Below are positions 1 to 64,000 of a DNA stretch of 64,000 nucleotides, piece by piece. Under the pieces are notes generated by a model that worked only from the letters and a program-made list of their open reading frames with translations, searched no databases and was not told the DNA's origin. How positions within the stretch are numbered: the first letter of the stretch is position 1; each line of letters starts with the position of its first letter. The stretch is from an uncultured Gammaproteobacteria bacterium (GTDB taxonomy: Bacteria; Pseudomonadota; Gammaproteobacteria; CAWCPV01). The stretch lies in contig CAWCPV010000006.1 of NCBI GenBank assembly GCA_963797555.1, forward strand, positions 72,102-136,101. The letters are read 5' to 3'. Position numbers and translations under genes: made by a program.

Positions 1-104
1 ACACGCCGCCGCGCCCTCTGGAGGAGATCGAGGCGGACATCCGCGGCATCGAGAGGGATATCGTCCGCATGCTGGCGGAGGTGACCGGATCGAAGGTGCT
101 CTGA
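1..104 (+). CDS. 3' end of an upstream gene, probably type I R-M methylase subunit HsdM (partial)
   Basis: Frame 3 reads ...EEIEADIRGIERDIVRMLAEVTGSKVL* with stop at 102-104. hsdS and hsdR lie downstream but no hsdM is in the window. Only 33 codons are visible. Confidence 0.4.
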   Translation, partial: TPPRPLEEIEADIRGIERDIVRMLAEVTGSKVL

Positions 105-182
105 CGCGAAAAGTCGGCACGGATATCACAGATGCCGACATTATGTGTTGACACGCCCGTTTGTCCGACGCATATTGCAGGC

Positions 183-821
183 ATGTCACAACAGCGTGCC
201 GACAATTCGAGTCAATCCCCCAAGTCTTCGGAGCCCGTCGACCTGCTTCGCAGCGCCGCTCTGGGTGCCTTCTTCCGTCCGAGCCAGATCCATGCGGCAG
301 GACTATCGCGCGACCAGCTCCCGGCCCTCGTGCGATCGGGGAAGGTCGAACGAATCGGTCGCGGCCTCTACCGGCTCGCGGACGCCGAGCCGACCGAGAA
401 CTACTCCCTGGCGATGGCGTGCGCGCGGGTGCCGAACAGCATCGTCTGCCTGCTCTCCGCCCTGCGCGTCCATGGCATCGGCACCCAGGCACCGGCCGAG
501 GTCTGCCTCGCCATTCCGCACAAGGCGCGCATGCCGCGCCTCCCCGAACTCAAGCTGCGCGTCGTGCGCTTCAGCGGACCTGCTTGGACGTTCGGTGTAC
601 AGACGACCGCGTTCGAGGGCGTGCCGGCACGGATCACCTCCCCCGCGCGGACCGTGGCGGACTGCTTCCGGTTCGAGCGCCTCGTGGGGCCCGAGGCTGC
701 GATGGAAGCGCTGCAGGACGCCCTGCGACAGCGGAAGGTCACGATCCCCGAACTCTCGCGCGTGGCGGAGATCCTTCCGTCGCGCCGCCTCAGCGCCGCG
801 CTGGACACGAGGTTGATATGA
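183..821 (+). CDS. AbiEi-family type IV toxin-antitoxin antitoxin / transcriptional regulator
   Basis: N-terminal wHTH-like region (GKVERIGRGLYRLAD) and C-terminal TSPARTVADCFRF are typical of AbiEi. ATG at 183; an in-frame ATG at 132 is also possible. The stop overlaps the next start (ATGA at 818-821). Confidence 0.7.
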   Translation: MSQQRADNSSQSPKSSEPVDLLRSAALGAFFRPSQIHAAGLSRDQLPALVRSGKVERIGRGLYRLADAEPTENYSLAMACARVPNSIVCLLSALRVHGIGTQAPAEVCLAIPHKARMPRLPELKLRVVRFSGPAWTFGVQTTAFEGVPARITSPARTVADCFRFERLVGPEAAMEALQDALRQRKVTIPELSRVAEILPSRRLSAALDTRLI

Positions 822-1753
822 CTGCAGACGTGGCGGCGTCGGTCAGGGCCCGTCTCCTGAACCAGGCAAAGGCGAGCGGGGAGGAGTTCGAGCGAACCCT
901 GGCGCGCTTCGCCGCCGAGCGGCTGCTCTTTCGCCTCGGTGAATCCGCGGCGCGAGACCGTTGCATCCTGAAAGGCGCCAGCCTCCTTGCGGTATGGCTT
1001 CCGGATCCTTACCGGGCAACCCGCGATGTGGACGTGCTGCTCTCGGGACAGGCGGACGACGCCGCGATCCGGTCGCTGGTGGCGGAGATCTGCGCGATGG
1101 CCTGTCCCGAAGACGCCCTCCGCTTCGACCTCTCCAAGCTGGTCGTCGAGACGATCCGGCCCGAGGACGAGTACTCGGGCAAGCGCGCCCGCTTCCGCGC
1201 GTTCCTCGGCAACGCGCGGATCGCCGTGCAGCTTGACCTTGGCGTTGGCGACGCGTTGACCGTACAGCCCGAAGAGATCGTCTACCCGACGATGCTCGAC
1301 ACCCTGCCCCCGCCCCGGCTCCGCGCCTATCCGCGCGAGGCGTCCGTCGCCGAGAAGTTCGAAGCGATGGTGAAGCTCGACACGCGCAACAGCCGGATGA
1401 AGGACTTCCACGACATCTGGGCGCTTGTGGGCGCCTTCGAGTTCGATGGCCCGTCGCTCCAGAAAGCAATCGCGGCCTGCTTCGAGCGCCGGGGCACACC
1501 GTGGACCGATGAACTCCCGCGCGTCCTGACCCCGGCGTTCTACCAGATGCCGGATATGGAGACGCGCTGGCGGAACTACCGCGCGGCGGGTGCCGTGCTC
1601 GCCCCGCTGCCGCCCCAGTTCGCGGTCATCGGAGAGCGCATCATCGAGTTCCTTGGCCCTGTCCGGAGCAGCATCGCCGCGGGAGAGGCGTTCGAGCGTG
1701 CCTGGGCGCCGGGAGGCCCTTGGATGTCTGCCGGACAAGAGAACACAGAATGA
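818..1753 (+). CDS. AbiEii-family nucleotidyltransferase toxin (DUF1814)
   Basis: 311-aa ORF with LKGASLL...RATRDVDVL, the nucleotidyltransferase core typical of AbiEii. Translationally coupled to AbiEi (ATGA) and to the next gene (ATGA at 1750-1753). Confidence 0.8.
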   Translation: MTADVAASVRARLLNQAKASGEEFERTLARFAAERLLFRLGESAARDRCILKGASLLAVWLPDPYRATRDVDVLLSGQADDAAIRSLVAEICAMACPEDALRFDLSKLVVETIRPEDEYSGKRARFRAFLGNARIAVQLDLGVGDALTVQPEEIVYPTMLDTLPPPRLRAYPREASVAEKFEAMVKLDTRNSRMKDFHDIWALVGAFEFDGPSLQKAIAACFERRGTPWTDELPRVLTPAFYQMPDMETRWRNYRAAGAVLAPLPPQFAVIGERIIEFLGPVRSSIAAGEAFERAWAPGGPWMSAGQENTE

Positions 1754-3618
1754 TCGGCGCCAGCTTCGACAGCACCAAGACCCCGCTTCACGACCTGCTC
1801 GCACGGGCCGACGGCGGCAAGCTCCAGCTTCCGGATTTTCAGCGCGGCTGGGTCTGGGACGACGACCGCATCCGGAGCCTCCTCGCCAGCGTGTCGGTCT
1901 CTTTCCCGATCGGTGCCGTGATGTTGCTCGAAACGGGCGGCGAGCACGTCCGCTTCAAGCCGCGGCCCCTCTCCGGAACGCACGAGCGGCTGCGCCAGAT
2001 CGCGCCCGAGACGTTGATCCTCGACGGCCAGCAGCGGCTGACATCGCTCTACCAGGCGCTGATGAGCGCGGTGGTGGTCGAGACCAAGGACGCCAAGGGC
2101 AAGCCGATCCGCCGCTGGTACTACATCGACATGAAGCAGGCCGTGACTAACGACGACGACCGCGAGGACGCGGTGCTGAGCGTCCCCGAGGACCGCCAGG
2201 TCAAGGCGTTCGGCGGCGAGATCGCTTTGGACGTGACGACACCCGAGCGGGAGTACGGAGCCGACCTCTTTCCCGTGAACCGGATTTTCCAGAGCGCGGA
2301 GTGGCGTCAGGCTTACAACAAGCACTGGAACTACGTACCCGAGAAGATCCAGCTCTACGACGAGTTCGAGCGCGAGGTCATCAAGCGGTTCGAGCAGTAT
2401 CAGGTGCCGGTGATCGAGCTGAAAAAGGAGACACCCAAGGAGGCCGTCTGCCTGGTCTTCGAGCGCGTGAACACGGGGGGCATGGCGCTCAACGTGTTCG
2501 AGCTGCTCACGGCCGCCTTTGCCGCGGACGATTTCCAGCTCCGCGATGACTGGAACGCCCGCGAGCAGCGCCTGAAGGGCCAGCACCCCGTGCTGCGCAA
2601 CCTCCAGAGCGACGACTTCCTCCAGGCCATCTCGCTCCTCGTGACGCAGAGGCGCCGCCACAACACGCTCGCGGCCGGCGTCGCCGTCGACAAGGCGCCC
2701 GGCATCAGTTGCAAGCGCAAGGACATCCTGAAGCTCGAGGTCGCCGACTGGCAGGCATGGGCCGAACGCGTCGAGGCCGGTTTCGTGCGCGCCGCGCGCT
2801 TTCTGTACGGGCAGAAGATATTCAAGGCGCGGGATCTGCCCTACCGCACCCAGCTCGTGCCGCTCGCCGCGATGTTTGTGAACCTCGGCCAGGACGGTGA
2901 GACCGAGGGTGCCCGCCAGCGGATCGCCCGATGGTACTGGTGTGGGGTTCTCGGCGAGCTTTACGGCGGCGCCATCGAGAGCCGCTTCGCGCGCGACCTG
3001 CCGGAGGTGGTCGCCCTGGTGCGCGGCGAGGGGAGCGAGCCGATCAGTATCCAGGAGTCGAGCTTCCAGGCCAACCGGCTGCTGACGCTGCGGACGCGCA
3101 ACAGCTCGGCCTACAAGGGAGTCTACGCGCTCCTGATGCGCGACGGCGGGCGGGACTTCCGCACCGGCGAGCCGATCGAAGCCCAGACCTTCTTCGACGA
3201 CAAGGTCGACATCCACCACATCTTCCCCGAGAAGTGGTGCAAGGCGGCCGGCATCGAGCCCGGCACCTACAACAGCGTGATCAACAAGACGGCGCTCGCC
3301 GCCAAGACCAACCGCCAGATCGGCGGCCGCGCGCCGTCGAAGTACCTGCCTGCGATCGAGAAGGCCGCTGGTGTTGGTACCGAGCGTATGGACGAGATCC
3401 TGCGTTCGCATTGCATCGCACCGGGAGAACTGCGGGCCGACCGCTTCTGGGAGTTCTACGCTGCACGCGCCGAGGCGCTGCTCCAGCGCATCGAGGCCGC
3501 GACGGGCAAGACCATCACGCGCGAGCCGGAACTTTTCCGCGCCGGGGTCGTCGCCGAAGTCTACGACGAGGGGCCGGAGGAATGGGACGCCGAGGAGCCG
3601 ATCGAGGAGGCGTCGTGA
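1750..3618 (+). CDS. DUF262 (ParB-like, DGQQR) plus DUF1524 (His-Me finger) protein, GmrSD/BrxU-like type IV restriction nuclease family
   Basis: N-terminus has LPDFQRGWVW...ILDGQQRLTSLY. C-terminus has VDIHHIFPEKW...NKTALAAKTNRQIG. ATG at 1750 overlaps the AbiEii stop. The gene's stop overlaps the hsdS GTG (GTGA at 3615-3618). Confidence 0.8.
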   Translation: MIGASFDSTKTPLHDLLARADGGKLQLPDFQRGWVWDDDRIRSLLASVSVSFPIGAVMLLETGGEHVRFKPRPLSGTHERLRQIAPETLILDGQQRLTSLYQALMSAVVVETKDAKGKPIRRWYYIDMKQAVTNDDDREDAVLSVPEDRQVKAFGGEIALDVTTPEREYGADLFPVNRIFQSAEWRQAYNKHWNYVPEKIQLYDEFEREVIKRFEQYQVPVIELKKETPKEAVCLVFERVNTGGMALNVFELLTAAFAADDFQLRDDWNAREQRLKGQHPVLRNLQSDDFLQAISLLVTQRRRHNTLAAGVAVDKAPGISCKRKDILKLEVADWQAWAERVEAGFVRAARFLYGQKIFKARDLPYRTQLVPLAAMFVNLGQDGETEGARQRIARWYWCGVLGELYGGAIESRFARDLPEVVALVRGEGSEPISIQESSFQANRLLTLRTRNSSAYKGVYALLMRDGGRDFRTGEPIEAQTFFDDKVDIHHIFPEKWCKAAGIEPGTYNSVINKTALAAKTNRQIGGRAPSKYLPAIEKAAGVGTERMDEILRSHCIAPGELRADRFWEFYAARAEALLQRIEAATGKTITREPELFRAGVVAEVYDEGPEEWDAEEPIEEAS

Positions 3619-4973
3619 GGGCGGCGAAGAACACCGAGCGTGCGGCGCGGCCAGAGCGTTTCAGGTCCTATCCGGGCTACAAGGACTCGGGGGTCGAGTG
3701 GTTGGGGGAGATTCCCGCGCACTGGGAGGTCGCGCCCGTCTATGCGCGGTACCAGATAGCACTTGGAAAGATGCTCGATGCCAAGCGGGTGACCGGCGAG
3801 TCTTCCGGGCGATACTTGCGCAATATCGATGTCCAATGGGACGCGGTGAACACAGAAGGGCTGCCGGAGATGGACTTCGCCCCGGGGGAGCGCGACCGGT
3901 ACCTGATTCGCCCGGGCGACCTGCTCGTTTGCGAGGGTGGCGAGGTCGGTAGAACCGCAATCTGGGGTGGGCAAATCGAGGAGTGCTTTTACCAGAAGGC
4001 GATCCACCGGGTAAGACCGCATTCGGACAAAGAGGCGCCGCGCTTTTTCTACTACCTTATGTACACTCTGGCAAAGCGTGGTGTATTCGTCGCGGGCGGG
4101 AACCCGAACACGATCGATCACCTCACCGCCGTGCAACTGAGGCATTACCGCCTTCCGTTCGCCCCGACTCAAGAACAACGTGCCATCGCCGCCTTCCTCG
4201 ACCGGGAGACGGCGAGGATCGATGCGCTGGTGGCGAAGAAGGAGCGGCTGATCGAGCTGCTCCAGGAGAAACGCACCGCCCTCATCACCCGCACCGTCAC
4301 CAAGGGCCTCGACCCGAACGTCCCCATGAAGGACTCCGGCGTCGAGTGGCTGGGGGAAATTCCGGCGCATTGGGAGGTCAGGAAGACGACCTGGATATTC
4401 ACGATTGGGAGTGGAACGACGCCCCGGTCTGAGGATCCCGCTTACTACGGTGGTGAGACGCCTTGGATCACCACATCTGAGCTTCGCGAGTCGGAAGTGG
4501 TCGCAACAGAGAAGAACGTCACTGGGGACGCGGTTAGAGACCACCCGAGCCTGAAGGTTCATCCCAAGGGGAGTGTCGCAGTGGCGATGTACGGTGCGAC
4601 GATTGGGCGTCTCGGAATCCTGGGCGTTCCCGCGACAGTTAATCAGGCTTGCTGTGTCTTTAGCAGGCCCAGGGGTATCGAGACGTGGTACTGGTTCTAT
4701 TGGCTGCAGATGCGGCGGCCGTATCTAATCTCGCTTGGCTACGGCGGCGGTCAACCGAACCTCAGCCAGGATCTCTTGAGATCGCTCCGCGTCCCGACGC
4801 CGCCCCTTCTCGAGCAGCGCGCCATCATTTCCTTTCTCGATCTGGAGGCGGCGCGGATTGACGCCCTCATTGCCAAGGTCCGCGAAGCCATCGAGCGGCT
4901 CAAGGAACTGCGTACCGCCCTCATCTCCGCCGCGGTGACAGGCAAGATCGACGTGCGGAAGGAGGTCGCATGA
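3615..4973 (+). CDS. hsdS: Type I restriction-modification specificity subunit HsdS
   Basis: Two target-recognition halves each start with DSGVEWLGEIPAHWEV. Two conserved helices are present (FLDRETARIDALVAKKERLIELLQEKRTALIT and FLDLEAARIDALIAKVREAIERLKELRTALIS). GTG start at 3615. Confidence 0.85.
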   Translation: MRAAKNTERAARPERFRSYPGYKDSGVEWLGEIPAHWEVAPVYARYQIALGKMLDAKRVTGESSGRYLRNIDVQWDAVNTEGLPEMDFAPGERDRYLIRPGDLLVCEGGEVGRTAIWGGQIEECFYQKAIHRVRPHSDKEAPRFFYYLMYTLAKRGVFVAGGNPNTIDHLTAVQLRHYRLPFAPTQEQRAIAAFLDRETARIDALVAKKERLIELLQEKRTALITRTVTKGLDPNVPMKDSGVEWLGEIPAHWEVRKTTWIFTIGSGTTPRSEDPAYYGGETPWITTSELRESEVVATEKNVTGDAVRDHPSLKVHPKGSVAVAMYGATIGRLGILGVPATVNQACCVFSRPRGIETWYWFYWLQMRRPYLISLGYGGGQPNLSQDLLRSLRVPTPPLLEQRAIISFLDLEAARIDALIAKVREAIERLKELRTALISAAVTGKIDVRKEVA

Positions 4974-5328
4974 CTCGAATTGCCGTCAAACGGAAATTGG
5001 TGCACCAGGCACGCCAGAGGGTTGGCCGGAGCTTTGAGGCCCTTACACGGAAGTTGCCGAGGCTTCAGTGCGGCGCGAGCGTGCCCTGCTTGGAGCCGTC
5101 AGTCGACTGACGCTCTGCAGACGGTCCTCACCGGCAGTCCGCGGGGCCGTTGTCTTCACCGAAGCCCGCTGACGCAAATAGCTCGGCGGCTTGTTTTCGG
5201 AGGCGCTAACATCCTCGCAGCCAGCGAAGGTGGTTGTCTCCGGCTGGGGTTGTTGGTTAGACTTCACCATTGAAGTCTTAATAGCACTGCGGCTTATTCA
5301 GAGTTTCTGAACAGCGGGGCCTAGCGTC

Positions 5329-6492
5329 GTGCAGCGCGGGGAAACCGGTCGCTACGAGGTCACCAGCGTTGGGGGCGAGCAGGTCCGCGCCTTCGTGCCG
5401 GCCCCGCTGCCGCCAGCCCCGCCGCTCGTCTTGGACGGTCCACTCCAGCAGACGCTCGAATCCGCTGTGCTTGCGGTCGGGCGGCTCGACGGCGTCTCGA
5501 CCCTGCTGCCCGACAAGGCGCTCTTTCTCTATGCCTATGTGCGTAAGGAGGCGGTGCTCTCTTCCCAGATCGAAGGGACGCAGTCGTCGCTCTCGGACCT
5601 ACTGCTCTTCGAGCTAGACGAGGCGCCGGGCGTTCCTCTCGATGACGTCGTCGAAGTCTCGAACTACGTCGCGGCCCTGGAGCACGGGCTGGCACGCCTG
5701 CGGGAGGGCTTTCCGCTCTCCAATCGACTCGTCCGCGAGATCCACGGCGTGCTGTTCTCGCGCGGGCGCGGCAGCGCCAAAAATCCCGGTGAGTTCCGCC
5801 GCTCGCAGAACTGGATCGGCGGCAGCCGGCCCGGCAATGCCGCCTTCGTGCCTCCGCCCCACACCGTCGTGCCCGACTGCATGGCGGCGCTCGAGCGTTT
5901 TCTTCACGCCGAGGGCGACGGCCTGCCCGTTCTGGTGCGCGCCGCAGTGGCGCACGTCCAGTTCGAGACGATCCACCCCTTCCTCGACGGCAACGGGCGT
6001 GTTGGACGTCTGCTCATCACCTTCCTGCTCTGCGATGCCGGCCTGCTGCGGGAGCCGCTTCTGTACCTGAGCCTCTATCTGAAGCAGAACCGGACGGCAT
6101 ACTACGACCTGCTCGACCGAGTGCGGCGCACCGGTGACTGGGAGACCTGGCTTGCATTCTTCCTGGAGGGGGTAAGGCAGACGGCTGAAGGCGCGGTCTC
6201 GACCGCGCAGCGGTTGGCCGAAACGTTCACGGCCGATCGGGCGAAGATAGAACCGGCCGGCCGCCGGGCCGGCTCGGCGCTACGTGTGCACGAGGCGCTG
6301 AAGAGGCGGCCGATCCTCTCCATGCCCGAGGTCTGCCGAAGCACGGGGCTGTCCTTTCCGGCCGCCTCGTCGGCGATGGACCTGCTCGCAGAGTTCGGAA
6401 CGGTGCGGGAGCTGACCGGGAAACGTCGGAACAGGCTCTTCGTGTACGAACGGTACCTCGCCATCCTCAACGAGGGCACAGAGGCGCCATGA
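5329..6492 (+). CDS. Fic/DOC family protein (AMPylase-type) with internal inhibitory helix and C-terminal wHTH
   Basis: Fic motif HPFLDGNGRVGRLL and an N-terminal inhibitory-type motif SSQIEGT. GTG start at 5329 follows a 355-nt ORF-free gap. The stop overlaps the hsdR ATG (ATGA at 6489-6492). Confidence 0.85.
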   Translation: MQRGETGRYEVTSVGGEQVRAFVPAPLPPAPPLVLDGPLQQTLESAVLAVGRLDGVSTLLPDKALFLYAYVRKEAVLSSQIEGTQSSLSDLLLFELDEAPGVPLDDVVEVSNYVAALEHGLARLREGFPLSNRLVREIHGVLFSRGRGSAKNPGEFRRSQNWIGGSRPGNAAFVPPPHTVVPDCMAALERFLHAEGDGLPVLVRAAVAHVQFETIHPFLDGNGRVGRLLITFLLCDAGLLREPLLYLSLYLKQNRTAYYDLLDRVRRTGDWETWLAFFLEGVRQTAEGAVSTAQRLAETFTADRAKIEPAGRRAGSALRVHEALKRRPILSMPEVCRSTGLSFPAASSAMDLLAEFGTVRELTGKRRNRLFVYERYLAILNEGTEAP

Positions 6493-9400
6493 GTCCCGAG
6501 ATCTCCGAGCGCTCCTTCGAGCAGGCCATCGAGTGCGGGCTGCTCCGGTATGGCCCGGACGCCCGCGCCGGGGACTCGACCGCCGTCCGGGAGACGCCCC
6601 CGCCCTACGGCGAAGCCGTACCGGGCGACTACCGGAAGCGCTCGCCGGAGGACTACGACCGCGCGCTGTGCCTGCTGCCGCGCGACGTCGCGGACTTCGT
6701 CCTCGCCACGCAGCCGAAGGAATGGGAGAAGCTCAAGCAGCACCACGGCGCCGAAACCAAGGAGCGGTTCTTGAAGCGCCTCGCCTCGGAGATCGAACGG
6801 CGCGGCGCGCTCGACGTGCTGCGGAACGGCATCAAGGACTCGGGCTGCAAGTTCCGGCTCGCCTACTTCCGCCCCGCCAGCGGGCTCAACGAGGAGACCC
6901 GGCGCCTGCACGCGGCGAACCTGTTCGCGGTGGTGCGCCAGCTCCGTTACAGCGGGAAAAACGAGAAGAGCCTCGACCTGGCACTGTTCCTGAACGGGTT
7001 GCCGGTCTTCACTGCCGAGCTGAAGAACCCCCTCACCGGCCAGGATGTCGAGGACGCCATCCGACAGTACAAGAGCGACCGCGACCCGCGCGAGCCGCTC
7101 CTCGCCCACGGCCGCTGCCTCGCGCACTTCGCGGTGGATCCGGACCTGGTCTACGTGACCACCCAGCTCGCCGGGCCGAAGACGCGTTTCCTCCCCTTCA
7201 ACCAGGGCAAGTTCGGCGGCGCCGGCAACCCGCCCGTGCCGCCCACCCGGGGGGGCTACGCGACCGCGTACCTCTGGGTGGAGACCTGGGCGCGCGACAG
7301 TGTGCTCGACCTCGTGCGCCAGTTCATCCATGAGGTCGAGGAGGAGGACGAGAAGGGGCGCAAGACCGGCAAACGCTTCCTGATCTTTCCGCGCTACCAG
7401 CAGCTCGACGCCGTCCGCCGGCTGGTGGCCCACGCCCGCCAGTACGGGGCGGGGCAGCGCTATCTCATCCAGCACTCGGCTGGCAGCGGCAAGAGCTTCA
7501 CCATCGCCTGGCTGGCCCACCAGCTCTCGACGCTCCACGACGCGGCCGACCGGCGGGTCTTCGACTCCATCGTGGTCGTCACCGACCGGCGCGTCCTCGA
7601 CCGGCAGCTCCAGACCACCATGCGCCAGTTCGAGCAAACCCTCGGCGTGGTGGAGAACATCGACACCACCTCGCGCCAGCTCAAGCAGGCTCTGGAGTCG
7701 GGGAAGACCATCATCGTGACGACGCTCCAAAAGTTCCCGGTGATCGCGCGGGAGATAGGCGAGCTTCCGGGGAGCCGCTTCGCCGTTATCGTGGACGAGG
7801 CGCACTCGTCGCAGTCGGGAGAGAGCACCAAGAGCCTCAAGTCGGTGCTGGCCTCCGCGAGCCTGGAGGAGGCGGAACGGGAGGAGGCCGCAGCAGAGAC
7901 TCCCGAGGAGGAGCTGGAGAACACGGTCCTCGCCGAGATGGAGAAGCGGGGCCGGCTCCCCAACCTCTCCCTGTTCGCCTTCACGGCGACCCCCAAGCCC
8001 AAGACCCTCGAGCTCTTCGGCACGAAGCGCCCCGACGGCAGGTTCGCGCCCTTCCACCTGTACAGCATGCGCCAGGCCATCGAGGAGGGATTCATCCTCG
8101 ATGTCCTGGAGACCTACACCACCTACAAGGCATACTGGCGGCTCCTCAAGAAGATCGAGGACGACCCCCGTTACGACAAGAACAAGGCGCAGCACCTGCT
8201 GAAGTCGTTCGTGGAGCTGCACCCGCACGCCATCAACGAGAAGGTGCGGATCATGGTCGAGCACTTCGCCGCCCAAGCGCAGAACGAGATCGGCGGGAAG
8301 GCCAAGGCCATGATCGTGACGCGGTCGCGGCTGCACGCGGTGCGCTACCGGCTGGCGCTGGACCGTTATGTGAAGGAGAAGGGGTATCCGTTCAGGGCGC
8401 TGGCCGCCTTCTCGGGCGCCGTGCAGGACGGCGGACTGGGCTACACCGAGGCGGAGATGAACGGCTTGTCCGAGAGGCAGACCGCCAAGACCTTCGAACG
8501 CCCCGAGTACCGTTTCCTCATCGTGGCCAACAAGTTCCAGACCGGCTTCGACCAGCCGCTGCTGCACACCCTGTACGTGGACAAGAAGCTCGGCGGGGTG
8601 AACGCCGTGCAGACCCTGTCACGGCTGAACCGCATCCACCCCGGGAAGCGCGGGACGATGGTGCTGGACTTCGCCAACGAGGCCGACGCCATTCAGGCGG
8701 CGTTCGAGCCATACTACGAGACCACGCTGCTCTCGGAGGCGACGGACCCCAACCTCCTCTACGAGACGCAGAGCCGGCTCCTCGCCTTCGGGGTCTATAC
8801 CGAGGCGGACGTGGACCGCTTCGCGAAGGTCTATTTCGACCGCAAGGCCACGCAGGACCAGCTCTATGCGGCCCTGGCCCCGGTGACGGCGCGCTTCTTC
8901 GGGGAGCTGTCCGAAGAGGAGCGGCACGACGTCCGCGGCCAGCTCACCGACTACGTGCGGCTCTACGCCTTCCTGGCCCAAGTGCTGACCTTCGCCGACA
9001 CGGACCTCGAGAAGCTCTACGTGTTCGCGCGCCACCTGCGGCGGCTCCTGCCCTCCGATCAGGTCGAGCTTCCCCGGCGAGGTGCAGCAGAACATCGACA
9101 TGGAGTCCTACCGCATCCAGCAGACGGGGAGCGGGAAGATCGCGCTGGAGCGCAAGACCGGCCTGCTCGACCCGATGGGGACGAAAGACCATCCCGGGCC
9201 GGGACCGGAGCAGATCGAGCCACTATCCCGGATCATCGCCGAGCTGAACGAGCGCTTCGGGCTGAATCTCGGCCCCGAGCACCGAGTCACGCTCGGCCAG
9301 ATGATCGAGAAGCTGGACGACGACCCGGCCCTCGACGCCAGCGCCCGGGCCAACACGCGCGAGAACGTGAGGCTCACCTTCGACCAGAAGGTGGAGGACG

Positions 9401-10032
9401 TGATCCAGGAAATCGTCGACTCGAACTTCGATCTGTACAAACGCATCACCGACGACCGGGCGTTCGGCCAAGCGGTCAAGAACTTCCTTTTCGATCAGTA
9501 TCTGCGGACCCACCGGCAGGCGGAGGAGCTGATCAAACGAGGCGAGTCCCGGACCCTCGAGTTCAAGTCCACGCTGCGCTGGAGCCTCCGCGAAAACCGG
9601 ATGGACGACAAGGCCGTCACCCATGCCGTCCTCAAGACCATCGCGGCGTTCCTGAACACCGAGGGCGGCGACCTCCTCATCGGTGTCGCGGACGACGGAT
9701 CGGTGGTCGGCATCGAGGTCGACCGGCTCGACAGCGACGACAAGTTCATGCGCCACCTGGCGCAGGCCGTCCGCAACGGCCTGGGCGACCGTGCCAGCAC
9801 CTGCATCGACCCGAGGACCCAGGTCGTCCGGGGAAAGACCGTGTGCCTGGTCACCTGCCAGCGCAGCCCGGAGCCCGTGTTCCTCAAATGGAAGGGAACC
9901 GAGGAGGGCCCCGGCGGAGATTTCTACGTGCGGAGCGGGCCGGGAAGCGTGAGACTCCGCCCCGAAAGCGCTGCGGAATACATCCGGACGCGGTTTCCGG
10001 AGGCGCCGAAGCGTGGTGAAGATTCGCCGTAG
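6489..10032 (+). pseudogene. hsdR: Type I restriction endonuclease subunit HsdR with C-terminal AlbA_2/Schlafen-like domain; reading frame broken by 1 nt at a C4 run (9072-9075)
   Basis: HSDR_N-like N-terminus and helicase motifs (HSAGSGKS, VDEAHSSQSG). The frame starting at 6489 turns into Arg/Pro-rich nonsense after ...LPSDQVELP. The +1 frame continues with GEVQQNIDMESYRIQQ... and ends in GESRTLEFKSTLRW...FLNTEGGDLLIGVADDGSVVGI, which is AlbA_2-like. Removing one C restores about 1180 aa. Confidence 0.8.
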
Positions 10033-10612
10033 GAGCCGGGTACGGTGTATGTGAGCGCCCGCTGCGGCCGGATGCCGCCGTACCCCACCAGCAACCCGCC
10101 AAGATTGCCACCTGGATTTTGCGTTCCGTAAGGTTGGCTTGGCGCGACTCCAAGCACCCCATAGCTGAGCCGCCCACGGCGGCCTTGTCCCTTCGAGAAA
10201 TACGCATTGCCAATCCCCTCAGGTACGCGCGCAGCATGCACGCGGAACACGCTTCCGCCGGCGCAAGCCGTGCCGTCGCGGGACACCCGTCGCACACGCT
10301 CCTGGGCGATGCTCGGTTCGCCGAGTGGGCGTTGCCGACCGACTGAAAACCGAACAAGATTCAAGTTGTGCCGCCCCAGTGTTTGAACGTATCAAACACG
10401 CCCGCGCCCTGAGCGGCTCATTGGGGTCAGGCGAGAGGATGCGGCCGGATGCTGCTGACCGTCTGGTTTCGACCCAGAGCAGCCATTCGTGTCCGACACG
10501 ACACGGCAGCCGCACGGCTGCGCTGCCCCAGTGGTCCCCGCCGCTTGAGTTGTGGCAAGCTAGTGAAGCCGTAACCGGTTTGTCATGACATCAAAAAGCG
10601 AGGAGAGCCCCC

Positions 10613-11121
10613 ATGAAATTCCGTCTCGTAGCGTTGGTGAGCTTCACCTGCTTTGCGCTGGGCACCGCAGCCGCTGCTGAACCGGTCATGATGTCGCAGA
10701 ATGGGCCAAGCAGGCGTGTGAAGCATGGAACGCCGATTCGACCCTGACCGAGGGTCTGGAGAAGTGGATAGAGAACGACAAGGGCCGCGGCTTCAAGGTG
10801 ATCGAAATGTACCGCACCGACTGCCCCGATAGCCCGCGTGTGGAGCTTCGATTCAACAAGAAGGACGGCAAGGCGATGTGTGGTTACGGCGGTGCGGTCG
10901 AAACCAAGAATTTGGACCTCAGTGCCGACTACATCATGTCCGCGGCGACCCCGCGCTGGCTAGAAATGGGCAAGGGAGAATATGGACCCTTCAAGGCGAT
11001 GATGTTCGGCCGCTTGAAGTTCGAAGGGCCGAAGATGGAGGCGATGGGCAACATGGGGCCTTTCGGGGCCTTCCTGCGCATCGTGGGCAAGGTTCCGAGC
11101 GATTCCTCCAAGTGCCCCTAA
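10613..11121 (+). pseudogene. Secreted SCP2 sterol-binding-domain protein, frameshifted between signal peptide and mature domain
   Basis: The ATG at 10613 gives the signal peptide MKFRLVALVSFTCFALGTAAAAEPV, then a stop soon after. Another frame continues EWAKQACEAWNADSTLTEGLEKW...GRLKFEGPKMEAMGNMGPF, which is SCP2-like. The frame switch is near 10690-10700. Confidence 0.5.
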
Positions 11122-11439
11122 CGTGAAGGAAAGCCTCCAGAGCGTTGGATGTCCCAGACAAGGCAGCATGCCCAACTCAGTGGTTTCTTACGGCACAGAT
11201 TCTTCACCGAGCTTTGCATCGCAGAGCACTGTGGTCGCGCGGAGCCCGGATATAGCGCTATGAGCAGCCCGGTGATTGAGCGCTTTCCCGCGAGTCCATC
11301 AGTCCGCAAGCCTGCCGACATCCGACTCGGAGCGACAGCGGTGAGGTGACGATATGGCAGAAGAAGCGAGGGGGAGCCGGCAGTACATCAGTTCTCGCTC
11401 GCCGCCGGTCGCGCCTCAATCGACGGCGGGCGTGACCTT

Positions 11440-11745
11440 CTAGCTCCACTTCTTTCCCAGCGCCTCCAAGTTGGCGCGCGCGAGGTCTTCGGGCGTCATG
11501 GCAATGCGGAACTCCACTTCGGCATCGAAGGTGAGAAACCACGGCTCGGCCAACATCGGGACCTCGGACGGATCGTCGACGTGGACGACCAAAGTGCCAC
11601 CGCGCCGACCGTTCTGCTCGGAGAAATAGACGGCTTCGGGCTTGATGGCTTCAAGAATTCGCTGGATCTTCTCCCCAACGGTGCCATCCAGAACCGCAGT
11701 GTTGAACGGTTCAAGCGGGACATGGACATGCATGAGCATGCGCAT
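11440..11745 (-). CDS. Conserved hypothetical 101-aa protein (copy 1 of an inverted paralog pair)
   Basis: Intact ORF MRMLMHVHVPLEPFNTAVLDGTVGEKIQRILEAIKPEAVYFSEQNGRRGG... A near-identical, frameshifted copy lies at 20076-20382 on the other strand. Confidence 0.55.
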   Translation of the reverse strand: MRMLMHVHVPLEPFNTAVLDGTVGEKIQRILEAIKPEAVYFSEQNGRRGGTLVVHVDDPSEVPMLAEPWFLTFDAEVEFRIAMTPEDLARANLEALGKKWS

Positions 11746-11844
11746 GACTGACCTCCAGAGGTGTCGCGTGGTTTCCTGCTCGATTATATGTCAGCCGCCT
11801 CCGTCTAAGGCGGTCAGCGGCTTGGGGCTCACCTGCGGCGCCGC

Positions 11845-12174
11845 TCACGAGCGCAAGGCATGAGTCCGTTGCGCGGGCGAGGACGCGATCACGTGGGCCA
11901 TGTCCCCGAGGTGCACGAGATCACAACCGCGCAGCTTGCTATCGATGGCGAGGTTGAACAGGGCGAGATCCCGAATCCGCTTGGCGATCTGCAGCCGAAT
12001 GCGGATGGCCCAGATCTCCTTGAGCTTGAAGGGAGACTTCGGTCGGACCAGCCTGCCCTTTCCGGGGTCTCGGGCGGCCAGTCGCTTGGTGCGGGTGCTC
12101 AGCGCACATGGTAGGGTCCCCCAGGGTGGTTGAGGAACCATGAGTCTGCGCGCCCACCACAACGGTCGGTTCAC
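11845..12174 (-). pseudogene. N-terminal fragment of a tyrosine recombinase/integrase
   Basis: GKGRLVRPKSPFKLKEIWAIRIRLQIAKRIRDLALFNLAIDSKLRGCDLVHL matches the N-terminal part of small phage-type integrases. No catalytic domain follows. Confidence 0.55.
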
Positions 12175-12185
12175 GACCCTGAGCT

Positions 12186-12312
12186 AGCACTACGAGACCC
12201 TCCTGAGCGAAGGCGAGGCGGCCAATCCCCCGGCCTGCGCGAGCAAGCAGACGATGTGCTGCGATTCACCCGCGACCCGCGCGTACCCGCGATGCAGCCT
12301 CGCAACGGCGTG
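12186..12312 (+). pseudogene. Remnant of an IS66-family transposase C-terminus
   Basis: Two frames read HYETLLSEGEAANPP and ADDVLRFTRDPRVP, resembling the conserved IS66 TnpC tail. The piece is short and frameshifted. Confidence 0.3.
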
Positions 12313-12661
12313 CTATGTGATGTATCCTAGCCACTTGGCGCCTGCCCGTATCCTCGATTCAGCGTCTGGCGCGCGCCGTCTACGGCCACGAATCGAACCG
12401 AGCGGAGTCGGATACGGTAACGGGCTGCAGTATCTCTCGCTTCCCAAATAATACAAAGAATTATCTGCGGAAGCTGCCGTGCCGGCCGTTGGTGACAAGA
12501 GCTAAGGATGAGGTCAGCTTTCGTCAGGGAGGCGGTCCTACGAAGGACTTAATGGCGCCGGCGCTTCACCCGTGCGCGTGCAGTGCGCCCTGCTTCGATT
12601 CTAGAGCCCCGCCTCTCTCCTGCCCGGTGCGCGCGGGCGCTCCTCCTGTCCGGAGGAGCCC

Positions 12662-13276
12662 ATGCCTCAGGACAGGCTGGGGTTGACCGTGTCCTCCGTC
12701 CCCCACAACGCGTATCCGTTGGGTGCGACGCCCGACCAGCGCTCGCGCGGTCATGTCGAGGCGATTCGCGCCGAGCAGATCCGGCTGCTGCTGCGCCAAG
12801 CCCCGTTTGGCCTCAGCGCTGTCGCCATCAACGCCGTCATCCTCGTCGCCGTCATGTGGGGCGAGATACCGCAAGTCCTGCTACTCACCTGGTTGGCGCT
12901 CACCCTGCTGCTTACCCTGGCGCGTTACCTGCTAACACGGGCTTACTCCCGCGCACAGCCCATGCCCTCCGAAGCGGCGCGCTGGGGGTTCTGGTTCGTG
13001 CTCGGCGCGGGCGTCTCGGGGCTCACCTGGGGCGTGGCCGGCGCCCTCTTCTTCACCCGGCAAAGCTATGCCCACCAGGCATTCCTGGCGTTCGTGCTCG
13101 CCGGCATGTCGGCGGGCGGTGTGTCCACGCTATCGTCCTATCCCGGCACTTACCCCGCCTTCCTGCTGCCGGCCCTGCTCCCCTATACGGGACGGGTTTT
13201 TGCCCAAGGGGGTATCCTGCATACCGCCATGGGGCTGATGCTGGTCCTGTTCTCTGGCTTGATGCTGTGCCTCTGA
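12662..13276 (+). pseudogene. N-terminal multi-TM sensor domain of a signalling protein (GGDEF or kinase type), truncated at about 13266 by ISL3 sequence
   Basis: About 5-6 hydrophobic helices with no output domain. The last codons and the stop come from the abutting ISL3 fragment. Confidence 0.45.
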
Positions 13277-14285
13277 GGGCGGGCTCGGTCTTGATCTCCT
13301 GGCGGCGCACCGCGTCGACCGCCTCGTTGGCGAGCTTGATCACGTGGAAGGCATCGAAGCTCACCGTAGCCTGAGGCAGATGCTTGGCCACCCCGGCGCG
13401 GTAGGCGGCGGACATGTCGATGCACACCTGCTCGATGGCCTGCGGGTCGCCGCCGTGCGCCTTGAGGTCGGCGGCGAAGGCCGCCACGGTGCTCTGGTCG
13501 CGGCCCTCGCAGGCGAACAGCAGGCGTTTTCCCGTGAGGTCATGGAACAGGCTGATGTAGTGCTGTCCACGCCGGGCAGCGGTCTCGTCCAGGCCCACAG
13601 CGCTCACCTGCGAGTGGTCCTCCTGAGCACGGGCCCTGCCTACGTAGTGATCGAGCACCGCCCACAGGCGCTCATCGCCCACGCCCAGGTGCCGAGCCAC
13701 GGTCGCCACCGGCATGGCCTGGCACAGCGTGACCACCAGCGCCTCCATCAGCGCCGTGAAGCCACTCTGTGCGCGCGCCCACGGCGGGTTCGACCTGGGT
13801 CGTCTTGCCGCAGGCCTCGCAGCGCACCCGCGGCAGATGCGCGTGCAGGTACGCCCGTGACTTAAAGAAGCTCAGGTGCTGCCAACTGCGCTCCCGGGTG
13901 TCGTGCACCGCCTGGCCTTGCACTCCGCAGGCCGGGCAAGCAAAGCGGCTGCCCTTGGCAAACGCCACATCGAGGTCGATGCGCCCAGCCTCGGGGTCGA
14001 AGCGCACGTCGGTGACCTCCCAAGGCGCCGTCAGGCCCAGTGCCGTGGTAAACAGATGCGTGGGCCGCACGGTGCTCCCCCCTTGGATGACGACCTGTGG
14101 ATTTGTGGACGAGCCCTGCGGAGCGGCCCGCGTCCCAAGGACCGTGTGGACAACCTCCCGGTTGCCCACACTCGCGGGCCTCTCGCCCACAACCCCACAA
14201 GCCCAACCACAAGATGTTGTGATAAGCGACCGGTCAGGGCAGATGCTACTTCACCACCGCGACCCACACAATTTCCGAAAGAGCC
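13267..14285 (-). mobile_element. ISL3-family element, copy A: left IR plus 5' two-thirds of the transposase, frameshifted and internally truncated
   Basis: The terminal IR GGCTCTTTCGGAAATTGTGTGG (reverse complement) ends at 14285. The transposase starts at GTG 14070 (VRPTHLFTTALGLTAPWEV...) and shifts frame near 13770. Homology to copy B (48730-51348) stops after ...KTEPALRGT at 13267. Confidence 0.75.
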
Positions 14286-14321
14286 ACATAAAATCAGAGC
14301 GACTGGACGGCGGCCCGTCCT

Positions 14322-14543
14322 TCAGCGCTTGCCTCCGTGGTAAGCTTTCGCGTGCGGGCTGCCGCCGATTATGAGCGGTCCGTTAGCCATGGGGGTGCCC
14401 TGATCGTAGCTGAGGGTGATGTCTTCAGCGGGGTCGGGGAAGTGGACGGCGCTCAGGCCGTTCAGCGCATCGTAGCTGTAGATGATGATGGTGCCGTCGA
14501 CGCGGGTCTCGCTCACGCAGTTGTCGGCGGCATCGTAGGCCTA
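14322..14543 (-). pseudogene. RHS/YD-repeat protein fragment
   Basis: AYDAADNCVSETRVDGTIIIYSYDALNGLSAV contains YD-repeat motifs. The piece is isolated, with no N- or C-terminal context. Confidence 0.4.
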
Positions 14544-14653
14544 GATGGTGAGACCTTATCAGGGGGAAGTAAATCGAGTACGACCCCATTTATTCACGAT
14601 TATCGAGTACGACCCCTTTTATTCTTCGACGCTCTTCAAGGCAGTGGAAAATT

Positions 14654-15076
14654 GGGTTTGCCGCTTATTGGGATGGGCTGTTTTACGAAAATCCGCCTGT
14701 CGCCGACTTCATGGTGGACAAGGTCGAGGAGCGTCCTGACGAAATCTGGATCGTGCGGATCAATCCCCAAACGCGCAGGACGATTCCGAAAACAACAGAA
14801 GGTATACTGGATCGACGGAATGAATTGTCAGGCAATCTATCTATGAACCAGGAACTTCATTTCATCGAGGTCGTGAATCGATGGATAGAGGAGGGTTACT
14901 TCGCGGAAAAGGCCTCCGAAAAGTTCAAGAAGGTTAGGGTGCGCTGGATCGATATGAGTCCCGAATTGTCTGCGACCCTGGATTACGCCTCGAAACTCGA
15001 TCGGTCGCCGTCCTTCCTGCATCAGTTGATGGAGGAAGGCAAACGCCAAGCCGTTACGTTCTTGCTGGGCATGTGA
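14654..15076 (+). pseudogene. C-terminal fragment of a patatin-like phospholipase
   Basis: YWDGLFYENPPV...PDEIWIVRINPQ...DRRNELSGNLSMNQELHFIE is the conserved patatin C-terminal region. The catalytic N-terminus is missing. Lower GC than surroundings. Confidence 0.5.
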
Positions 15077-15127
15077 GCTGGTGATTACCTTCACTGAGTG
15101 TCCGAGTCACTCATGGGATGCCTCACT

Positions 15128-16998
15128 GCAGAACTCCTGACATGCGCTACCTAACCGATTGAGAAGGCGCTATAATCGATGCGGGTATCGAAATATAAAT
15201 ACGAGACCAGAGGAATGCTATGCCAGGCACCATTGAGCTTCCCTTGCTGCCCGAACAGGCTGTGACATTGGGTCCGCGGTTGACGGTCATCGAAACGCCC
15301 AAGGAACTCGTGTTCATGAATGCCTCCGGTCCGTTGATGAGCTGCGCGCGCACGGATACGACGGCTAAGTGTTACCTCGGGGCGGTGTTCATGACGCAGG
15401 GTTTAGCGAAGGGTGAGGACTTGGCGGCGGTGTTGGGTGTTCACCGCTCGACGGTATTTCGCAACCAGAAGCTGTATCGCGAAGGGGGTCTTGATGCCAT
15501 ACGCGATGGCCGAGGCCATGGTGCGCCGCGTCGTGGGCATAAGCTCACCGATGAGGTTTTGCCGATCGCTCAGGCGTGCTTGGACCAAGGGTGCTCGCAG
15601 TCGCAGGCCGCGCGTGCGCTCGGTGTGAGTGAGACGGCGGTGCGCCATGCGATCAAGACCGGACGGCTGCGCCGCTCGCCAACAGGCGGCGCAACTAGCC
15701 GCGGCGTTGACCGCCCAGTGGGCGCAGGGGGAGCCCGATGAGCTGGGCATACTGTACGTCGACGGTCACGTCCATGCCTACACGGGGCGCAAGCATCCGC
15801 TGCCTAAGACGTTGGTGCAGAAACGCCGCCAGTGTCTGCCCGCCTCGACGGATGTTTGGGTGCATAACGGAGCGGCCGAGCCGGTGTTCTTCGTCACCAG
15901 CCCCCTCAATGGACACCTCTTGGCGCTGATCGAGCAGGAGGTCATTCCCCAGGCGCGCCAGCAGATCGGCCCCGACCGGACGCTGACCTTGGTGTTTGAC
16001 CGTGAGGCTTGGAGCCCCCAGTCCTTCCAGCAGTGGCACAGCCAAGGGGCCGAAGTCATCACGTATCGCAAGGGTAAACAAACGCCCTGGGACCCGGAGG
16101 ACTTCCGCCCCTTAAGCGTCGAGCACCACGGTAAGTCTGTGACCTATAGTCTGGCCGAGTGCAGCGTGCAGGTCATCGCTGCCAATCGCAAGCAACCCGC
16201 CTTGTGGATGCGCGAGATCCGCCGCTTATGCAAAAACGGACATCAGAGCGCGATCCTGACGACCCGGCAGGACTTACCTGCCGCAGAGATCGCCCATCGC
16301 ATGTTCGGCCGTTGGCGCCAAGAGAACTTCTTCAAATACCTGCAGGACGAATTCAACATCGACCACTTGAGCACCTATGCCACCGAACCAGCCGATCCTG
16401 AGCGGATGGTTCCCAATCCTGAGCGCCGAGCGCTGATAAAATCGCTCCAGGCAACCAAGGCGCAGCTCGGCAGAGCCTACGCCCAGCGTGGCAAGCACCA
16501 ACGTAACAGGGCATCGACGGCGAAGCAAGAGAAGGCGACAGAGGCCATCGAACGATTGGAAAGGCAATGCGAGCAACTCAGCGAACGCATCAACGCGATG
16601 GAAAAGCGCGTGCCATTGAAGAGCATTTATGAGGCGGACAAGATCGTACATCACGAACGCGAACGAAAAACCATTACCCGGCTCATCAAGGTCGTCGCTT
16701 ATCGCAGTGAGAGTTGTCTCGCGAGCATTGTCGAACCCTTTTTCGTGCGCCACGACGACGAAGTTCGCGCCTTCCTCAAAGCCGTGTTCTGCTTACCCGG
16801 CGAGATTATCCCGGATTACCAGCGCCATGAATTGCGGGTGCGTCTCTACGGCTTGGCCAATAATCGATCTCAACAAGCTCTCATCGCTCTTTGCGAATAT
16901 CTGAATACCCAGCAGATGAAATACCCTGGCACCCACCTGCCCCTGGTCTACGACACCGCCCAGTCGCATTGAATTTAGCGCCAAGTCAGGAGTTCTGC
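15128..16998 (+). mobile_element. IS element of unassigned family, bounded by about 22-bp inverted repeats
   Basis: Left end is GCAGAACTCCTGACATGCGCTA (15128-15149). The right end, reverse-complemented, is GCAGAACTCCTGACTTGGCGCTA (16976-16998). Confidence 0.7.
15220..16972 (+). pseudogene. Transposase of the 15128-16998 IS, split into an HTH ORF (15220-15741) and a DDE-type ORF (15629-16972) in the +1 frame
   Basis: HTH segments (STVFRNQKLYREGG, SQSQAARALGVSETAVRHAI) are followed in another frame by ILYVDGHVHAYTG...FGRWRQENFFKYLQDEFNIDHL. A +1 offset is not the usual programmed -1 shift, so mutation or error is likelier. Confidence 0.6.
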
Positions 16999-18610
16999 GC
17001 TGTGACTGAGACGACCGTTCCTGCTGGGTCTATAAGCCGTTACGACTCATGCGCCAGGTTTTCGCAGTGCCTTCGCAACCTGAGTCGGCGGTCATCCACA
17101 CGAGAGGAGTGCGGCGTGCAGATTTGGGAGTGAGATGGGGACAAAACAGGCCGGTCGGTACAGGTACACAGCTTGGCCGGGCGCCGCTGGGAGGCAGCGT
17201 CTGAGCAATTAGGGGTTGTAAGTTTCCCCAGGGTGAAGTTGCAGGCCGTAGCGCGAGCGAACCTACGAGTAGCCTCGTTACGATGAGCTGGAGATGCCGA
17301 CCCTGTGGTCAGAAGGGGAAGGCCGCTGTCGGTGGAATGGGAAAACGGAAGCGTTCCATCGGATCTCCCGGGGTAGCAGGGGCGGCATGCAGCGGAAGAG
17401 AAGCAGAGCAGGGCGGGAGACCCGCGGCGGTGGGGCACAGGGCCGCCAACCGCTAGAAAGGTGCACGGACAACTCCTTTCGCGGGACTTCAACCCGCCAG
17501 AGAAACAGACGGTTACGGCATACGGCCAGAGAGAACGATTTCTTCCGCCAGGCGCTGGGTATCGAGCGGGTGCCTTCGGCGGAAAAGCTGAGGCAGCGCC
17601 TCGAACGAGCACGCAGCGGCGATGCGGGGGTATCGACGAGGCCAATATTGAGTTCATGGTCAACGCCAAGGTGCCGGTGAGCCCCCTGAAGACCGCCCAT
17701 GCGCCCGTGGACATCGATGTCTTTCCCATGGACAACTCCGGGACCCAGAAAGAAGGGGGCTCGCGCACCTACCCCGGCTATGACGGTTATGCGCCGATCG
17801 CGGCCTATGTGGGAGCCGAAGGCTGGAGCCTCGCCTGTGAGCTGCGCGAAGGCAAGCAGCACAGCCAGAAGGAATTCAGCTACGTCTGGGAGCGCATCCT
17901 GCCGCGCGCCAGGCGCCTGACGGCCCTGCCTTTGCTGGTACGCCAGGACAGCGCCCACGACGCACTGGAGAATCGGCTGAGGTCTGTGCAAGAGGAGGTG
18001 GACTTCATTATCCAGTGGAACCCCGAGGCGAGGACCCTGCGCAGTGGCTTGAGCGCGCCGAGCACCAAGGGGTGTGGGAGACACCCCGACCCGGCAAGCG
18101 GATAGCGCTGTTCAGCGTCATCGAGGAGCACCCCCATCCAGGCCATACCTACTACGTTCGCCGGGTCATGCGGGTGACCGAGCGCACCATCGACAAATAG
18201 GGCCAAATGCTGCTGGTGCCGGAGCTTGAGCTCGAGGGCTGGTGGACCTCCCTGGCCTACTCTGACCATGCGATCCTCGCCCTGTACCAGGACCACGGCA
18301 CCTCCGAGCAGTTTCACGAGACGAGTTCAAGACCGATCTCGACATCGAGCGGCTGCCCTCCGGGAACTTTGACACCAATGACCTACTGCTGGGCTTTGCC
18401 GTATTCGCCTACAACATCCTGCGCTTCATCGGTCTCATCGGGCTGACCGGCGAGGTCGCCCCCCTGCGCCACCCAGCCAAGCGCAGGCGGCTCCGGACCG
18501 TCATCCAGGAGCTGATGTATCTCGCCGCCCGGTTGGTCGCCACCGCCCGGAGGCTCTGTCCCGGCTTCCGCGCCTTCGAGCAAGTGTATTGCCAACTCGC
18601 CTTCGGGTAG

Positions 18611-19696
18611 CTAGTGTAGTGCTTCATTCTGTTTAGAACTTAAACGTGCGTTGGCGCGGATGACCTTCTGCAGGATGTCCTTAGCCTTGGCGGTCCAGAT
18701 GAAGGGTTTGGGATTGGCGTTGTGGGCATCGACATAGCGGTTGATGGCATGGATCAACTCGGGGACGCTTCGAAACACGCCACGGCGCAACCGATCCACA
18801 GTCAGGTCGCGGAAGAATCGCTCGACCATGTTCAACCAGGATGCTGAGGTGGGCGTGAAATGGATGTGGAAACGCGGGTGTTTTCCCAGCCATTTCTGAA
18901 CGTTGGGATGTTTGTGGGTGGCGTAGTTGTCGCAGACCAAGTGCAGTTCCTTGTCCTTGGGCGTCTCGCGGTCGATTTGGCGCAGGAAGGTGAGCCACTC
19001 CGTGTGGCGATGGTGCGGCTCGCAGCGGGCAATCACGGAACCCTCCAAGGTGTTCAGGGCAGCAAACAGTGTCGTGGTGCCATGGCGCTTGTAGTCATGG
19101 GTCATGGTCGCAGCCCGCCCCTTCTTCAGCGGCAGGCCAGGTTGGGTACGATCCAGCGCCTGAACCTGACTCTTCTCGTCGCAGCACAACACCAAAGCAT
19201 GCTCCGGGGGGGACAGATACAGCCCGACGATGTCCTCCAACTTCTCGGTGAATTTCGGGTCGCGCGATACCTTGAAGGATTCGACACGATGCGGCTTCAG
19301 CCCATGGGCATGCCACACGCGCAGCACCGTGGTGTCGCTCACTCCCATTTCCTTAGCCAGGGTCCGCGTACTCCACTGTGTCGCTGCTAAGGGCTGGGTC
19401 TGAGTCGTGCGTCGCACGATCTCGGCGGCATCCACCTTGGGCTGACGACCTCCGCGCGGCAGGTCACACTCGATGGCCGCCAGCCCGCCTTGCGCATAGC
19501 GCTCCCGCCAACGCCCAACCTGCACACGCCCAATCTTGAGTTCCGCCGCGATGGCCTTGTTCTCCATGCCCACCGCCGCCAACAGCACAATGCGCGCTCG
19601 GCGGGCCAGCCTCACACTCGTGGTGTTCGAACGCGACACACGCCTCAGGCTCCGCTGTTCTTCCGCGCTCAGTCGGACCATCGGGGCTACTCGCAT
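18611..19696 (-). CDS. IS630-family transposase (361 aa, apparently intact)
   Basis: N-terminal HTH regions and DDE region (LVLCCDEKSQVQAL...LVCDNYATHKH...WLNMVERFF). The stop codon overlaps the target TA. Confidence 0.85.
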   Translation of the reverse strand: MRVAPMVRLSAEEQRSLRRVSRSNTTSVRLARRARIVLLAAVGMENKAIAAELKIGRVQVGRWRERYAQGGLAAIECDLPRGGRQPKVDAAEIVRRTTQTQPLAATQWSTRTLAKEMGVSDTTVLRVWHAHGLKPHRVESFKVSRDPKFTEKLEDIVGLYLSPPEHALVLCCDEKSQVQALDRTQPGLPLKKGRAATMTHDYKRHGTTTLFAALNTLEGSVIARCEPHHRHTEWLTFLRQIDRETPKDKELHLVCDNYATHKHPNVQKWLGKHPRFHIHFTPTSASWLNMVERFFRDLTVDRLRRGVFRSVPELIHAINRYVDAHNANPKPFIWTAKAKDILQKVIRANARLSSKQNEALH

Positions 19697-19774
19697 CAGT
19701 GCTCTCCTGTCTTGGCTTCATAGCCCTGGACAGCGATAGATCATATATGTTCCGTTAATTACCAAGCACTACAC
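18614..19774 (-). mobile_element. IS630-family element inserted at a TA inside the IS1380 remnant
   Basis: Intact IS1380 reads GGGTAGATAGGACGAC. Here it reads GGGTAGC-TA-[GTGTAGTGCTT...AAGCACTACAC]-TA-GGACGAC. 11-bp perfect terminal IRs and TA duplication at 18612-13 and 19775-76. Confidence 0.85.
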
Positions 19775-20075
19775 TAGGACGACATCAGAGAAGCTCCACC
19801 CGTGCCCCACCAGGCTGCGGTGTAAACCTACGCCCGAAAGGCAGCACCAAAGGGTCAAGGTCCTGCAATCACCCCTGCGCCGAGGAGGATCCAAGCCTTC
19901 TCTGCAGCCGGTGTCACCGGTTGGCCAAAAACTGTACCAACTCAACTGAGAAGACCTCCCATTCCCCTCCCTTCCGGCTGCTCAAAGCTCGAAGTCACGG
20001 ATCCAGGACCGCGTCAGACTGAAAGGGCTTGGCATATAATCGAACAGGAAAACACCCGACACTTGGAGGTCAGTC

Positions 20076-20382
20076 ATGCGCATGCTTATGCACGTTAAGC
20101 TCCCGGTTGAACCGTTCAACACCGCCGTTCTGGATGGCACCGCAGGGGAAAAGATCCAGCGAATTCTTGAGGCTATCAAGCCCGAAGCCGTCTATTTCTC
20201 CGAGCAGAACGGCCGGCGCGGTGGCACCTTAGTCGTGAACGTCCACGAATCCGTCCGAGGTCCCCATGTTGGCCGAGCCGTGGTTTCTCACATTCGATGC
20301 CGAAGTGGAGTTTCGGATTGCCATGACGCCCGAAGAACTCGTGCGCGCCAACTTGGAGGCCTTGGGAAAGAAGTGGGCTTAG
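20076..20382 (+). pseudogene. Frameshifted paralog (copy 2) of the 101-aa gene at 11440-11745
   Basis: Nearly identical (2 substitutions) to copy 1 through ...RRGGTLVV. It has one extra base (GAATCC versus GATCC, near 20248). The shifted frame then reads ...PSEVPMLAEPWFLTFDAEVEFRIAMTPEELVRANLEALGKKWA*. Confidence 0.6.
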
Positions 20383-20707
20383 TCAAGCCGGCCGTCGACT
20401 GGGACGTTGGTTAACCGTCACCGATGTCCGCGACCGCACAGCGTCTTGCGTCCTGCCGCGGGACCGGCGGAAGCTGGTGGTTGGGTGCGGCCGGAGGAGT
20501 GCCAGCTCGCGGACTGACAACGGCCGGAGTGGCCGGTCAAGCGGCCGGTTGTTCGGGTTGATCCGGCCAAGGGACGCGGTCTAATCGGGTAAGGGCGGGT
20601 GTTTGGCCCGCCCTCCTCGTACCACCAGCGAGGAGGTGACACGGTCATGAACTCACAAATCTTTGGATTGCGTGTAGCGAGCATTGTGTTCGGGTTAATA
20701 GCCATAG

Positions 20708-20920
20708 CCATGGCTGGCCGCTTGGCGCGACCCCTGGGAGGACCAGATGTTGTTTCTGGGCGCCCGCGGATTCCGCTGCATCGCCCATGACCGCCGCGGT
20801 AATGGCCGATCGAGCCAGCCTTGGAACGGCAACGACATGGACACGTACGCTGACCTTGCGACGCTCGTCGAAACGCTCGATCTCCAGAACGCCATCCAGT
20901 CGGTGAGTCGCTCGATCTGA
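20708..20920 (+). pseudogene. Internal fragment of an alpha/beta hydrolase (non-haem chloroperoxidase-like)
   Basis: [50 protein letters not shown] matches the region upstream of the nucleophile elbow. Both ends are missing. Confidence 0.55.
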
Positions 20921-20949
20921 GCACCCACGCCAACAATGGACACATCGCC

Positions 20950-22632
20950 ATGACCGGTGCCATCGCTACGCCAGAACCTTTGACGCTTACCGCGCGTATC
21001 GCCCAGATGTTTCCGACACTGACGCCCGCGCAGATCGAGCGCATCGGGGCGCACGGGCACCGGCATCCGATCCAACGCGGCGAGGTGCTCTTCGAAGCGG
21101 GGTCCGAGGTCATGCCGTTCTTCGTGGTCACGGAAGGTCAGATCGAGATCGTCCAGCCATCCGGCGCCACCGAGACGCTGATCGCGGTCCATGAACCGGG
21201 TCAGTTCACCGGCGAGATCCAAATGCTCTCGGGCCGCCGAGCGCTCGTCCGGGCGCGTGCCAGCGAGCCGGGCGAAGTGATCGAGCTGGATCGCGAGCAC
21301 CTTCTGGCACTCGTGCAGACCGACAGCGAGCTGAGCGAGATCATCATGCGCGCCTTCATCCTGCGCCGCGTGGAGTTGATCGCGCACGGGTTCGGAGACG
21401 TCGTGCTCATCGGGTCGACTCATTGCTCGGGAACGCTGCGCGTCAAGGAGTTCCTGACGCGCAACGGTCATCCCTACTCGTACATCGACCTCGACCGTGA
21501 CTCCAACGTCCAGGCCCTGCTCGACCGGTTCCATATCTCCGCCGCGGACGTGCCGGTGCTGATCTGGCGCGGCGACGTGGTGTTGCGGAGCCCGACCAAT
21601 CAGCAGATCGCCGATTGCCTCGGCTTTAACGCCGCGATCGACGAGACGCAGATACGCGACGTGGTCATCGTCGGCGCGGGACCCGCGGGGCTCGCGGCGG
21701 CCGTGTACGCCGCGTCGGAGGGGCTAGACGCCCTGGTGATCGAGACCAATGCGCCCGGGGGACAGGCCGGTTCGAGCTCGAAAATCGAGAATTACCTCGG
21801 CTTCCCGACGGGCATCTCAGGCCAGGCGCTCGCCGCCCGCGCGTACACACAGGCGCAGAAGTTCGGGGCCCAGGTGATTATCGCGAAAAGCGCCACGCGG
21901 CTGACGTGCGACCGCAAACCCTACGCCATCGAGATCGGTGAGGGTCCGCGCGTGACGACACGCACCGTCGTGATTGCGACGGGCGCCGAGTACCGGAAAC
22001 CGGCGATCGAGAACCTGTCGCGGTTCGAAGGGGCAGGCGTGTACTACGGCGCGACCTTCATGGAGGCGCAGTTGTGCGCCGGTGAAGAGGTGATCGTGGT
22101 GGGAGGCGGAAACTCGGCCGGCCAGGCCGCGGTTTTCCTCGCGCAGACAGCCAGGCGCGTGCACATGCTCGTCCGGTCGAGCGGGCTGGCCGAGAGCATG
22201 TCGCGCTACCTGATCCGGCGGATCGAAGAAAATCCCGCCATCGTCTTGCGAACGCAGACGGAAATCGTGACCCTCGAAGGCAGCGGCCATCTCGAACGCG
22301 TGCGCTGGCGCGAACATCGGTCCGGAAACGTCGAGACCCACGACCTCCGGCACGTCTTCTTCATGACCGGCGGCGTTCCCAACACGCAGTGGGTCGATAG
22401 CTGCCTCCTACGCGACGCGAAGGGATTCATCAAGACCGGATCCGAACTGACGCAGGACGACCTCGCCGCGGCGCATTGGCCGCTCGGCCGCGCGCCGCAC
22501 CTCCTGGAAACGAGCCTGCCCGGCGTGTTCGCGGTCGGCAACGTCCGGGCAGGAAGCATCAAGCGCGTGGCGTCCGCCGTCGGGGAGGGATCGATTACCA
22601 TCGCCTTCGTACACCAAGTACTCCGCGAGTAG
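20950..22632 (+). CDS. Cyclic-nucleotide-binding domain fused to a thioredoxin-reductase-like FAD/NAD(P) oxidoreductase
   Basis: The N-terminal cNMP-binding fold (GEVLFEAGSEVMPFFVVTEGQIEI...GQFTGEIQMLSGRRA) is followed by VVIVGAGPAGLAAAVYAASEG and VIVVGGGNSAGQAA dinucleotide folds. Confidence 0.85.
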   Translation: MTGAIATPEPLTLTARIAQMFPTLTPAQIERIGAHGHRHPIQRGEVLFEAGSEVMPFFVVTEGQIEIVQPSGATETLIAVHEPGQFTGEIQMLSGRRALVRARASEPGEVIELDREHLLALVQTDSELSEIIMRAFILRRVELIAHGFGDVVLIGSTHCSGTLRVKEFLTRNGHPYSYIDLDRDSNVQALLDRFHISAADVPVLIWRGDVVLRSPTNQQIADCLGFNAAIDETQIRDVVIVGAGPAGLAAAVYAASEGLDALVIETNAPGGQAGSSSKIENYLGFPTGISGQALAARAYTQAQKFGAQVIIAKSATRLTCDRKPYAIEIGEGPRVTTRTVVIATGAEYRKPAIENLSRFEGAGVYYGATFMEAQLCAGEEVIVVGGGNSAGQAAVFLAQTARRVHMLVRSSGLAESMSRYLIRRIEENPAIVLRTQTEIVTLEGSGHLERVRWREHRSGNVETHDLRHVFFMTGGVPNTQWVDSCLLRDAKGFIKTGSELTQDDLAAAHWPLGRAPHLLETSLPGVFAVGNVRAGSIKRVASAVGEGSITIAFVHQVLRE

Positions 22633-22642
22633 AGGAAACCCC

Positions 22643-22915
22643 ATGACATCCAGATCATCCTGCGCTCATCTCGGCGCCATTACGACGGTCACACACGCGA
22701 AACGCCGGGAGTGCGATGAGTGTGTGAAGATCGGCGCAAGATGGGTCCATCTGCGGACCTGTCAGGAGTGCGGCACGACGCTGTGCTGCGACGATTCGCC
22801 AAACCGCCACGCGACCAAGCACGCGCACGGCAGTGGGCACCCCGTGGTAGCCTCGGCGGAGCCCGGGGAGCGGTGGCTGTACTGCTATCCGGACGACGCC
22901 TTCGCGGAATACTGA
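22643..22915 (+). CDS. UBP-type zinc-finger protein
   Basis: CAHL...C(D)EC...WVHLRTCQECGTTLCCDDSPNRHATKHAHGSGHPV is the zf-UBP Cys/His pattern. Confidence 0.7.
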   Translation: MTSRSSCAHLGAITTVTHAKRRECDECVKIGARWVHLRTCQECGTTLCCDDSPNRHATKHAHGSGHPVVASAEPGERWLYCYPDDAFAEY

Positions 22916-22978
22916 AGTCAGGCGCAAATAAAGAAAGTGGGATTCTAGATCCGCCACAAAAAGGGCTTCCGCCTGCCG

Positions 22979-24307
22979 TCAGTTCGGCGCCGTCTTGGGG
23001 ATCGCGAAGGCCGGCACGCAGGTCAGCAACGTCAGTGCCGCGGAGATCAGGAACACGTAAGGACCCAGGAAACGATACAGCAGGCCCCCGGCGATCAAGC
23101 CGATGATGCTGGCCACGGCGGCCAGGCCCCCGGCGATCCCCTGAACTGCCCCCTGCACGTCACGGCCCGCGGATTTCGCCAGGACCGAGAGCAATGAGGG
23201 CCACATTACGCCGTTGCCGAGAGCGAGCAAGGCCGTGCCGATGTAGAGGGTCGCGGTACTGGCCGAACTGAAAAACGGGAAGCTGGCGGCCAGCACCAGG
23301 CTGCCGCCCAGGACCAGGGCACGGTCGGACCAAATTCTCGCGGCGCGCTTCAACACCGGACCCTGCACGAGCACCATCATGAAACTCATGGCCGAAAAAA
23401 ACACGCCGGTTTCGGCGAGCGACCAGTGGATCCCGGTGGCCGCGTACACCGGAAAGCTGACGTAAAACAAATTGAAGGCGAGGAACACCAGGAAGTACAG
23501 CGCGAGTAGCAACCCCACCGACGGCAGCGCCAGGATCTCGATGATCGACAGTTTCGGCGCGGCCGTCAGCCGAAAACGCGCCTTGTGATCCTGGCCGAGG
23601 ACCTTGCGCACACTGACCCCCTCCGGGTCGCTCCGCAATACGCAGGGATCGGTCTCCGGGAGCCACCAGGCGATCATCAGGCTCGCCACCACCGAGATGA
23701 CGAACGCGGCCAGGACTGGCAACGTCGCCCCCGCCAACGTCGCGCCCAGCGCGCCGGCGATCGCCGGCCCCAAAATGAACCCGAGGTTCGCCGACACCGC
23801 CATTTTGCCGAAATTGGCGCTGCGGTTCGTGTCATCGCTGATGTCCGCCAGGTAGGCGTTCGCAACCGACGCATTGCCTCCCGTGAGCCCGTCCAACGCC
23901 CGCGCGAAAAAAAGCACCACGAGCGGTGCCGTGAGCGTGAACGCGCCGAGCAGCGCGGAGTGCACTTCAAGCAAGGGCCGGACCGGAAGCCAGAGCGCCA
24001 CCAGAAAGATCCCCCAGGAGACGAGGGTCCCGACTTGACTCAGCAGCAGGATGCGCCGCCGCCCGTAGCGATCCGACCAACGCCCCAGCACCGGCGCGCC
24101 GAAGAGTTGGAAGATGGAGTAAGTCGCCCCCACGGCACCGTAGACGAGCGCGTCCCCCCCGAGCTTCGTGACGAGAAAGACCAGAAACGGCAGCACGATA
24201 CTGAAACCCAGAGTGCCGACGAAGTTGACTGCCAGGATCGGGTAGATCGACGTACGGCTGGACAGCTTGGTCCCGACTCCCTTCGCTGGGTCGGACCTGA
24301 CGATCAT
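22979..24307 (-). CDS. MFS transporter (12-TM, TetA/DHA1-like)
   Basis: MFS motif A region GRWSDRYGRRRILL and multiple TM helices. Start assigned to ATG 24307 (MIVRSDP...) rather than the upstream ORF extension. Confidence 0.8.
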   Translation of the reverse strand: MIVRSDPAKGVGTKLSSRTSIYPILAVNFVGTLGFSIVLPFLVFLVTKLGGDALVYGAVGATYSIFQLFGAPVLGRWSDRYGRRRILLLSQVGTLVSWGIFLVALWLPVRPLLEVHSALLGAFTLTAPLVVLFFARALDGLTGGNASVANAYLADISDDTNRSANFGKMAVSANLGFILGPAIAGALGATLAGATLPVLAAFVISVVASLMIAWWLPETDPCVLRSDPEGVSVRKVLGQDHKARFRLTAAPKLSIIEILALPSVGLLLALYFLVFLAFNLFYVSFPVYAATGIHWSLAETGVFFSAMSFMMVLVQGPVLKRAARIWSDRALVLGGSLVLAASFPFFSSASTATLYIGTALLALGNGVMWPSLLSVLAKSAGRDVQGAVQGIAGGLAAVASIIGLIAGGLLYRFLGPYVFLISAALTLLTCVPAFAIPKTAPN

Positions 24308-24671
24308 TGCGTCTGACGCCGCCCCTGATGATGAAAGAAGCTCAAGGGTGGGAAACGCCGAGAGAGGTCGCACAAGTTTTTGGCGGCTCGACCCCGCAGA
24401 ATAACGTGACCCGCCGACTCGTACCCCGGATTGCTGCCATAGAAAGCGCACGCCAAAAAGGCCGCCGGCGGCTCGCCGCCTTCAGGCTTATTCGGTCCCA
24501 GCATCCGCCGTGCCGGCGCCTGAAAGCCGAAGAACTGTTCGAAGCCCGTATCGGCCGCTTCGATGCCCGGCCGCTCTTAGCGCTCAAGGAGAAGCGCAAC
24601 AGCCTGCTCTTTCCTGCAGACCGTGGCTGGCGTTGATCTCATCGGCGCCATGCCTACCGGACCGGCAGGGG

Positions 24672-24833
24672 GGCCTGCTCCTGGTGGAGATCGTGCGCCG
24701 TATCAGCCTCTTCGGCTATGCGGACCACCCGGCTTCCTGGGTGGGCATCTGCCCCGGCAACGATGTATCTGCCGGCAAGCGCAAATCGGGACGCTCCCTG
24801 AATGGCAACCCCCAAGCCGATCCCTCTGCCTAG
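24672..24833 (+). pseudogene. C-terminal fragment of an IS110-family transposase
   Basis: HPASWVGICPGNDVSAGKRKSGRSLNGNP matches the conserved IS110 C-terminal motif. No upstream catalytic domain. Confidence 0.4.
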
Positions 24834-25149
24834 ACCAATAGCGGGCAGACTATTTCCTGCAGAACCGGACAGGTCTATTCGTTTGACGACACCACCCGCC
24901 GTTGGTCCGCCCGCGGTGGGCTGTTCGGCCAGCGCGGTCGCCGGGTACCCGGCAGTTCCCAGAAATGTCCGCGACCTTGCACTCCGGGTGAAAGATTCCC
25001 CGTCTAGCGCTCGCCGTTTCTGCTCGCCGGCGACCGTGGGTCGGAGCTTCGATTGGGGTATCATGGAGCGGGTCACGGCCCGATACTCATCCCGCAAACC
25101 GGGCTTGTGCGGCGTACGTACCTCACGGTCCTGCCCCACGAGATTGTTT

Positions 25150-26163
25150 ATGCTGGTCGCTCTCAGCCTGATCGGTGCCCTGCTCCTTATCCTCGCGGCT
25201 GCGGAAGTCTTCACCAACGCCTTGGAACATCTGGGAGAACGTCTCAACATCTCCGAGGGCGTGACGGGATCTGTTTTTGCGGCGGTCGCGACCGCGCTGC
25301 CGGAAACCACGGTGCCGCTGCTGGCGATATTTGGGGGAACGCCGGATCAACACCTCAACGAGGAGATCGGCGTCGGCGCCATACTGGGCGCACCGCTGAT
25401 GTTGTCCACGCTCGCCATGGGGCTCCTCGCCCTGTTCAGTCTGCGCAGTCGCGGCACGCGCGGAACGTTCGATCCGGAGCCAAGTGGTATCGAGCGGGAC
25501 CTGGATTTCTTTGTGCTGGCGTTCCTGTTGGCTGCGCTCGCCTTGTTTGTGCCCCACCATGTGAGCTTGCTGCGTGCGCTCCTAGCGATGGCCTTGGTGC
25601 TGACCTACTTCGTCTACCTTCTCCTCACCGTGAGGGCCTCGACCAAGCTAGTGGAAAGCGGCCACGGGACCCAAGCGCACGAATCCATGCTGCTGAGCAG
25701 GCTAGGTCTGCCCGAGAACCTCGCCACCATCATCTCCCAGCTTCTAGGAGGGCTGGCCCTCCTCCTGGCAGGAGCCAAGGGGTTCATACACGGGATACAG
25801 CAGGCATCTGCTCTACTCGGCGTGTCGGCCTTGCTGCTATCCTTGCTCATCATTCCGGTTGCGACGGAACTTCCCGAGAAAGTCAACAGCATCCTCTGGA
25901 TACGGCGCCGCAAGGACACACTCGCCTTCGCGAACGTCACCGGTGCCATGGTCTTCCAGGGAACGCTGCTACCCGCCATCGGCATCATGCTCACCCCTTG
26001 GGAAGCTCGCATTGAAGTGCTCACCGGCGTCCTCGTCACGCTGGCCGCTGCGTTGTGGCTGCGTCTGCGGGTTCGAGCGGGGCCCTTGTGCGTGTATCAC
26101 CTCGCGGTAAATGGGGTGCTGTACGTCACATACCTGACCATCACTCTTGCTTGGGGGCGCTGA
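25150..26163 (+). CDS. Sodium/calcium exchanger (CaCA family) membrane protein
   Basis: Two alpha-repeat-like regions (GVTGSVFAAVATALPET and LLIIPVATELPEKVNS). About 10 TM helices. Start set at ATG 25150. Confidence 0.7.
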   Translation: MLVALSLIGALLLILAAAEVFTNALEHLGERLNISEGVTGSVFAAVATALPETTVPLLAIFGGTPDQHLNEEIGVGAILGAPLMLSTLAMGLLALFSLRSRGTRGTFDPEPSGIERDLDFFVLAFLLAALALFVPHHVSLLRALLAMALVLTYFVYLLLTVRASTKLVESGHGTQAHESMLLSRLGLPENLATIISQLLGGLALLLAGAKGFIHGIQQASALLGVSALLLSLLIIPVATELPEKVNSILWIRRRKDTLAFANVTGAMVFQGTLLPAIGIMLTPWEARIEVLTGVLVTLAAALWLRLRVRAGPLCVYHLAVNGVLYVTYLTITLAWGR

Positions 26164-26195
26164 CAGCCCTCACCCGATTTACCTCCGCGAGGGGG

Positions 26196-27344
26196 TCAGT
26201 CGCACTCGTGATCCAGAGTTCCAACGTCTTCACCAGCCAACTGCCGTCTCACGATCTCGACGTCAAGGTCATGCAGGGTAAACGGGAAGGAGCGGATGTC
26301 CGAAGGGCTGGAATCGCCGTACGGGCGGTTGCAGGCAGAGACTTCGCGGTCTGTCTTTCCTGGACAGCCGGAGGTTCGGAACGGTTTCCCCGAACGGATG
26401 AGAGTCTCGACTTCGGCGGGGGAAAATCCGAAGTCCACCACTTGGCCCGCGGCGTTGAAGCGCATGTCCTCGACCCGGCCGCCGACATAATCGATGATGA
26501 AGCGCCCGAGCTGCACTCTGCGCCATTGATCTCTCGGGACCGGTCCCCAGTCTTCCATTAAGGAGCCCCGCTCGGGAAAGAAGGCAAATATGTGGTTGTG
26601 GCCGCCCATGTCGGTGATGCGTTGCGCCACCGTGAGAATCTCCTGCTCGGTCTCCCCCATCCCGCAGATGAGGTGGGCGCCGAAGCGCTCCGGGCCGAAG
26701 ATCTCCGCCGCCCACTCAATGGCCTGCCAATAGCGTTCCCAGGTGTGGGGGCTGTCCACGGTCTTTCCACGCGTGCGCTCGAAGATCTCTGGGGTGACGG
26801 CATCCAGGGCCACCGTGAAGATCTGCGCGCCCTCGTTGCGCAGGCGCACGATGTCGTCGTGGTTCAAAGTCGTCGGATTGGAGAGGATGGATACTGGAAC
26901 ATCGGGCACCTCCTTCATCCACCGCTTGAGCATCACCAATGTGTCGCAGTCCGAGTTGGGGTGCGTAATCATGGAGATACACATGCGCTCGAAAGCGCCA
27001 CCGTCGTGGCTGGACCGGACCCGCTCGATCACTTCCTCATAGCGCGCGGTGGGCCAGTCTACCCGGATGAAGTTCCGGTCGGCGTAATCCCGCGACTCCT
27101 CCCGATGACGCGCCAGTCCGCAGTAGCTGCAGTTGGCGCGACAGCCCTCCGGATAGGTTACCAAGAGGTTCAGGCAATGGGTGCAAGAGGTTCGGTGCAT
27201 GACGCCGGGCACGAGCCCCAGGGTGATCGCCGCCGCTGTCGACATCTGCACGTACTCTGGCGAGCGCATGTCAGGTGTCTTTACGTGGTAGTTCGGCCGA
27301 TAGAAATTCAGCGGCGCCACCAAGTTCTCAGCCGGTTTGCTCAT
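26196..27344 (-). CDS. Radical SAM protein, LipS1/LipS2-type lipoyl synthase component
   Basis: CX3CX2C motif (CRANCSYCGL). Operon context with a lipoate-protein ligase, a GcvH-like LbpA and a geranylgeranyl-reductase-like flavoprotein. SD GGAGGAG precedes ATG 27344. Confidence 0.65.
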   Translation of the reverse strand: MSKPAENLVAPLNFYRPNYHVKTPDMRSPEYVQMSTAAAITLGLVPGVMHRTSCTHCLNLLVTYPEGCRANCSYCGLARHREESRDYADRNFIRVDWPTARYEEVIERVRSSHDGGAFERMCISMITHPNSDCDTLVMLKRWMKEVPDVPVSILSNPTTLNHDDIVRLRNEGAQIFTVALDAVTPEIFERTRGKTVDSPHTWERYWQAIEWAAEIFGPERFGAHLICGMGETEQEILTVAQRITDMGGHNHIFAFFPERGSLMEDWGPVPRDQWRRVQLGRFIIDYVGGRVEDMRFNAAGQVVDFGFSPAEVETLIRSGKPFRTSGCPGKTDREVSACNRPYGDSSPSDIRSFPFTLHDLDVEIVRRQLAGEDVGTLDHECD

Positions 27345-27373
27345 GTCGCTCCTCCGCCACGTTCCCGTATCGC

Positions 27374-28480
27374 CTACGCGTCGAAATACTCCTCGAAGGC
27401 GATCCATCCGCGCCGCATGACGCTGTCCTTGTGGGCCGCGGACGTTCTCCAGCAGCCGTCCAGATAGCGGCGGGCACGGACCGCCCGCGACAGGGTGTTC
27501 TCGAACTGGTCGCGTAGGTCCTCCTCGAAGTGCTCGAGGGCCTTCTTCCCGCGGCCGCCGAGGAACTCCGCGACCGCCCGGCCTGCACTTTCCCCGGAGA
27601 CGACCGCCGCGGCAATGCCGGCACCCGTGATCGGATGGGTCAGGCCCGCCGCATCCCCTACGAACAAGGCCGCGCCCTCCACCAGCCGCGGGCGAAGCCC
27701 GCCTACTGGAATCGCACCGCCGGTGCGCGCAAGAGTTCTGTACTTGATGCGACCCTCAGCGGCCAACCGCCTCACCAGAGTATCGAGGGGCCCTTTGAGG
27801 TCGCGTTGAAAGCCTCTGTCCACCCCGATCCCGACGTTGGCGACCGCGCCCTTGGGAAACAGCCATGCATAGCCGCCCGGGAAAGCATCCGACAACCAGA
27901 TGTCCGTCTTTCTGTAGACGCTCGCCAGCGGAACACGGTACTGCCGGGTGTGAACCAGCGGCAAAGGGTCCAGCCCCATCAGCGCAGCCACGGAAGAACG
28001 CGGCCCGTCAGCCGCGATCAACGTCCTGTAGCCGAGCGCAGACGGCAGCCCGTCCGGCGGCCTCCGCACCCAGGCCACCTTCCTCACGCCATCAACGCCC
28101 TCCAGGACAACGCCCGCCATGAGGCGAGCTCCGGCACGGCACGCTCGGGCCGCGATGGCGCGATCGAAGGTCGGGCGGTCGATCATCAGGCCGGGGAACG
28201 GGGATGACTCCACGGCACCAGAGGGCAGCACCGTTTCCATTCCCTCGATGCGCTGCACTGTGACGCCGTCATCCTGTGCGAAGGGGGACATGGGCAGCGG
28301 GATGAACTCGGCGCACTGAACGGGTTCGCCCAACTGCCGCCGTTTCTCTATCCCCACGACCGCCAGTCCCGCCCGAGCCGCCACTGCGGCCGCGCTGGCA
28401 CCCGCCGGCCCCAGCCCGACCACCAGCAGGTCAACGGTGGACACGCCGCTCCGGAAATCCGGCATTAGCCAGCGCCGCAA
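27374..28480 (-). CDS. Geranylgeranyl-reductase-family FAD-dependent oxidoreductase (LipT-type)
   Basis: DLLVVGLGPAGASAA FAD fold plus a GDAAGLTHPITGAGI motif. An alternative start is at 28465. Confidence 0.65.
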   Translation of the reverse strand: MRRWLMPDFRSGVSTVDLLVVGLGPAGASAAAVAARAGLAVVGIEKRRQLGEPVQCAEFIPLPMSPFAQDDGVTVQRIEGMETVLPSGAVESSPFPGLMIDRPTFDRAIAARACRAGARLMAGVVLEGVDGVRKVAWVRRPPDGLPSALGYRTLIAADGPRSSVAALMGLDPLPLVHTRQYRVPLASVYRKTDIWLSDAFPGGYAWLFPKGAVANVGIGVDRGFQRDLKGPLDTLVRRLAAEGRIKYRTLARTGGAIPVGGLRPRLVEGAALFVGDAAGLTHPITGAGIAAAVVSGESAGRAVAEFLGGRGKKALEHFEEDLRDQFENTLSRAVRARRYLDGCWRTSAAHKDSVMRRGWIAFEEYFDA

Positions 28481-29513
28481 GGACCGGCGCTAGGAAGTCC
28501 TCACGGGTCATCAGGAGCATCTCGGCGGAATGGCTGTCGAAGAACCCGTGCAGCCGTGGCCGCAGCTGGGTCAGCGGAGTGTCGCGCAGCGCGGCCTCCA
28601 AGTCTAGAACCGCACGCCGCGGGTTGACGAAGAAGTCGCCGCTGTACCAGACCTGTTTAACGCACTCCTTGTGGGCGTCGTAGAGAACCTGAGCGCGCAG
28701 CGACCCCCCGGGGCAGCGATGCAGGGCCTCGAGCAGAGGCGCTTCAACCCGGGGCCGATCTGCGCACCATACCCAGTCCCGATGTCCGATCTCGGACAAT
28801 GCCTCTCGGTATCGCTCTTCCTCCGCGGCCATCAGACCACCCTCATCGAGCCGCACCCCGAACTCCTCCCGGAAGGCACCCGTCAGACAGCGCTGAACCT
28901 CTTCCAGGCCCACTTCCCGGCCCAGCAATTCCCGGAGGTTGGACACCCGCTCGCGCGCCGAGCGGATCGCTTTATGGTTGAGCTTCTCCGCCGGGACGCG
29001 TAGCGCGCACAGCATTTTCTGCACGTCGAACTCGACCAGCAGCGTCCCTTGGAACAGCAACGAGTCCCCGTCGAATGCTCCGCCTGTCCCGGACACCTTG
29101 CGGCCGGCAACCTCGATGTCGTTGCGGGGGCGATAGCACGCGTCCACGCCCAGACTCCGGATACCCCGTGCCGCCGCCTCGCACAGCCTGCGGGAGATCG
29201 CCGCCATGTCCCCGGTACCGAGCAGCGGCTTATCCAGGAAAAGCTCCCAGCCAAGCTGGGTCTCATCGAAGTAGATCGCTCCGCCACCGGTGATGCGCCG
29301 CTGAATCTCGACCCCATGGGAAACGCAGTACTCGACGTGCAGTTCCTGGGCGACATGTTGATGGAAGCCGACCAGTGCTGAGGGCGTGAAACGCAGGAAA
29401 CGCAACGTATACGGGGCATCCCCAGCCTGATGGCTCTCCAGGATGGCGCGGTCGAGGGCGATGTTCTCGGCCGCCGAGCGCAGGCCGGTATCGAGCAGTC
29501 GCCAAGCCTTCAC
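28431..29513 (-). CDS. Lipoate-protein ligase, sLpl(AB)-type
   Basis: WRLLDTGLRSAAENIALDRAILE...RRITGGGAIYFD is LplA-like. GTG start at 29513 has GAGGAG 8 nt upstream. The longer ORF extension overlaps the upstream gene. Confidence 0.75.
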   Translation of the reverse strand: MKAWRLLDTGLRSAAENIALDRAILESHQAGDAPYTLRFLRFTPSALVGFHQHVAQELHVEYCVSHGVEIQRRITGGGAIYFDETQLGWELFLDKPLLGTGDMAAISRRLCEAAARGIRSLGVDACYRPRNDIEVAGRKVSGTGGAFDGDSLLFQGTLLVEFDVQKMLCALRVPAEKLNHKAIRSARERVSNLRELLGREVGLEEVQRCLTGAFREEFGVRLDEGGLMAAEEERYREALSEIGHRDWVWCADRPRVEAPLLEALHRCPGGSLRAQVLYDAHKECVKQVWYSGDFFVNPRRAVLDLEAALRDTPLTQLRPRLHGFFDSHSAEMLLMTREDFLAPVLAALANAGFPERRVHR

Positions 29514-29541
29514 CGGCTTGGCTCCTCGGCCCGCCGAGGCG

Positions 29542-30720
29542 TCATAGCAGCGCGCGGCGAGTCCGGGCCACGACGGGTATCTCACCCAGGCGCCCCGAGC
29601 GAGGTAGAGATCGGTGCCGCCGCTCCTGCTCCAGGATCGACTGGAGATCGATCTCCACGGCTCCCTTGTCACTGTCCGTGGACATTAACCCTTCCGCCGC
29701 TGCCAAGGAGCAGCACGAGGCGCGCACCCGCACTGTCCGTCCCAGGCGTGCGGCCAACTCCACGACGCCTTCGGCCGGGTGGGCGATGCCGTCCAGCCCG
29801 GCCATGACCGCGTAGCTGTCGATCCGCTGCTTGGCCGTCCCCGGTGGACGGGCGCAACCGAGCAGCAGGGGCATGTCGGGCAGCGCTCCGCGGACATCCG
29901 TGAAGAACCGTCCCACCTGGTGGGTATCCGGGGTATCGAACGGGCGCTGCCGCGGCGCGTAAAAAGGCATGACCACCACCAAGACCAAGGCGTCCGGCCG
30001 ATGCCGCTGGACCATCTCCAGGGCAACCCACTCCCCGAGCAAGTGACCATAATGCAGGCCCAGGACAATGTGCGGCACCACCTTCATGCGAGTGGCCACC
30101 AGTGCCGCAAGGGTTTGCTCGAAGTCCTCTACGCTTCGCTTCAAATGGTAAACCTGGGTGATGGTATCCTGGGCACCGATCACGTCCATCATGGCCACAT
30201 CGATACCAGCATGCTCCATGGCGAGCGCCGTGTCCTCGTTTACCAGCGCCGTATGGACCGTGATGCGGAACTCCGGGAAGGAGTCCTTGATGCGCCGGAT
30301 GGTCGAGTAGAACGGCGCGTAGTGGACCTCGTTGCGACGGCTCGATCCCCCGGTCAGCAGCATACCCTGGGCGCCGTGGTCGACCAGCTCCGTGACCCTA
30401 TTCCACAGCTCCTGTGGCGTTCGTGCCGGGATCATCGGCCCCAAGACCTTGGCCTTACAGTGATCGCATTGGAGCTCACAGTCTCCGCCGGTGATGGAGA
30501 TCGCGGGCCAGGAAGCCTTGGCACAGGCGGACAGCTCGGAACTCTGGAATGTTTTGAACGTAGGAGTATAAAAGCAGATGGGCGGAAGTGGCTGTCCTGA
30601 TGGGCGTTGCCAGCGGGCCTGGATATCCGCGATGAGAGCCGGGTCTAGGCCCGCATCTTCCAGCGGCTCGACCCGCTGAACGACTTCGGGCCAGGGGGTC
30701 GCCGCGCCGTCAGCAGCCAC
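29542..30720 (-). CDS. Radical SAM protein, LipS1/LipS2-type lipoyl synthase component
   Basis: CX3CX2C motif (CELQCDHCKAK). GTG start at 30720 overlaps the end of the LbpA gene. Confidence 0.65.
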   Translation of the reverse strand: MAADGAATPWPEVVQRVEPLEDAGLDPALIADIQARWQRPSGQPLPPICFYTPTFKTFQSSELSACAKASWPAISITGGDCELQCDHCKAKVLGPMIPARTPQELWNRVTELVDHGAQGMLLTGGSSRRNEVHYAPFYSTIRRIKDSFPEFRITVHTALVNEDTALAMEHAGIDVAMMDVIGAQDTITQVYHLKRSVEDFEQTLAALVATRMKVVPHIVLGLHYGHLLGEWVALEMVQRHRPDALVLVVVMPFYAPRQRPFDTPDTHQVGRFFTDVRGALPDMPLLLGCARPPGTAKQRIDSYAVMAGLDGIAHPAEGVVELAARLGRTVRVRASCCSLAAAEGLMSTDSDKGAVEIDLQSILEQERRHRSLPRSGRLGEIPVVARTRRALL

Positions 30721-31147
30721 CGAAGCCCTCGGAGTCCATCTTGGCCTCGAAGGCGGTCAGTGCATCCCCGCCGGTCTTGAGGTCACCGGACTCCGCCCCC
30801 CAGTCGGTTGGCTTGATCTTCACTAGCCATCCCTCCCCGTAGGGACTCTGGTTAATCAGGCCGGGCTTGGCCTGCACCGCGTCGTTCACCGCGACAATGT
30901 CACCGCCCACGGGTGCTTTCACCGGCCCCACCCATTTCCCGGACTCCACCGTGGCGCAGGACTTGTCCTTCTTCACATCTTTGCCGACCTTCTTGGGAGT
31001 AAAGGACACTATCTGCCCAGCCAGGGAACCGGCGTATGCCGTAAGCCCGACGGTGACATTGCCGTCCGCCTCCCGACGCGCCCAGACGTTGCTCTCGATG
31101 TGATAGTGAAGGTCCTCCGGCAGATTGCACCCGCGCACAACACCCAT
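30710..31147 (-). CDS. GcvH-like lipoate-binding protein (LbpA-type)
   Basis: H-protein fold motifs: HYHIESNVWARRE, lipoyl-lysine region CATVESGKWVGPVKAP, and SPYGEGWLVKIKP. Confidence 0.8.
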   Translation of the reverse strand: MGVVRGCNLPEDLHYHIESNVWARREADGNVTVGLTAYAGSLAGQIVSFTPKKVGKDVKKDKSCATVESGKWVGPVKAPVGGDIVAVNDAVQAKPGLINQSPYGEGWLVKIKPTDWGAESGDLKTGGDALTAFEAKMDSEGFGGC

Positions 31148-31191
31148 GGGAACAGTCTCCTTGCTGGTTGGTTATTGTCCGGCAATCGCCC

Positions 31192-31590
31192 TTAGAAGGT
31201 CAAGACCTTGTCGCAGGAAAGAATTAAGTCCGCAAGCACTCCGCCCCCGGACAGTGCGTCCACCTCGTCGATGATGTCCTTGCTCTCGTCGATATCATAG
31301 CCAGGCAGCGCCGGCAGACACAAGTGCAGCTTCACGCCAGCCCTCTTGGCGTCGCGAATGAATTCGATGATGCGCTTTCCCCCCACCATGGCCGCGAGGC
31401 TCTCGGCCACCCCGTTTTCCGCCAGTTGCACAGCCTCCATGGTGAGAAAGATATTTACCTCGGCATCCATGGCCGCGAGAATAGCGCCTAAGTAGAACGG
31501 GGTAGCACAGCGATGAGGCGCGCTTGGACCGCTGGTCATGATGATGACCACCGATCTCGCCTCGGCCTCTATTAAGTGAACCGGGTCCAC
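31192..31590 (-). CDS. DsrE/DsrF-like family sulfur-relay protein
   Basis: VVIIMTSGPSAPHRCATPFYLGAILAAMDAEVNIFLTMEAV is the DsrE-fold N-terminus with a conserved Cys. GTG 31590 chosen as start because the internal ATG would truncate the fold. Confidence 0.6.
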   Translation of the reverse strand: MDPVHLIEAEARSVVIIMTSGPSAPHRCATPFYLGAILAAMDAEVNIFLTMEAVQLAENGVAESLAAMVGGKRIIEFIRDAKRAGVKLHLCLPALPGYDIDESKDIIDEVDALSGGGVLADLILSCDKVLTF

Positions 31591-31592
31591 GG

Positions 31593-31984
31593 TCAGGCTC
31601 GATCCTGAGTTCGCTCGCGGTGGACGCCTTTGCCAACCGCGTCGTCGCAGTATCCGCGGCACGCCCCATCCCAGGTTCGGAAATCGGGCAGGGCACCGTC
31701 CGGCCCGGCCACGGCCTCCACCCTTGCGGCCCATGCATCATAGGCCACCCGGTTGAGCGGGCTCGGGTCCTCCAGGACGGCACTGTTGGCCATCCGGATC
31801 ACGCCGACGAAGCAGTGAGGAACCAGCCCCGCCGAGCTGGCGTTCTCAATAGTGCCCACCGGTTTCTCCGCGGGCCCGCGACTCCGGGACGCCGCGCACA
31901 GGGAAAGCGTTGCCGGCAATGTTTCTGGGACATGCCGGTCATTCCGATGCTAAGCGTTCCATCCTGCTCCCGGCGCACCCACAT
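31593..31984 (-). pseudogene. Second GcvH/LbpA-like gene, frameshifted and lacking the lipoyl-lysine
   Basis: Frame A reads MWVRREQDGTLSIGMTGMSQKH. After a 1-nt slip near 31925, another frame reads LPATLSL...KPVGTIENASSAGLVPHCFVGVIRMANSAVLEDPSPLNRVAYDAWAARVE. ENASS sits where ES(V/G)K is expected. Confidence 0.5.
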
Positions 31985-32371
31985 CTAGTACTCCTCATCG
32001 TAGTACAGGTCACAACGGCTTTCACAGGCCGTTGCACTGCATCCGACCGAAATCCCCTTCCCTGGGAACGACCGCGGGGGCTTTCGGCGGCTGCACTCCT
32101 GCAAGGCTAGCTAGCGAGAATCGCTTGGACGAACCCCCGCTGCTTGAGCAGATCTGGCGTGTCACCCTCGTTCCCTGGATCCCAGCTTGCGCGGCGACAA
32201 GCCCAAGTCGAGGCCCAGGAGCTACGAGAAATACAATATCCTGACGCTGGTGTTGATACCGAAGACCTTCTCCGCCCGTACTTGGTCCACCTCAGGGACT
32301 CTTGCGCCGAAGTGTCCTGTCAGCGGTGGGATGTCACAGAGGTTTGGGACGGCGGGGCGTGCGCAGCGCGA

Positions 32372-32433
32372 GGTGTGCAGCTTCGGCCGATCCTGCCCGA
32401 GGAGCGGGGCCGCTGGGATGCGCTGATGCGCTG
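32372..32433 (+). pseudogene. Short DUF4338-like gene fragment (copy 1 of a direct repeat)
   Basis: Encodes GVQLRPILPEERGRWDALMR. About 80% identical at nucleotide level to 33650-33711. Same motif region as ...LWNGLIDRYHYLG in the DUF4338 ORF at 37619. Confidence 0.4.
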
Positions 32434-32475
32434 GTATTTTATCACATCAGATTTATTGTCCTGCATCCGATGGCC

Positions 32476-32507
32476 AATAATAACCCCGCCTCGGCGGGGT
32501 TATTATT
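32476..32507 (-). terminator. Rho-independent terminator (bidirectional hairpin) 18 nt downstream of the 32525-33424 gene
   Basis: Perfect palindrome AATAATAACCCCGCC-TC-GGCGGGGTTATTATT. Confidence 0.6.
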
Positions 32508-32524
32508 AACAGCACATCGCGGCG

Positions 32525-33424
32525 TCAGCCTTTTCCTCCCGCAGCCAGGGTCAACGCCTTCTTGATAGCGTCCGGTGCACACATGATGGACATAAAGCTA
32601 TGACCACCCATCATGGACAGATCCGGAAAATCGATCGCGATGCGGAAGCGCGCGTTCAGAGCGTAGACGGTGTTACCGGAAACGAGCATCTCGTAAGGAA
32701 GGTGCGGGCTGTGCTTGATCGGTCCAGAATCGATGCGTTCCATGATGTATTGATCTCCGCTGCAGCCTTCAGTCATATGTACCCCAAACACCGTCTCTTC
32801 CTTGCCGGAGATGTCAATACGATAGACCTTGGAGACGCCGCCGCGGCTGGCCGCTAAACCGCCTTCCACAGCTTTCACTGCCTGGTCGTAACTACCATAG
32901 GTGGCCAGCACGTCTGGTTCGTCGAAGTACGGCATACCGAACATATAGTGGTATTTGCGCAGCTTGGTGGCCGGAAGTCCGTCCTTCGATCCGAAGGCTT
33001 CCACCATGCCGAGGGCGTCCGTGAGGGACGACTGGACGCCGCTGGAGTCGTAGCCCATGCGGTAGGCACTCGCCATATAGAGGGGATTGGTGTAGGCGAT
33101 CTGGACCTCGTCACCCGCCTGGGTCACCGACACCCGCTGCATCGCGCCGAAGCCTCCCTTCTCCGACTTCGCGGCGCCCGCCCGCAGATCATCGTTCGTC
33201 ACCACGAGGATGTGGGCTTCGGGATACGGCGAGTATTCCCCGACAACTTGGAGCCCATGGCCGCCCAGGCTCTGCCTGACCTCGACCACCTTGTCCTGAA
33301 GCTGTCCTGGCCCACGCCACGCGAGATAGAAAGGCTTGAGATTTTCGTCCGCCGCACAGGCCGGACCCTGCACCGCAGCCCACAGCAGGGCCGGCCACAG
33401 GATGGCTTTCGTTACTGTTCGCAT
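32525..33424 (-). CDS. Secreted protein of unknown function (299 aa)
   Basis: Signal peptide MRTVTKAILWPALLWAAVQGPACAA. Clean ORF with a terminator. No family recognised. Confidence 0.6.
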   Translation of the reverse strand: MRTVTKAILWPALLWAAVQGPACAADENLKPFYLAWRGPGQLQDKVVEVRQSLGGHGLQVVGEYSPYPEAHILVVTNDDLRAGAAKSEKGGFGAMQRVSVTQAGDEVQIAYTNPLYMASAYRMGYDSSGVQSSLTDALGMVEAFGSKDGLPATKLRKYHYMFGMPYFDEPDVLATYGSYDQAVKAVEGGLAASRGGVSKVYRIDISGKEETVFGVHMTEGCSGDQYIMERIDSGPIKHSPHLPYEMLVSGNTVYALNARFRIAIDFPDLSMMGGHSFMSIMCAPDAIKKALTLAAGGKG

Positions 33425-33649
33425 GTTTTCGTCTCCTGTTGGTGAGTCTCGGTCTTCCCATGTATATCATAGACGGCGGATTGCGGGCCGTCGCTGCGCG
33501 GACCACTTCAGGGCCCCATCCTCCTCACTGGCACCCTCATGATGCCAGAGGTACTCATCCTGACGACTGGACTTTTCCTGAGTAGCGTTCCAGCAGCGGG
33601 GGCTTACTCGGGGGTCAGGGTTGCAGGGTACTTCCATCGCGTTCTGCTT

Positions 33650-33727
33650 GGGGTGCACGTTCGACCCGTCGGGCCCGAGAAGCGGGACCGCTGGGAGGCG
33701 CTGATGCGCTCGCATCACTATCTGGGC
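33650..33727 (+). pseudogene. Short DUF4338-like gene fragment (copy 2 of a direct repeat)
   Basis: Encodes GVHVRPVGPEKRDRWEALMRSHHYLG and then degenerates. Sits immediately upstream of tRNA-Ala. Confidence 0.4.
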
Positions 33728-33861
33728 CCGCGCTCATCCTCGAGTGGCTCCGGCAGGAGACAGGGCCGCCGGGCGGTGGAGTGGACGGTGTTCCTGAGCA
33801 CCCACTGCTCGCTCCGGGCTCGCACCGCCCCTGTCCTTGGTGTTAGAATCTCAGAGCCGAT

Positions 33862-33937
<76 letters not shown>

Positions 33938-33977
33938 TCCACGCGGGGCCGGGCAATGCCCGGCCCGCTTGTGCCCC

Positions 33978-34054
33978 GCCCCGGTAGCTCAGCAGGATAG
34001 AGCGTCCCCCTCCTAAGGGGAAGGTCAGCCGTTCGAGTCGGCTCCGGGGCGCCA
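33978..34054 (+). tRNA. tRNA-Arg (anticodon CCT)
   Basis: 77-nt cloverleaf: acceptor GCCCCGG/CCGGGGC, anticodon stem TCCCC/GGGGA with loop CTCCTAA, T-arm AGCCG-TTCGAGT-CGGCT, encoded CCA. Confidence 0.95.
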
Positions 34055-34480
34055 CTCTCGGGAAGTGAAGGAGGCTCGGTGCTACCGCGGTGCTACCGAA
34101 CCAAGACCGGCCGGGGCGTTACCCGTAACGCGTTACGGTGCTGTTACGATGCGCCGGCAGGCACAAAAAACCCCGCGCGGGGCGGGGTGAAGGGGGTGGG
34201 GTACTACCCTACATGCTCGGGCGAGATTGGGGCGTTAGGCGAAGCCTACGCCCGCTGTGGGTGAGCAGTGTCGAGACTTGACACGGTGATGCGGACGGTG
34301 GTTCGATCCTATTCGTGCCTACCAGCTTCAAGACGGTAACAGAGGGTTCGGGGTAACCGAACCCACACCACAACCCCGCACGCGGCGAGGTCCAGGGTGG
34401 CGGGATGTTAGGGCTACGGGGTCCGTGTTGTCTCGGCTTCTGTCAGAAACTCAGTCCAGGCGCGCATGCACTAGGCTGTC

Positions 34481-34774
34481 ATGGCTAATAATCGCAAAGC
34501 TCGAAAGCAGATCAAGACCACCGTTCGCGCCATCAGCAACGCGCTGTATGGTGCCGGTACTGTTGTTCAGCTCTGGCCTGACTGCCCCACCATGCGAAAA
34601 ATTGTGAGGTCGCCGGATGGTCGGTGGACGGTGCGTAGCTCTTCTGTCCCTGTCCACTGTGACCATGGCTATGCCTCTGATTGTGAGGCAATGCAAAGCG
34701 ACTGGGTACGTATCGGCGGGGACGTGAAGGTGGCACTCGCGAAATGGCGACGTGACTACGAAAAGAAGGGATAA
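34481..34774 (+). CDS. Hypothetical protein (97 aa)
   Basis: ORF only. First gene after the tRNAs and overlaps the next ORF. No motif recognised. Confidence 0.35.
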   Translation: MANNRKARKQIKTTVRAISNALYGAGTVVQLWPDCPTMRKIVRSPDGRWTVRSSSVPVHCDHGYASDCEAMQSDWVRIGGDVKVALAKWRRDYEKKG

Positions 34775-35180
34775 GCGCCTACCGGAGGCGAAGGATGCTT
34801 TGTCCTCGCAGGATGCTTCCTCCCATCATCAAGGGGCGCCCCAGCAAATAACAGCCAAATGGCAAGGTCCATTACCGCCTCCCGCTTTACTTGATCAATA
34901 CGAACGCACTCTGCCCGGTGCAGCCGAGCGCATTTTGGCCATGGCTGAGAAGGAACAAGGGCACCGGCACACCTTTGAGCAGTCCGCCATCCGCATTGAT
35001 GCCCGAGAAGCCTCTGTCGGGCAGTGGTTGGCGTTCGCCATCGGAGCGCTTACGATTATATGTGGCACCTACACGGCAACTCATGGAGCCCAAGTAGCCG
35101 GTGCCTTCATCGGAACCGGCGGCGTGGTTGGATTGGTTTCTGCCTTCATCTTCGGGCGGGTGCGTCGACCGCCAGATTGA
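34752..35180 (+). CDS. DUF2335-like membrane protein
   Basis: LPPPALLDQYERTLPGAAERILAMAEKEQGHRH followed by two TM helices is the DUF2335 pattern. Confidence 0.6.
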   Translation: MTTKRRDKRLPEAKDALSSQDASSHHQGAPQQITAKWQGPLPPPALLDQYERTLPGAAERILAMAEKEQGHRHTFEQSAIRIDAREASVGQWLAFAIGALTIICGTYTATHGAQVAGAFIGTGGVVGLVSAFIFGRVRRPPD

Positions 35181-35205
35181 GCTGGCGTACCGCTAGGAGC
35201 ATCTC

Positions 35206-35694
35206 GTGACCATCCGTACGACGCCGGCGAAACTTCACTGGAACTACTTCCTGGCGTTAGAGCGGGATATGGACTTAACGTCTCGCTACGTCGAATTCTG
35301 CCAATCAAACTTCTTAGCTTTTTCTATAGAGTTTGCCCATCTTCTATTTGCCGCTGCATCTGAGGTTGATGTTGTTGCGAAGCTCCTCTGCGAACTAGTG
35401 GAGCCTGCTGCGCCGAGAGGAAATATCGATGCGTACAGGTCCGTTTTGCTTCCTGCGCTGCCAAATCTTCCCGATACCGAAGTAATTGTTCTTCGCTATG
35501 GATTGACCTTCCAGCCGTGGGAGAACTGGGCTAACGGCGAGAATCCGGATTGGTGGCGCTACTACTCCCGCAAACTAGCCGCACAGCCAAATGAAGTTCT
35601 GGCCCCGAAGGACACGACGCAACAGTTGTATCCCCAGTCAGAATTGATTCGTCTCCACGGAGACTACTACCACAGATATCTAGTGGCTTCTTGA
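35206..35694 (+). CDS. Hypothetical protein (162 aa), lower-GC cargo gene
   Basis: Clean ORF with GTG start. An all-alpha, HEPN-like look (WNYFLALERDM...EVDVVAKLLC...) but no R-x4-6-H motif could be confirmed. Confidence 0.45.
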   Translation: MTIRTTPAKLHWNYFLALERDMDLTSRYVEFCQSNFLAFSIEFAHLLFAAASEVDVVAKLLCELVEPAAPRGNIDAYRSVLLPALPNLPDTEVIVLRYGLTFQPWENWANGENPDWWRYYSRKLAAQPNEVLAPKDTTQQLYPQSELIRLHGDYYHRYLVAS

Positions 35695-35838
35695 GCCCTC
35701 GGTGTGTCACGGGCAGCGCTCGCAGTCGGGGCCCGGGGCCTAACGCGGGAAGGGGCGGAGGGGTGACTGTGGGAACGAGCGTGGCGCCGGTCGGGGATGA
35801 GTAGTATCAGAAACGGCAAATCTAACCACGGATTCTTC

Positions 35839-35864
35839 AAAAAAACCCCCGGCCGAAGCCGGGG
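35839..35864 (-). terminator. Rho-independent terminator of the capsid-like operon
   Basis: The minus strand reads CCCCGGC-TTCG-GCCGGGG followed by GTTTTTTT, about 110 nt after the stop at 35976. Confidence 0.6.
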
Positions 35865-35975
35865 AGGAAGGAGCGACAGACGAAGTTGCCGCGTCGCGCC
35901 GGGGAGTGAGGCCGGCGACCGGAGCGGTGCGTCCCGCAGCCCGCGGTTCTCAGCGCAGGCGGCGGCCGGTGGGCT

Positions 35976-36182
35976 TTACTTGCGGCGCCCTACATGCCCC
36001 AGGGCGGCAGTACGCTCCTGTCCCAGCTCCAACGCCATGGCCTCGGAGCGCGACATGCAGAACAGGACTTTCGAGTCACCTACGAGCCGTTGACCCTCGG
36101 CAGCGCTGATGACACTGCGCACAAAGGCAAACGTACCGTCGTGCCGGCGGCGCATCACAACCCAGGGATCGCGTCGACTCAT
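35976..36182 (-). CDS. Hypothetical protein (68 aa), translationally coupled
   Basis: MSRRDPWVVMRRRHDGTFAFV... ATGA overlap with the upstream ORF at 36179-36182. Confidence 0.4.
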   Translation of the reverse strand: MSRRDPWVVMRRRHDGTFAFVRSVISAAEGQRLVGDSKVLFCMSRSEAMALELGQERTAALGHVGRRK

Positions 36183-36445
36183 TGCAACCCCTGCGCCGCA
36201 GGGCACAGCGTCGATCCAGCGGGTATCTCGGTCACGTCCAACGGCTGCGTAAAAAGCAGCCCGTCGCCGGTAATCATCGCAAAAACTCCAGCCGACTCCT
36301 CGGTGCAAACCGCGACGGCAGGAATCCCGGGCACAGAATCACGAAGTTTGGCCGCAACCGCAGTGGCGCATTTACGGCAAATTCCGGCATGGCGCTGGAA
36401 CGAACGCGATGCAGCTCGGACTTGGGTACGGGTCAGGGTGCTCAT
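36179..36445 (-). CDS. Hypothetical protein (88 aa), translationally coupled
   Basis: Its start overlaps the stop of the capsid-like gene (TAATG). No motif recognised. Confidence 0.4.
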   Translation of the reverse strand: MSTLTRTQVRAASRSFQRHAGICRKCATAVAAKLRDSVPGIPAVAVCTEESAGVFAMITGDGLLFTQPLDVTEIPAGSTLCPAAQGLQ

Positions 36446-37494
36446 TATGCGGTTGCCTTCACAATACCGTTCCGGCCAATTGCCTGAATCCCGGTAATGA
36501 ACTCGAATCGAAACGCTTGACCGTCATACGTTAGTGGCGTGCGGACTCGGGAAACACTCGGAGTATTCGGGAAGTTCAGCGCCATCCTGGCGATGACGGG
36601 TGCAATCGCCGGGTCACCCATTAGATAGGATGCCCCGCTCGGCAACCATGGGTTGCAGATAACTTGAATACCAGGAACGCCAGCATACAAACTCGCCACG
36701 GTGGCCGCCGCTGCGATCTCCGAATCGCCAGGGACCACCCAAAACGCAGGCTTGATATTGCCGACGTTGCCGACTCCCGTGGTGTTCGTCCGCAACTTCG
36801 CGGCCGCATTACCCAAACCCGTTATCGTGGCGACTCCACCCGAGACCGAATTGCCGGCGCCGATCAACGGTGCGCCGTCGCCCAAATTGCCGTTTGCCTG
36901 AATGACAGCGGCAATCTGCGCCGCTTCTATTCTCGCCGCATGTCCCGACAATTGCTCGGTCGCCGAAATAATAATGTCCGCGTCACCATTGATCAACATT
37001 TGGCGAGAGACGAGAAAACGCGCACCAAAAACAGAAGGCTCCCCGGTGACTCCGGCACTGGCGAGAATCGGAGCGAATTGAATCGGTCCTCCGCTCTTCG
37101 GAATAAACGAAAGCTCGCCCAGATCCAGCTCGGGAAACGAAATCGGCCTAAGATCGCGAGCTACGATGTCCCGACAAATAGAGCCATGCTCCGCAGATTG
37201 TTTATCGTAGCTGATGGCGGGAACTCGCGACAACGCGACGGCGAGAGCCTCCCCAAAATCCGACGTGGTTAGCTGTCTCGTCGCTTCGGAGCCGGTGCGC
37301 CCGCTGCCATGGCCGCTCAAATGCGCTGCGATGTCAAGCAACGAAACTCGCTCGTCCGGGCCGTTGAGCAGCTCCGCGACCGGGTGCGCGTCGGGCACGC
37401 GCTGCCCAGCTCGGAGGAGGAGAAAATCAGGCAGAGCTTCGAGAATGTCTTGCCTGGCGAACGGAATCGGTCGGGTCAATCGTGGCTCTGGCAT
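36445..37494 (-). CDS. Putative phage major-capsid-like protein (349 aa)
   Basis: Gly/Ala/Val-rich, beta-type sequence resembling HK97-fold capsid proteins (...AFWVVPGDSEIAAAATVASLYAGVPGIQVICNPWLPSGASYLMGDPAIAPVIARM...). Strong SD AAGGAGGTGA precedes ATG 37494. The assignment rests on resemblance and context only. Confidence 0.4.
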   Translation of the reverse strand: MPEPRLTRPIPFARQDILEALPDFLLLRAGQRVPDAHPVAELLNGPDERVSLLDIAAHLSGHGSGRTGSEATRQLTTSDFGEALAVALSRVPAISYDKQSAEHGSICRDIVARDLRPISFPELDLGELSFIPKSGGPIQFAPILASAGVTGEPSVFGARFLVSRQMLINGDADIIISATEQLSGHAARIEAAQIAAVIQANGNLGDGAPLIGAGNSVSGGVATITGLGNAAAKLRTNTTGVGNVGNIKPAFWVVPGDSEIAAAATVASLYAGVPGIQVICNPWLPSGASYLMGDPAIAPVIARMALNFPNTPSVSRVRTPLTYDGQAFRFEFITGIQAIGRNGIVKATA

Positions 37495-37618
37495 GGTCAC
37501 CTCCTTGATCATGGCGTTATACACATCTCCCCGTAGCTAGGGCTGCTGCCCCTCTGGACACAGCCCCCGGAAGCTGATTCAATGCCCCCATCGTTCACCA
37601 GGTGACGAGGGGGAGCAG

Positions 37619-38491
37619 ATGGAGAAGGGGTTGCCGAGGTGGTTGGGTGGGCGCGTGCTGAGCGCGGGGGAGCTTGAGAGCATACGGCGGGAGGCTCGGC
37701 TGGCGGAGCCCCGAGTGCGAGCCGAGGTGGCGCGGCGGGTGTGTCGGGTGCTGGGGTGGACCGATGCAGCCGGTAGGCCCAAGCTGATGAGCTGTCGAGT
37801 CGGGCTGCTGCGGCTGCATCGGGCAGGCTGGATCGAGCTGCCGGCGCCGCGCAACGGTAACGGCAATGGGAAGGGGCTGTCGCGCGAGCCGCAAGATTGG
37901 CCCGCTGAGGTACCGGTGGTGGGCGCAGTGCGGGATTTGCAGGGTCTGCACTTGGCGCCGGTTGCTGACCCGGCGGACTCGGCGCTGTGGAATGGGCTCA
38001 TCGACCGGTACCATTATTTGGGCTACCGGCCGCTGCCCGGTGCCCAGCTGCGCTATCTGATTCGCTGGGACGCGGGTGTGGTGGGGGCCATGGGCTTCGG
38101 GGCCGCGGCCTGGAAGGTGGGCGTGCGCGACCGCTGGATTGGCTGGGATGCGCCAAGCCGTGCGCAGCACCTGGGGCAGGTGCTGAACCATGCGCGGTTT
38201 CTCATTCTGCCGTGGGTGCGGGTGGCGAACCTGGCCTCCAAGGTCCTCGGGCGGGCCGCGCGGCAGGTGCCGGGCGAGTTCGAAGAGCGCTACGGGGTAC
38301 GCCCGGTGCTGCTGGAGACCTTTGTCGAGGCCGGCCGGTTCGCGGGCACCTGCTACCGGGCGGCCAACTGGCATCATCTGGGGCAGACCACCGGGCGGGG
38401 CAAGCTCGACCGTGAGGCGCTGCCCATCAAGGATGTCTATGTGTATCCGCTCGATGGCCGCTTTCGCCGGGCGCTCGGGGGAGCCGCATGA
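37619..38491 (+). CDS. DUF4338 (DruA-like) domain protein, first ORF of the IS
   Basis: WNGLIDRYHYLGYRPLPGAQLRYLI...RDRWIGWD...NHARFLILPWVRVANLASKVL...TCYRAANWHHLGQTTGRGK. ATGA overlap with the transposase at 38488-38491. Confidence 0.7.
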   Translation: MEKGLPRWLGGRVLSAGELESIRREARLAEPRVRAEVARRVCRVLGWTDAAGRPKLMSCRVGLLRLHRAGWIELPAPRNGNGNGKGLSREPQDWPAEVPVVGAVRDLQGLHLAPVADPADSALWNGLIDRYHYLGYRPLPGAQLRYLIRWDAGVVGAMGFGAAAWKVGVRDRWIGWDAPSRAQHLGQVLNHARFLILPWVRVANLASKVLGRAARQVPGEFEERYGVRPVLLETFVEAGRFAGTCYRAANWHHLGQTTGRGKLDREALPIKDVYVYPLDGRFRRALGGAA

Positions 38492-39822
38492 ATGCCCTGG
38501 CCGAGGAGCTGGCCGCCATCGACTTGGGTGATGCGCGCCTCAACCGCCGGGCGCGACGCACCCTGGAGAAGCTGGGAGCCCATCCCATGCAGAGCATTCC
38601 CACCGCCTGTGGCGGCTGGGCCGAGACCTTGGCGGCTTATCGGCTGTTCGACCATCCCCAGGTCACCGCCCAGGCGGTGCTCGAGCCCCATTACGCCTGC
38701 ACCGAGCAGCGTATGCGCGAATACTCGGTGGTGCTGTGCATCCAAGACACCACGGAAGGGGACTATAGCGGCAAGAACGACATCGTCGGGCTGGGCCCGC
38801 TCAACTACGAGACCCGCCGTGGATTGTACCTGCACCCCACCCTCGCCGTGACCCCCGAGCGGGTGCCCTTGGGGCTATTGGATCTATGGAGCTGGACCCG
38901 CGAGGCGGGCAGTCTGGGCAAGGAGCAGGGCCGCCGGCCCATCGAGGAAAAAGAGAGCCTGCGCTGGCTGGAGGGTTATCGACGCGTCTCGGAGCTCATC
39001 GAGTCCCTGCCCGAGACCCAGTTGGTCTATGTCGCCGACCGCGAGGCCGACATCTACGAGGTGCTCGCGGAACGCGCCGCCACGCAGCCCTGCGCCGAGT
39101 GGCTCATCCGCGCCGAGCGCGCCCGGCTCGCAAGCGCGCCGGTGCTGGCCGAGGCCGAATTCGACCTGCCCGCCACCGCTAGGCGTCCGGCGCGGCGCAT
39201 CCACCAGCAACTGCGCGTCGCACGCCTCACTTTCAAGGCCCCGCATCGCTCGGACCGCACCCTGGCGGACATCGAGGTGAGCGCCGTGCTGGCCCGCGAG
39301 GTGGACCCGCCCCAGGGCGAGGAGCCCATCGAGTGGCTGCTCCTCACCAGCCTCCCCGTCGAGACCGCCGAGCAGGCCCTGGAGAAGCTCCAATGGTACC
39401 TCTGCCGGTGGCAAATCGAGGTGTTCTTCAAGATCCTCAAAAGCGGCTGCCGCATCGAGAAGCTGCAGCTCGAGACCCTCGAACGCCTGGAGCCCGCGCT
39501 CGCCTTCTACCTCATCATCGCCTGGCGGGTGCTCTACCTCACCCTGCTCGGGCGCGACTGCCCGCAGATGCCCTGCAACGTGGTGTTCGCCGAGGAGGAA
39601 TGGCGCGCGGTGTATATCGTCACCAAGCGCCAGCCCCCGCCTGAGACACCCCCCTCGCTCGATGCGATGGTGCGTATGGTGGCGAGCTTCGGCGGCTTCC
39701 TCAATCGCAAGGGCGACGGCTTCCCGGGTCCGCAAAGCCTGTGGATCGGGCTGCAGCGAACCCGCGACTTCGTGCTCGCCATGGACGCACAACGGGCCTC
39801 ACAGAGCCCGAGATGTGTATAA
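38488..39822 (+). CDS. IS4-family (IS50/Tn5-like) transposase
   Basis: N-terminal LGDARLNRRA DNA-binding motif. DDE residues in context (IQDTTE, VADREADIYE) and a YLCRWQIEVFFKILKSGC signature. The stop codon lies inside the right IR, as in IS50. Confidence 0.85.
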   Translation: MNALAEELAAIDLGDARLNRRARRTLEKLGAHPMQSIPTACGGWAETLAAYRLFDHPQVTAQAVLEPHYACTEQRMREYSVVLCIQDTTEGDYSGKNDIVGLGPLNYETRRGLYLHPTLAVTPERVPLGLLDLWSWTREAGSLGKEQGRRPIEEKESLRWLEGYRRVSELIESLPETQLVYVADREADIYEVLAERAATQPCAEWLIRAERARLASAPVLAEAEFDLPATARRPARRIHQQLRVARLTFKAPHRSDRTLADIEVSAVLAREVDPPQGEEPIEWLLLTSLPVETAEQALEKLQWYLCRWQIEVFFKILKSGCRIEKLQLETLERLEPALAFYLIIAWRVLYLTLLGRDCPQMPCNVVFAEEEWRAVYIVTKRQPPPETPPSLDAMVRMVASFGGFLNRKGDGFPGPQSLWIGLQRTRDFVLAMDAQRASQSPRCV

Positions 39823-40230
39823 GGACATGCCTTGATGCCCTATCAGACCGTGCCTGGAACCGCAATTGCTGCGGGTATTTTTCAGTATCTCGTAAGGCTG
39901 GCGACGCGATGTCGGGACATGGCAGCCCGAAGCCAGGACAGCTTGAACTGTTGCGCCAACATCGCCCGTGCGAACCTTGCGACGTAGCAAGATTGAGATC
40001 TGCCCGGCGAGCGCCCACGTGGACCGCGAGCCGGTAGGGTCCACCAGCTCCCCAAGCCTGGCAATCGCGGAATCTCGCAACTGACGGGCGCCCGGGCCCG
40101 CCAGATCCAGGGCGTGCTCTAGGTCCTCACCGGACTGCCAACGGGTCAACGCCTCCGTGATCCAGCCGGCGAGACCCGGGTCGTGGACCCGGGCCAGCGC
40201 GACGAGCTGGTTGAGCCGAGATCGGCTCAT
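39799..40230 (-). CDS. Hypothetical protein (143 aa as read); the last 10 or so codons come from the inserted IS
   Basis: The ORF runs across the IS right junction at 39829/39830, so its native C-terminus is replaced. Confidence 0.35.
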   Translation of the reverse strand: MSRSRLNQLVALARVHDPGLAGWITEALTRWQSGEDLEHALDLAGPGARQLRDSAIARLGELVDPTGSRSTWALAGQISILLRRKVRTGDVGATVQAVLASGCHVPTSRRQPYEILKNTRSNCGSRHGLIGHQGMSLYTSRAL

Positions 40231-40430
40231 CTTGGAATGGGCGATGCCGTCGGTGGTGATGTCGGTGGTGGTTGTGGTCGCACCGAATGTGCGCCAAGGA
40301 CCGCATGAGCGTGGAGCAGCGAGGTCAACGCCTTGTCGGCCGCCTCGAAGGAGGCGATAACATCGCCCTTGTGCGCCGGCTTTAGGTGGCCTTCAATCTC
40401 GTCATACAGCGTTTGAAGTTGAATCAGCAT
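40227..40430 (-). CDS. Hypothetical protein (67 aa)
   Basis: MLIQLQTLYDEIEGHLK... An AGGTG SD is present. ATGA overlap with the downstream ORF at 40227-40230. Confidence 0.35.
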   Translation of the reverse strand: MLIQLQTLYDEIEGHLKPAHKGDVIASFEAADKALTSLLHAHAVLGAHSVRPQPPPTSPPTASPIPR

Positions 40431-40444
40431 AATCGCGCACCTCG

Positions 40445-40978
40445 CTATTGTGGAATTTGGACGTCCCACGCCTGCGCCAACTCGATGCAGACGGCGCGTC
40501 CTTCGGCCTTCAGCTTCTCGTACACGGCGCGCTCGTCGGTCTCGGCTGCCAAAATTGGCGCGAGTCTATCGGCCAGCGCTAATATACGGTCGCGAGCGGT
40601 GCGGGCACCCATAAACGCTGTGGTCTCGACGCGGCTTCGCTCCACCAGCTCGCCGGCGCGCTCGCGAATCCGCATGTCGATCAATTCGCGCTGACTCTTG
40701 GCAAGCTGCGCTCTCTCTTGGTCAAGGCGAAGGTGAATGTCGGCCACTTGCTCCCCGAAGTCCTCACGGATCTTTTGGCGCACAGCCCAAAGGACCACGC
40801 TTCTCGGGTCGAATCGGTGCGCTTGCCCGCGCCGGCCGCGTTCCCAAATTGGAAGCGGGTCGTTCCTGCGCGTGGTAAGCGTCGTCAGCCATCGCGGCGT
40901 AATACCCCCAAGCACATAACGGGTTTGCTCGGAGCTCCACAGGTAGGAACCGGGCGTTAATTTGGCGTTGTCATCCAA
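40445..40978 (-). CDS. Nu1-like terminase small subunit / DNA-packaging protein
   Basis: Same architecture as lambda Nu1: N-terminal HTH, FDPRSVVLWAV, then LDQERAQLAKSQRELIDMRIRERAGELVERSRVETTAF (compare lambda ERHRLTRAQADAQELKNARDSAEVVETAF). Confidence 0.6.
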   Translation of the reverse strand: MDDNAKLTPGSYLWSSEQTRYVLGGITPRWLTTLTTRRNDPLPIWERGRRGQAHRFDPRSVVLWAVRQKIREDFGEQVADIHLRLDQERAQLAKSQRELIDMRIRERAGELVERSRVETTAFMGARTARDRILALADRLAPILAAETDERAVYEKLKAEGRAVCIELAQAWDVQIPQ

Positions 40979-41063
40979 CGTACGAACTCCTTAGGGAAGT
41001 GTTAGCCTACGGATTTATCGCCGGCTTGCTCGCTCGCAGCGAAGGGACGCCAGGAGAACCTAG

Positions 41064-41540
41064 TCATCGCAGCCCGCCCTCCGCCAGCGCCGCCAACACA
41101 TCGCCGTGACACGGGAGCGGAGAACACCAGCAGCCCAAGCGTTTTCCTCGAAGCTCTGGCAGCCGGGCCATCAGCTCCGGTTGGGTCAGTATCCAAGCCC
41201 GGTACTTCGCGATGACCTCCGCGCGATCCCCGTCGCGGCCGATGCGATAGGGGTTCGCCCATGGGGATGCGGGCAATCCAAGGCGCGGGACGGCGCGGCC
41301 AATGTACACGTTGTATGGCTCACGCTGGCAGTGCACCACACTTGTCGTGCTCACGCGGTCCGCCCAGGGCTCCACCGTCGCGTCCGGATACACCTTGGCG
41401 ATGATGGCGCGGGCCTCAGCCGGAATGGCGGCCGGCACGAAGTCGAAGGTGCGGGTGGTGCCGTCCGGGAGGGAGGCGAGAAAGCGCCAGGCTTTTGGCA
41501 CTTCTGGCACTGCCTGGTGTGGCACATCCGTGAATTTCAT
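41064..41540 (-). CDS. DUF4326 domain protein
   Basis: C-terminal VVHCQREPYNVYIGR...SPWANPY...RLGCWCSPLPCHGDVL. Start set at ATG 41540 (SD AAGGGGG). The ORF can be read up to 41747, but that part is low-complexity and coincides with a repeat array. Confidence 0.55.
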   Translation of the reverse strand: MKFTDVPHQAVPEVPKAWRFLASLPDGTTRTFDFVPAAIPAEARAIIAKVYPDATVEPWADRVSTTSVVHCQREPYNVYIGRAVPRLGLPASPWANPYRIGRDGDRAEVIAKYRAWILTQPELMARLPELRGKRLGCWCSPLPCHGDVLAALAEGGLR

Positions 41541-41693
41541 ACCCCCTTCGACGGCCTCTTCCACCCGGTCATCGACACCATGAATTTTTGCGGATGTGCC
41601 AGGGGGGGTAGTGCCAAAAGTGCCAGAAGGGTCACTTTTCAGGCTTTCGGCACTTCTGGCACTGGGGGGTGTGCCACATTTCAGAATTTTCAG
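41488..41693. repeat. Iteron-like array: two 53-bp direct repeats plus nine TGGCAC/GTGCCA hexamers
   Basis: Units at 41488-41540 and 41640-41693 share CAGGCTTTyGGCACTTCTGGCACTG...GTGTGsCACAT...AATTTyCA. The palindromic core is GGCACTTCTGGCAC. Hexamers start at 41496, 41505, 41520, 41596, 41611, 41620, 41649, 41657 and 41671. Confidence 0.55.
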
Positions 41694-41719
41694 TCTGGCG
41701 ATAGCGTCCATGGTCGTGG

Positions 41720-43462
41720 TCAGATCAGGCTCGGGTGGATGGTCCATACGGTCGTTTTTCTGCCCCCGGTCTCGACAGTCTCCCCCCTAACCCAGCCGTG
41801 ATCAGCTAATACTTCCAGTGCGTCATCGGTGCCGGTGCGGTCTAGCAACCGCCAATGATGGCGGTATATCTCCCGAGCTGTGACTGGGCTTACCACGTCC
41901 CGGGCGAGGATGTGTTGAGCCAGCTCGCGTGCACAAGCTAAGTCGGGGTCCAGTGCCGTGGCGTATAGCCTTCTGGCATGGCATTCCAGGTACTCAGCCC
42001 ACGCGATAGCAGCGACTAGCGGCGTCTCACCGACCGGTCCGGTGCCCATGTCGGCAAGATGGATCAGCAGTGCCAGCGACGGGATCAAGCTTCGATACTT
42101 CGCCAGGTGCGCCTCAAAGGCAACGTGCTCCTCTTCGTCCCTCAGCCTCTTTTCCAGCCCCGCGCGCCATGCGTTGAACACGCTTTGCGCGTCCTCAGCA
42201 AATCGCAGGAAGGGGATGCTGCCCTCTTCATGGGTCGCTCCGATGGCGGCCGGCACGAGGCTGTCCATCCGTGTGAACACATCCCACGCGGCACGCCTGG
42301 CCTCCGTGTCTGGCCAACGGTCCACATGGCGCCAATCACCAGATACGTCGGGCCAGACAACGAGCTGAAAACGCTGCAAGAGACCGTCGTCTCCTACGCC
42401 TCCGGCGAGCGCACCACGCAGGTATTCTTGCAGGGGGCCAGGCTGAATGCCCCCGAGAACAGAAACGCAACACGACTCGATGTCGATAGTGCCGCGTCCA
42501 ATTCGGTCAAACGTATAACGCCCGCTGCCGTTCCACGCCTCTAGAAAAAATGCCCGAGAACACTCCCAGCCCTCCCGGTCCAAAGATCGCAGCAGCCCAG
42601 TCAGCTCGTCGCGGAACAGCAGCAAGCCCCGCGGGTTTGCAGCCAGAAGTTCGCCCAGCGCCTCGACCGTGCTGTCGTTCGCTACGTATCGGCAGCGCCG
42701 GGGCGGGCCTTCCTCGTCAACCGTCGCTGCGGTCGCAAGTCGGTATGCTTCCTCTTCGTCGCCTCGCTTCAATGCCGAGTCAATGGCTTTTTGAGCCTTC
42801 TTCGCGGCTGACTTGTCCACCACTGAGCCGGCCTTGCTGCGAAGCAACGCCTCGTCGTATGTCTCCTTGGCGACGTGCTCCAGACGGAGAAGAGGCCGCG
42901 TCGCCTCGGCAAGCGCTGGGGTCTTGAGAAGCCCCGGCCGACCGATGACGCCACCCCATAAATTTGGGATGACTAGCCAATCATCGCGCCGCTTTGGACG
43001 AATACCGATCTGCCGGCCGACAACCGCAGCGAGCGACACCATGGATGCCACGGCAGGAAAGTCCGGGGGGCATTGCATCCTCTCCGCAATGTCCTCCACC
43101 CATGGGCGGAACGCGTCTGGCATCAAGATCGGGTCGAAGCTCGGCACGCTGGGCAGACCATCAGGGAGCGGCTCTGGGTTGGGCCAGTCAAGATGATCCG
43201 CCCCGTTCGCCCGTTGGTCAGTGCCGTTCGCCCGCAGTCCTAGCCTCTGGGCCAGCCACTGCGCCGCGGCCTTGGGCGCGCTGGCGCTGCCGAACCGCAG
43301 CACGACATCGATAGGCGTCAGTCCGTCCTCTTCCCCAAAGTCTCGGATACCCTGGGGCAGCAGGCTCAAGTCCTCCTCCAGGTCGCGTCCCAGGTCCTTC
43401 GACGAGACTCGATACCCGTCCTGATGCGCGCGCACTGGGGAACAGCTCCGGTGCCCACGCAC
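41720..43462 (-). CDS. DUF3987 (YfjI-like) replication/helicase-loader-type protein of mobile elements
   Basis: VIPNLWGGVIGRPGLLKTPAL (P-loop-like), DELTGLLRSLDREG, SVLGGIQPGPL. The true start is uncertain because the first 30 or so codons overlap the upstream ORF in another frame. Confidence 0.65.
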   Translation of the reverse strand: MRGHRSCSPVRAHQDGYRVSSKDLGRDLEEDLSLLPQGIRDFGEEDGLTPIDVVLRFGSASAPKAAAQWLAQRLGLRANGTDQRANGADHLDWPNPEPLPDGLPSVPSFDPILMPDAFRPWVEDIAERMQCPPDFPAVASMVSLAAVVGRQIGIRPKRRDDWLVIPNLWGGVIGRPGLLKTPALAEATRPLLRLEHVAKETYDEALLRSKAGSVVDKSAAKKAQKAIDSALKRGDEEEAYRLATAATVDEEGPPRRCRYVANDSTVEALGELLAANPRGLLLFRDELTGLLRSLDREGWECSRAFFLEAWNGSGRYTFDRIGRGTIDIESCCVSVLGGIQPGPLQEYLRGALAGGVGDDGLLQRFQLVVWPDVSGDWRHVDRWPDTEARRAAWDVFTRMDSLVPAAIGATHEEGSIPFLRFAEDAQSVFNAWRAGLEKRLRDEEEHVAFEAHLAKYRSLIPSLALLIHLADMGTGPVGETPLVAAIAWAEYLECHARRLYATALDPDLACARELAQHILARDVVSPVTAREIYRHHWRLLDRTGTDDALEVLADHGWVRGETVETGGRKTTVWTIHPSLI

Positions 43463-44196
43463 TCGAGATCCGCCAGCGCGAGCGCGTTCACCCGCGCGAA
43501 CCAGTCCAGCGGTCCCCTGGGGCCGGCAGCCTGGTGCCGCTCCTCCTTCGGTGCCTCCGCGAGCAGGGCTTCCACGTCAACGGGGCCGCCCTCGAAGCGG
43601 TAGACATCGGCCTGGAGTGGTGGGCAGTAGAGGGGCTGCGCCGGCCTGTAGACGGCGCGGTCCCACTTGAAGCATCCGCCTCCCAGCTCCCGCTCGATGC
43701 GGGCCTCGATGGCGATACACACTCGCTCGGCCTCGGCGGGGGTCATCTCCCGGTCGGTCTCCAGAACGAACCTGCACCTGGGGGAAACGGCGGTGTGACT
43801 GGCGGTCGTGTAGGCGAACCCCTGGGACCGCTGCAGCCAGGAAACCAGCGCCGCGAAGCCCTCGGGGTCCGTCCCGTCGACATCGAAAGCGACGAAGCGC
43901 CGTGGCAGGGCGTCGTCTTTGCAGCGGTGGTGCCTTCCGTCTCCGTTCGCGCGGAAGGGGCCGCAGATGTACTGCCTGCCCTTCGCTCGCGCACGGTCGG
44001 CCAGCACGGTGGACGCGAACTCAGCGAACGTGCTGGCAGTGCGCTGAATAGGGTAGGCGTCGGTCTTGCTGCCACCGCGGGAGTATCGAACCGTGCTATC
44101 CTGCGGTGTGTCTGTGTCGTCCCCTGCGGCCTCGTCCGGTGCCCTCCGGTCGGGGCCGCGCTCGTTTGGGGGTCCAGCTCGGGGCGGGGCGGTCAT
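43366..44196 (-). CDS. Archaeo-eukaryotic-primase (AEP)-like replication protein
   Basis: Candidate AEP motifs: FVAFDVDG (DxD), YTTASH (sxH), KWDRAVY. The C-terminal 30 or so codons overlap the DUF3987 ORF, so a frameshifted fusion is possible. Confidence 0.45.
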   Translation of the reverse strand: MTAPPRAGPPNERGPDRRAPDEAAGDDTDTPQDSTVRYSRGGSKTDAYPIQRTASTFAEFASTVLADRARAKGRQYICGPFRANGDGRHHRCKDDALPRRFVAFDVDGTDPEGFAALVSWLQRSQGFAYTTASHTAVSPRCRFVLETDREMTPAEAERVCIAIEARIERELGGGCFKWDRAVYRPAQPLYCPPLQADVYRFEGGPVDVEALLAEAPKEERHQAAGPRGPLDWFARVNALALADLECVGTGAVPQCARIRTGIESRRRTWDATWRRT

Positions 44197-44382
44197 GTCA
44201 CGCAGCCTCGCCCGCGTCGAAGCGCCGCGTCCGCCGCGCTAAAAGCGCGTTAAGGTCACTCAGACGGTACTGACAGGTCCGCCCCACGCGGATGTAAGGC
44301 AACGCGTTGCGGCCGCTCGATGCCCAAAGCTCTAGGGTTCGAACCGGAACGCGGAGATACTTTGCGGCTTCTTCGCGAGTTA

Positions 44383-46392
44383 GCCCGACTTCGCGGATTC
44401 GCACGGCGATTGGCCCGCTGGCCAGGGGTAAGTGATTGTTTGTGGGGACCGTGGTGAGCCAAAAAGGGTTGAAACGCGCTGTAGTGAAGACCTTGCTTGT
44501 TTTCAAGGGGAAAAATCTGCGGATAATGATGTTCCATCATGTTTCTACGGGCCACGACGCGGAAGAAAGACGGCAAGGAGCACCGTTACTGGAGTATTGT
44601 CGAGAATAGGCGCCTGAGCGGTGGGCGCGTGCTGCAACGGCATGTGCTGTATTTGGGTGAGATCAACTCCTCGCAGGAGTTGGCGTGGCGCAAATCCATT
44701 GAGGTGTTCGAAGACGGGGCGCTGACACCGCGCACGATGTCGTTGTTTCCCGAGGAGCGATCTGAAGAGCTGTCGAGGGATGCTTCGGTGGTACGTTTGC
44801 GGCTGAAAGAATTGCGGCTGTGCCGACCGCGGCAGTGGGGTGCGTGTTGGCTGGCGCTGCAACTGTGGGAGGAATTGCAGTTAGATCGCTTCTGGTGGGA
44901 ACGGTTAACGCCGAGTCGCAAGGGCACTCGGTGGGATCAGGTGTTATTCGTGCTCGTGGCCTATCGGTTGCTGGCACCGGGCAGCGAGTGGCGGTTGCAC
45001 CGGGAGTGGTTTGGCCGTACGGCCTTGACGGATTTGCTCGGAGCGGATGCGGCGCTCTCCGACAGCCACCGGCTGTATGTCTGTCACGACCGCTTGCTGG
45101 AGCACAAGGCGGCGGTCTTTGACCATCTGGTGCGGCGGTGGCGGGATCTGTTCAATGCCACCTTCGAGGTGCTGCTCTACGACCTCACGAGCACCTACTT
45201 TGAGTGTGAGCCCCCGCAGTCGGAGCAGGACAAACGACGATTCGGCCACTCGCGCGATAAGCGCAGGGACTGTGTGCAGGTGGTGATCGCCTGGGTGGTG
45301 ACCCCGGAAGGCTTGCCCTTGGCCTATGAAGTGTTGGCGGGCAATACGGCCGACAAGACGACGTTGAAGGAGTTCCTCGCGCGCATTGAGCGTCAGTACG
45401 GAAGAGCGCAGCGGATTTGGGTGATGGACCGCGGCATTCCGACCGAAGCGGTGCTGGAAGAGATGCGCGCAAGTCGCCCGCCAGTGCACTGACCTGGTGG
45501 GCACGCCCAAGGGGCGGCTCAGCAAATTGGAGAGCGCGCTGCTGCTCAAGCCGTGGCGGGAAGCGCGCCCCGGCGTAGCCGTGAAACTGTTGGCGCAGGA
45601 TGGGGAGCTGTATGTGTACGCGCAAAGTGAACAGCGCGTGGCGAAGGAGCGTGCGATACGACGGCGCAAGCTGAAGTGGTTATGGGCGCGGTTGAAGAAA
45701 CTCGCGACCATGCAGCTCACCCGCGAGCAACTGCTGATGAAGCTCGGTGCGGCGCGCCAACACGGCCCAGCGGTATGGCGCTTGGTTCAACTGGAGGTCG
45801 ACCCCAAGGACGCCACGTTTAGCTACCGCCTGCGCCGCGATAAGCTGCGTGAAGTGCGCCGGCGCGAAGGACGGTATCTGCTGCGCACCAATCTCACCGA
45901 CACCGATCCCGCCAAGCTATGGGGGTTTTACCTGCAACTGGTGGCGGTGGAAGAAGCGTTCAAGAATCTCAAGGGGGATTTGGCCATTCGGCCAATCTTT
46001 CATCAACACATCGAGCGTATCGAAGCCCATATCTTCATTGCCTTTCTTGCCTATTGTCTGCATGTCACGCTCGGGCGACGTTTGCATGCGCTCGCGCCTG
46101 GATTAACCACGCGCAGCGTGCTGGAGAAATTCGCCGCCGTGCAGATGGTCGACGCACAGGTGCCGACCACCGATGGGCGCGAATTGACGTTCACCCGCTA
46201 CACCCAACCTGAGCCAGAACTGCAACTGCTCCTCGCGCAGTTGAAGCTCGAACTGCCCGCACCACCAGCTCCGAAAATCAGCACCGCCCACACTGCCTCA
46301 GCCGCCGCGATGTAGTGCAGACCTTGCCAGGCGCCCTCTCGCAATTTCAACCACTTACGCTATCCCTACCCCGCGAATCCGCGAAGTCGGGC
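44383..46392 (+). mobile_element. IS1634-like (IS4 superfamily) element with perfect 20-bp IRs
   Basis: The left IR GCCCGACTTCGCGGATTCGC (44383-44402) is the exact reverse complement of 46373-46392. TA flanks both ends (44381-82 and 46393-94). Confidence 0.8.
44539..46315 (+). pseudogene. IS1634-family transposase, frameshifted at 45490
   Basis: The N-terminal MFLRATTRKKDGKEHRYWSIVENRR... runs to ...EEMRASRPPVH then TGA. The next frame continues LVGTPKGRLSKLE... CACTGACCTGGTG looks like CACTACCTGGTG with 1 nt inserted. Confidence 0.75.
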
Positions 46393-46488
46393 TAGGCGCG
46401 GGTCCGGGTCAACGAAAGGCATTTTTGCTCACCTCACGGGCTGTCAACTTGCGGTGAGATGAGTAAAACAGCGAAGGCGGCCTTGAAC

Positions 46489-47142
46489 TTAGCTCGTGTC
46501 CGTTTTTTTGTTGAGAATGCGCCGAACCTGGCGCACGCTCTTGTCCACGCGGCGTGCAATTTTTGACGCCCACTCGTGACGTGGGGTCGTTCCTGCCCGC
46601 TCGAAGGCTCCGGCCGCGTTCAGGACGCGGGCCTCGGTGTTCCTGCCCCGCACGATGCCGGCGTTGACCCCCCCTTTGTGGCGCCCTGTTTGCACGCGAC
46701 GCCCGTGCCCCGCGTTGGTCTCGTGGGGCCTGACATGAGCCCTGCCCACTGCGAGCCCCAGGTTGACCGCAAGATGAGCGAGCAACCTCCGGTCCGCTGC
46801 GCGGTCCCCGATGGCCTGCTTGACGTGCTCGCAGCCCTCTAACACATCCCTGGCGTCGCGGCCTTCGTCGGGTAGGCTCGTCCGGTCCAGGGTCCGCCAC
46901 AGCCGGGCGTCATAGCCGAGACGCTCAAGCCTTCGTCTGGCCTCTGCCTCCCAGGAGGCCAGGATAGCGGGAAACCGTGCGGCGCTGGTCTCGTTGAACT
47001 GCCTCAGCGCCTCTTCCCTGTCGTGCTCCCGCTCCCGCCACTTCTTCCACCAGCGCTTGGGTGTCGCCGGCCACTTCTCTAACGGCTCCGGGCCAAGCGG
47101 CTCGGTTTGCTCCTCGAAGAACTCAGAAACGCGCCGGGTCAT
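46489..47142 (-). CDS. Hypothetical protein (217 aa) with a C-terminal HTH-like segment
   Basis: ATGA overlap with the integrase stop at 47139-47142. C-terminal KIARRVDKSVRQVRRILNKK. No family recognised. Confidence 0.45.
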   Translation of the reverse strand: MTRRVSEFFEEQTEPLGPEPLEKWPATPKRWWKKWREREHDREEALRQFNETSAARFPAILASWEAEARRRLERLGYDARLWRTLDRTSLPDEGRDARDVLEGCEHVKQAIGDRAADRRLLAHLAVNLGLAVGRAHVRPHETNAGHGRRVQTGRHKGGVNAGIVRGRNTEARVLNAAGAFERAGTTPRHEWASKIARRVDKSVRQVRRILNKKTDTS

Positions 47143-48361
47143 GTGCCGGTCTTGATGTCTTGCACGTCGGCGATCGGCAGCACGCCCGCGGCGGCCAGCA
47201 TGGCGCGGGTGGCCTTCTCGAGGGACGCCCGCACTGGGTCCAGGTTCAGCCTGGCGTAAATGGCGGTGGTGCTGACGTTCGAGTGCCCCAGGCTCTTGCC
47301 GATAGTGACGAGGCTTGCCCCGGTGGCGGCCTGCCAGCTCCCGAGCGACCGGCGCAAGTCATGAAGGTGCAGGTCCTCGACGCCCGCACGTTTCTTGACC
47401 GCTACCCATGCCCGCTTGGGCTCGACCATGTGCCCGGTCTTGCCCCGGCTCGGGAAGATCCACGGGCTGTCCCCGGCGAACACGCGGCGAGTTTCGAGTA
47501 CCGCGACGGCCTCCGCTACCAACGGGACCGTCAGGGCCTCGCCGGTCTTGGTCTGCGGGATGCGCCAGGTGGCCTCTTCGATCCGCACGTCTTCCCAGCG
47601 CATGGCGAGCACGTTGCTGCGCCGGGCGCCGGTCAGCAGAGCGAGCAACAGGAAGTCGCGCGTGTCCCGCGGGGCCTGCGCGACGGCCTCGAAGAACCGG
47701 GGAAGCTCGCTCGGCTGCAGAAAACGATCGCGGGAGCGCTCCCGGAACTTGGTGACTCCTTCGGCCGGGTTGTCACCCTTCCACAGCTCCCAGGCGATGG
47801 CGCGGTTGAACATGGCCCGCAGCATGGAAACGGTCTTGTTGGCGGTGGTGTGTCCCTCTCCCGCCCCAGGCGCATATGCAGCGCCCGCACCTCGGAACGG
47901 CTGATGGCGGAAAGCTTCCGGCTCGCCCACGGGGCGAGGTACAGGCCCCAGTAGCTCTCGGGGTTCTTGGTCCGCTTGCCTTGAGCCTTGATGTGCTCTT
48001 CGAGGTATTGCTGGTATAGCTCCCCCAGGGTCAGCTCTGCCCGCTTGGCGCGCAGGGCGGCCTGCGGGTTGTCCCCCGAGGCGATGGCGCCGTTCAGCTT
48101 CTCGGCTCTTTGGCGTGCCAGGAATACCGTCATGGCGGGCCAGCGCCCGAGCAGCACGCGCTCGGGCTTACCGTCCAGCTTGCGGTAGAGATAGAAGCTC
48201 TTGGCGCCGCTCGGCTGCACACACAACGCCAGGTGCGGCGTCTTGGAGTCGTAGAAGTAAGTGCGCACCGGGTCGGGGGCGAGCGCCTTGACCACTGAGA
48301 TACCGGCACTTGAGGAGATGGGAGGCCGTCGAGTGCGCCAAGGGGGATCTGGAGGAACCAT
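47139..48361 (-). pseudogene. int: P4-type tyrosine integrase, frameshifted near 47857
   Basis: The N-terminal arm/SAM-like part (...LALCVQPSGAKSFYLYRKLDGKPERVLLGRWP...) is in one frame. The catalytic part (LLTGARRSNVL...HDLRRSLGS...LGHSNVSTTAIYARL) is in another. The switch occurs in GGGCGGGAGAGGGAC. Confidence 0.8.
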
Positions 48362-49148
48362 GTCCGGGTACCCTCACTTTAATCTTCCGTGAAACGCAAT
48401 GGATGAGTACTCTCTGGAATCGTTCGAGCACTATATTGAACTGGTAGGGCACGGATCGCCAGGTAAACTGCGGTTGTTTCGCGGTCAATCCACGGATGAA
48501 CCTCTGCTTCCCAAATTGGCTCGCTTGCGACTGCGCTCTGCTATAAGAATAGAAATAGCAGAAAAACGCATGTATGAGGATTTCAGACGAAGAAGTCTTC
48601 CGTTTCTGGAACATGTGCCAAGTACTACATGGGATTGGCTGGCATTGATGCAACACTCATGGACTGGCCACCCGCCTTCTTGATTGGACGGCAAACCCGC
48701 ATGCCGCGCTGTGGTTTGCAACGGAAAAGGGCTCTTTCGGTAATTGTGTGGATCGTGGTGGTCGAGTAGCATCCGTTCTGAGCAATCGTCTATCACAACA
48801 TCTTGTGGTTGGGCCTGTGGGGTTGTGGGCGAGAGGCCCGCGAGTGTGGGCAACCGGGAGGTTGTCCACACGGTCCTTGGGACGCGGGCCGCTCCGCAGG
48901 ACTCGTCCACAAATCCACAGGCCATCAAGGGGGGAGCGCCATGGAGCCAACGCATCTATTCACGACGGCACTGGGCCTCACGGCGCCTTGGGAAGTCACC
49001 AGCGTACGCTTTGACCCCGAGGCTGGGCGCATCGACCTCGAGGTGGCCTTTGCCAAGGGGAGCCGCTTCGCCTGCCCGGCGTGCGGAGCGCCAGGCCAGC
49101 CGGTGCATGATACCCGCAAGCGCAGCTGGCAGCACCTGAGCTTCTTTA

Positions 49149-50250
49149 CTAAGTCCATTTTAAGTAAAGCCATATGTTGGTACAATGGGGGCATGAAATG
49201 CAAGCGCGAATCGGACGGGCGCAAGCTCGATCATAGGAGCCTGCAGGTGCTGCGCCAGCAAGCCGTGAAAGCGGTGCGTCACGGACAGACGGTACAGAGC
49301 GTAGCGCAGGCCTTCGGGTTGAACATTCGCACCGTGTTTCGCTGGCTCTCGGCATTTGCCTCGGGGGGACAGAACGCGCTGTTGGCCAAGCCGATCCCGG
49401 GCCGCCCGCCGCTGCTTGGCGCCGAGGAGATGCGCTGGCTGGCGGGGGCGGTGCGCGAGCACACGCCGCAGCAGTTCCGATTCGAGTTTGCGCTGTGGAC
49501 CCTGCCGCTCATCGGCAGGTTGATCGAGCGGCGGTTCAACAAGCGCCTTTCGGACTCCGCCGTCAGGCGGGTGATGCGGGTGCTGGGATTCACTGCCCAG
49601 AAGCCGCTCTACCGTGCCTGGCAGCGCGATCCGGTGCTGGTCGAGCGCTGGCAGAAAGAGCAATTTCCCGCCATCCAGGCCGAGGCCAAGCGCGTGGGGG
49701 CAACCATCTACTTTGGGGATGAGTCGGGGATGCGCTCCGACTACCACGCCGGCACCACTTGGGCGCCGATGGGCAAGACCCCGGTGGTCGCGGTGACCGG
49801 GGCGCGGTTCTCGCTCGCCATGCTCTCGGCGGTGAGCGCCCGCGGGGGCTTGCGCTTCATGGTGCACGAGGGGACGGTGACCGCCGCGGTGTTCAAGGAA
49901 TTCCTCAAGCGCCTGCTGGTGGGCGCCACCCGGCCGGTCTTCCTCATCGTCGATGGCCATCCCATCCACAAGGCACGATTGATCCAGGACTTCATCGGCG
50001 AACAGAACGGGCGCCTTAAGCTGTTCTTCCTCCCCCCGTACTCGCCCCAACTCAATCCCGACGAACAGGTTTGGGGGCATGTGAAAGCCCGCGTCGCCAA
50101 GCGCCGGGTGGAAAGCAAAGAGGATCTCAAGAGCAAACTCCTCGGTGCTTTGCGCCGGCTCCAGAAGCTGCCAGAAATCGTCAAAGGCTTTTTCATGCAT
50201 CCGCATTGCTGCTACGCTGTCTGATATGGCCTTACTTAAGAAAGGATTAG
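49149..50250 (+). mobile_element. IS630-family element nested inside ISL3 copy B at a TA
   Basis: Copy A reads TTCTTTAAGTCACGG. Here it reads TTCTT-TA-[CTAAGTCCATTTTAAGTAAAGCCATAT...ATATGGCCTTACTTAAGAAAGGATTAG]-TA-AGTCACGG. Imperfect 27-bp IRs. Confidence 0.85.
49193..50224 (+). CDS. IS630-family transposase (343 aa, apparently intact)
   Basis: HTH N-terminus and DDE region (IYFGDESGM...FLIVDGHPIHK...LNPDEQVW). Confidence 0.85.
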   Translation: MKCKRESDGRKLDHRSLQVLRQQAVKAVRHGQTVQSVAQAFGLNIRTVFRWLSAFASGGQNALLAKPIPGRPPLLGAEEMRWLAGAVREHTPQQFRFEFALWTLPLIGRLIERRFNKRLSDSAVRRVMRVLGFTAQKPLYRAWQRDPVLVERWQKEQFPAIQAEAKRVGATIYFGDESGMRSDYHAGTTWAPMGKTPVVAVTGARFSLAMLSAVSARGGLRFMVHEGTVTAAVFKEFLKRLLVGATRPVFLIVDGHPIHKARLIQDFIGEQNGRLKLFFLPPYSPQLNPDEQVWGHVKARVAKRRVESKEDLKSKLLGALRRLQKLPEIVKGFFMHPHCCYAV

Positions 50251-52162
50251 TAAGTCACGGGCAGACCTGCACGCGCATCTGCCGCGAGTGCGCTGTGAGA
50301 GCTGCGGCAAGACGACTCAGGTCGAGCCGCCGTGGGCGCGCGCACACAGTGGCTTCACGGCGCTGATGGAGGCACTGGTGGTGACGCTGTGCCAGGCGAT
50401 GCCGGTGGCGACCGTCGCCCGGCACCTGGGCGTGGGCGATGAGCGCCTGTGGGGGGTGCTCGAGCACTACGTGGAGGCGGCCCGCGCCTAGGAGGACCAC
50501 TCCCCGGTGCGCGCCGTGGGCCTGGACGAGACCGCCGCCCGGCGTGGGCAGCACTACATCAGCCTGTTCCATGACCTCACGGGCAAACGCCTGCTGTTCG
50601 CCTGCGAGGGCCGCGACCAGAGCACCGTGGCGGCCTTTGCCGCCGACCTCCAGGCGCACGGGGGCGACCCGCAGGCCATCGAGCAGGTGTGCATCGACCT
50701 GTCCGCCGCTTATCTCGCCGGGGTGACCAAGCATCTGCCTAAAGCCACGGTGAGCTTCGATGCCTTCCATGTCATCCAGCTCGCCAACCAGGCCGTCGAT
50801 ACAGTGCGCCGCGAGGAGGTCAAGACCGAGCCCGCCCTCAGGGGCACCCGCTGGACCTGGCTCAAAGACGCCCACGACTGGACCTGGGAGCAGCTCACCG
50901 ACTTTCACTGGCTCTCCCGCGCCCGCCTCAAGACCGCCCGCGCCTGGCGCCTCAAGGAGGCGCTGCGCGATATCTACGCCACGGCCAGCACCCTCGAGCA
51001 GGCCGAGACCGCGCTCACGCGCTGGTATAGCTGGGCACGGCGTAGCCGCCTGCAACCCATGAAACACCTCGCTGCCACTCTGAAAGACCACTGGGACGGT
51101 GTGCTCGCCGCGTTCGACTCCGGCCTCACCAACGGCCGCGCCGAGGGCATCAACTCCCTCATCCAGGCCGCCAAAGCCCGCGCCCGGGGCTACCGCACCA
51201 CGCGCTCGCTCATCACCATCGCCTACCTCATCGCGGGCAACCTGGCCCACTTGCCGGCCTCGCCGTTCAACACACGATCTTGTGTCAGACCTCAGGCAGA
51301 GGCTGCCGCAGCGTAAGCATATCTACCCACACGATTCCGGTAAGAACCCGGAAAAGCCACCGAAGAAAGACAAGAACGATGAACCAAGGTCGGGCGTGGT
51401 TTGGGTATTTCGACCCGCTGGTCCAGATATGGTTGATATCGCGAAATCACGAGATCCCTTTCAAGCCACGCGAACGCAGGTATTTCAGCCAAGCCATATC
51501 ACTCGCCGCATCATTGCGCAATTCGGTTGGTTTACGGCACACAAACTCATAGACGGAGAGAAGATTGTGCCACTGGAGGACAATGGCCTCTACGAGAAGA
51601 AGCTAACGAAAATAATGATCCAACCGGAAATGTTTTCGAAGATGAGATCTACGTTAAATATATTTGGCATAAATTCAGGCGTGCTATTTCCAGACCTTGT
51701 TGGTTTGTGTGAAGCCATACAATGGGAAAGCTCTTGTTTGGAAGACGAAAAGCCAGGACTACGCAAACCAGTGCTATTCTTTCAAAGCGATGGGCCGATA
51801 AAAATCCGCCGTAAGCCCCGGCCGACGCGGATAAAGCTGCGGCCGATCAGGGGGTAGCACGCAAAGAGGAACCGCCCGCGCCGGGGTCCGGGATTTCGGT
51901 CGCCCCGCCATGCCACATGCGGTGGCTGGCGTCTCACGCGGGCTACGATGGTGTTACGCTCGCACGTCCACGCTTACCCTGCTCTTCCTCGACTTCCCTG
52001 ACGAGCGCTCGCGCTCAGCCCAATGCGGCCAGTATTTCCAGGGGTGACGCCAGGATGGCCGCTTTCCGGCCGTGAGGGACGCGAACGGGGGTGGGGCGGG
52101 GGACTTATGGGCGGGCGTGGGGTTAGGGGAGTAATTATTGCGGAATACGAATGCAGACTACC

Positions 52163-52202
52163 AAAAAAAGCCCCCAGAGTTCGTCTGGGGGCACTTTTTT
52201 TT
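52163..52202. terminator. Bidirectional rho-independent terminator downstream of dsrE2-like gene
   Basis: A7-GCCCCCAGAG-TTCG-TCTGGGGGC-AC-T8. Confidence 0.65.
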
Positions 52203-52218
52203 AAGTGCGCAGCAGCCC

Positions 52219-52699
52219 TCAGATGAACAAGCAGATATCGGATTCGCCGGCAAACTCGAAAAACGTCGCGGCGCCACCGTACTCGATTCCATCGATGAAT
52301 TCGCTCGGGTTCATGTCGAACAGGTCAACGGTCATCTGACAGGCGATGAGCTTGAACGTCCGCCTCGATACATAGACCTCGCAACTCCTCGACACTGGCG
52401 ACACCCTTGGACTTCATCTTCTGCTTCATCATGGCTGTCATCATCGACTGCATACCGGGCAGCGCAGTCAACAGGACTGGAAACCACTTGTCCATGCCCA
52501 TCGGCATCGGCATGCCGGGGTTGCCGAGGGGGGTCACCTGCAGGTTGAGCTTCTTGCGCAGGAGCTGCAGCCCGTAGAAGGTGAAGAATACCTGGGTCTC
52601 GTAGCCAAGCGCCGCGGCGGTGGACGCGAGGATGAACGGCGGATAGGCCCAGTCCAAAGAACCCTTGGTGGCGATGATGGCCAGTTTCTTCTCCGACAT
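52219..52699 (-). pseudogene. DsrE2-like (DsrE/DsrF family) sulfur-relay protein, frameshifted near 52355
   Basis: MSEKKLAIIATKGSLDWAYPPFILAS...VEELRGLCIEADV, then one extra T. The other frame continues KLIACQMTVDLFDMNPSEFIDGIEYGGAATFFEFAGESDICLFI*. Confidence 0.7.
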
Positions 52700-52709
52700 G
52701 GCAGACCTC

Positions 52710-52940
52710 CTATTTCTTCCTCAGCAGAAAATAGAACTTGCCCCCTTCTTCGCGGGACTCGATCAACTGGTTTCCAGTCTGCTTCGCGAACGCCTCGAAG
52801 TCTTTCACCGAGCCCGGATCGGTCGCGATCACGTGGAGCGTCTGCCCGCTCTGCAACTCCCCCAGTGCCTTCTTGGTACGGAGCACCGGCAGGGGGCAGT
52901 TGAGACCGGAAGCGTCAAGCTCCTTGTCAAAGTCAGCCAT
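52710..52940 (-). CDS. tusA: TusA-family sulfurtransferase
   Basis: DASGLNCPLPVLRTKKAL is the TusA active-site motif. 76 aa, directly upstream of the dsrE2-like gene. Confidence 0.85.
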   Translation of the reverse strand: MADFDKELDASGLNCPLPVLRTKKALGELQSGQTLHVIATDPGSVKDFEAFAKQTGNQLIESREEGGKFYFLLRKK

Positions 52941-53269
52941 CGTCTTCTCCTCCTTGGGTAAGGGTTTAACAGCAGTGGTCGATGCTGGCGGTCTTTCCCG
53001 CCAGCCCCATCGGGCATCTCGGGCAGCCCACCGGGAGCCGCATCCTCTTCGGAACGCGCGAATAGCCGCATTGCGCGAGAAATGCCTTGTTTGTACCCCA
53101 AAAGCACGCGTCTTGTCAATATTAAAATATTGTTATATGGTTTCAAGCAGGGGCGCTCCGCCTTGCACTGGCCTGATGACCGGCAACCGGTGGGCAAGCG
53201 AGACTTGACCCGCCACACCCGTTACACTAACCGCTAACCGTACATACCACCGCGGGTGGTCGGCGGGCT

Positions 53270-53374
53270 ACAACGGTCTATAAGTGCTACGAGCTCCACG
53301 AGGACGCTTGGTCAGGTCCATATGCCGAACAACTTGGCGCCACAACGGTCTATAGTCTACGAGCTCCACGAGGA
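53270..53374. repeat. Two 33-35-bp direct repeats 72 bp apart in the tusA-bepA intergenic region
   Basis: ACAACGGTCTATAAGTGCTACGAGCTCCACGAGGA (53270-53304) and ACAACGGTCTATAGTCTACGAGCTCCACGAGGA (53342-53374). Confidence 0.6.
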
Positions 53375-53614
53375 TGCCAAGATTGTTCGCTTGCGGGACG
53401 ACGATGGCTGCCTCAAGTAGGCTCTGGCACCGGGGCGTGATCAGGATCGTAAAGAAGGTGGCTCTCCCGGTCGTGTGCCGGTTTTTGCTGCCTGAGTCAT
53501 GCTGACCGAGGCCAAGTGGGAACGGGGGCAGATGGTACAGGTGCACTCGACCTCCCCGGCTCATCGGCAAGTGATGAGGTCGCCCTGTCGGGCGACTCGG
53601 GCGGTAATCGTTTG

Positions 53615-55054
53615 ATGCGACCCTTCAAAATCCTGTTTCTCAGCCTGGGCGCGCTCATCTGGCTCGTGCAGGCGAGCGCCCAACAATTCGCGCTTCCTGA
53701 CATCGGCGACGCGGCAGATGCGATCATGTCCTCAGCAGACGAGCAGCGCCTCGCGGAAGCGTTCATGCGCGAGGTGCGCCAGCAACTTCACGTCATCGAC
53801 GATCCGGAAGTCAGCGCCTATCTGGCAGGACTGGCTGAACGGCTCACCGCGCACCTCCAAGGCGGGCCCGGGCACTTCAGCTTCTTCGCGGTTTCCGATC
53901 CGGCCATCAACGCCTTTGCCGGACCCGCAGGGTACATCGGGGTAAACTCCGGCCTGATTCTGGCGAGCCGCACGGAGAGTGAGCTAGCTGCGGTGCTCTC
54001 CCACGAAATGGGGCACGTGATACAGCACCACATCGCCCGCACCCTGCGGGAGGCCCAGCGCATGACTCTGCCGGCTGCTGCGGCGTTGCTCGCGGCGATC
54101 CTGATAGGGCTGAAGAGCCCGGAGGTAGGTACGGCCGCACTGGCTGCCACGACGGCGGGACAAATGCAGCACGAGATCAGTTTCACACGGGAGCACGAAG
54201 AGGAGGCGGATCGGGTCGGCATGCAGATCCTCGCCCGCTCGGGCTTCGATCCCCGGGGCATGCCCAGCTTCTTCGAACGCATGCTGCAAAGCGAGCGGCT
54301 CGCCACACGCCCACCGGCCTTCTTGCTGGACCACCCCGTCACGGAGAGCCGCATCGCCGAGTCGCGCGCGCGGGCCGAGCAGTATCCGCACCGGACCGTA
54401 CCCGATGACCTCAGCTACGAGATTATCAAGGCGCGCCTTCGAGTGCTGGACGAACCCGACCCGCGCTCCGCGGTCAGCTACTTTAGGCCTGCAATGGATA
54501 CCGGAACAGCGACCGAACGCGTGGCGGCCCGTTACGGTTACGCACTCGCCCTGTTCCAGAGCGGCTCCTACCAAGAGGCTCAGCGGCAAATCGCTCAGCT
54601 ATCGGAGGCCGATCCCGAACGCATTGCGTACGTCATCCTGCGTGCTCGGGTCCTGCTCGCCCTTGGACAGAAAGAGAAAGGGCTGAAGATCTTCGCAAGT
54701 GCCCTGCAGTCGAACCCGGGAGACTTGGCCCTGACCCTCGCTTATGCCCAAGCCCTGCTCGACGGCGGTGAGCCTGACCTCGCGCGACGCAAGCTGATAG
54801 AGTACCTGCGCGACGAAGGGTTTCCCGGACCTGAAGCGTACCGTTTACTCGCCCAGGCGCAGGGCGAAGCGGGTTATGCGGCGGACGCCCACCAATCCCT
54901 CGCTGAGTACTATTACGGGATGGGGGACCGGAAGTCCGCCATCAAGCAACTCGAGATGGCTCTGCGCCTGACCAAAGACGATTTCTACCGCACATCGCGC
55001 ACGGAGGCGAGACTGGAGCAACTGCATGCCGAAGAGAAAGCCGCGCGGAAATAG
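53615..55054 (+). CDS. bepA: BepA/YfgC-like periplasmic M48 metalloprotease with TPR domain
   Basis: Signal peptide MRPFKILFLSLGALIWLVQASA, HEMGHV zinc motif, EEEADRVG, and C-terminal TPR-like repeats. Confidence 0.85.
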   Translation: MRPFKILFLSLGALIWLVQASAQQFALPDIGDAADAIMSSADEQRLAEAFMREVRQQLHVIDDPEVSAYLAGLAERLTAHLQGGPGHFSFFAVSDPAINAFAGPAGYIGVNSGLILASRTESELAAVLSHEMGHVIQHHIARTLREAQRMTLPAAAALLAAILIGLKSPEVGTAALAATTAGQMQHEISFTREHEEEADRVGMQILARSGFDPRGMPSFFERMLQSERLATRPPAFLLDHPVTESRIAESRARAEQYPHRTVPDDLSYEIIKARLRVLDEPDPRSAVSYFRPAMDTGTATERVAARYGYALALFQSGSYQEAQRQIAQLSEADPERIAYVILRARVLLALGQKEKGLKIFASALQSNPGDLALTLAYAQALLDGGEPDLARRKLIEYLRDEGFPGPEAYRLLAQAQGEAGYAADAHQSLAEYYYGMGDRKSAIKQLEMALRLTKDDFYRTSRTEARLEQLHAEEKAARK

Positions 55055-55325
55055 CCCAATGTACCCACAAAACAGGCGCGTTGTATGCTCCTGGGGCAGA
55101 CCCCGGGGTGATGTCGTGGGATCGCTTTGGTGGCCAGGCAGACCGCCAGAAACCGGATTGGCTTGTCACGGCTGCCAGCTCCAGTTGCGCGAACCGCCTG
55201 CCGACCAACGGCGTCGCGATAGAGAGCACCACTCCACTGGTGCGGGGGATCGGCGGTCGTCTGGCGCAGATGTGGGCCAGCGAATTCCCGGCCGCTGCGG
55301 AGCCTTAGGAACGGTTCACTAACAA

Positions 55326-56990
55326 CCTGATTCCGTGACTTCGCGTCTCAGCGGATGGCCGCAACCTGCTGATTTATCATTGCAGTTCAGCTAAAATCGG
55401 GCCGCACTCCAGGTCACCCGGCAGGTGAACGATGAAGCGGTTCATCTTGGAGCAGTCCGATGAGGAATTTTACACCTCCCATTCTGGTCTGGCCTTGGTC
55501 GGTCTTTGCGTCAACCGCTTTAGCGGGTTGGGCAAGGCGCTGAAGCAGGCGATCCCGCTACGCCACGGCATCTCCCATGAAGACGTAGCCAAGAGCTATC
55601 TGGGGTTGATGTGTTTGGGCAAGAGCGACTTCGAAGCGGTCTCCAACGTCCGAGAGGACGATTTCTTCCGCCAGGCGTTGGGGCTGGAGCGGGTACCCTC
55701 GCCAGAAACGCTGAGGCAGCGTCTCGACGAGCACGCAGCGGTCCTGCGGGAGGTCATTGACGAGGCCGATATCGAGTTCATGGTCAACGCCAAGGCACCG
55801 GTCAGTGCGCTCAAGACCGGTCATGTGCCGGTGGACATCGATGTCTTTCCCATGGACAACTCCGGGACCAAGCAAGAAGGAGTCTCGCGCACCTACCACG
55901 GCTATGACGGTTATGCGCCGATCGCGACCTACGTGGGAACCGAAGGGTGGTGCGTCGGCTGTGAGCTGCGAGAAGGCAAGCAGCACAGTCAGAAGGAATT
56001 CGGCTACGTCTGGGAGCGCATCCTGCCGCGGGCCAGGCGCCTGACCAAACTGCCGCTGCTGGTGCGCCAGGACAGCGCCCACGACGCCTTGGAGAACCGG
56101 CTGCGCTACCTCGAAGAGGAGGTGGACTTCATTATCCAGTGGAACCCTCGGGGCGAGGACCCTGCCCATTGGCTGGAGCGCGCCGAGCGCCAAGGGGCAT
56201 GGGAGACACCCCGACCCGGCAAGCGCGTGGCGCTGTTCAGCGTCGTCGAGGAGCACCCCCATCGGGAGCACACCTACCACGTTCGCCGGGTGATGCGGGT
56301 GACCGAGCGCACCATCGACAAGAAGGGCCAGGCGCTGTTGGTACCGGAGCTGGAGCTCGATGGCTGGTGGACCTCGCTCGCCTATCCGGACGCGGAGATC
56401 GTCGCCCTGTACCGTGACCACGGCACCTCCGAGCAGTTCCACAGCGAGTTCAAGACCGACCTCGACATCGAACGGCTGCCCTCCGGGAAATTCGACACCA
56501 ATGACCTGGTGCTCGCCTTTGCCGTATTCGCTTACAACATTCTGCGCCTCATTGGGCTCATCGGGCTGACCGGCGAGTCGGCTCCCCTGCGCCATCCGGC
56601 CAAGCGCCGGCGGATCAAGACCGTCCTCCAGGAACTGATGTACCTCGCCGCCCGGTTGGTCGCCACCGCCCGCAGACTGAAGCTGCGCTTCAGCCGGCTC
56701 TGTCCCGGCTTCCGCGCCTTCGAGCAGGTGTATTACCAACTCGCCTTCGGGTAGATAGGACGACCTCCATAGAAACTCGACCCGGGCCTCACCAGACCCC
56801 GGTGTAAACCTACGCCCGAAATTCAGCGTCCAAGCCTCAAAGCCCCGCCGTCACTCCTGCGCCGACGAGGGTCTACGCCCGCTGTACATAGCCGGCGTCA
56901 CCGGTTGGCTAAAAACTAACCAACTCAACTGAGAATAGCTCCCATTCTCTCGCGCCCCGGGCGCTCGGAGATTCAAGTCACGGATCCAGG
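55326..56990 (+). mobile_element. IS1380-family element, copy 2, intact
   Basis: IRs are CCTGATTCCGTGACTTCG (left) and CAAGTCACGGATCCAGG (right). Flanked by the direct repeat TAACAA (55320-25 and 56991-96). Confidence 0.85.
55432..56754 (+). CDS. IS1380-family transposase (440 aa)
   Basis: Full-length ORF, homologous to the degraded copy at 17.5-18.6 kb. Confidence 0.85.
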   Translation: MKRFILEQSDEEFYTSHSGLALVGLCVNRFSGLGKALKQAIPLRHGISHEDVAKSYLGLMCLGKSDFEAVSNVREDDFFRQALGLERVPSPETLRQRLDEHAAVLREVIDEADIEFMVNAKAPVSALKTGHVPVDIDVFPMDNSGTKQEGVSRTYHGYDGYAPIATYVGTEGWCVGCELREGKQHSQKEFGYVWERILPRARRLTKLPLLVRQDSAHDALENRLRYLEEEVDFIIQWNPRGEDPAHWLERAERQGAWETPRPGKRVALFSVVEEHPHREHTYHVRRVMRVTERTIDKKGQALLVPELELDGWWTSLAYPDAEIVALYRDHGTSEQFHSEFKTDLDIERLPSGKFDTNDLVLAFAVFAYNILRLIGLIGLTGESAPLRHPAKRRRIKTVLQELMYLAARLVATARRLKLRFSRLCPGFRAFEQVYYQLAFG

Positions 56991-57106
56991 TAACAAGTTA
57001 TCCAGCTTTCGTGGTGTAGAGTCTGGACCTGGGCCGATAGTTGCTTGAACGGGAACAATATTGATGCAAACATGAGGTCTGCTTAGCCCAGTCCGTGGGT
57101 AACGCC

Positions 57107-58369
57107 ATGAACGAGTTTCCCGGTTATGAAGCGTCGCACGAAGAATTCATGAGGCTCTATTGCCGTTCGTTGCCGGAGGACCATCGGCGGCGCTACGCGG
57201 CGCTTGAGGCGTTGAAGATCGGTTTCGGCGGCATCGCCTACGTGTCGCGGGTCTTGGGCATGAGCCGGTGCACGATCTACACCGGGATTCGCGAGTTGGA
57301 GGAGATGCGCAACGACGATCCCGAACACCCGGGGCGTCCCAGTGGCGATGCCAAGCGCATCCGGCGGCCAGGCGGTGGTCGACCGAAGATCACCGAACGC
57401 CACGCGGGGCTGGAGGCGACGGTCGGCGACATTCTTGAAGCCCACAGCGCCGGCAGTCCGACCGACGAGACGGTACGTTGGACGGATCTGAAACCGCTGG
57501 AACTGGCGCAGGAACTGCTCCAACGTGGCTACGAGATCGGCCGCAACACGGCGGCGCAACTTTTGGAGCGGGCCGGCTATCGGCGTCGTTCCCTGCGCAA
57601 GGAGTTGATCACCGGACAGGTCGACCCGCGCGAGCGCGACCAACAGTTTCGTTATATCGATGCGTTGCCTCGTTTGGCCCGGCGCCGGGGCATCCCGGTG
57701 CTGTCTGCCGATACCAAGAAGAAGGAGCTGCTCGGCGCCCGGTATCGGCGTGGGCAATGCTACAGCAGCGCCGAGCAGTACGTGTACGATCACGATTTTC
57801 GTCACCTGGCCAGCGGTCTGTTGGTGCCCCATGGCGTTTACGACTACTTCGCCAACGTCGGCTTCCTGACGCTGGGCACCTCGCGGGAAACCAGTGCGTT
57901 CGTCTGCGAGGCCATCGCACTGGCGTGGGAGGAGGACCGCCGCGCCCATTACCCCGAGGCTGAGGAGATCCTGTTGCTCTGCGACGCCGGCGGCGCCAAC
58001 GCCGCGCGCTCCCATCGCTTCAAGGAAGACCTCGTGGCGCTCGCCAAGCGCTTGGGGCGTCGCCTGCGTATCGCGCACTACCCGCCTTATACTTCCAAGT
58101 GGAATCCCATTGAGCACCGCTTGTTCAGCCACGTCGAGCGACCCTGGCGCGCCGTCATCCTGGACTCACCCCAGACCGCACTGGAAACCGTAGAGCGTAC
58201 CCATACCAAAACTGGCTTGCGGGTTACCGCCCGTATTCTCGACACAAGCTACGCACTGGGGCGGAAGTGCTCCGATACATTCCACGCTATTAAAGACAAA
58301 TTTATTCGCCACGATGAAGTTCTCGGACAGTGGAACTATGTGGTGGATCCCAGCGGATCATTTTCATAA
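57107..58369 (+). CDS. ISAzo13-family transposase
   Basis: PEDHRRRYAALEALKIGFGGIAYVSRVLG...GGGRPK...SADTKKKELLG...YPPYTSKWNPIEHRLFS is the ISAzo13/Rhodopirellula-type DDE pattern. An in-frame GTG at 57095 is an alternative start. Confidence 0.8.
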   Translation: MNEFPGYEASHEEFMRLYCRSLPEDHRRRYAALEALKIGFGGIAYVSRVLGMSRCTIYTGIRELEEMRNDDPEHPGRPSGDAKRIRRPGGGRPKITERHAGLEATVGDILEAHSAGSPTDETVRWTDLKPLELAQELLQRGYEIGRNTAAQLLERAGYRRRSLRKELITGQVDPRERDQQFRYIDALPRLARRRGIPVLSADTKKKELLGARYRRGQCYSSAEQYVYDHDFRHLASGLLVPHGVYDYFANVGFLTLGTSRETSAFVCEAIALAWEEDRRAHYPEAEEILLLCDAGGANAARSHRFKEDLVALAKRLGRRLRIAHYPPYTSKWNPIEHRLFSHVERPWRAVILDSPQTALETVERTHTKTGLRVTARILDTSYALGRKCSDTFHAIKDKFIRHDEVLGQWNYVVDPSGSFS

Positions 58370-58884
58370 AATGTTTTACTTGTTTTTGCACCGTCACTTA
58401 ACCCGACGGTCCGGGGATCGGCGCGTTGCGCAAGGCCTGGACTTGCTGACACCTTCGGTGGGCGCGGGTACACCTCTCGGGCCGGCTTGCTTGGCTAGTA
58501 GGACCCGCGCGCTGCCGCCGTTCTGGCGTGGGCATGAAGGCCTTGAGCGAGTGTGTTCCGGTGTTCCTCGACACTCGCCCCCTGTATAGGGGGCGCGGGT
58601 GAGTCCTCTGTGCGTCATCGCGTCGGGAGGGCCGCTGGCATCCTCAAGGCACGAGCAAACCTGCGGCCGGGATCGGCACCGTCCCAAAGCGGTCGGCTAG
58701 GTTGTATGCAGCTCACCATGGGCCCCTCAGATGCCTGCCGCAGTATGCTCCGGATAAGATCAGCAAAGGTTCTCTAAGGGGGGTCGCGACGGCGGCGCAC
58801 TCGTTGACTTAAGCCGGTAGCGCCCCGCGCGCGTTCCTCCTATAGATCCCATCTAGTCATCCTGCCGAGCAGCCTGAACGTTCC

Positions 58885-59979
58885 GTGACCCCAGTGAAGA
58901 CGCTAGACTTCCCTCACTACTTGCAACTCATGACGCAGAGAGATGCCTCAGACCTGTTCTTCTCGGTCGGTGCGCCGGTTCACATCAAGGTCGAAGGAGT
59001 CATATCGGCGGCCAACGTCACACCGCTTCAGCCGGGGTCCGTGGAGCCACTGGCATTCTCCCTCATGGACGCTGAGCAGGTCGCGGCCTTCCGCGTGCGC
59101 CCCGAAACGAATCTCGCCTTCTCTTTCGGCACCCTGGGACGTTTTCGCGTAAACGTCTTCCGTCAGCGAGGCGAGGTCTCTATGGTCGTGCGGCGTCTGA
59201 AGCACGTCATCCCTTCCATCGAGGAACTGCGCCTGCCCCTGTTGCTAAAGGATCTCGCGACCGTGCGGCAGGGGCTGGTGTTGTTCGTGGGTCCCACGGG
59301 GTCCGGCAAGTCCACGAGCCTTGCCACCATGATCGACTATCGCAACGCCACCTCTGTCTCGCATATCCTGACCATCGAAGACCCCATCGAGTATGTGCAT
59401 TACCACAAGCGCTCCATCGTGGAGCAACGGGAGGTCGGGATCGACACCCTGTCATACGGGGATGCTTTGATGAACGCGATGCGCGAAGCACCCGACGTGA
59501 TCCTGATCGGCGAGATCCGCGAGCGGGAAACCGTGCAACACGCCGTCGCCTACGCAGAGACCGGACACCTCTGCCTCTCCACACTACACGCGAACAACGC
59601 CCAACAGGCGCTCCAACGCATCACCACGTTCTTTCCGGACGTTGCTCGTCAACAAGTGTTGCTGGATCTCTCGCTGAACCTGCAAGCGATCGTTTCCCAG
59701 CGACTGGTGCAGGGTGTTGACGGTAGGCGGGTACCCGCTGTGGAGATACTGCTCAACTCTCCATACGTCGCCGACCTGATACAGCGGGGTGGTTTCGCAG
59801 ATCTGAAAGGTGCCATGGAGCAAGCTCAGGCAGCCGATCGTGGCATGCAGACCTTCGACGAATCCTTGTACAGGTTGTTTCAGGTTGGATCGATCACCCG
59901 CGAGGAGGCGCTGCGCAATGCCGACTCCGCGACGAATGTTGGCCTCAGGATGCGCCTGGCAACCCCTCGCGGAGCATGA
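58885..59979 (+). CDS. pilU: PilT/PilU-family type IV pilus retraction ATPase
   Basis: Walker A GPTGSGKST, Asp box ILTIEDPIEY, Walker B DVILIGEIRE, His box LSTLHANNA. GTG start. Confidence 0.85.
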   Translation: MTPVKTLDFPHYLQLMTQRDASDLFFSVGAPVHIKVEGVISAANVTPLQPGSVEPLAFSLMDAEQVAAFRVRPETNLAFSFGTLGRFRVNVFRQRGEVSMVVRRLKHVIPSIEELRLPLLLKDLATVRQGLVLFVGPTGSGKSTSLATMIDYRNATSVSHILTIEDPIEYVHYHKRSIVEQREVGIDTLSYGDALMNAMREAPDVILIGEIRERETVQHAVAYAETGHLCLSTLHANNAQQALQRITTFFPDVARQQVLLDLSLNLQAIVSQRLVQGVDGRRVPAVEILLNSPYVADLIQRGGFADLKGAMEQAQAADRGMQTFDESLYRLFQVGSITREEALRNADSATNVGLRMRLATPRGA

Positions 59980-60282
59980 GACCGTCGGTGGCAAGTGCCT
60001 TCGCTTCTCTCACATGGCCACCTGCCGCGGCGGGACCTCACGGGGGCATGGGTGCAGTGCCAACGCGACGCCTTAGACTCCTCATCCGGGCAACTGGCGG
60101 AATTGAGCAGCGCCGAGTTCGGGACCTGTTGTCCCCTGTTGATTGATCGGCAGGTATATGTTTGACTAGACAGGGGTTCGCGCCGGAATTGTCGGCGACG
60201 AGAGGGTATAGCCTGGGTCTCTGAGCAGGGTAGCTCCCGCCAGACCCTCGCTGGCGGCGTGCGCGCTGTCCGGTTGGAGGCC

Positions 60283-61594
60283 ATGGAAAAGCTCATAGAT
60301 GCCAGGCTCCTCAGGCCTGGAGTGTTCGTGTCCAGGTTAGATCGCCCGTGGCTGGGCACACCCTTTCTGCTCCAAGGGTTCCTCATTGAGACCGAGCGGG
60401 AGGTCCAGGGAGCTCCGGCGGTACTGCCGGCACATCTACATCAATCCGGAGCGCGGACTCAACGTCGGGGACGCGCCAGAACCTAACGCGGCGGCCGAGC
60501 CGGCGGCAGTTGCCGGTGGGCTCCCTACTCCGTCCGCTGGGCACGTCGCCGCCGCGGCGGCGGGTGCGACGCCGGTTCCAACCGGCCAGTTCAAGACCGC
60601 AGTCGCCAAGCATCCGCCGTGGCCTTACCGGGCAAGCCTCGGGGAAGAGCTAGAACGCGCCCACGACCTATACCGTAACACGCGGACGCTGGTCACACAT
60701 TTGCTGGAGGATGCCCGGCTGGGTAAGAGCGTGGACGCCCCGGCGGTCCGCGAGATCGTCACGGACATCGCCGAGAGCGTCTTGCGCAATCCTAATGCGC
60801 TCACTCTCCTCACTCAGCTCCGGACCAAAACCGAATACGTTGCCACTCACTGCCTGAATGTCTGCATCTTTTCGTTGGTGTTCGGACGGCATCTGGGGAT
60901 CTCCAAGGCCGACCTTCACACTCTCGGGTTGGGAGCCCTGCTGCACGATGTAGGGTACGTGAAGATACCGCCGGAAGTGCGGGACAAGCCGGGCAGGTTG
61001 ACGGCAGAAGAGCTGGCACTGGTCAGGACTCATGTCGAGGAAGGCCTGCGCATCCTTCAAGAGGCGCGCGGCATCCCGTCAGCGGCCATCGAAATGGTGC
61101 GGAACCATCATGAACGCTACGATGGGAGCGGCTACCCCAGAGGGCTTAAAGCAGGGAACATCGGGCTGTTTGGCCTGATCTGCGCCCTCACCGACGTGTA
61201 TGACGCCGTAACCACCGACCGGGCATGGCGTTTGGGATTCACTCCCTACGATGCCTTGCGCAACATGTACCAACGGCGCCAGAGGGACTTCGACGAGACG
61301 CTGGTGTTGCGCTTCGTGCAGTGCATCGGGATATATCCCGTGGGAAGCCTCGTAGAGCTGAACAGCGGTGACGTGGGCATGGTCGTCGATTCCCATCCGC
61401 GCCATCGGCTGCTACCCAAGGTGCGGCTCCTACTCGGCCGAGACGGACAGCCCTACCAGAACGGGGTCACTGTGGACCTGCTCCACCAACAGGTTTCCTC
61501 AGCGGTGCAGGCACTCAGGATACGGGCTGCCGTCCATCGGGCACAGTATGGAATCAGCCCCGGCGACCTCCTCGCGGCTGGGCTGCACGGATAG
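60283..61594 (+). pseudogene. DUF3391 plus HD-GYP domain cyclic-di-GMP phosphodiesterase, frameshifted at a G3 run (60408-60410)
   Basis: MEKLIDARLLRPGVFVSRLDRPWLGTPFLLQGFLIETEREVQ, then one extra G, then ELRRYCRHIYINPERG... HD-GYP motifs HDVGY and HHERYDGSGYPRGL. Confidence 0.75.
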
Positions 61595-61665
61595 AGCGCA
61601 GCGTCGTGGGACAGGGTCACGTCGGTACTGCACTGGGTTGCCTGAGTGAACGACCTCGGCTACAC

Positions 61666-62805
61666 TCATCCGGACCCCTTGCGGACGGCCTGCAGGAAGG
61701 CGGTCCGCTGAGCCTCGGATGGCAGCTCGCCTGCAAGGCGCTGGTAGAGATCCTCTCGTTCTGAACTCTGTTTGGCTGCGCGCTTCACGAGGATCTTCGC
61801 CACCGGGCCCAGATAAAGCGCCAATACACCCTCCAAGGCCTTCAAGACTTCGCGGTCCCACCGCTCAGCCGCCTCCGGCGCTTCTCCCGATTCGACCGAC
61901 CCTTTGCCCGACTCCGGGCGTGCTTCCTCGCGCCCCGCACTGGATAGGAATGCCTGCCTGGCCCGCTCATCTGCGATGTCGCCGGACAGGAGCTTATACA
62001 ACTCCTCGATACTGTTGGTGCGCTGGGCCGTGCGCTTGACCAGCAGCTTGGCGAGGGGGCCGATGTGAGCTGCTAGGTCGCGCTCCGCCTTCTGGAGCAG
62101 GCTGGGGTCCCAGTCTGGCGGCGCGGCGGCGGACGCCGTGGACCCCGAGGTTGAGGCCGACGGCTGCAGCGGTGGGCGATCACGGTCCTGTACCCCTGGC
62201 CGAGGCTCGCCGACCGACACAACAGACGGCTGCGTCCCATGGCTTTCCGGGCTGACCGTCACCTCATAAACCGTATACTGACGAACGTGCTTATCTTTGC
62301 GTTCACCCTCGTAGCGGAACAGGGCCGCATATTCCTCCGACAAGCAGGAGAGGACCTCGTAGAAGGACCGGGAGACGAGGATCTGGTTCGGCGCCGCGAA
62401 GCTCATCACCCGTTGGGCCGCGTTGATGCCATCGCCGATGACGTTGATGCGCCCGTTCAGATCCTTCACCAGTTTGGCAGGCCCGAGGTTGATCCCCATG
62501 CGCAGGGCACACGGGGCTTTCCCCTGCTCATCCATCGTACGCAAGGCGTCACGCAGATTCAGCGCGGCGAACAGCGCGTCCTCGGGGTCCCCGGTGAAAC
62601 ACAGGGCGGCACCGTCACCCGTGTCCAGAATAATCCGATTGCTCTCTCCGACGTGCTCGATGGCAGCCGAGATCATCCGATTCAGATGGTCCTTGATCGC
62701 CATTTGCTCAGCGACCGACTGAGAGGAAAAGTTCACGACATCCAGGAACAGGACGCTACAGAGCCAAGTCCGATGTGCCGTGTCAGTCGAGTCCACCGGT
62801 GTCAC
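61666..62805 (-). CDS. Class III adenylate/guanylate cyclase with two C-terminal 60-aa repeats
   Basis: Cyclase core VLFLDVVNFSS...LDTGDGAALCF...GINLGP...IGDGINAAQR. The tail has two copies of WD..LL...E..LA..lGPlAKlLVKR.A.....e.LY..L.G......r.AFL. Confidence 0.8.
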   Translation of the reverse strand: MTPVDSTDTAHRTWLCSVLFLDVVNFSSQSVAEQMAIKDHLNRMISAAIEHVGESNRIILDTGDGAALCFTGDPEDALFAALNLRDALRTMDEQGKAPCALRMGINLGPAKLVKDLNGRINVIGDGINAAQRVMSFAAPNQILVSRSFYEVLSCLSEEYAALFRYEGERKDKHVRQYTVYEVTVSPESHGTQPSVVSVGEPRPGVQDRDRPPLQPSASTSGSTASAAAPPDWDPSLLQKAERDLAAHIGPLAKLLVKRTAQRTNSIEELYKLLSGDIADERARQAFLSSAGREEARPESGKGSVESGEAPEAAERWDREVLKALEGVLALYLGPVAKILVKRAAKQSSEREDLYQRLAGELPSEAQRTAFLQAVRKGSG

Positions 62806-62818
62806 CTGTAGGCGCGGG

Positions 62819-63691
62819 TCATCCTTCCACCATCTTCATCGCACGCTCCAGGCTCCGTCGCATACGATTGAAGGAGCCGGCGAGCACCGCTACCTGATCG
62901 CGCCCCTTCTCGGGGAGCTCGGGCATATCCATGTTCCCCATGCTGATCTGGTCCGCGAGATGGGACATTCGCGACAGGGGCCGGACGACCAGATGTCCAA
63001 GCAGCCAGTTCAGGGCGACGAAGATGACCGCAAAGATAGCGGCGACCGATCCCATAAACGTGTAGAATGCGGAATCCGCCCGCTGAATAGGGATAGCAGC
63101 CGGCAGGGAGACGATCTGTCCGCCGATGATTTCGTTCAGTTTCCAGCCGAAGCCGTTGGCTGAGCCGTAGAGCTTGATCATCGTCTCGGGTGCGTTTTCC
63201 GGGGTCGAATGGCAGGCAAGACACGCCCCGTCTTTGATCTGGATGGGACGGACCAGGTAGAGCGATGGGCCCGAGGGCGTCTCACGCTCGCCCACCAACT
63301 CGGTCTTCCCCGGAGTGTTCCGGAACTCGTTGATTAGATCCGCCTCCCAGTCGGTGGCTCTATCCCTCGGATTCGTGGCGTTGAGGGCCGCCTCCTTGTA
63401 CAAGTACTCAGGATATCTCTCCCTCAGTTTGTTGAAGGTCTCCGTGGCCGCATAGGACGGCACAGACTGCGGAAGGAAAGCGCGACGAAGCTGCATATCC
63501 AGCAGCGGCCGGATCTGCTTGACGGTATAGTTGCGCATCGCCAGTGCCGCCTCCATCATGACGCCGGCCTTCCTCAGAACGTCGTCGCGGGCGATATCCT
63601 GGAGCAGCCGGTAAGAAACCGCCCCGGTGGCCCCGAGTCCGAGGGCGCAGATCGCCAGCAACGTGAGGTTGAACTTAGTCCGCAGCCCCAT
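62819..63691 (-). CDS. DUF3365 (haem-c CxxCH) sensor domain, TM and HAMP protein
   Basis: N-terminal TM, periplasmic DUF3365-like region with CLACH, a second TM, and a HAMP-like LVVRPLSRMSHLADQISMGNMD... Sits directly upstream of the cyclase. Confidence 0.7.
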   Translation of the reverse strand: MGLRTKFNLTLLAICALGLGATGAVSYRLLQDIARDDVLRKAGVMMEAALAMRNYTVKQIRPLLDMQLRRAFLPQSVPSYAATETFNKLRERYPEYLYKEAALNATNPRDRATDWEADLINEFRNTPGKTELVGERETPSGPSLYLVRPIQIKDGACLACHSTPENAPETMIKLYGSANGFGWKLNEIIGGQIVSLPAAIPIQRADSAFYTFMGSVAAIFAVIFVALNWLLGHLVVRPLSRMSHLADQISMGNMDMPELPEKGRDQVAVLAGSFNRMRRSLERAMKMVEG

Positions 63692-63737
63692 CTATATGCC
63701 CTCCGTCGGGTTTCGTGCGTAGCGCACGGACGCGTCG

Positions 63738-64000
63738 TCAGGGATGGCACGCGCCCGTCATACCCTCGTAGGCCTTGGTGAAGCCTACCAGGCTGAAAAC
63801 GGCGCTATGGGTGCCGGTGACCGGCCAGGTGGGCCAGAACCTGAGCTGCGCCCGGACCACTCTGCCCTTCTCGAACTGCTGGACCAATTGTGGATACTCC
63901 TTAGAGAACCGGGCAGACTTGTCTTGGAACACGCTGTCCGTGGACACAAACTCGTTCCGGTCCACCTGCAGGCCAATGTCCGAAAAGCCGGGATCCAGCG
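63738..64000 (-). CDS. 3' part of a gene running off the window (unknown function)
   Basis: Open frame continues to the window edge (...DRNEFVSTDSVFQDKSARFSKEYPQLVQQFEKGRVVRAQLRFWPTWP...). Probably first in the operon with the sensor and cyclase. Confidence 0.35.
   Translation of the reverse strand, partial: LDPGFSDIGLQVDRNEFVSTDSVFQDKSARFSKEYPQLVQQFEKGRVVRAQLRFWPTWPVTGTHSAVFSLVGFTKAYEGMTGACHP

Follow-up and report, generated by a model that had tools for sequence, protein, structure and literature searches.

Positions 1 to 10,032 of the window (the whole stretch of DNA that was analysed, 64,000 nt), where a type I restriction-modification (R-M) operon carries genes of toxin and nuclease families between its own genes, were annotated and compared with related loci. 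The original prediction had read the arrangement as one translationally coupled unit, in which the R-M complex may guard or license several effectors.

Gene content of the locus

The predicted gene order was confirmed, with the 3' end of hsdM followed by abiEi, abiEii, a DUF262 gene, hsdS, fic and hsdR, all on the + strand. The 4-nt overlaps are exact: ATGA at 818 (abiEi/abiEii), ATGA at 1750, GTGA at 3615 and ATGA at 6489, where the hsdR start overlaps the fic stop. HMM searches with Pfam and PADLOC, proposed as a check, recovered the AbiEi, AbiEii, GmrSD_N, HsdS, SoFic and HsdR domains. The features are:

1..104, + strand: 3' end of hsdM (last 33 codons, TGA at 102-104); frame-3 translation ending in EEIEADIRGIERDIVRMLAEVTGSKVL and the stop
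113..203, + strand: putative abiE promoter/operator region (sigma-70 match, inverted repeats, conservation in 6 loci), comprising the next four elements
113-139, + strand: IR1, GTCGGCA-N13-TGCCGAC
148-153, + strand: -35 element, TTGACA
171-176, + strand: -10 element, CATATT
177-203, + strand: IR2, with 2 mismatches, overlapping the abiEi ATG at 183
183..821, + strand: abiEi, predicted antitoxin and repressor, 212 aa (PADLOC AbiEi 1.8e-57; Pfam AbiEi_4, AbiEi_3_N)
818..1753, + strand: abiEii, predicted DUF1814 nucleotidyltransferase toxin, 311 aa (Pfam AbiEii 2.4e-40; PADLOC 1.5e-93)
1750..3618, + strand: GmrSD-like protein, 622 aa (Pfam GmrSD_N 1.9e-29; PADLOC PDC-M55C 3.5e-25, HEC-05 8.7e-22)
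3615..4973, + strand: hsdS, 452 aa, two target-recognition domains (PADLOC Specificity_I 1.6e-113; Pfam Methylase_S in two stretches)
4970..5110, + strand: 46-codon stump of a lost HTH/M78 (IrrE-like) gene (similarity to the start of the Peptidase_M78 gene in L062)
5250..5328, + strand: conserved fic upstream element, then GGGG and GTG (conservation in 10 loci, alignments A2 and A3)
5329..6492, + strand: fic, predicted SoFic-type class II Fic AMPylase, 387 aa, GTG start (PADLOC SoFic 1.2e-117; Pfam Fic_N and Fic)
6489..9072, + strand: N-terminal 861 codons of hsdR (Pfam HSDR_N, ResIII, SWI2_SNF2, T1R_D3-like)
9072..9077, + strand: hsdR frameshift site, one extra base within CCCCGG (alignment A4)
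9073..10032, + strand: C-terminal third of hsdR in the +1 frame, helical C-domain and SLFN_AlbA_2 (Pfam SLFN_AlbA_2 4.7e-19)

Activities of all locus proteins are predicted from family membership alone. No reading frame other than that of hsdR is disrupted, and catalytic motifs and ribosome-binding sites are in place. Directly downstream of the locus lie a split ISL3 transposase, further transposases and a group II intron fragment, and additional IS copies are scattered over the window.

Related loci have, ahead of abiE/hsdS, a gene whose product has a C-terminus 59-93% identical to that of HsdM in the window; wherever this gene was compared with a full-length HsdM query (from L007), it is HsdM. 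Serving as carrier is a type I R-M operon of the order hsdM-hsdS-hsdR, which moves horizontally and encodes an HsdR with AlbA_2 as its C-terminal domain. Cargo is inserted into it at two places: slot 1 between hsdM and hsdS, holding the abiEi-abiEii pair and the GmrSD-like single gene in the window copy, and slot 2 between hsdS and hsdR, holding the SoFic-type fic and the M78 stump.

Coupling by overlap does not extend to the hsdM-to-abiEi junction, which has no overlap and is a spacer with a conserved promoter and operator. This promoter is the top sigma-70 match on the + strand of positions 1-10600 (10/12). The repeat boxes, -35 and -10 elements are unchanged across 6 loci of different phyla while their flanks vary (alignment A1), and the inverted-repeat pattern occurs 3 times in the whole window against 0.72 expected. 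By analogy with AbiEi autoregulation (PMC3985639), the region would function as a promoter giving a leaderless transcript. The abiEi frame is already open from an ATG at 132; because of the conserved promoter, ATG 183 was taken as the start. A Pfam AbiEi_1 match in the abiEi product stayed below the gathering score. AbiEii carries the NTase motif KGAS...DVDV at residue 52, and its nearest solved structure is AbiGII (9HLO, 1.8e-19).

For the third gene, annotated earlier as DUF262/DUF1524, the DUF262 half was upheld, with DGQQR in the N-terminal domain. The DUF1524 half is weak: of 9 family members, 7 matched HNH_4 at about 0.003 and 1 matched GmrSD_C at 9e-4. The C-terminal domain has a His-Me-type motif (DIHHIFP...N...N), and the motifs are invariant among 9 homologues. 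The family profile matched BrxU (7P9K) at 2.4e-8, a match confined to the N-terminal domain. Since its C-terminal nuclease domain is weakly matched, activity and target of the protein are uncertain.

HsdS starts with GTG at 3615, 6 nt downstream of GGAGG, and is full length, as its top full-length match (3e-113) spans residues 17-447 of 452. Its central region (4173-4378) shows 88-96% DNA identity with most of the relatives listed, whereas the target-recognition domains diverge. The 355 nt between hsdS and fic, described as a gap, are not empty: a fifth ATGA, at 4970, overlaps the hsdS stop with the M78 stump, which aligns M1 to M1 with the start of a 380-aa Peptidase_M78 gene following hsdS in L062 (47% over 45 aa, E 2e-9). 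The stump probably reflects cargo turnover in the lineage of the window. For the remainder of 4974-5250, no homologue was present in 160 related loci.

The fic upstream element contains two short inverted repeats (AGACTT..AAGTCT and TAATAGC..GCTATT) and is kept in each of the 10 loci that encode a Fic at least 72% identical, whatever precedes it (nhmmer 2e-20 to 7e-11). Its predicted RNA folding is weak (-3.6 kcal/mol); the element may have a regulatory role. Fic residues 38-382 match the SoFic structures 3EQX/3ZCN over nearly the full length (about 1e-31), with the catalytic HPFLDGNGRVGR at residue 216 and the inhibitory SSQIEG at residue 78.

HsdR is not the single intact gene it was taken for. 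Its N-terminal part has the nuclease D..ELK, Walker A GSGKS, DEAH and helicase-lobe motifs, and HsdR matched TIGR00348 at 1.1e-60, under the curated cut-off, and EcoR124I HsdR (2W00) at 1.6e-16. At 9072-9077 eight homologues have CCGC-GCGAG where the window has CCCCGGCGAG (alignment A4). In every one of about 70 homologues the N- and C-parts share one frame (offset 861 codons); in nucleotides, this offset is 2583 for the homologues and 2584 for the window. The out-of-frame C-part (about 320 codons) is 69-83% identical to in-frame HsdR C-termini. The frameshift could be a sequencing error; if real, the C-terminal third of HsdR would be lost and restriction would be off, while the methyltransferase and the three embedded modules would remain.

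Independent assortment of the cassettes

HsdR relatives numbered 398, and the analysis was based on the best 80 of these, which are 76-87% identical to the HsdR of the window and are spread over many phyla (Acidobacteriota, Gemmatimonadota, Planctomycetota, Bacillota, Nitrospirota, Pseudomonadota and others; the MAG taxonomy may include binning errors). They gave a census of 57 complete hsdM-to-hsdR intervals, with distances of 1.6 to 8.6 kb and an HsdR identity to the window of 76-86%. AbiEi was present in 51 of the 57 loci (89%), AbiEii in 41, Fic in 22 and the GmrSD-like gene in 7; AbiEi was kept in 10 loci without a recognisable AbiEii. All 7 GmrSD-like genes occupy slot 1. Fic lies in slot 2 in 21 of 22 loci, the remaining one having no recognisable hsdS to define a slot. 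More than 10 other cargo families were found, including DUF3644, AAA_14/DUF4143, Macro, DUF5655, Mrr_cat and M78 as well as protein kinase, AAA+DUF6414, AAA+subtilase and HicB. Two loci, L069 and L074, are bare, with hsdS alone between hsdM and hsdR.

The AbiE, GmrSD and Fic triple was observed 3 times in the 57 loci, against about 1.9 expected from independent assortment. HsdR formed 1 cluster at a threshold of at least 75% identity, whereas AbiEii formed 18 and Fic 5 at 65%. Pairwise identities correlated weakly between HsdR and AbiEii (Spearman 0.24) or HsdR and Fic (0.22), in contrast to AbiEi and AbiEii (0.64). By blastn the locus is a DNA mosaic with sharp borders: L007 matches 1-1697 and 5253-9995 without the GmrSD gene, and L030 matches 1749-3730 and 5330-9999 without abiE. 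Relatives of individual cassettes also occur elsewhere. The GmrSD-like gene, at 80% identity or more, was found in two other type I families and away from any hsd genes, and Fic relatives (58-67% identity) adjoin a relaxase or Hachiman genes. These comparisons show the cassettes to be autonomous, each one assorting independently of the carrier and of the other cassettes.

It had been proposed that embedded genes coming and going independently, with their own flanking repeats, would speak against a single unit. Independent gain and loss was found in the census, the mosaic, the 18 AbiEii lineages and the occurrence of the GmrSD-like gene in other R-M families and outside R-M; the flanking repeats were not found, as no meaningful ones were detected around the embedded genes, in agreement with the original prediction. 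A search for recombination sites or mobility genes explaining cassette movement likewise found none.

Junctions, transcription and competing explanations

The overlaps had been taken as proof of translational coupling and hence against independent insertion. In the census the 4-nt overlap was found in 17 of 20 fic-hsdR, 16 of 34 hsdS-hsdR and 11 of 11 abiEi-abiEii junctions, and at fic-hsdR it persists even with Fic variants 36-47% identical; it is the normal operon junction in this family. ATGA 1750 and ATGA 6489 reflect how the downstream genes begin (ATG ATC and ATG AGT) and occur irrespective of the preceding gene. Together with independent gain and loss and the separate upstream regions of abiE and fic, such intrinsic overlaps leave that conclusion unsupported. 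The hsd operon as a scaffold was upheld, as a widely recurring carrier of co-oriented, tightly packed defence modules; its coupling or licensing role was not supported.

We consider it probable that autonomous cassettes, embedded in a type I R-M carrier, make the locus a combinatorial defence island. Transcription would then proceed in three stretches: hsdM, then from the abiE promoter through abiEi-abiEii-gmrSD-hsdS, and then from the fic upstream region through fic-hsdR. The defence layers may act in parallel, each by the known mechanism of its family, with R-M cleaving unmodified DNA, the GmrSD-like protein cleaving modified DNA that escapes R-M, and AbiEii and Fic arresting the cell when infection proceeds. 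Recombination in conserved flanking sequence would exchange the cargo; such flanks are hsdM, hsdR, the conserved parts of hsdS and the 3' end of abiEii, which is likewise conserved.

The presence of AbiEi in 89% of loci and the constant place of Fic directly upstream of hsdR, with its 4-nt overlap, form a stronger pattern than a purely neutral hotspot would give, which would still allow a functional or a regulatory link. In such a link, hsdS, and hsdR in fic-less loci, might be expressed chiefly from the AbiEi-repressed promoter, the antitoxin doubling as controller of the supply of R-M subunits in the manner of type II C-proteins. The conserved promoter/operator directly upstream of abiEi is consistent with this, as are the overlaps unbroken from abiEi through hsdS (into hsdR in fic-less loci), the frequency of AbiEi and its retention where AbiEii is not recognisable. 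However, the bare loci L069 and L074 exist, and L030, L107 and L108 have hsdS without upstream abiE, so that read-through from hsdM probably suffices for its expression. We regard this regulatory coupling as unlikely.

Somewhat more doubtful is a PrrC-like guard, in which one or more of AbiEii, the GmrSD-like nuclease and Fic would be physically restrained by the R-M complex until a phage inhibits restriction. The fic slot, between hsdS and hsdR, is the position of prrC in EcoprrI; the fic-hsdR overlap is retained even for Fic variants of no more than 44-47% identity, and AbiEi is widely present. In Vibrio cholerae, tgvAB alone was reported to be 10-100-fold less protective than the whole cluster (PMC11411939). 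Yet AbiEii, the GmrSD-like protein and Fic are unrelated to PrrC, and Pfam and PADLOC gave no ABC-ATPase or HEPN domain. The GmrSD-like gene (at least 80% identity) accompanies three different R-M families, or none, Fic relatives exist outside R-M, and a co-evolved protein interface would hardly be expected where many AbiEii and Fic lineages share one HsdR lineage. For AbiE and SoFic, control lies with an antitoxin or inhibitory helix belonging to the system itself (PMC3985639, PMC12249575). Guarding or licensing by the R-M complex finds no sequence support, and hsdR is frameshifted in the window.

Similarly improbable is a decaying, largely non-functional remnant, eroding in an IS-rich region with the toxin modules persisting as addictive selfish elements: the hsdR frameshift, the gene stump after hsdS and the transposases and intron fragment downstream and IS across the window would fit it, but the remaining frames are intact with their motifs and ribosome-binding sites, hsdS is full length, the single-base frameshift could be a sequencing error, and the methyltransferase and embedded modules would still function without HsdR.

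Comparison with known systems

As in the AbiE system (PMC3985639), abiEi and abiEii form a type IV bicistronic, overlapping pair with a DUF1814 NTase toxin retaining its catalytic motif. AbiE of Streptococcus agalactiae is autoregulated via inverted repeats over its own promoter, and the window promoter is likewise bracketed and overlapped by paired inverted repeats; these are 7-N13-7 in the window but 23-3-23 in the known system. The known operon ends after abiEii, whereas that of the window runs on into gmrSD and hsdS.

SoFic acts on its own as a defence and toxin (PMC12249575) and is included in PADLOC as a defence system. The Fic of the window resembles the Shewanella oneidensis protein (3EQX/3ZCN) by near full-length homology including the C-terminal domain, and has both the catalytic HPFxDGNGRxxR and the N-terminal inhibitory SxxxEG. 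In E. coli, SoFic is followed by a 47-aa antitoxin gene, AS1 (PMC12249575); in the window, hsdR overlaps the fic stop, so that there is no space for an AS1-like gene.

PrrC had been named as the only well-studied precedent for a toxin inside a type I R-M locus, which is out of date in view of TgvAB (PMC11411939), DarTG2 (PMC12255303), the survey by Payne et al. (bioRxiv 10.1101/2024.01.29.577857) and Makarova et al. 2013 (PMC3632139). PrrC is similar in that a type I R-M locus, the type IC EcoprrI, harbours a toxic effector gene, prrC (PMC3632139, PMC12707154). It is, however, an ABC-ATPase/HEPN tRNA nuclease, an anticodon nuclease kept inactive by the R-M complex, to which the window proteins are non-homologous, and the comparative data argue against partner-specific masking of the PrrC kind. 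DarTG2 is a toxin-antitoxin defence module in the hsdS-hsdR slot, a site called a likely recombination hotspot (PMC12255303). It is controlled by an upstream RptR repressor, whereas in the window SoFic, preceded by an upstream element of its own, fills slot 2, and the AbiE pair lies in slot 1.

TgvAB, as far as its description in PMC11411939 goes, shares a DUF262-family modification-dependent nuclease within a type I R-M operon, thought to complement R-M against modified phage DNA, and is active without HsdR activity. It consists of two proteins, in contrast to the single 622-aa protein of the window with its weakly DUF1524-like C-terminal domain. Its position is called similar to that of RloF between hsdR and hsdS, whereas the GmrSD-like gene lies between hsdM/abiEii and hsdS.

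Embedding was noted by Makarova et al. (PMC3632139) and later surveyed by Payne et al. as "guilt-by-embedding". According to the accessible parts of that survey (bioRxiv 10.1101/2024.01.29.577857), the hosts are type I R-M, BREX, DISARM and Hma; type I R-M frequently hosts embedded genes, 96.7% share the orientation of the flanking system, and GmrSD-like genes are common cargo. The survey is also the source of the PADLOC models PDC-M55C and HEC-05 matched by the DUF262 protein. In these parts of its text and supplements AbiE and SoFic are not named as type I R-M cargo, and in the literature we found no description of the AlbA_2-HsdR carrier clade or its two-slot census. The window locus resembles the surveyed ones in its extra defence genes between host-system genes, in the same orientation and with GmrSD-like cargo, and embedding of defence genes in R-M is an already described kind of arrangement, represented by PrrC, TgvAB, DarTG2 and "guilt-by-embedding".

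Gene layout of the locus and its surroundings

HMM searches, as the original prediction had proposed, backed the gene families; the gene order and the single + strand orientation of the locus were confirmed as well, and the type I R-M gene set (HsdM, HsdS and HsdR) was recognised together:

stop codon at 102-104, + strand: 3' end of hsdM, last 33 codons (by translation; HsdM C-terminus recognised, full-length hsdM outside the window)
183-821, + strand: abiEi (likely ATG at 183, ORF open from the ATG at 132; AbiEi 1.8e-57)
818-1753, + strand: abiEii (AbiEii 1.5e-93)
1750-3618, + strand: gene of the GmrSD-like DUF262 protein, 622 aa (GmrSD_N 1.9e-29)
3615-4973, + strand: hsdS, GTG start (HsdS 1.6e-113)
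5329-6492, + strand: fic, GTG start (SoFic 1.2e-117), after a 355-nt interval behind hsdS
from 6489, + strand: hsdR (HSDR_N, ResIII and SWI2_SNF2 domains)

All four 4-nt overlaps (ATGA at 818, ATGA at 1750, GTGA at 3615 and ATGA at 6489) are exact. Order, families and overlaps thus stand as first described, whereas an intact hsdR and an empty gap before fic do not. The overlaps had been taken as translational coupling that excludes independent insertion, a reading not supported in view of the separate assortment of the cargo and of two overlaps that do not depend on the upstream gene. The ATGA at 6489 is hsdR's own start (ATG AGT), whatever gene precedes it, and the one at 1750 is the own start of the GmrSD-like gene (ATG ATC), which is kept in the homologous locus L030, where the gene follows hsdM after a 69-nt spacer. 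Among related loci, fic overlaps hsdR by 4 nt in 17 of 20 cases and hsdS overlaps hsdR by 4 nt in 16 of 34, the other 18 being spaced by >30 nt; hsdS-fic and hsdM-abiEi junctions are gaps of >30 nt in every case. In the window, too, a spacer without overlap separates hsdM from abiEi. Since the ATGA motifs at 1750 and 6489 lie inside the downstream genes' own starts, tight packing reflects how cassettes sit in the operon and is not evidence against insertion.

The 355-nt interval holds a 46-codon ORF and a conserved element close to fic. The ORF is opened by a fifth ATGA at 4970 and is 47% identical, from M1 onwards, to the beginning of the Peptidase_M78 gene (380 aa) located behind hsdS in the homologous locus L062; it is what remains of a lost M78 cassette, a stump. 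An 18-nt inverted repeat (197-214 / 4971-4988) exactly flanks the abiEi-to-hsdS block and was considered as a flanking repeat, but is treated as chance because it has no extension and its score of 26 lies within the shuffle range (maximum 27). When window positions 1-10100 were compared with plasmids by megablast, matches were limited to ~100 nt in HsdR.

The catalytic motifs of HsdR (D..ELK, GSGKS, DEAH) are present, and its motor domain aligns with EcoR124I HsdR. Past residue ~861 frame 0 is nonsense, and the true continuation (..EVQQNIDMESYRIQ.., then an SLFN_AlbA_2 domain) is read in the +1 frame at 9073-10032. By homologue alignment one extra base lies in CCCCGG at 9072-9077, which puts the last ~320 hsdR codons out of frame; both parts share one frame in every related locus that spans the region. 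The frameshift is either a mutation or a sequencing error. In EcoR124I the C-terminal domain of HsdR is reportedly required for assembly with M2S, and owing to the +1 frameshift the window copy does not encode an intact HsdR for this assembly; if the frameshift is true, restriction would be lost in this copy. The SLFN_AlbA_2 (Schlafen/AlbA_2) domain (9544-9958, 4.7e-19) ends HsdR in this type I family, and this addition to a restriction subunit is kept at 69-83% identity across relatives.

Downstream of the locus the following features were annotated, with a GC minimum of 0.51 at 14.5-15.3 kb:

13053-14190, - strand: ISL3-family transposase in two overlapping ORFs (Zn-ribbon; HTH + DDE), DDE cut at 106 of 240 profile positions
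15629-16972: Transposase_29 gene
17146-17383: group II intron D1-D4 RNA (72.9 bits; no reverse-transcriptase ORF seen)
17461-18105: DDE_Tnp_1_4 fragment
18611-19696, - strand: IS630-type transposase
33862-34054: tandem tRNA-Ala(CGC) and tRNA-Arg(CCT)
38488-39822: Tn5-type transposase
41720-43462, - strand: DUF3987 protein
48803-50224 and 55432-56754: further IS copies

The ISL3 copy is a degraded IS just 3' of the R-M locus, and the stretch 15629-19696 looks like an IS graveyard. The tRNA genes (33862-34054) together with 38488-43462 may mark an element integrated at these tRNAs.

Cassette exchange among related loci

When one genome of each species was scanned, 398 HsdR relatives were detected, and the best 80 of the 398 (76-87% identical, from many phyla) were analysed. 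Cargo, i.e. genes lying between those of the hsdM-hsdS-hsdR carrier, was typed by tblastn with the window proteins and by Pfam searches on residual ORFs, and the census comprised 57 loci, those covering everything from the end of hsdM to the beginning of hsdR. The distance between these two genes varied from 1.6 to 8.6 kb, and a bare hsdM-hsdS-hsdR arrangement occurred in 2 loci. AbiEi was present in 51 of the 57 loci (89%) and AbiEii in 41, nearly all between hsdM and hsdS, where GmrSD-like genes also lay (7 loci, between hsdM or abiEii and hsdS). Fic was encoded in 22 loci, in 21 of them between hsdS and hsdR, that is, wherever hsdS could be placed. Other cargo comprised DUF3644, AAA_14/DUF4143, Macro, DUF5655, Mrr_cat, M78, protein kinase, AAA + DUF6414, AAA + subtilase and HicB genes.

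The combination of AbiE, GmrSD-like and Fic genes, whose recurrence was to be surveyed, is found again elsewhere: in L022 (Nitrospiraceae) with an orthologous GmrSD-like gene at 83%, in the loci L013 and L003 with a GmrSD of a different subfamily, and on the metagenome contig L109. In the census the triple was observed 3 times, and multiplying the frequencies of the three cassettes gives an expectation of ~1.9. Whereas HsdR forms one cluster at ≥75% identity, AbiEii falls into 18 and Fic into 5 clusters at 65%. In pairwise identity, the correlation between carrier and cargo is weak (0.24 and 0.22), while AbiEi and AbiEii move together (0.64). The cassettes thus reassort independently of the carrier.

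At the DNA level the borders are sharp. Locus L007 matches window positions 1-1697 and 5253-9995 and is devoid of the GmrSD gene, while L030 matches 1749-3730 and 5330-9999 and is devoid of abiE. The break at 1697-1703 lies in the conserved ..PGGPW end of abiEii. The pairing of an L007-type AbiE with a window-type GmrSD gene was found in no other sampled locus. Foreign genes thus lie co-oriented between the genes of one system and vary across homologous loci; as mosaic, clusters and census indicate, they come and go independently, which is at odds with the proposed coupled unit.

Several further cargo genes were located in the same slots. An AAA ATPase with DUF6414, an AAA ATPase with subtilase, a Ser/Thr kinase, a Macro-domain protein and AAA_14/DUF4143 ATPases are encoded at L065 3865-5885, L067 5140-8710 (both - strand), L072 7355-8530, L033 7408-8607, L027 4878-6065 and L048 6660-7874. 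ORFs of 280-740 aa without Pfam match occupy these slots in L054, L058, L064 and L070. By their embedding, the other slot genes are candidate defence genes. The MAGs that carry this one R-M operon family at 76-87% protein identity are assigned to >12 phyla, from Acidobacteriota to Bacillota, a distribution of unusual breadth, which suggests that the operon spread horizontally in recent times.

Embedded proteins and their control regions

AbiE was defined as AbiEi (COG5340 wHTH plus C-terminal domain) with an AbiEii carrying the motif hG[GS]...DxD. The locus encodes AbiEi followed, through the ATGA overlap, by an AbiEii/DUF1814 NTase with a KGAS..DVDV motif, which aligns with the AbiGII structure 9HLO. 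The hsdM-abiEi spacer contains the region's best + strand sigma-70 match (TTGACA-17-CATATT, 148-176). This predicted promoter is flanked by two copies of GTCGGCA-N13-TGCCGAC (113-139 and 177-203), the second of which covers the ATG at 183, and the repeat boxes and both hexamers are unchanged in six loci of different phyla. The AbiE promoter is known to be autoregulated by AbiEi on paired inverted repeats (PMC3985639), and by analogy the spacer is a candidate AbiEi-autoregulated promoter/operator. A third operator-like match, with 2 mismatches, lies inside fic (5818-5844) and is probably due to chance in GC-rich sequence. Ten loci hold abiEi without a recognisable full abiEii (51 vs 41), among them L014, L016, L050, L059, L061, L066 and L077. 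Loss thus seems to affect the AbiE toxin more easily than its antitoxin/repressor, as would be expected if AbiEi had a regulatory role.

The DUF262/DUF1524 label given to the third embedded gene holds for its DUF262 part, whereas the C-terminal half matches DUF1524 weakly. The DUF262/ParB-like NTPase N-terminus has DGQQR at residue 92, constant in 9 homologues. In the C-terminal half the residues of a candidate His-Me nuclease motif ((D/E)HxxP ... N ... N), namely D487-I-H-H-x-F-P (DIHHIFP in the window), N512 and N521, are constant, but GmrSD_C was matched at 9e-4 in one of the 9 members, HNH_4 at ~0.003 in 7 of them, and in hhalign comparisons with bona fide GmrSD_C proteins the N-terminus alone aligned. 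The family profile matched BrxU 7P9K at 2.4e-8, and also SspE, through the N-terminal domain alone; a PDB search with the single sequence as query gave no match. The protein also matches PADLOC models drawn from a survey of embedding (bioRxiv 10.1101/2024.01.29.577857).

Metagenomes searched with the GmrSD-like protein as query yielded 197 relatives. Orthologues of at least 80% identity belong to loci of this R-M family and of two other type I families, one with HsdM 48-50% identical and one with HsdM ~30% identical; others lie where 4-8 kb of surrounding sequence is free of hsd genes, with RHS, HerA + SF1 helicase, integrase + Cas3-like helicase, or carB genes as neighbours. On the contigs L101 (2894-4759) and L104 (5439-7304), of 47-51% GC, the GC3 of the gene is 0.66-0.70 and that of its neighbours 0.33-0.62. 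The high GC3 in low-GC contigs suggests, from composition, that the gene was transferred recently.

SoFic was defined by an HxFx(D/E)GNGRxxR core, an N-terminal inhibitory (S/T)xxxE(G/N) helix and full-length architecture. The Fic protein matches the PADLOC SoFic model over profile positions 5-359 of 361, its catalytic motif HPFLDGNGRVGR and inhibitory SSQIEG are both intact, and residues 38-382 align near full length with the SoFic structures 3EQX/3ZCN. Its score of 147 bits, against an NCBIfam equivalog cut-off of 550, places it in the family but not among the orthologues of SO4266, whose gene probably lies within a type I R-M operon.

The ~80 nt 5' of fic (5250-5328) are kept in all 10 loci with a Fic at least 72% identical, whatever lies further 5', and are restricted to the neighbourhood of such genes. 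The element contains two short palindromes; an RNA structure was considered, but its consensus energy is weak (-3.6 kcal/mol), and two DNA palindromes are the better reading. An AS1-like small antitoxin was likewise rejected: with its stop overlapped by hsdR, fic leaves no space for one on its 3' side, and the 46-aa ORF on the 5' side is the M78 stump instead. More distant Fic relatives (58-67% identity) are encoded beside a relaxase or, on plasmids, directly 5' of Hachiman genes. In L162 (Aminobacter plasmid pAA04, 7971-13372) a Fic 59% identical is directly 5' of Hachiman HamA and a DEAD/DEAH helicase, by a TIR-domain gene. SoFic-type genes may also stand repeatedly at the head of other defence operons.

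Proposed assembly of the island and comparison with known systems

The data are best explained by a defence island built by embedding, in which a conserved carrier offers two slots to autonomous cassettes that assort independently, abiE and fic bringing putative control regions of their own. The cargo and the hsd genes would be co-transcribed, internal promoters adding to this, and homologous recombination between conserved flanking sequences may exchange the cassettes. R-M would hit unmodified and the GmrSD-like enzyme modified DNA, as layers acting in parallel, and AbiEii and SoFic could serve as growth-arrest backstops.

A regulatory coupling is kept alive by the frequency of AbiEi (89% of loci) and the near-invariant fic-hsdR overlap, which are stronger than a neutral hotspot predicts. 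AbiE would then be a near-obligate, operon-integrated partner of the HsdR-AlbA_2 clade: a candidate AbiEi-repressed, probably leaderless promoter would feed hsdS (and hsdR where fic is absent), so that the antitoxin determines how much R-M subunit is made, or the TA pair polices R-M loss or inhibition, and through the overlap HsdR would be synthesised in dependence on the translation of Fic. We consider this unlikely. A PrrC-type guard, with effectors latent on the R-M complex and freed by anti-restriction factors, is not supported, as Pfam and PADLOC detected no PrrC/RloC homology (ABC-ATPase + HEPN anticodon nuclease) in the embedded proteins, no sequence evidence for licensing of effectors by the complex was found, and the many carrier-cargo pairings speak against a specific interface.

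Of the original interpretation, the hsd operon as a scaffold is retained, whereas coupling, guard and novelty are not. The guard idea was the source of the excitement, and no new mechanism is opened. The locus is a well-sampled case of defence-island assembly, with one R-M operon ~80% identical over many phyla, two fixed slots and swappable cargo. It bears on the tolerance of R-M operons for inserted promoters and toxins, and the slots are useful for mining defence genes, as several unannotated or DUF cargo genes lie there.

PrrC, the classic embedded guard (PMC12707154), had been named as the only well-studied precedent. R-M loci with extra co-expressed genes were already described, including a DUF262 gene in a Campylobacter type I locus (Makarova et al., PMC3632139). 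The GmrSD-like TgvAB is embedded in a type I R-M system of Vibrio cholerae and defends without HsdR restriction activity (PMC11411939), and in EPEC the position between hsdS and hsdR, regarded by the authors as a recombination hotspot, is occupied by DarTG2 (PMC12255303). Because of these embedded cases the kind is already known, and the locus is a cargo-rich further member of it.

Follow-up and report, generated by a model that had tools for sequence, protein, structure and literature searches.

Gram-negative PICIs have been described as encoding exactly one capsid-protein homologue, and some also carry terS: EcCICFT073 pairs the capsid homologue c1499 with a head decoration gene, and PmCI172, which has a homologue of the major capsid protein (MCP), is associated with small capsids (PMC6092414). 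The SatelliteFinder PICI model contains five core components (int, regulator, pri-rep, capsid morphogenesis and terS), and PICI defence genes have been reported between att and int (PMC10085698). In SaPIbov5, Ccm probably becomes part of helper capsids and so alters how large they are (PMC6893505).

We analysed a 64,000-nucleotide window from an uncultured Gammaproteobacteria bacterium, in which the inserted span at ~34.06-52.16 kb is likely to be an integrated phage satellite of Gram-negative PICI plan, as judged from its sequence. Such an island belongs to a known kind, whose blueprint is published (PMC6092414, PMC10085698). The host, an uncultured proteobacterium, oxidises sulfur. The span measures ~18.1 kb and is reduced to a core of ~11.3 kb once four insertion sequences (IS; ~6.8 kb, ~37%) are removed. 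All core genes are carried by the minus strand with int first, in the order int, orf217, alpA-like HTH, primase, DUF3987 helicase, two iteron sets, DUF4326, terS, orf67, orf143, MCP, orf88, orf68, terminator (Table 1). Family assignments were obtained for int, HTH_17, primase, DUF3987, DUF4326, TerS and MCP, and in Pfam, PHROG and NCBIfam profile searches none of the island ORFs matched a family of portal, large terminase, tail or lysis proteins.

The genes listed in a preliminary description of this DNA were all found at the coordinates, in the order and on the minus strand that it gave (ORF list and family matches), and its tRNAs, repeat array, terminator and FRG and DUF2335 cargo were confirmed. 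Its interpretation is supported in part. Family, fold and layout evidence agrees with a satellite-like island that has int, an AlpA-type HTH, a primase/helicase, a private TerS and a capsid gene but no portal, TerL or tail gene; its objection that the capsid-like gene does not fit classic PICIs fails, since Gram-negative PICIs have one capsid homologue and some have terS (PMC6092414, PMC10085698). The four IS elements and the frameshifts were missing from that description, so the island seemed more intact there.

Table 1. Features of the inserted region and its borders (window coordinates)
Feature	Position	Strand	Evidence or remarks
tRNA-Ala(CGC)	33862-33937		Directly upstream of tRNA-Arg(CCT)
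tRNA-Arg(CCT)	33978-34054	+	ARAGORN; Rfam tRNA 63.4 bits
Short repeats	34077-34152		Just past tRNA; CGGTGCTACCG twice, then four GTTAC/GTAAC motifs (TRF and sequence)
tRNA-like 3' fragment GGTTCGATCCTATTCGTGCCTACCA	34304-34328	+	T-loop, T-stem, acceptor, CCA geometry read from sequence
Low-GC cargo at tRNA end	34481-35694	+	orf97, DUF2335 membrane protein, orf162; convergent with capsid operon
DUF2335 membrane protein	34752-35180	+	Pfam DUF2335 E 3e-17; PHROG 3996 membrane protein E 3e-35
Intrinsic terminator	35846-35865	minus	Strong; 8-bp stem, 7 GC pairs, T7 tail; closes packaging/capsid operon
orf68	35976-36182	minus	ORF list; also called in L001
orf88	36179-36445	minus	ORF list; also called in L001
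HK97-fold MCP homologue, 349 aa	36445-37494	minus	
Tn5/IS4-like IS	37510-39829	+	Between orf143 and capsid-gene ribosome-binding site
orf143	39799-40230	minus	Conserved partner of standalone capsid gene
orf67	40227-40430	minus	Small ORF between terS and orf143; also called in L001
Predicted TerS, 177 aa	40445-40978	minus	
DUF4326 protein	41064-41540	minus	Pfam E 3e-26; PHROG 464
Putative replication origin	41490-41700		Directly 3' of helicase gene
DUF3987 helicase-type replication protein, 580 aa	41720-43462	minus	Pfam E 2e-85, full profile; PHROG 2373 DNA helicase
Primase-like protein, 276 aa	43366-44196	minus	PHROG 3228/256/9765 primase families, best E 1.6e-14
alpA-like HTH_17/excisionase-family regulator, small protein	44198-44404	minus	Pfam HTH_17 E 5e-9; TIGR01764 E 1e-7; PHROG 66
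IS4/IS1634-like IS	44497-46310 (limits approximate)	+	Pfam DDE_Tnp_1
orf217	46489-47142	minus	Between int and alpA; GC3 pattern
int, P4-type tyrosine integrase	47139-48361	minus	Pfam Arm-DNA-bind_3 E 2e-11 (N part), Phage_integrase E 3e-28 (C part)
FRG-domain gene	48399-51857	+	Coding parts 48399-48729 and 51357-51857; Pfam FRG
ISL3-family IS	48730-51348	+	Inverted repeats; 8-bp duplication CGGAAAAG
IS630-family element	~49148-50253		Nested in ISL3; 30-nt inverted repeats, TA duplication
Right end of island	within 51858-52169		Synteny and tblastx vs L014, L071, L076
dsrE terminator (conserved right flank)	52170-52192		
dsrE (conserved right flank)	52219-52699	minus	

The span is an insertion by synteny: the genes for M48 peptidase, tusA, dsrE and a 299-aa protein lie 2-4 kb apart in the three relatives used to place the right end, compared with 19 kb in the window. 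On the left, the inserted region is limited by tRNA-Arg(CCT). The direct-repeat search detected no att, however, and the positions of the ends are precise only to a few hundred bases, in line with the caution on boundaries in the preliminary description. The tRNA pair itself is missing from the syntenic site in relatives. Because of this, and because int lies at the tRNA-distal end of the island, tRNA-Arg is only a putative integration target. The short repeats just past it could be sites to which a recombinase or excisionase binds. The nearby tRNA-like fragment might conceivably be an old att remnant; Rfam makes no call on it and the window contains no second copy.

A 1-nt frameshift, which frame analysis places in a G-run at ~47854-47856, divides the integrase reading frame into two overlapping ORFs. 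No family was matched by orf217 in profile searches that included Pfam, PHROG, NCBIfam and PADLOC. The regulator, previously called AlpA-type, was recognised by HTH_17/excisionase models but not by the Phage_AlpA model. The primase-like protein bears a DxD motif (FVAFDVDG). Three-frame reading of the junction showed that this ORF and the helicase ORF have 97 nt in common, so both could be parts of a single fused gene that indels have disrupted. In the putative origin, 2-3 oppositely oriented sets of TGGCAC/GTGCCA iterons surround a spacer with an AT-rich patch; eight exact hexamers were counted in 230 nt, as compared to 0.66 per kb window-wide. For the DUF4326 gene, the likely start codon is an ATG at 41540 with GAAGGGGG ahead of it.

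The 177-aa protein is, by its family match, a small terminase. Residues 25-169 are covered by PHROG 57 (E 8e-16), which also matches the TerS beside a GpA-type TerL in the phage-like locus L085; pairwise similarity between the two TerS proteins is absent. The Pfam Phage_Nu1 model gave no match, so the earlier label of Nu1-like small terminase holds at the PHROG level only. The fold test suggested in the preliminary description identified the modelled 349-aa protein as an HK97-fold MCP: its AF2 model has a pLDDT of 92.6 and matches phage capsids with a Foldseek probability of 1.00 (PDB and BFVD). In agreement with this, Pfam PF25209 (E 6e-20), PHROG 4523/133 and NCBIfam NF045541 (positions 280-630 of 634, E 7e-26) were matched. 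Identity to any deposited phage is only about 26%. The protein is standalone here, whereas its phage relatives are protease-scaffold-MCP fusions. Downstream, the start and stop codons of orf88 and orf68 overlap each other and the capsid gene; family searches gave no match for these two ORFs or for orf67.

The Foldseek HK97-fold matches also include encapsulins and the capsid of the cfPICI EcCI2, as would suit the shell of an encapsulin-like nanocompartment or a cfPICI-like head with its other parts elsewhere. We regard this as highly improbable, since family assignment by sequence puts the protein among phage protease-MCP fusions, its gene neighbourhood holds TerS and small uncharacterised ORFs and not cargo enzymes, and the island lacks portal, protease, head-tail adaptor/connector and TerL.

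The ORF upstream of the MCP gene in L003 is 43% identical to orf143 (E 8e-33), and a third homologue precedes the MCP gene in L087. These two loci thus repeat the arrangement of an orf143-like gene ahead of a standalone MCP gene, and the cassette is conserved across three different element backbones, which is the mildly new part of this work. In the phage-like locus L085, the MCP relative is fused to a protease and accompanied by a PHROG-57 TerS, a GpA TerL and a lambda-type portal. The existence of such complete lambda-like head modules, together with the heavy IS load and several frameshifts of the region, speaks for an ordinary prophage remnant in which most structural genes were deleted and TerS and the capsid gene were left over. 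This reading is nevertheless very unlikely. Just two small ORFs, whose stop and start codons overlap, lie between TerS and MCP (plus the inserted IS), and fragments of portal, TerL or protease are absent; the IS elements are clean duplicating insertions, not deletion scars. Moreover, the MCP is standalone with an N terminus common to other standalone members, the contexts of the orf143-MCP pair in L003 and L087 are non-phage-like, and the replication module (primase, DUF3987, iterons) is of P4/PICI type and not phage-like.

All four IS elements are simple insertions with target-site duplications, located in the orf143/capsid gap, in the orf217/alpA gap and, as a nested pair, inside the FRG gene. 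They deleted nothing, because excising all four restores continuous reading frames or intergenic sequence. The Tn5/IS4-like element carries a DruA/DUF4338-like ORF and a 444-aa transposase (Pfam DruA; transposase Pfam domains in L001), 20-nt inverted repeats and the 7-bp duplication CCTTGAT; the last ~10 codons of orf143 are now IS-derived. The transposase of the IS4/IS1634-like element is split into 317-aa and 272-aa ORFs, and the 17-nt direct repeat TGTAGTGNAGACCTTGC is present on both sides of this element. A second ISL3 copy lies at 13.0-14.3 kb in the window. Frameshifts were seen in int, FRG, the primase/helicase junction and also the flanking core gene dsrE, suggesting that the assembly is indel-prone; they may themselves be assembly errors, and gene decay cannot be inferred from them. 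As given in this sequence the element is probably not mobile, because the IS elements part alpA from int/orf217 and orf143 from the capsid gene and split the defence gene, and int is frameshifted.

The cargo at the tRNA end has a GC content of 0.56-0.60. At the other end, ISL3 interrupts the FRG gene, which also contains a 1-nt indel near 48657; the rejoined 276-aa product matched PADLOC PDC-S15 nearly over the full length (E 2e-80). This gene, outside int, is a candidate for defence cargo at the position reported for PICI defence genes. Its presence beside int, the link of PICI capsid homologues to interference (PMC6092414) and the fact that neither a pac/cos site nor a helper was identified in the data at hand would also suit a defence island, never packaged itself, whose TerS and capsid homologue do no more than stop infecting phages, acting as poisons of capsid assembly or of packaging. 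We consider this unlikely: a private TerS, an autonomous replication module and an integrase together form the standard packaging kit (PMC6092414, PMC10085698), and in known PICIs interference and transfer are not exclusive.

For a phage satellite of PICI type, homology and layout suggest the following cycle. A helper phage would switch on the alpA-like regulator and the P4-type integrase would excise the island, which the primase and DUF3987 helicase would replicate from the TGGCAC iteron origin. The island TerS would then bring the GpA-type large terminase of the helper onto island DNA. The standalone HK97 capsid protein, possibly acting together with orf143, would join helper procapsids and alter their size or usability, a step resembling those proposed for Ccm of SaPIbov5 and the PmCI172 capsid homologue; portal, protease, TerL and tail would be provided by the helper. 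As locus L085 suggests, the helper probably belongs to the phages whose head module is lambda-like; this module would comprise a PHROG-57 TerS, a GpA TerL, a lambda-type portal, a protease-scaffold-MCP fusion and a cement protein; no helper phage was found within the window. Induction, replication, packaging and capsid redirection are thus predictions from homology and layout, and activity of the island today is doubtful because of the IS insertions and frameshifts.

Among known systems, P4-like satellites have several features in common with the island: the P4-type integrase, the AlpA-type regulator, an iteron origin that goes with a primase-helicase, a length close to 11 kb and, beside int, a defence gene; they differ in having no capsid-fold protein and no TerS, and the P4 genes psu, delta, sid and epsilon were not found in the island. 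Marine VEIMEs/PICMIs are likewise small and integrative, with an integrase, AlpA, a primase/helicase and, in some cases, TerS (PMC9618062, PMC10803314), but they encode no major capsid protein and their concatemers are packaged in full-size capsids. cfPICIs have the same left-hand module (int, alpA-type regulator, primase), their own capsid protein and TerS; they add portal, protease, head-tail adaptor/connector and large terminase, none of which is in the island. Ccm of SaPIbov5 is also an HK97-fold paralogue of the helper capsid in a satellite without portal or protease (PMC6893505), although SaPIbov5 is a Gram-positive SaPI with another backbone, and a Ccm-like role would be by analogy here. 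From Gram-negative PICIs the island differs in its sulfur-oxidising host (instead of Enterobacteriaceae/Pasteurellaceae), replication via an AEP-like primase and DUF3987, a capsid of the PF25209 lineage (phage members are fusions) with the conserved partner orf143, terS ahead of the capsid gene, the lack of a recognised head decoration homologue and an att that was not found. Shared with them are int at one end, transcription in a single direction, an AlpA-type regulator, a primase/replicase, an iteron origin whose two iteron sets enclose an AT-richer spacer directly 3' of the replication gene, one capsid homologue, terS (present in some), terminal accessory/defence genes and no portal, tail or lysis genes. 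The island also agrees with the SatelliteFinder PICI model in all five core components (PMC10085698). The likeness is one of layout and family content, and it extends to size: int to the last core gene spans ~8.4 kb IS-free, compared with a PICI median of 9.5 kb.

The island, at about 34.06–52.16 kb of the window, was read as a phage satellite of the PICI type. The GC content of the window is 0.60–0.68, so many of its open reading frames are spurious; genes were chosen by codon-position GC and family matches. All the minus-strand genes listed in the preliminary description were present and supported by family matches or ORF calls, and every core gene from int through orf68 lies on the minus strand. 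The Pfam Phage_AlpA model did not match the HTH_17-type regulator, nor did Pfam Phage_Nu1 match the 177-aa small terminase (TerS), and neither TerS nor the primase had a match in sequence searches of the PDB. Across Pfam, PHROGs and NCBIfam, no island ORF matched a portal, head-tail connector, tail or holin family, five small ORFs being without assignment. Neither large terminase nor lysis genes were found in the island, and no helper phage lies within the 64-kb window. A reading of the island as a prophage remnant was rejected.

Features of the island and of the adjoining tRNA pair (window coordinates)
Feature	Position	Strand	Basis or remark
tRNA-Ala(CGC) and tRNA-Arg(CCT)	33862-34054	+	left of the island genes
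Terminator	35846-35865	-	ends the capsid operon
orf68	35976-36182	-	start/stop codons overlap with orf88
orf88	36179-36445	-	start/stop codons overlap with orf68
Capsid protein, 349 aa (MCP)	36445-37494	-	PF25209 and HK97-fold evidence
Tn5/IS4-like element	37510-39829		20-nt inverted repeats, CCTTGAT duplication
orf143	39799-40230	-	ORF listing
orf67	40227-40430	-	ORF listing
TerS	40445-40978	-	PHROG 57, E 8e-16
DUF4326 gene	41064-41540	-	family match
DUF3987 helicase	41720-43462	-	DUF3987, E 2e-85
Primase-like protein	43366-44196	-	PHROG primase families
HTH_17/excisionase-type regulator	44198-44404	-	HTH_17 E 5e-9, TIGR01764, PHROG 66
IS4/IS1634-like element	~44497-46310		between orf217 and the alpA-like gene
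orf217	46489-47142	-	without family match
P4-type integrase (int)	47139-48361	-	Arm-DNA-bind_3 and Phage_integrase; two frames bridged over a 1-nt frameshift
ISL3 element	48730-51348		8-bp duplication; splits the FRG gene
IS630 element	~49148-50253		TA duplication; splits the ISL3 element

The repeat array reported earlier is real. Immediately past the helicase stop codon, at 41490–41700, the hexamers TGGCAC/GTGCCA occur in eight exact copies in 230 nt, as compared with a window average of 0.66 per kb, and the oppositely oriented sets flank a spacer with an AT-rich patch. Judged from its sequence, the array is a putative iteron origin 3' of the replication gene. Near the tRNAs, a strong minus-strand terminator (34170–34188) was seen about 120 nt from the 3' end of tRNA-Arg, with no obvious same-strand gene upstream.

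The 349-aa protein, initially called capsid-like, is predicted to adopt the HK97 fold. It matches Pfam PF25209 (E 6e-20) and the C-terminal, capsid half of the prohead protease/major capsid fusion families of PHROG and NCBIfam. Its AlphaFold2 model, built from a 40-sequence alignment, has a mean pLDDT of 92.6 and a pTM of 0.87, and numerous solved capsids of the HK97 fold matched it in Foldseek with probability 1.00 (TM on the target up to 0.66), as did predicted viral major capsid proteins in BFVD (probability 1.00, TM up to 0.68). The structural likeness to phage proteins, whose absence would have spoken against the first call, was thus found. The capsid of the cfPICI EcCI2 and encapsulins were also among the Foldseek matches. 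An encapsulin reading was rejected: the neighbours of the gene are TerS and small unassigned ORFs, not cargo enzymes, and the sequence family is that of phage protease–MCP fusions. The closest deposited phage protein, a Paracoccus phage 'protease and major capsid protein', is about 26% identical. A profile search of 1.84 billion representatives returned 2984 relatives (cluster representatives), of which 81 score below E 1e-30. Like the MCP itself, almost every protein in the top 150 stands alone and is 330–390 aa long. Word-indexed protein searches yielded 2 matches with the MCP alone, 7 with the 40-sequence alignment and 2 with a 12-sequence alignment. Scans of genome_contigs and viral_contigs returned no relative and that of metagenome_contigs a single 1.2-kb locus; with so few matches, the genomic contexts of the MCP are restricted to three contigs, L001, L003 and L087.

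Four insertion sequences, which the preliminary description had not mentioned, make up about 6.8 of the 18.1 kb of the island. The IS-free island measures about 11.3 kb and its int-to-terminator stretch about 8.4 kb. The Tn5/IS4-like element separates orf143 from the capsid gene, lying precisely between the former and the ribosome-binding site of the latter. In-silico removal of each element gave back a continuous frame or intergenic sequence, showing that all are simple insertions with nothing deleted. L001, a near-identical metagenome contig, carries the same insertions where it overlaps the window, and they are therefore real. The satellite has thus been colonised by four IS elements without gene loss. 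Once rejoined, the FRG-domain protein encoded outside int aligns over nearly its whole length with PDC-S15, a candidate defence family in PADLOC (E 2e-80).

Further mobile elements were observed in the window. The Tn5-like element carries a passenger ORF (37619–38491, plus strand), DruA/DUF4338-like (Pfam DruA, E 3e-44) and translationally coupled to the transposase. A second ISL3 copy (13053–14190, minus strand) is 89–91% identical to the one inside the FRG gene, and two DDE_Tnp_1_4 IS copies (17.5–18.6 kb and 55.4–57.0 kb) share 86% identity. L001 has an IS of this DDE_Tnp_1_4 type adjoining window position 46396, so the strains do not share the same IS content. An Rfam group II intron D1-D4-6 RNA lies in an IS-rich stretch at 17146–17383 (plus strand; 72.9 bits, gathering score 49). 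Type I restriction-modification genes were recognised by eye from translations at 2931–10019, HsdS-like and HsdR-like with a Fic-domain gene between them; the C-terminal third of hsdR (6489–10019) also has an apparent 1-nt frameshift.

Several island genes show apparent frameshifts. The two reading frames of int meet in a G-run at about 47854–47856, the FRG gene has a 1-nt indel at about 48657, and the IS1634-like transposase is split into two ORFs (45492–45497). Between the primase and helicase ORFs there is an overlap of 97 nt (43366–43462), in a form that points, at the sequence level, to a single fused gene disrupted by indels. A shift relative to the homologues in three related genomes (L014, L071 and L076) is also seen in dsrE (52219–52699), a core gene of the flank. 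L001, from sample ERZ25039463, is 99.8% identical to the window with 8 indels in 10.9 kb, and at most of these the window version is the intact ORF. Exact-sequence look-ups with orf217 and the C part of int found no second copy on record. Indel errors are common in these assemblies, and that of the window looks indel-prone. The frameshifts are therefore no evidence of decay, and 'pseudogenes' here are not to be trusted.

The insertion was delimited by synteny. The flanking 299-aa gene has at most 62% identity among GTDB species representatives (50–62% for the best relatives), so that the empty-site comparison proposed earlier found no close relative there; gene order nevertheless showed the insertion. 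In several relatives, among them the MAGs L014 (Ectothiorhodospiraceae), L071 and L076 (both Thiohalomonadaceae), genes for an M48 peptidase, tusA, dsrE, an outer-membrane protein and the 299-aa protein follow one another within 2–4 kb, whereas in the window 19 kb separate dsrE from the 299-aa gene. The island span is thus an insertion relative to these genomes. Its right end is bracketed between the stop codon of the FRG gene (51857) and the dsrE terminator (52170). From visual inspection and tblastn against relatives, the surrounding region (26196–33424 and 52219–52940) appears as a sulfur-oxidation neighbourhood with radical-SAM, lipoate-protein ligase-like, GcvH-like, DsrE-like and TusA proteins.

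As first described, int lies far from the tRNAs. None of the relatives compared has tRNAs at the syntenic site, and the tRNA pair is consequently not demonstrable as the original target. Searches for direct repeats at the island ends, approximate matching to the 3' ends of the tRNAs and local alignments gave nothing above shuffled controls, and no attachment site with flanking direct repeats, as expected of PICIs, was found in the island. The ends may have degenerated. Also noted were a tRNA-like 3' fragment at 34304–34328, without Rfam support, and short repeats at 34077–34152.

The gene upstream of the MCP, orf143, has no match in Pfam or PHROG families; its AlphaFold2 model (pLDDT 49) was unusable, and hhalign detected no relation between its family and the N-terminal half of protease–MCP fusions. 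Homologues of orf143 were found directly upstream of a standalone capsid gene in two other contigs. The first, L003, is a ~17-kb element (1–16266; ENA ERZ25039463, the sample of L001) encoding ProQ, an 851-aa primase-helicase, an HNH nuclease, a topoisomerase-like 483-aa protein, the orf143 homologue (43% identity, E 8e-33), an MCP 47% identical to that of the window, a TrfA-like protein and an HTH_17 protein. It showed no genes for an integrase, a portal or a tail, and may be a plasmid-borne satellite. In the second, L087, a GpA-type large terminase gene comes immediately before the pair, and no portal gene intervenes. An orf143-like gene with a standalone MCP of about 345 aa (PF25209) therefore occurs in three backbones, namely the island, the plasmid-like TrfA/prim-pol element L003 and L087. 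On these three contexts we hypothesise that the pair may be portable; that it is a 'capsid-hijack cassette' defining a large, undescribed satellite group seems to us rather doubtful. The pair nonetheless offers a small, concrete cassette as a candidate for capsid size redirection. If most standalone PF25209 relatives sit in satellites, this would be a widespread strategy against phages whose capsid protein is fused to protease and scaffold.

A different arrangement was observed in L086 (1466–10649; JGI 3300037499), which looks like a capsid-forming (cfPICI-like) satellite. Besides a GpA-type large terminase and an AAA_25 primase/helicase it encodes a portal, a cement protein and a protease–MCP fusion; tail genes are absent over 14.5 kb, and an EPSP synthase gene lies alongside.

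In the working that we propose, a helper would trigger expression through the alpA-like regulator, Int would excise the island, and the primase and DUF3987 helicase would replicate it at the TGGCAC iterons. The island TerS could then redirect the large terminase of the helper, while its capsid protein would enter helper procapsids and either change their size or block helper packaging. Ccm and the capsid homologue of PmCI172 have been proposed to act on procapsids in this way (PMC6893505). In L085, a phage-like contig, a fused relative of the MCP is encoded within a lambda-like head module comprising a PHROG-57 TerS, a GpA-type TerL, a lambda-type portal and a cement protein. Going by its genes, this head type with a protease–MCP fusion is likely that of the helper.

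Together, these results place the island among the Gram-negative PICIs, as a further member from a new host lineage and not as a new kind of system. Capsid-homologue-bearing satellites of the PICI type, so far documented chiefly from Enterobacteriaceae and Pasteurellaceae, are thereby extended to sulfur-oxidising proteobacteria of an uncultured lineage. Other satellite classes fitted less well. The island was excluded from the cfPICIs, as defined in PMC10085698, for it encodes no portal, prohead protease, head-tail adaptor/connector or TerL. Nor was it placed with the P4-like satellites, which are marked by a psu-delta-sid operon, epsilon and an alpha-type primase: it shares only the int, alpA and primase-helicase logic with them, and no ORF matched Psu, Sid, Delta or Epsilon in Pfam or PHROG. 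VEIMEs and PICMIs, unlike the island, are without capsid genes. A stretch of E. coli CFT073 taken for comparison with EcCICFT073 c1499 proved to be a lambdoid prophage, not the PICI, and was dropped.

Gram-negative PICIs have been described as beginning with int and transcribed unidirectionally, with an AlpA-type regulator, a primase/replicase, an iteron origin that directly follows the replication gene and accessory genes at the ends; some carry terS (PMC6092414). EcCICFT073 has a single capsid-protein homologue, c1499, plus a head decoration gene, and PmCI172, also with a capsid-protein homologue, forms small capsids with a Mu-like helper (PMC6092414). The SatelliteFinder PICI model has five core components (int, regulator, pri-rep, capsid morphogenesis and terS), allows for a variant with terS ahead of the capsid gene, and forbids portal, head-tail connector, tail and holin genes (PMC10085698). 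The layout thus upholds the satellite interpretation of the preliminary description. Its view that this layout is unusual was not borne out, a single capsid homologue and terS being already on record in PICIs (PMC6092414, PMC10085698). The position of the FRG/PDC-S15 gene also matches that of PICI defence genes, which are placed between att and int (PMC10085698). Island and Gram-negative PICIs share a tyrosine integrase at one end, an AlpA/MerR-type regulator downstream of it, core genes running in one direction from int, their own primase/replicase with an origin (putative in the island) 3' of it, a capsid-protein homologue and, in some members, TerS, and both are devoid of portal, tail and lysis genes.
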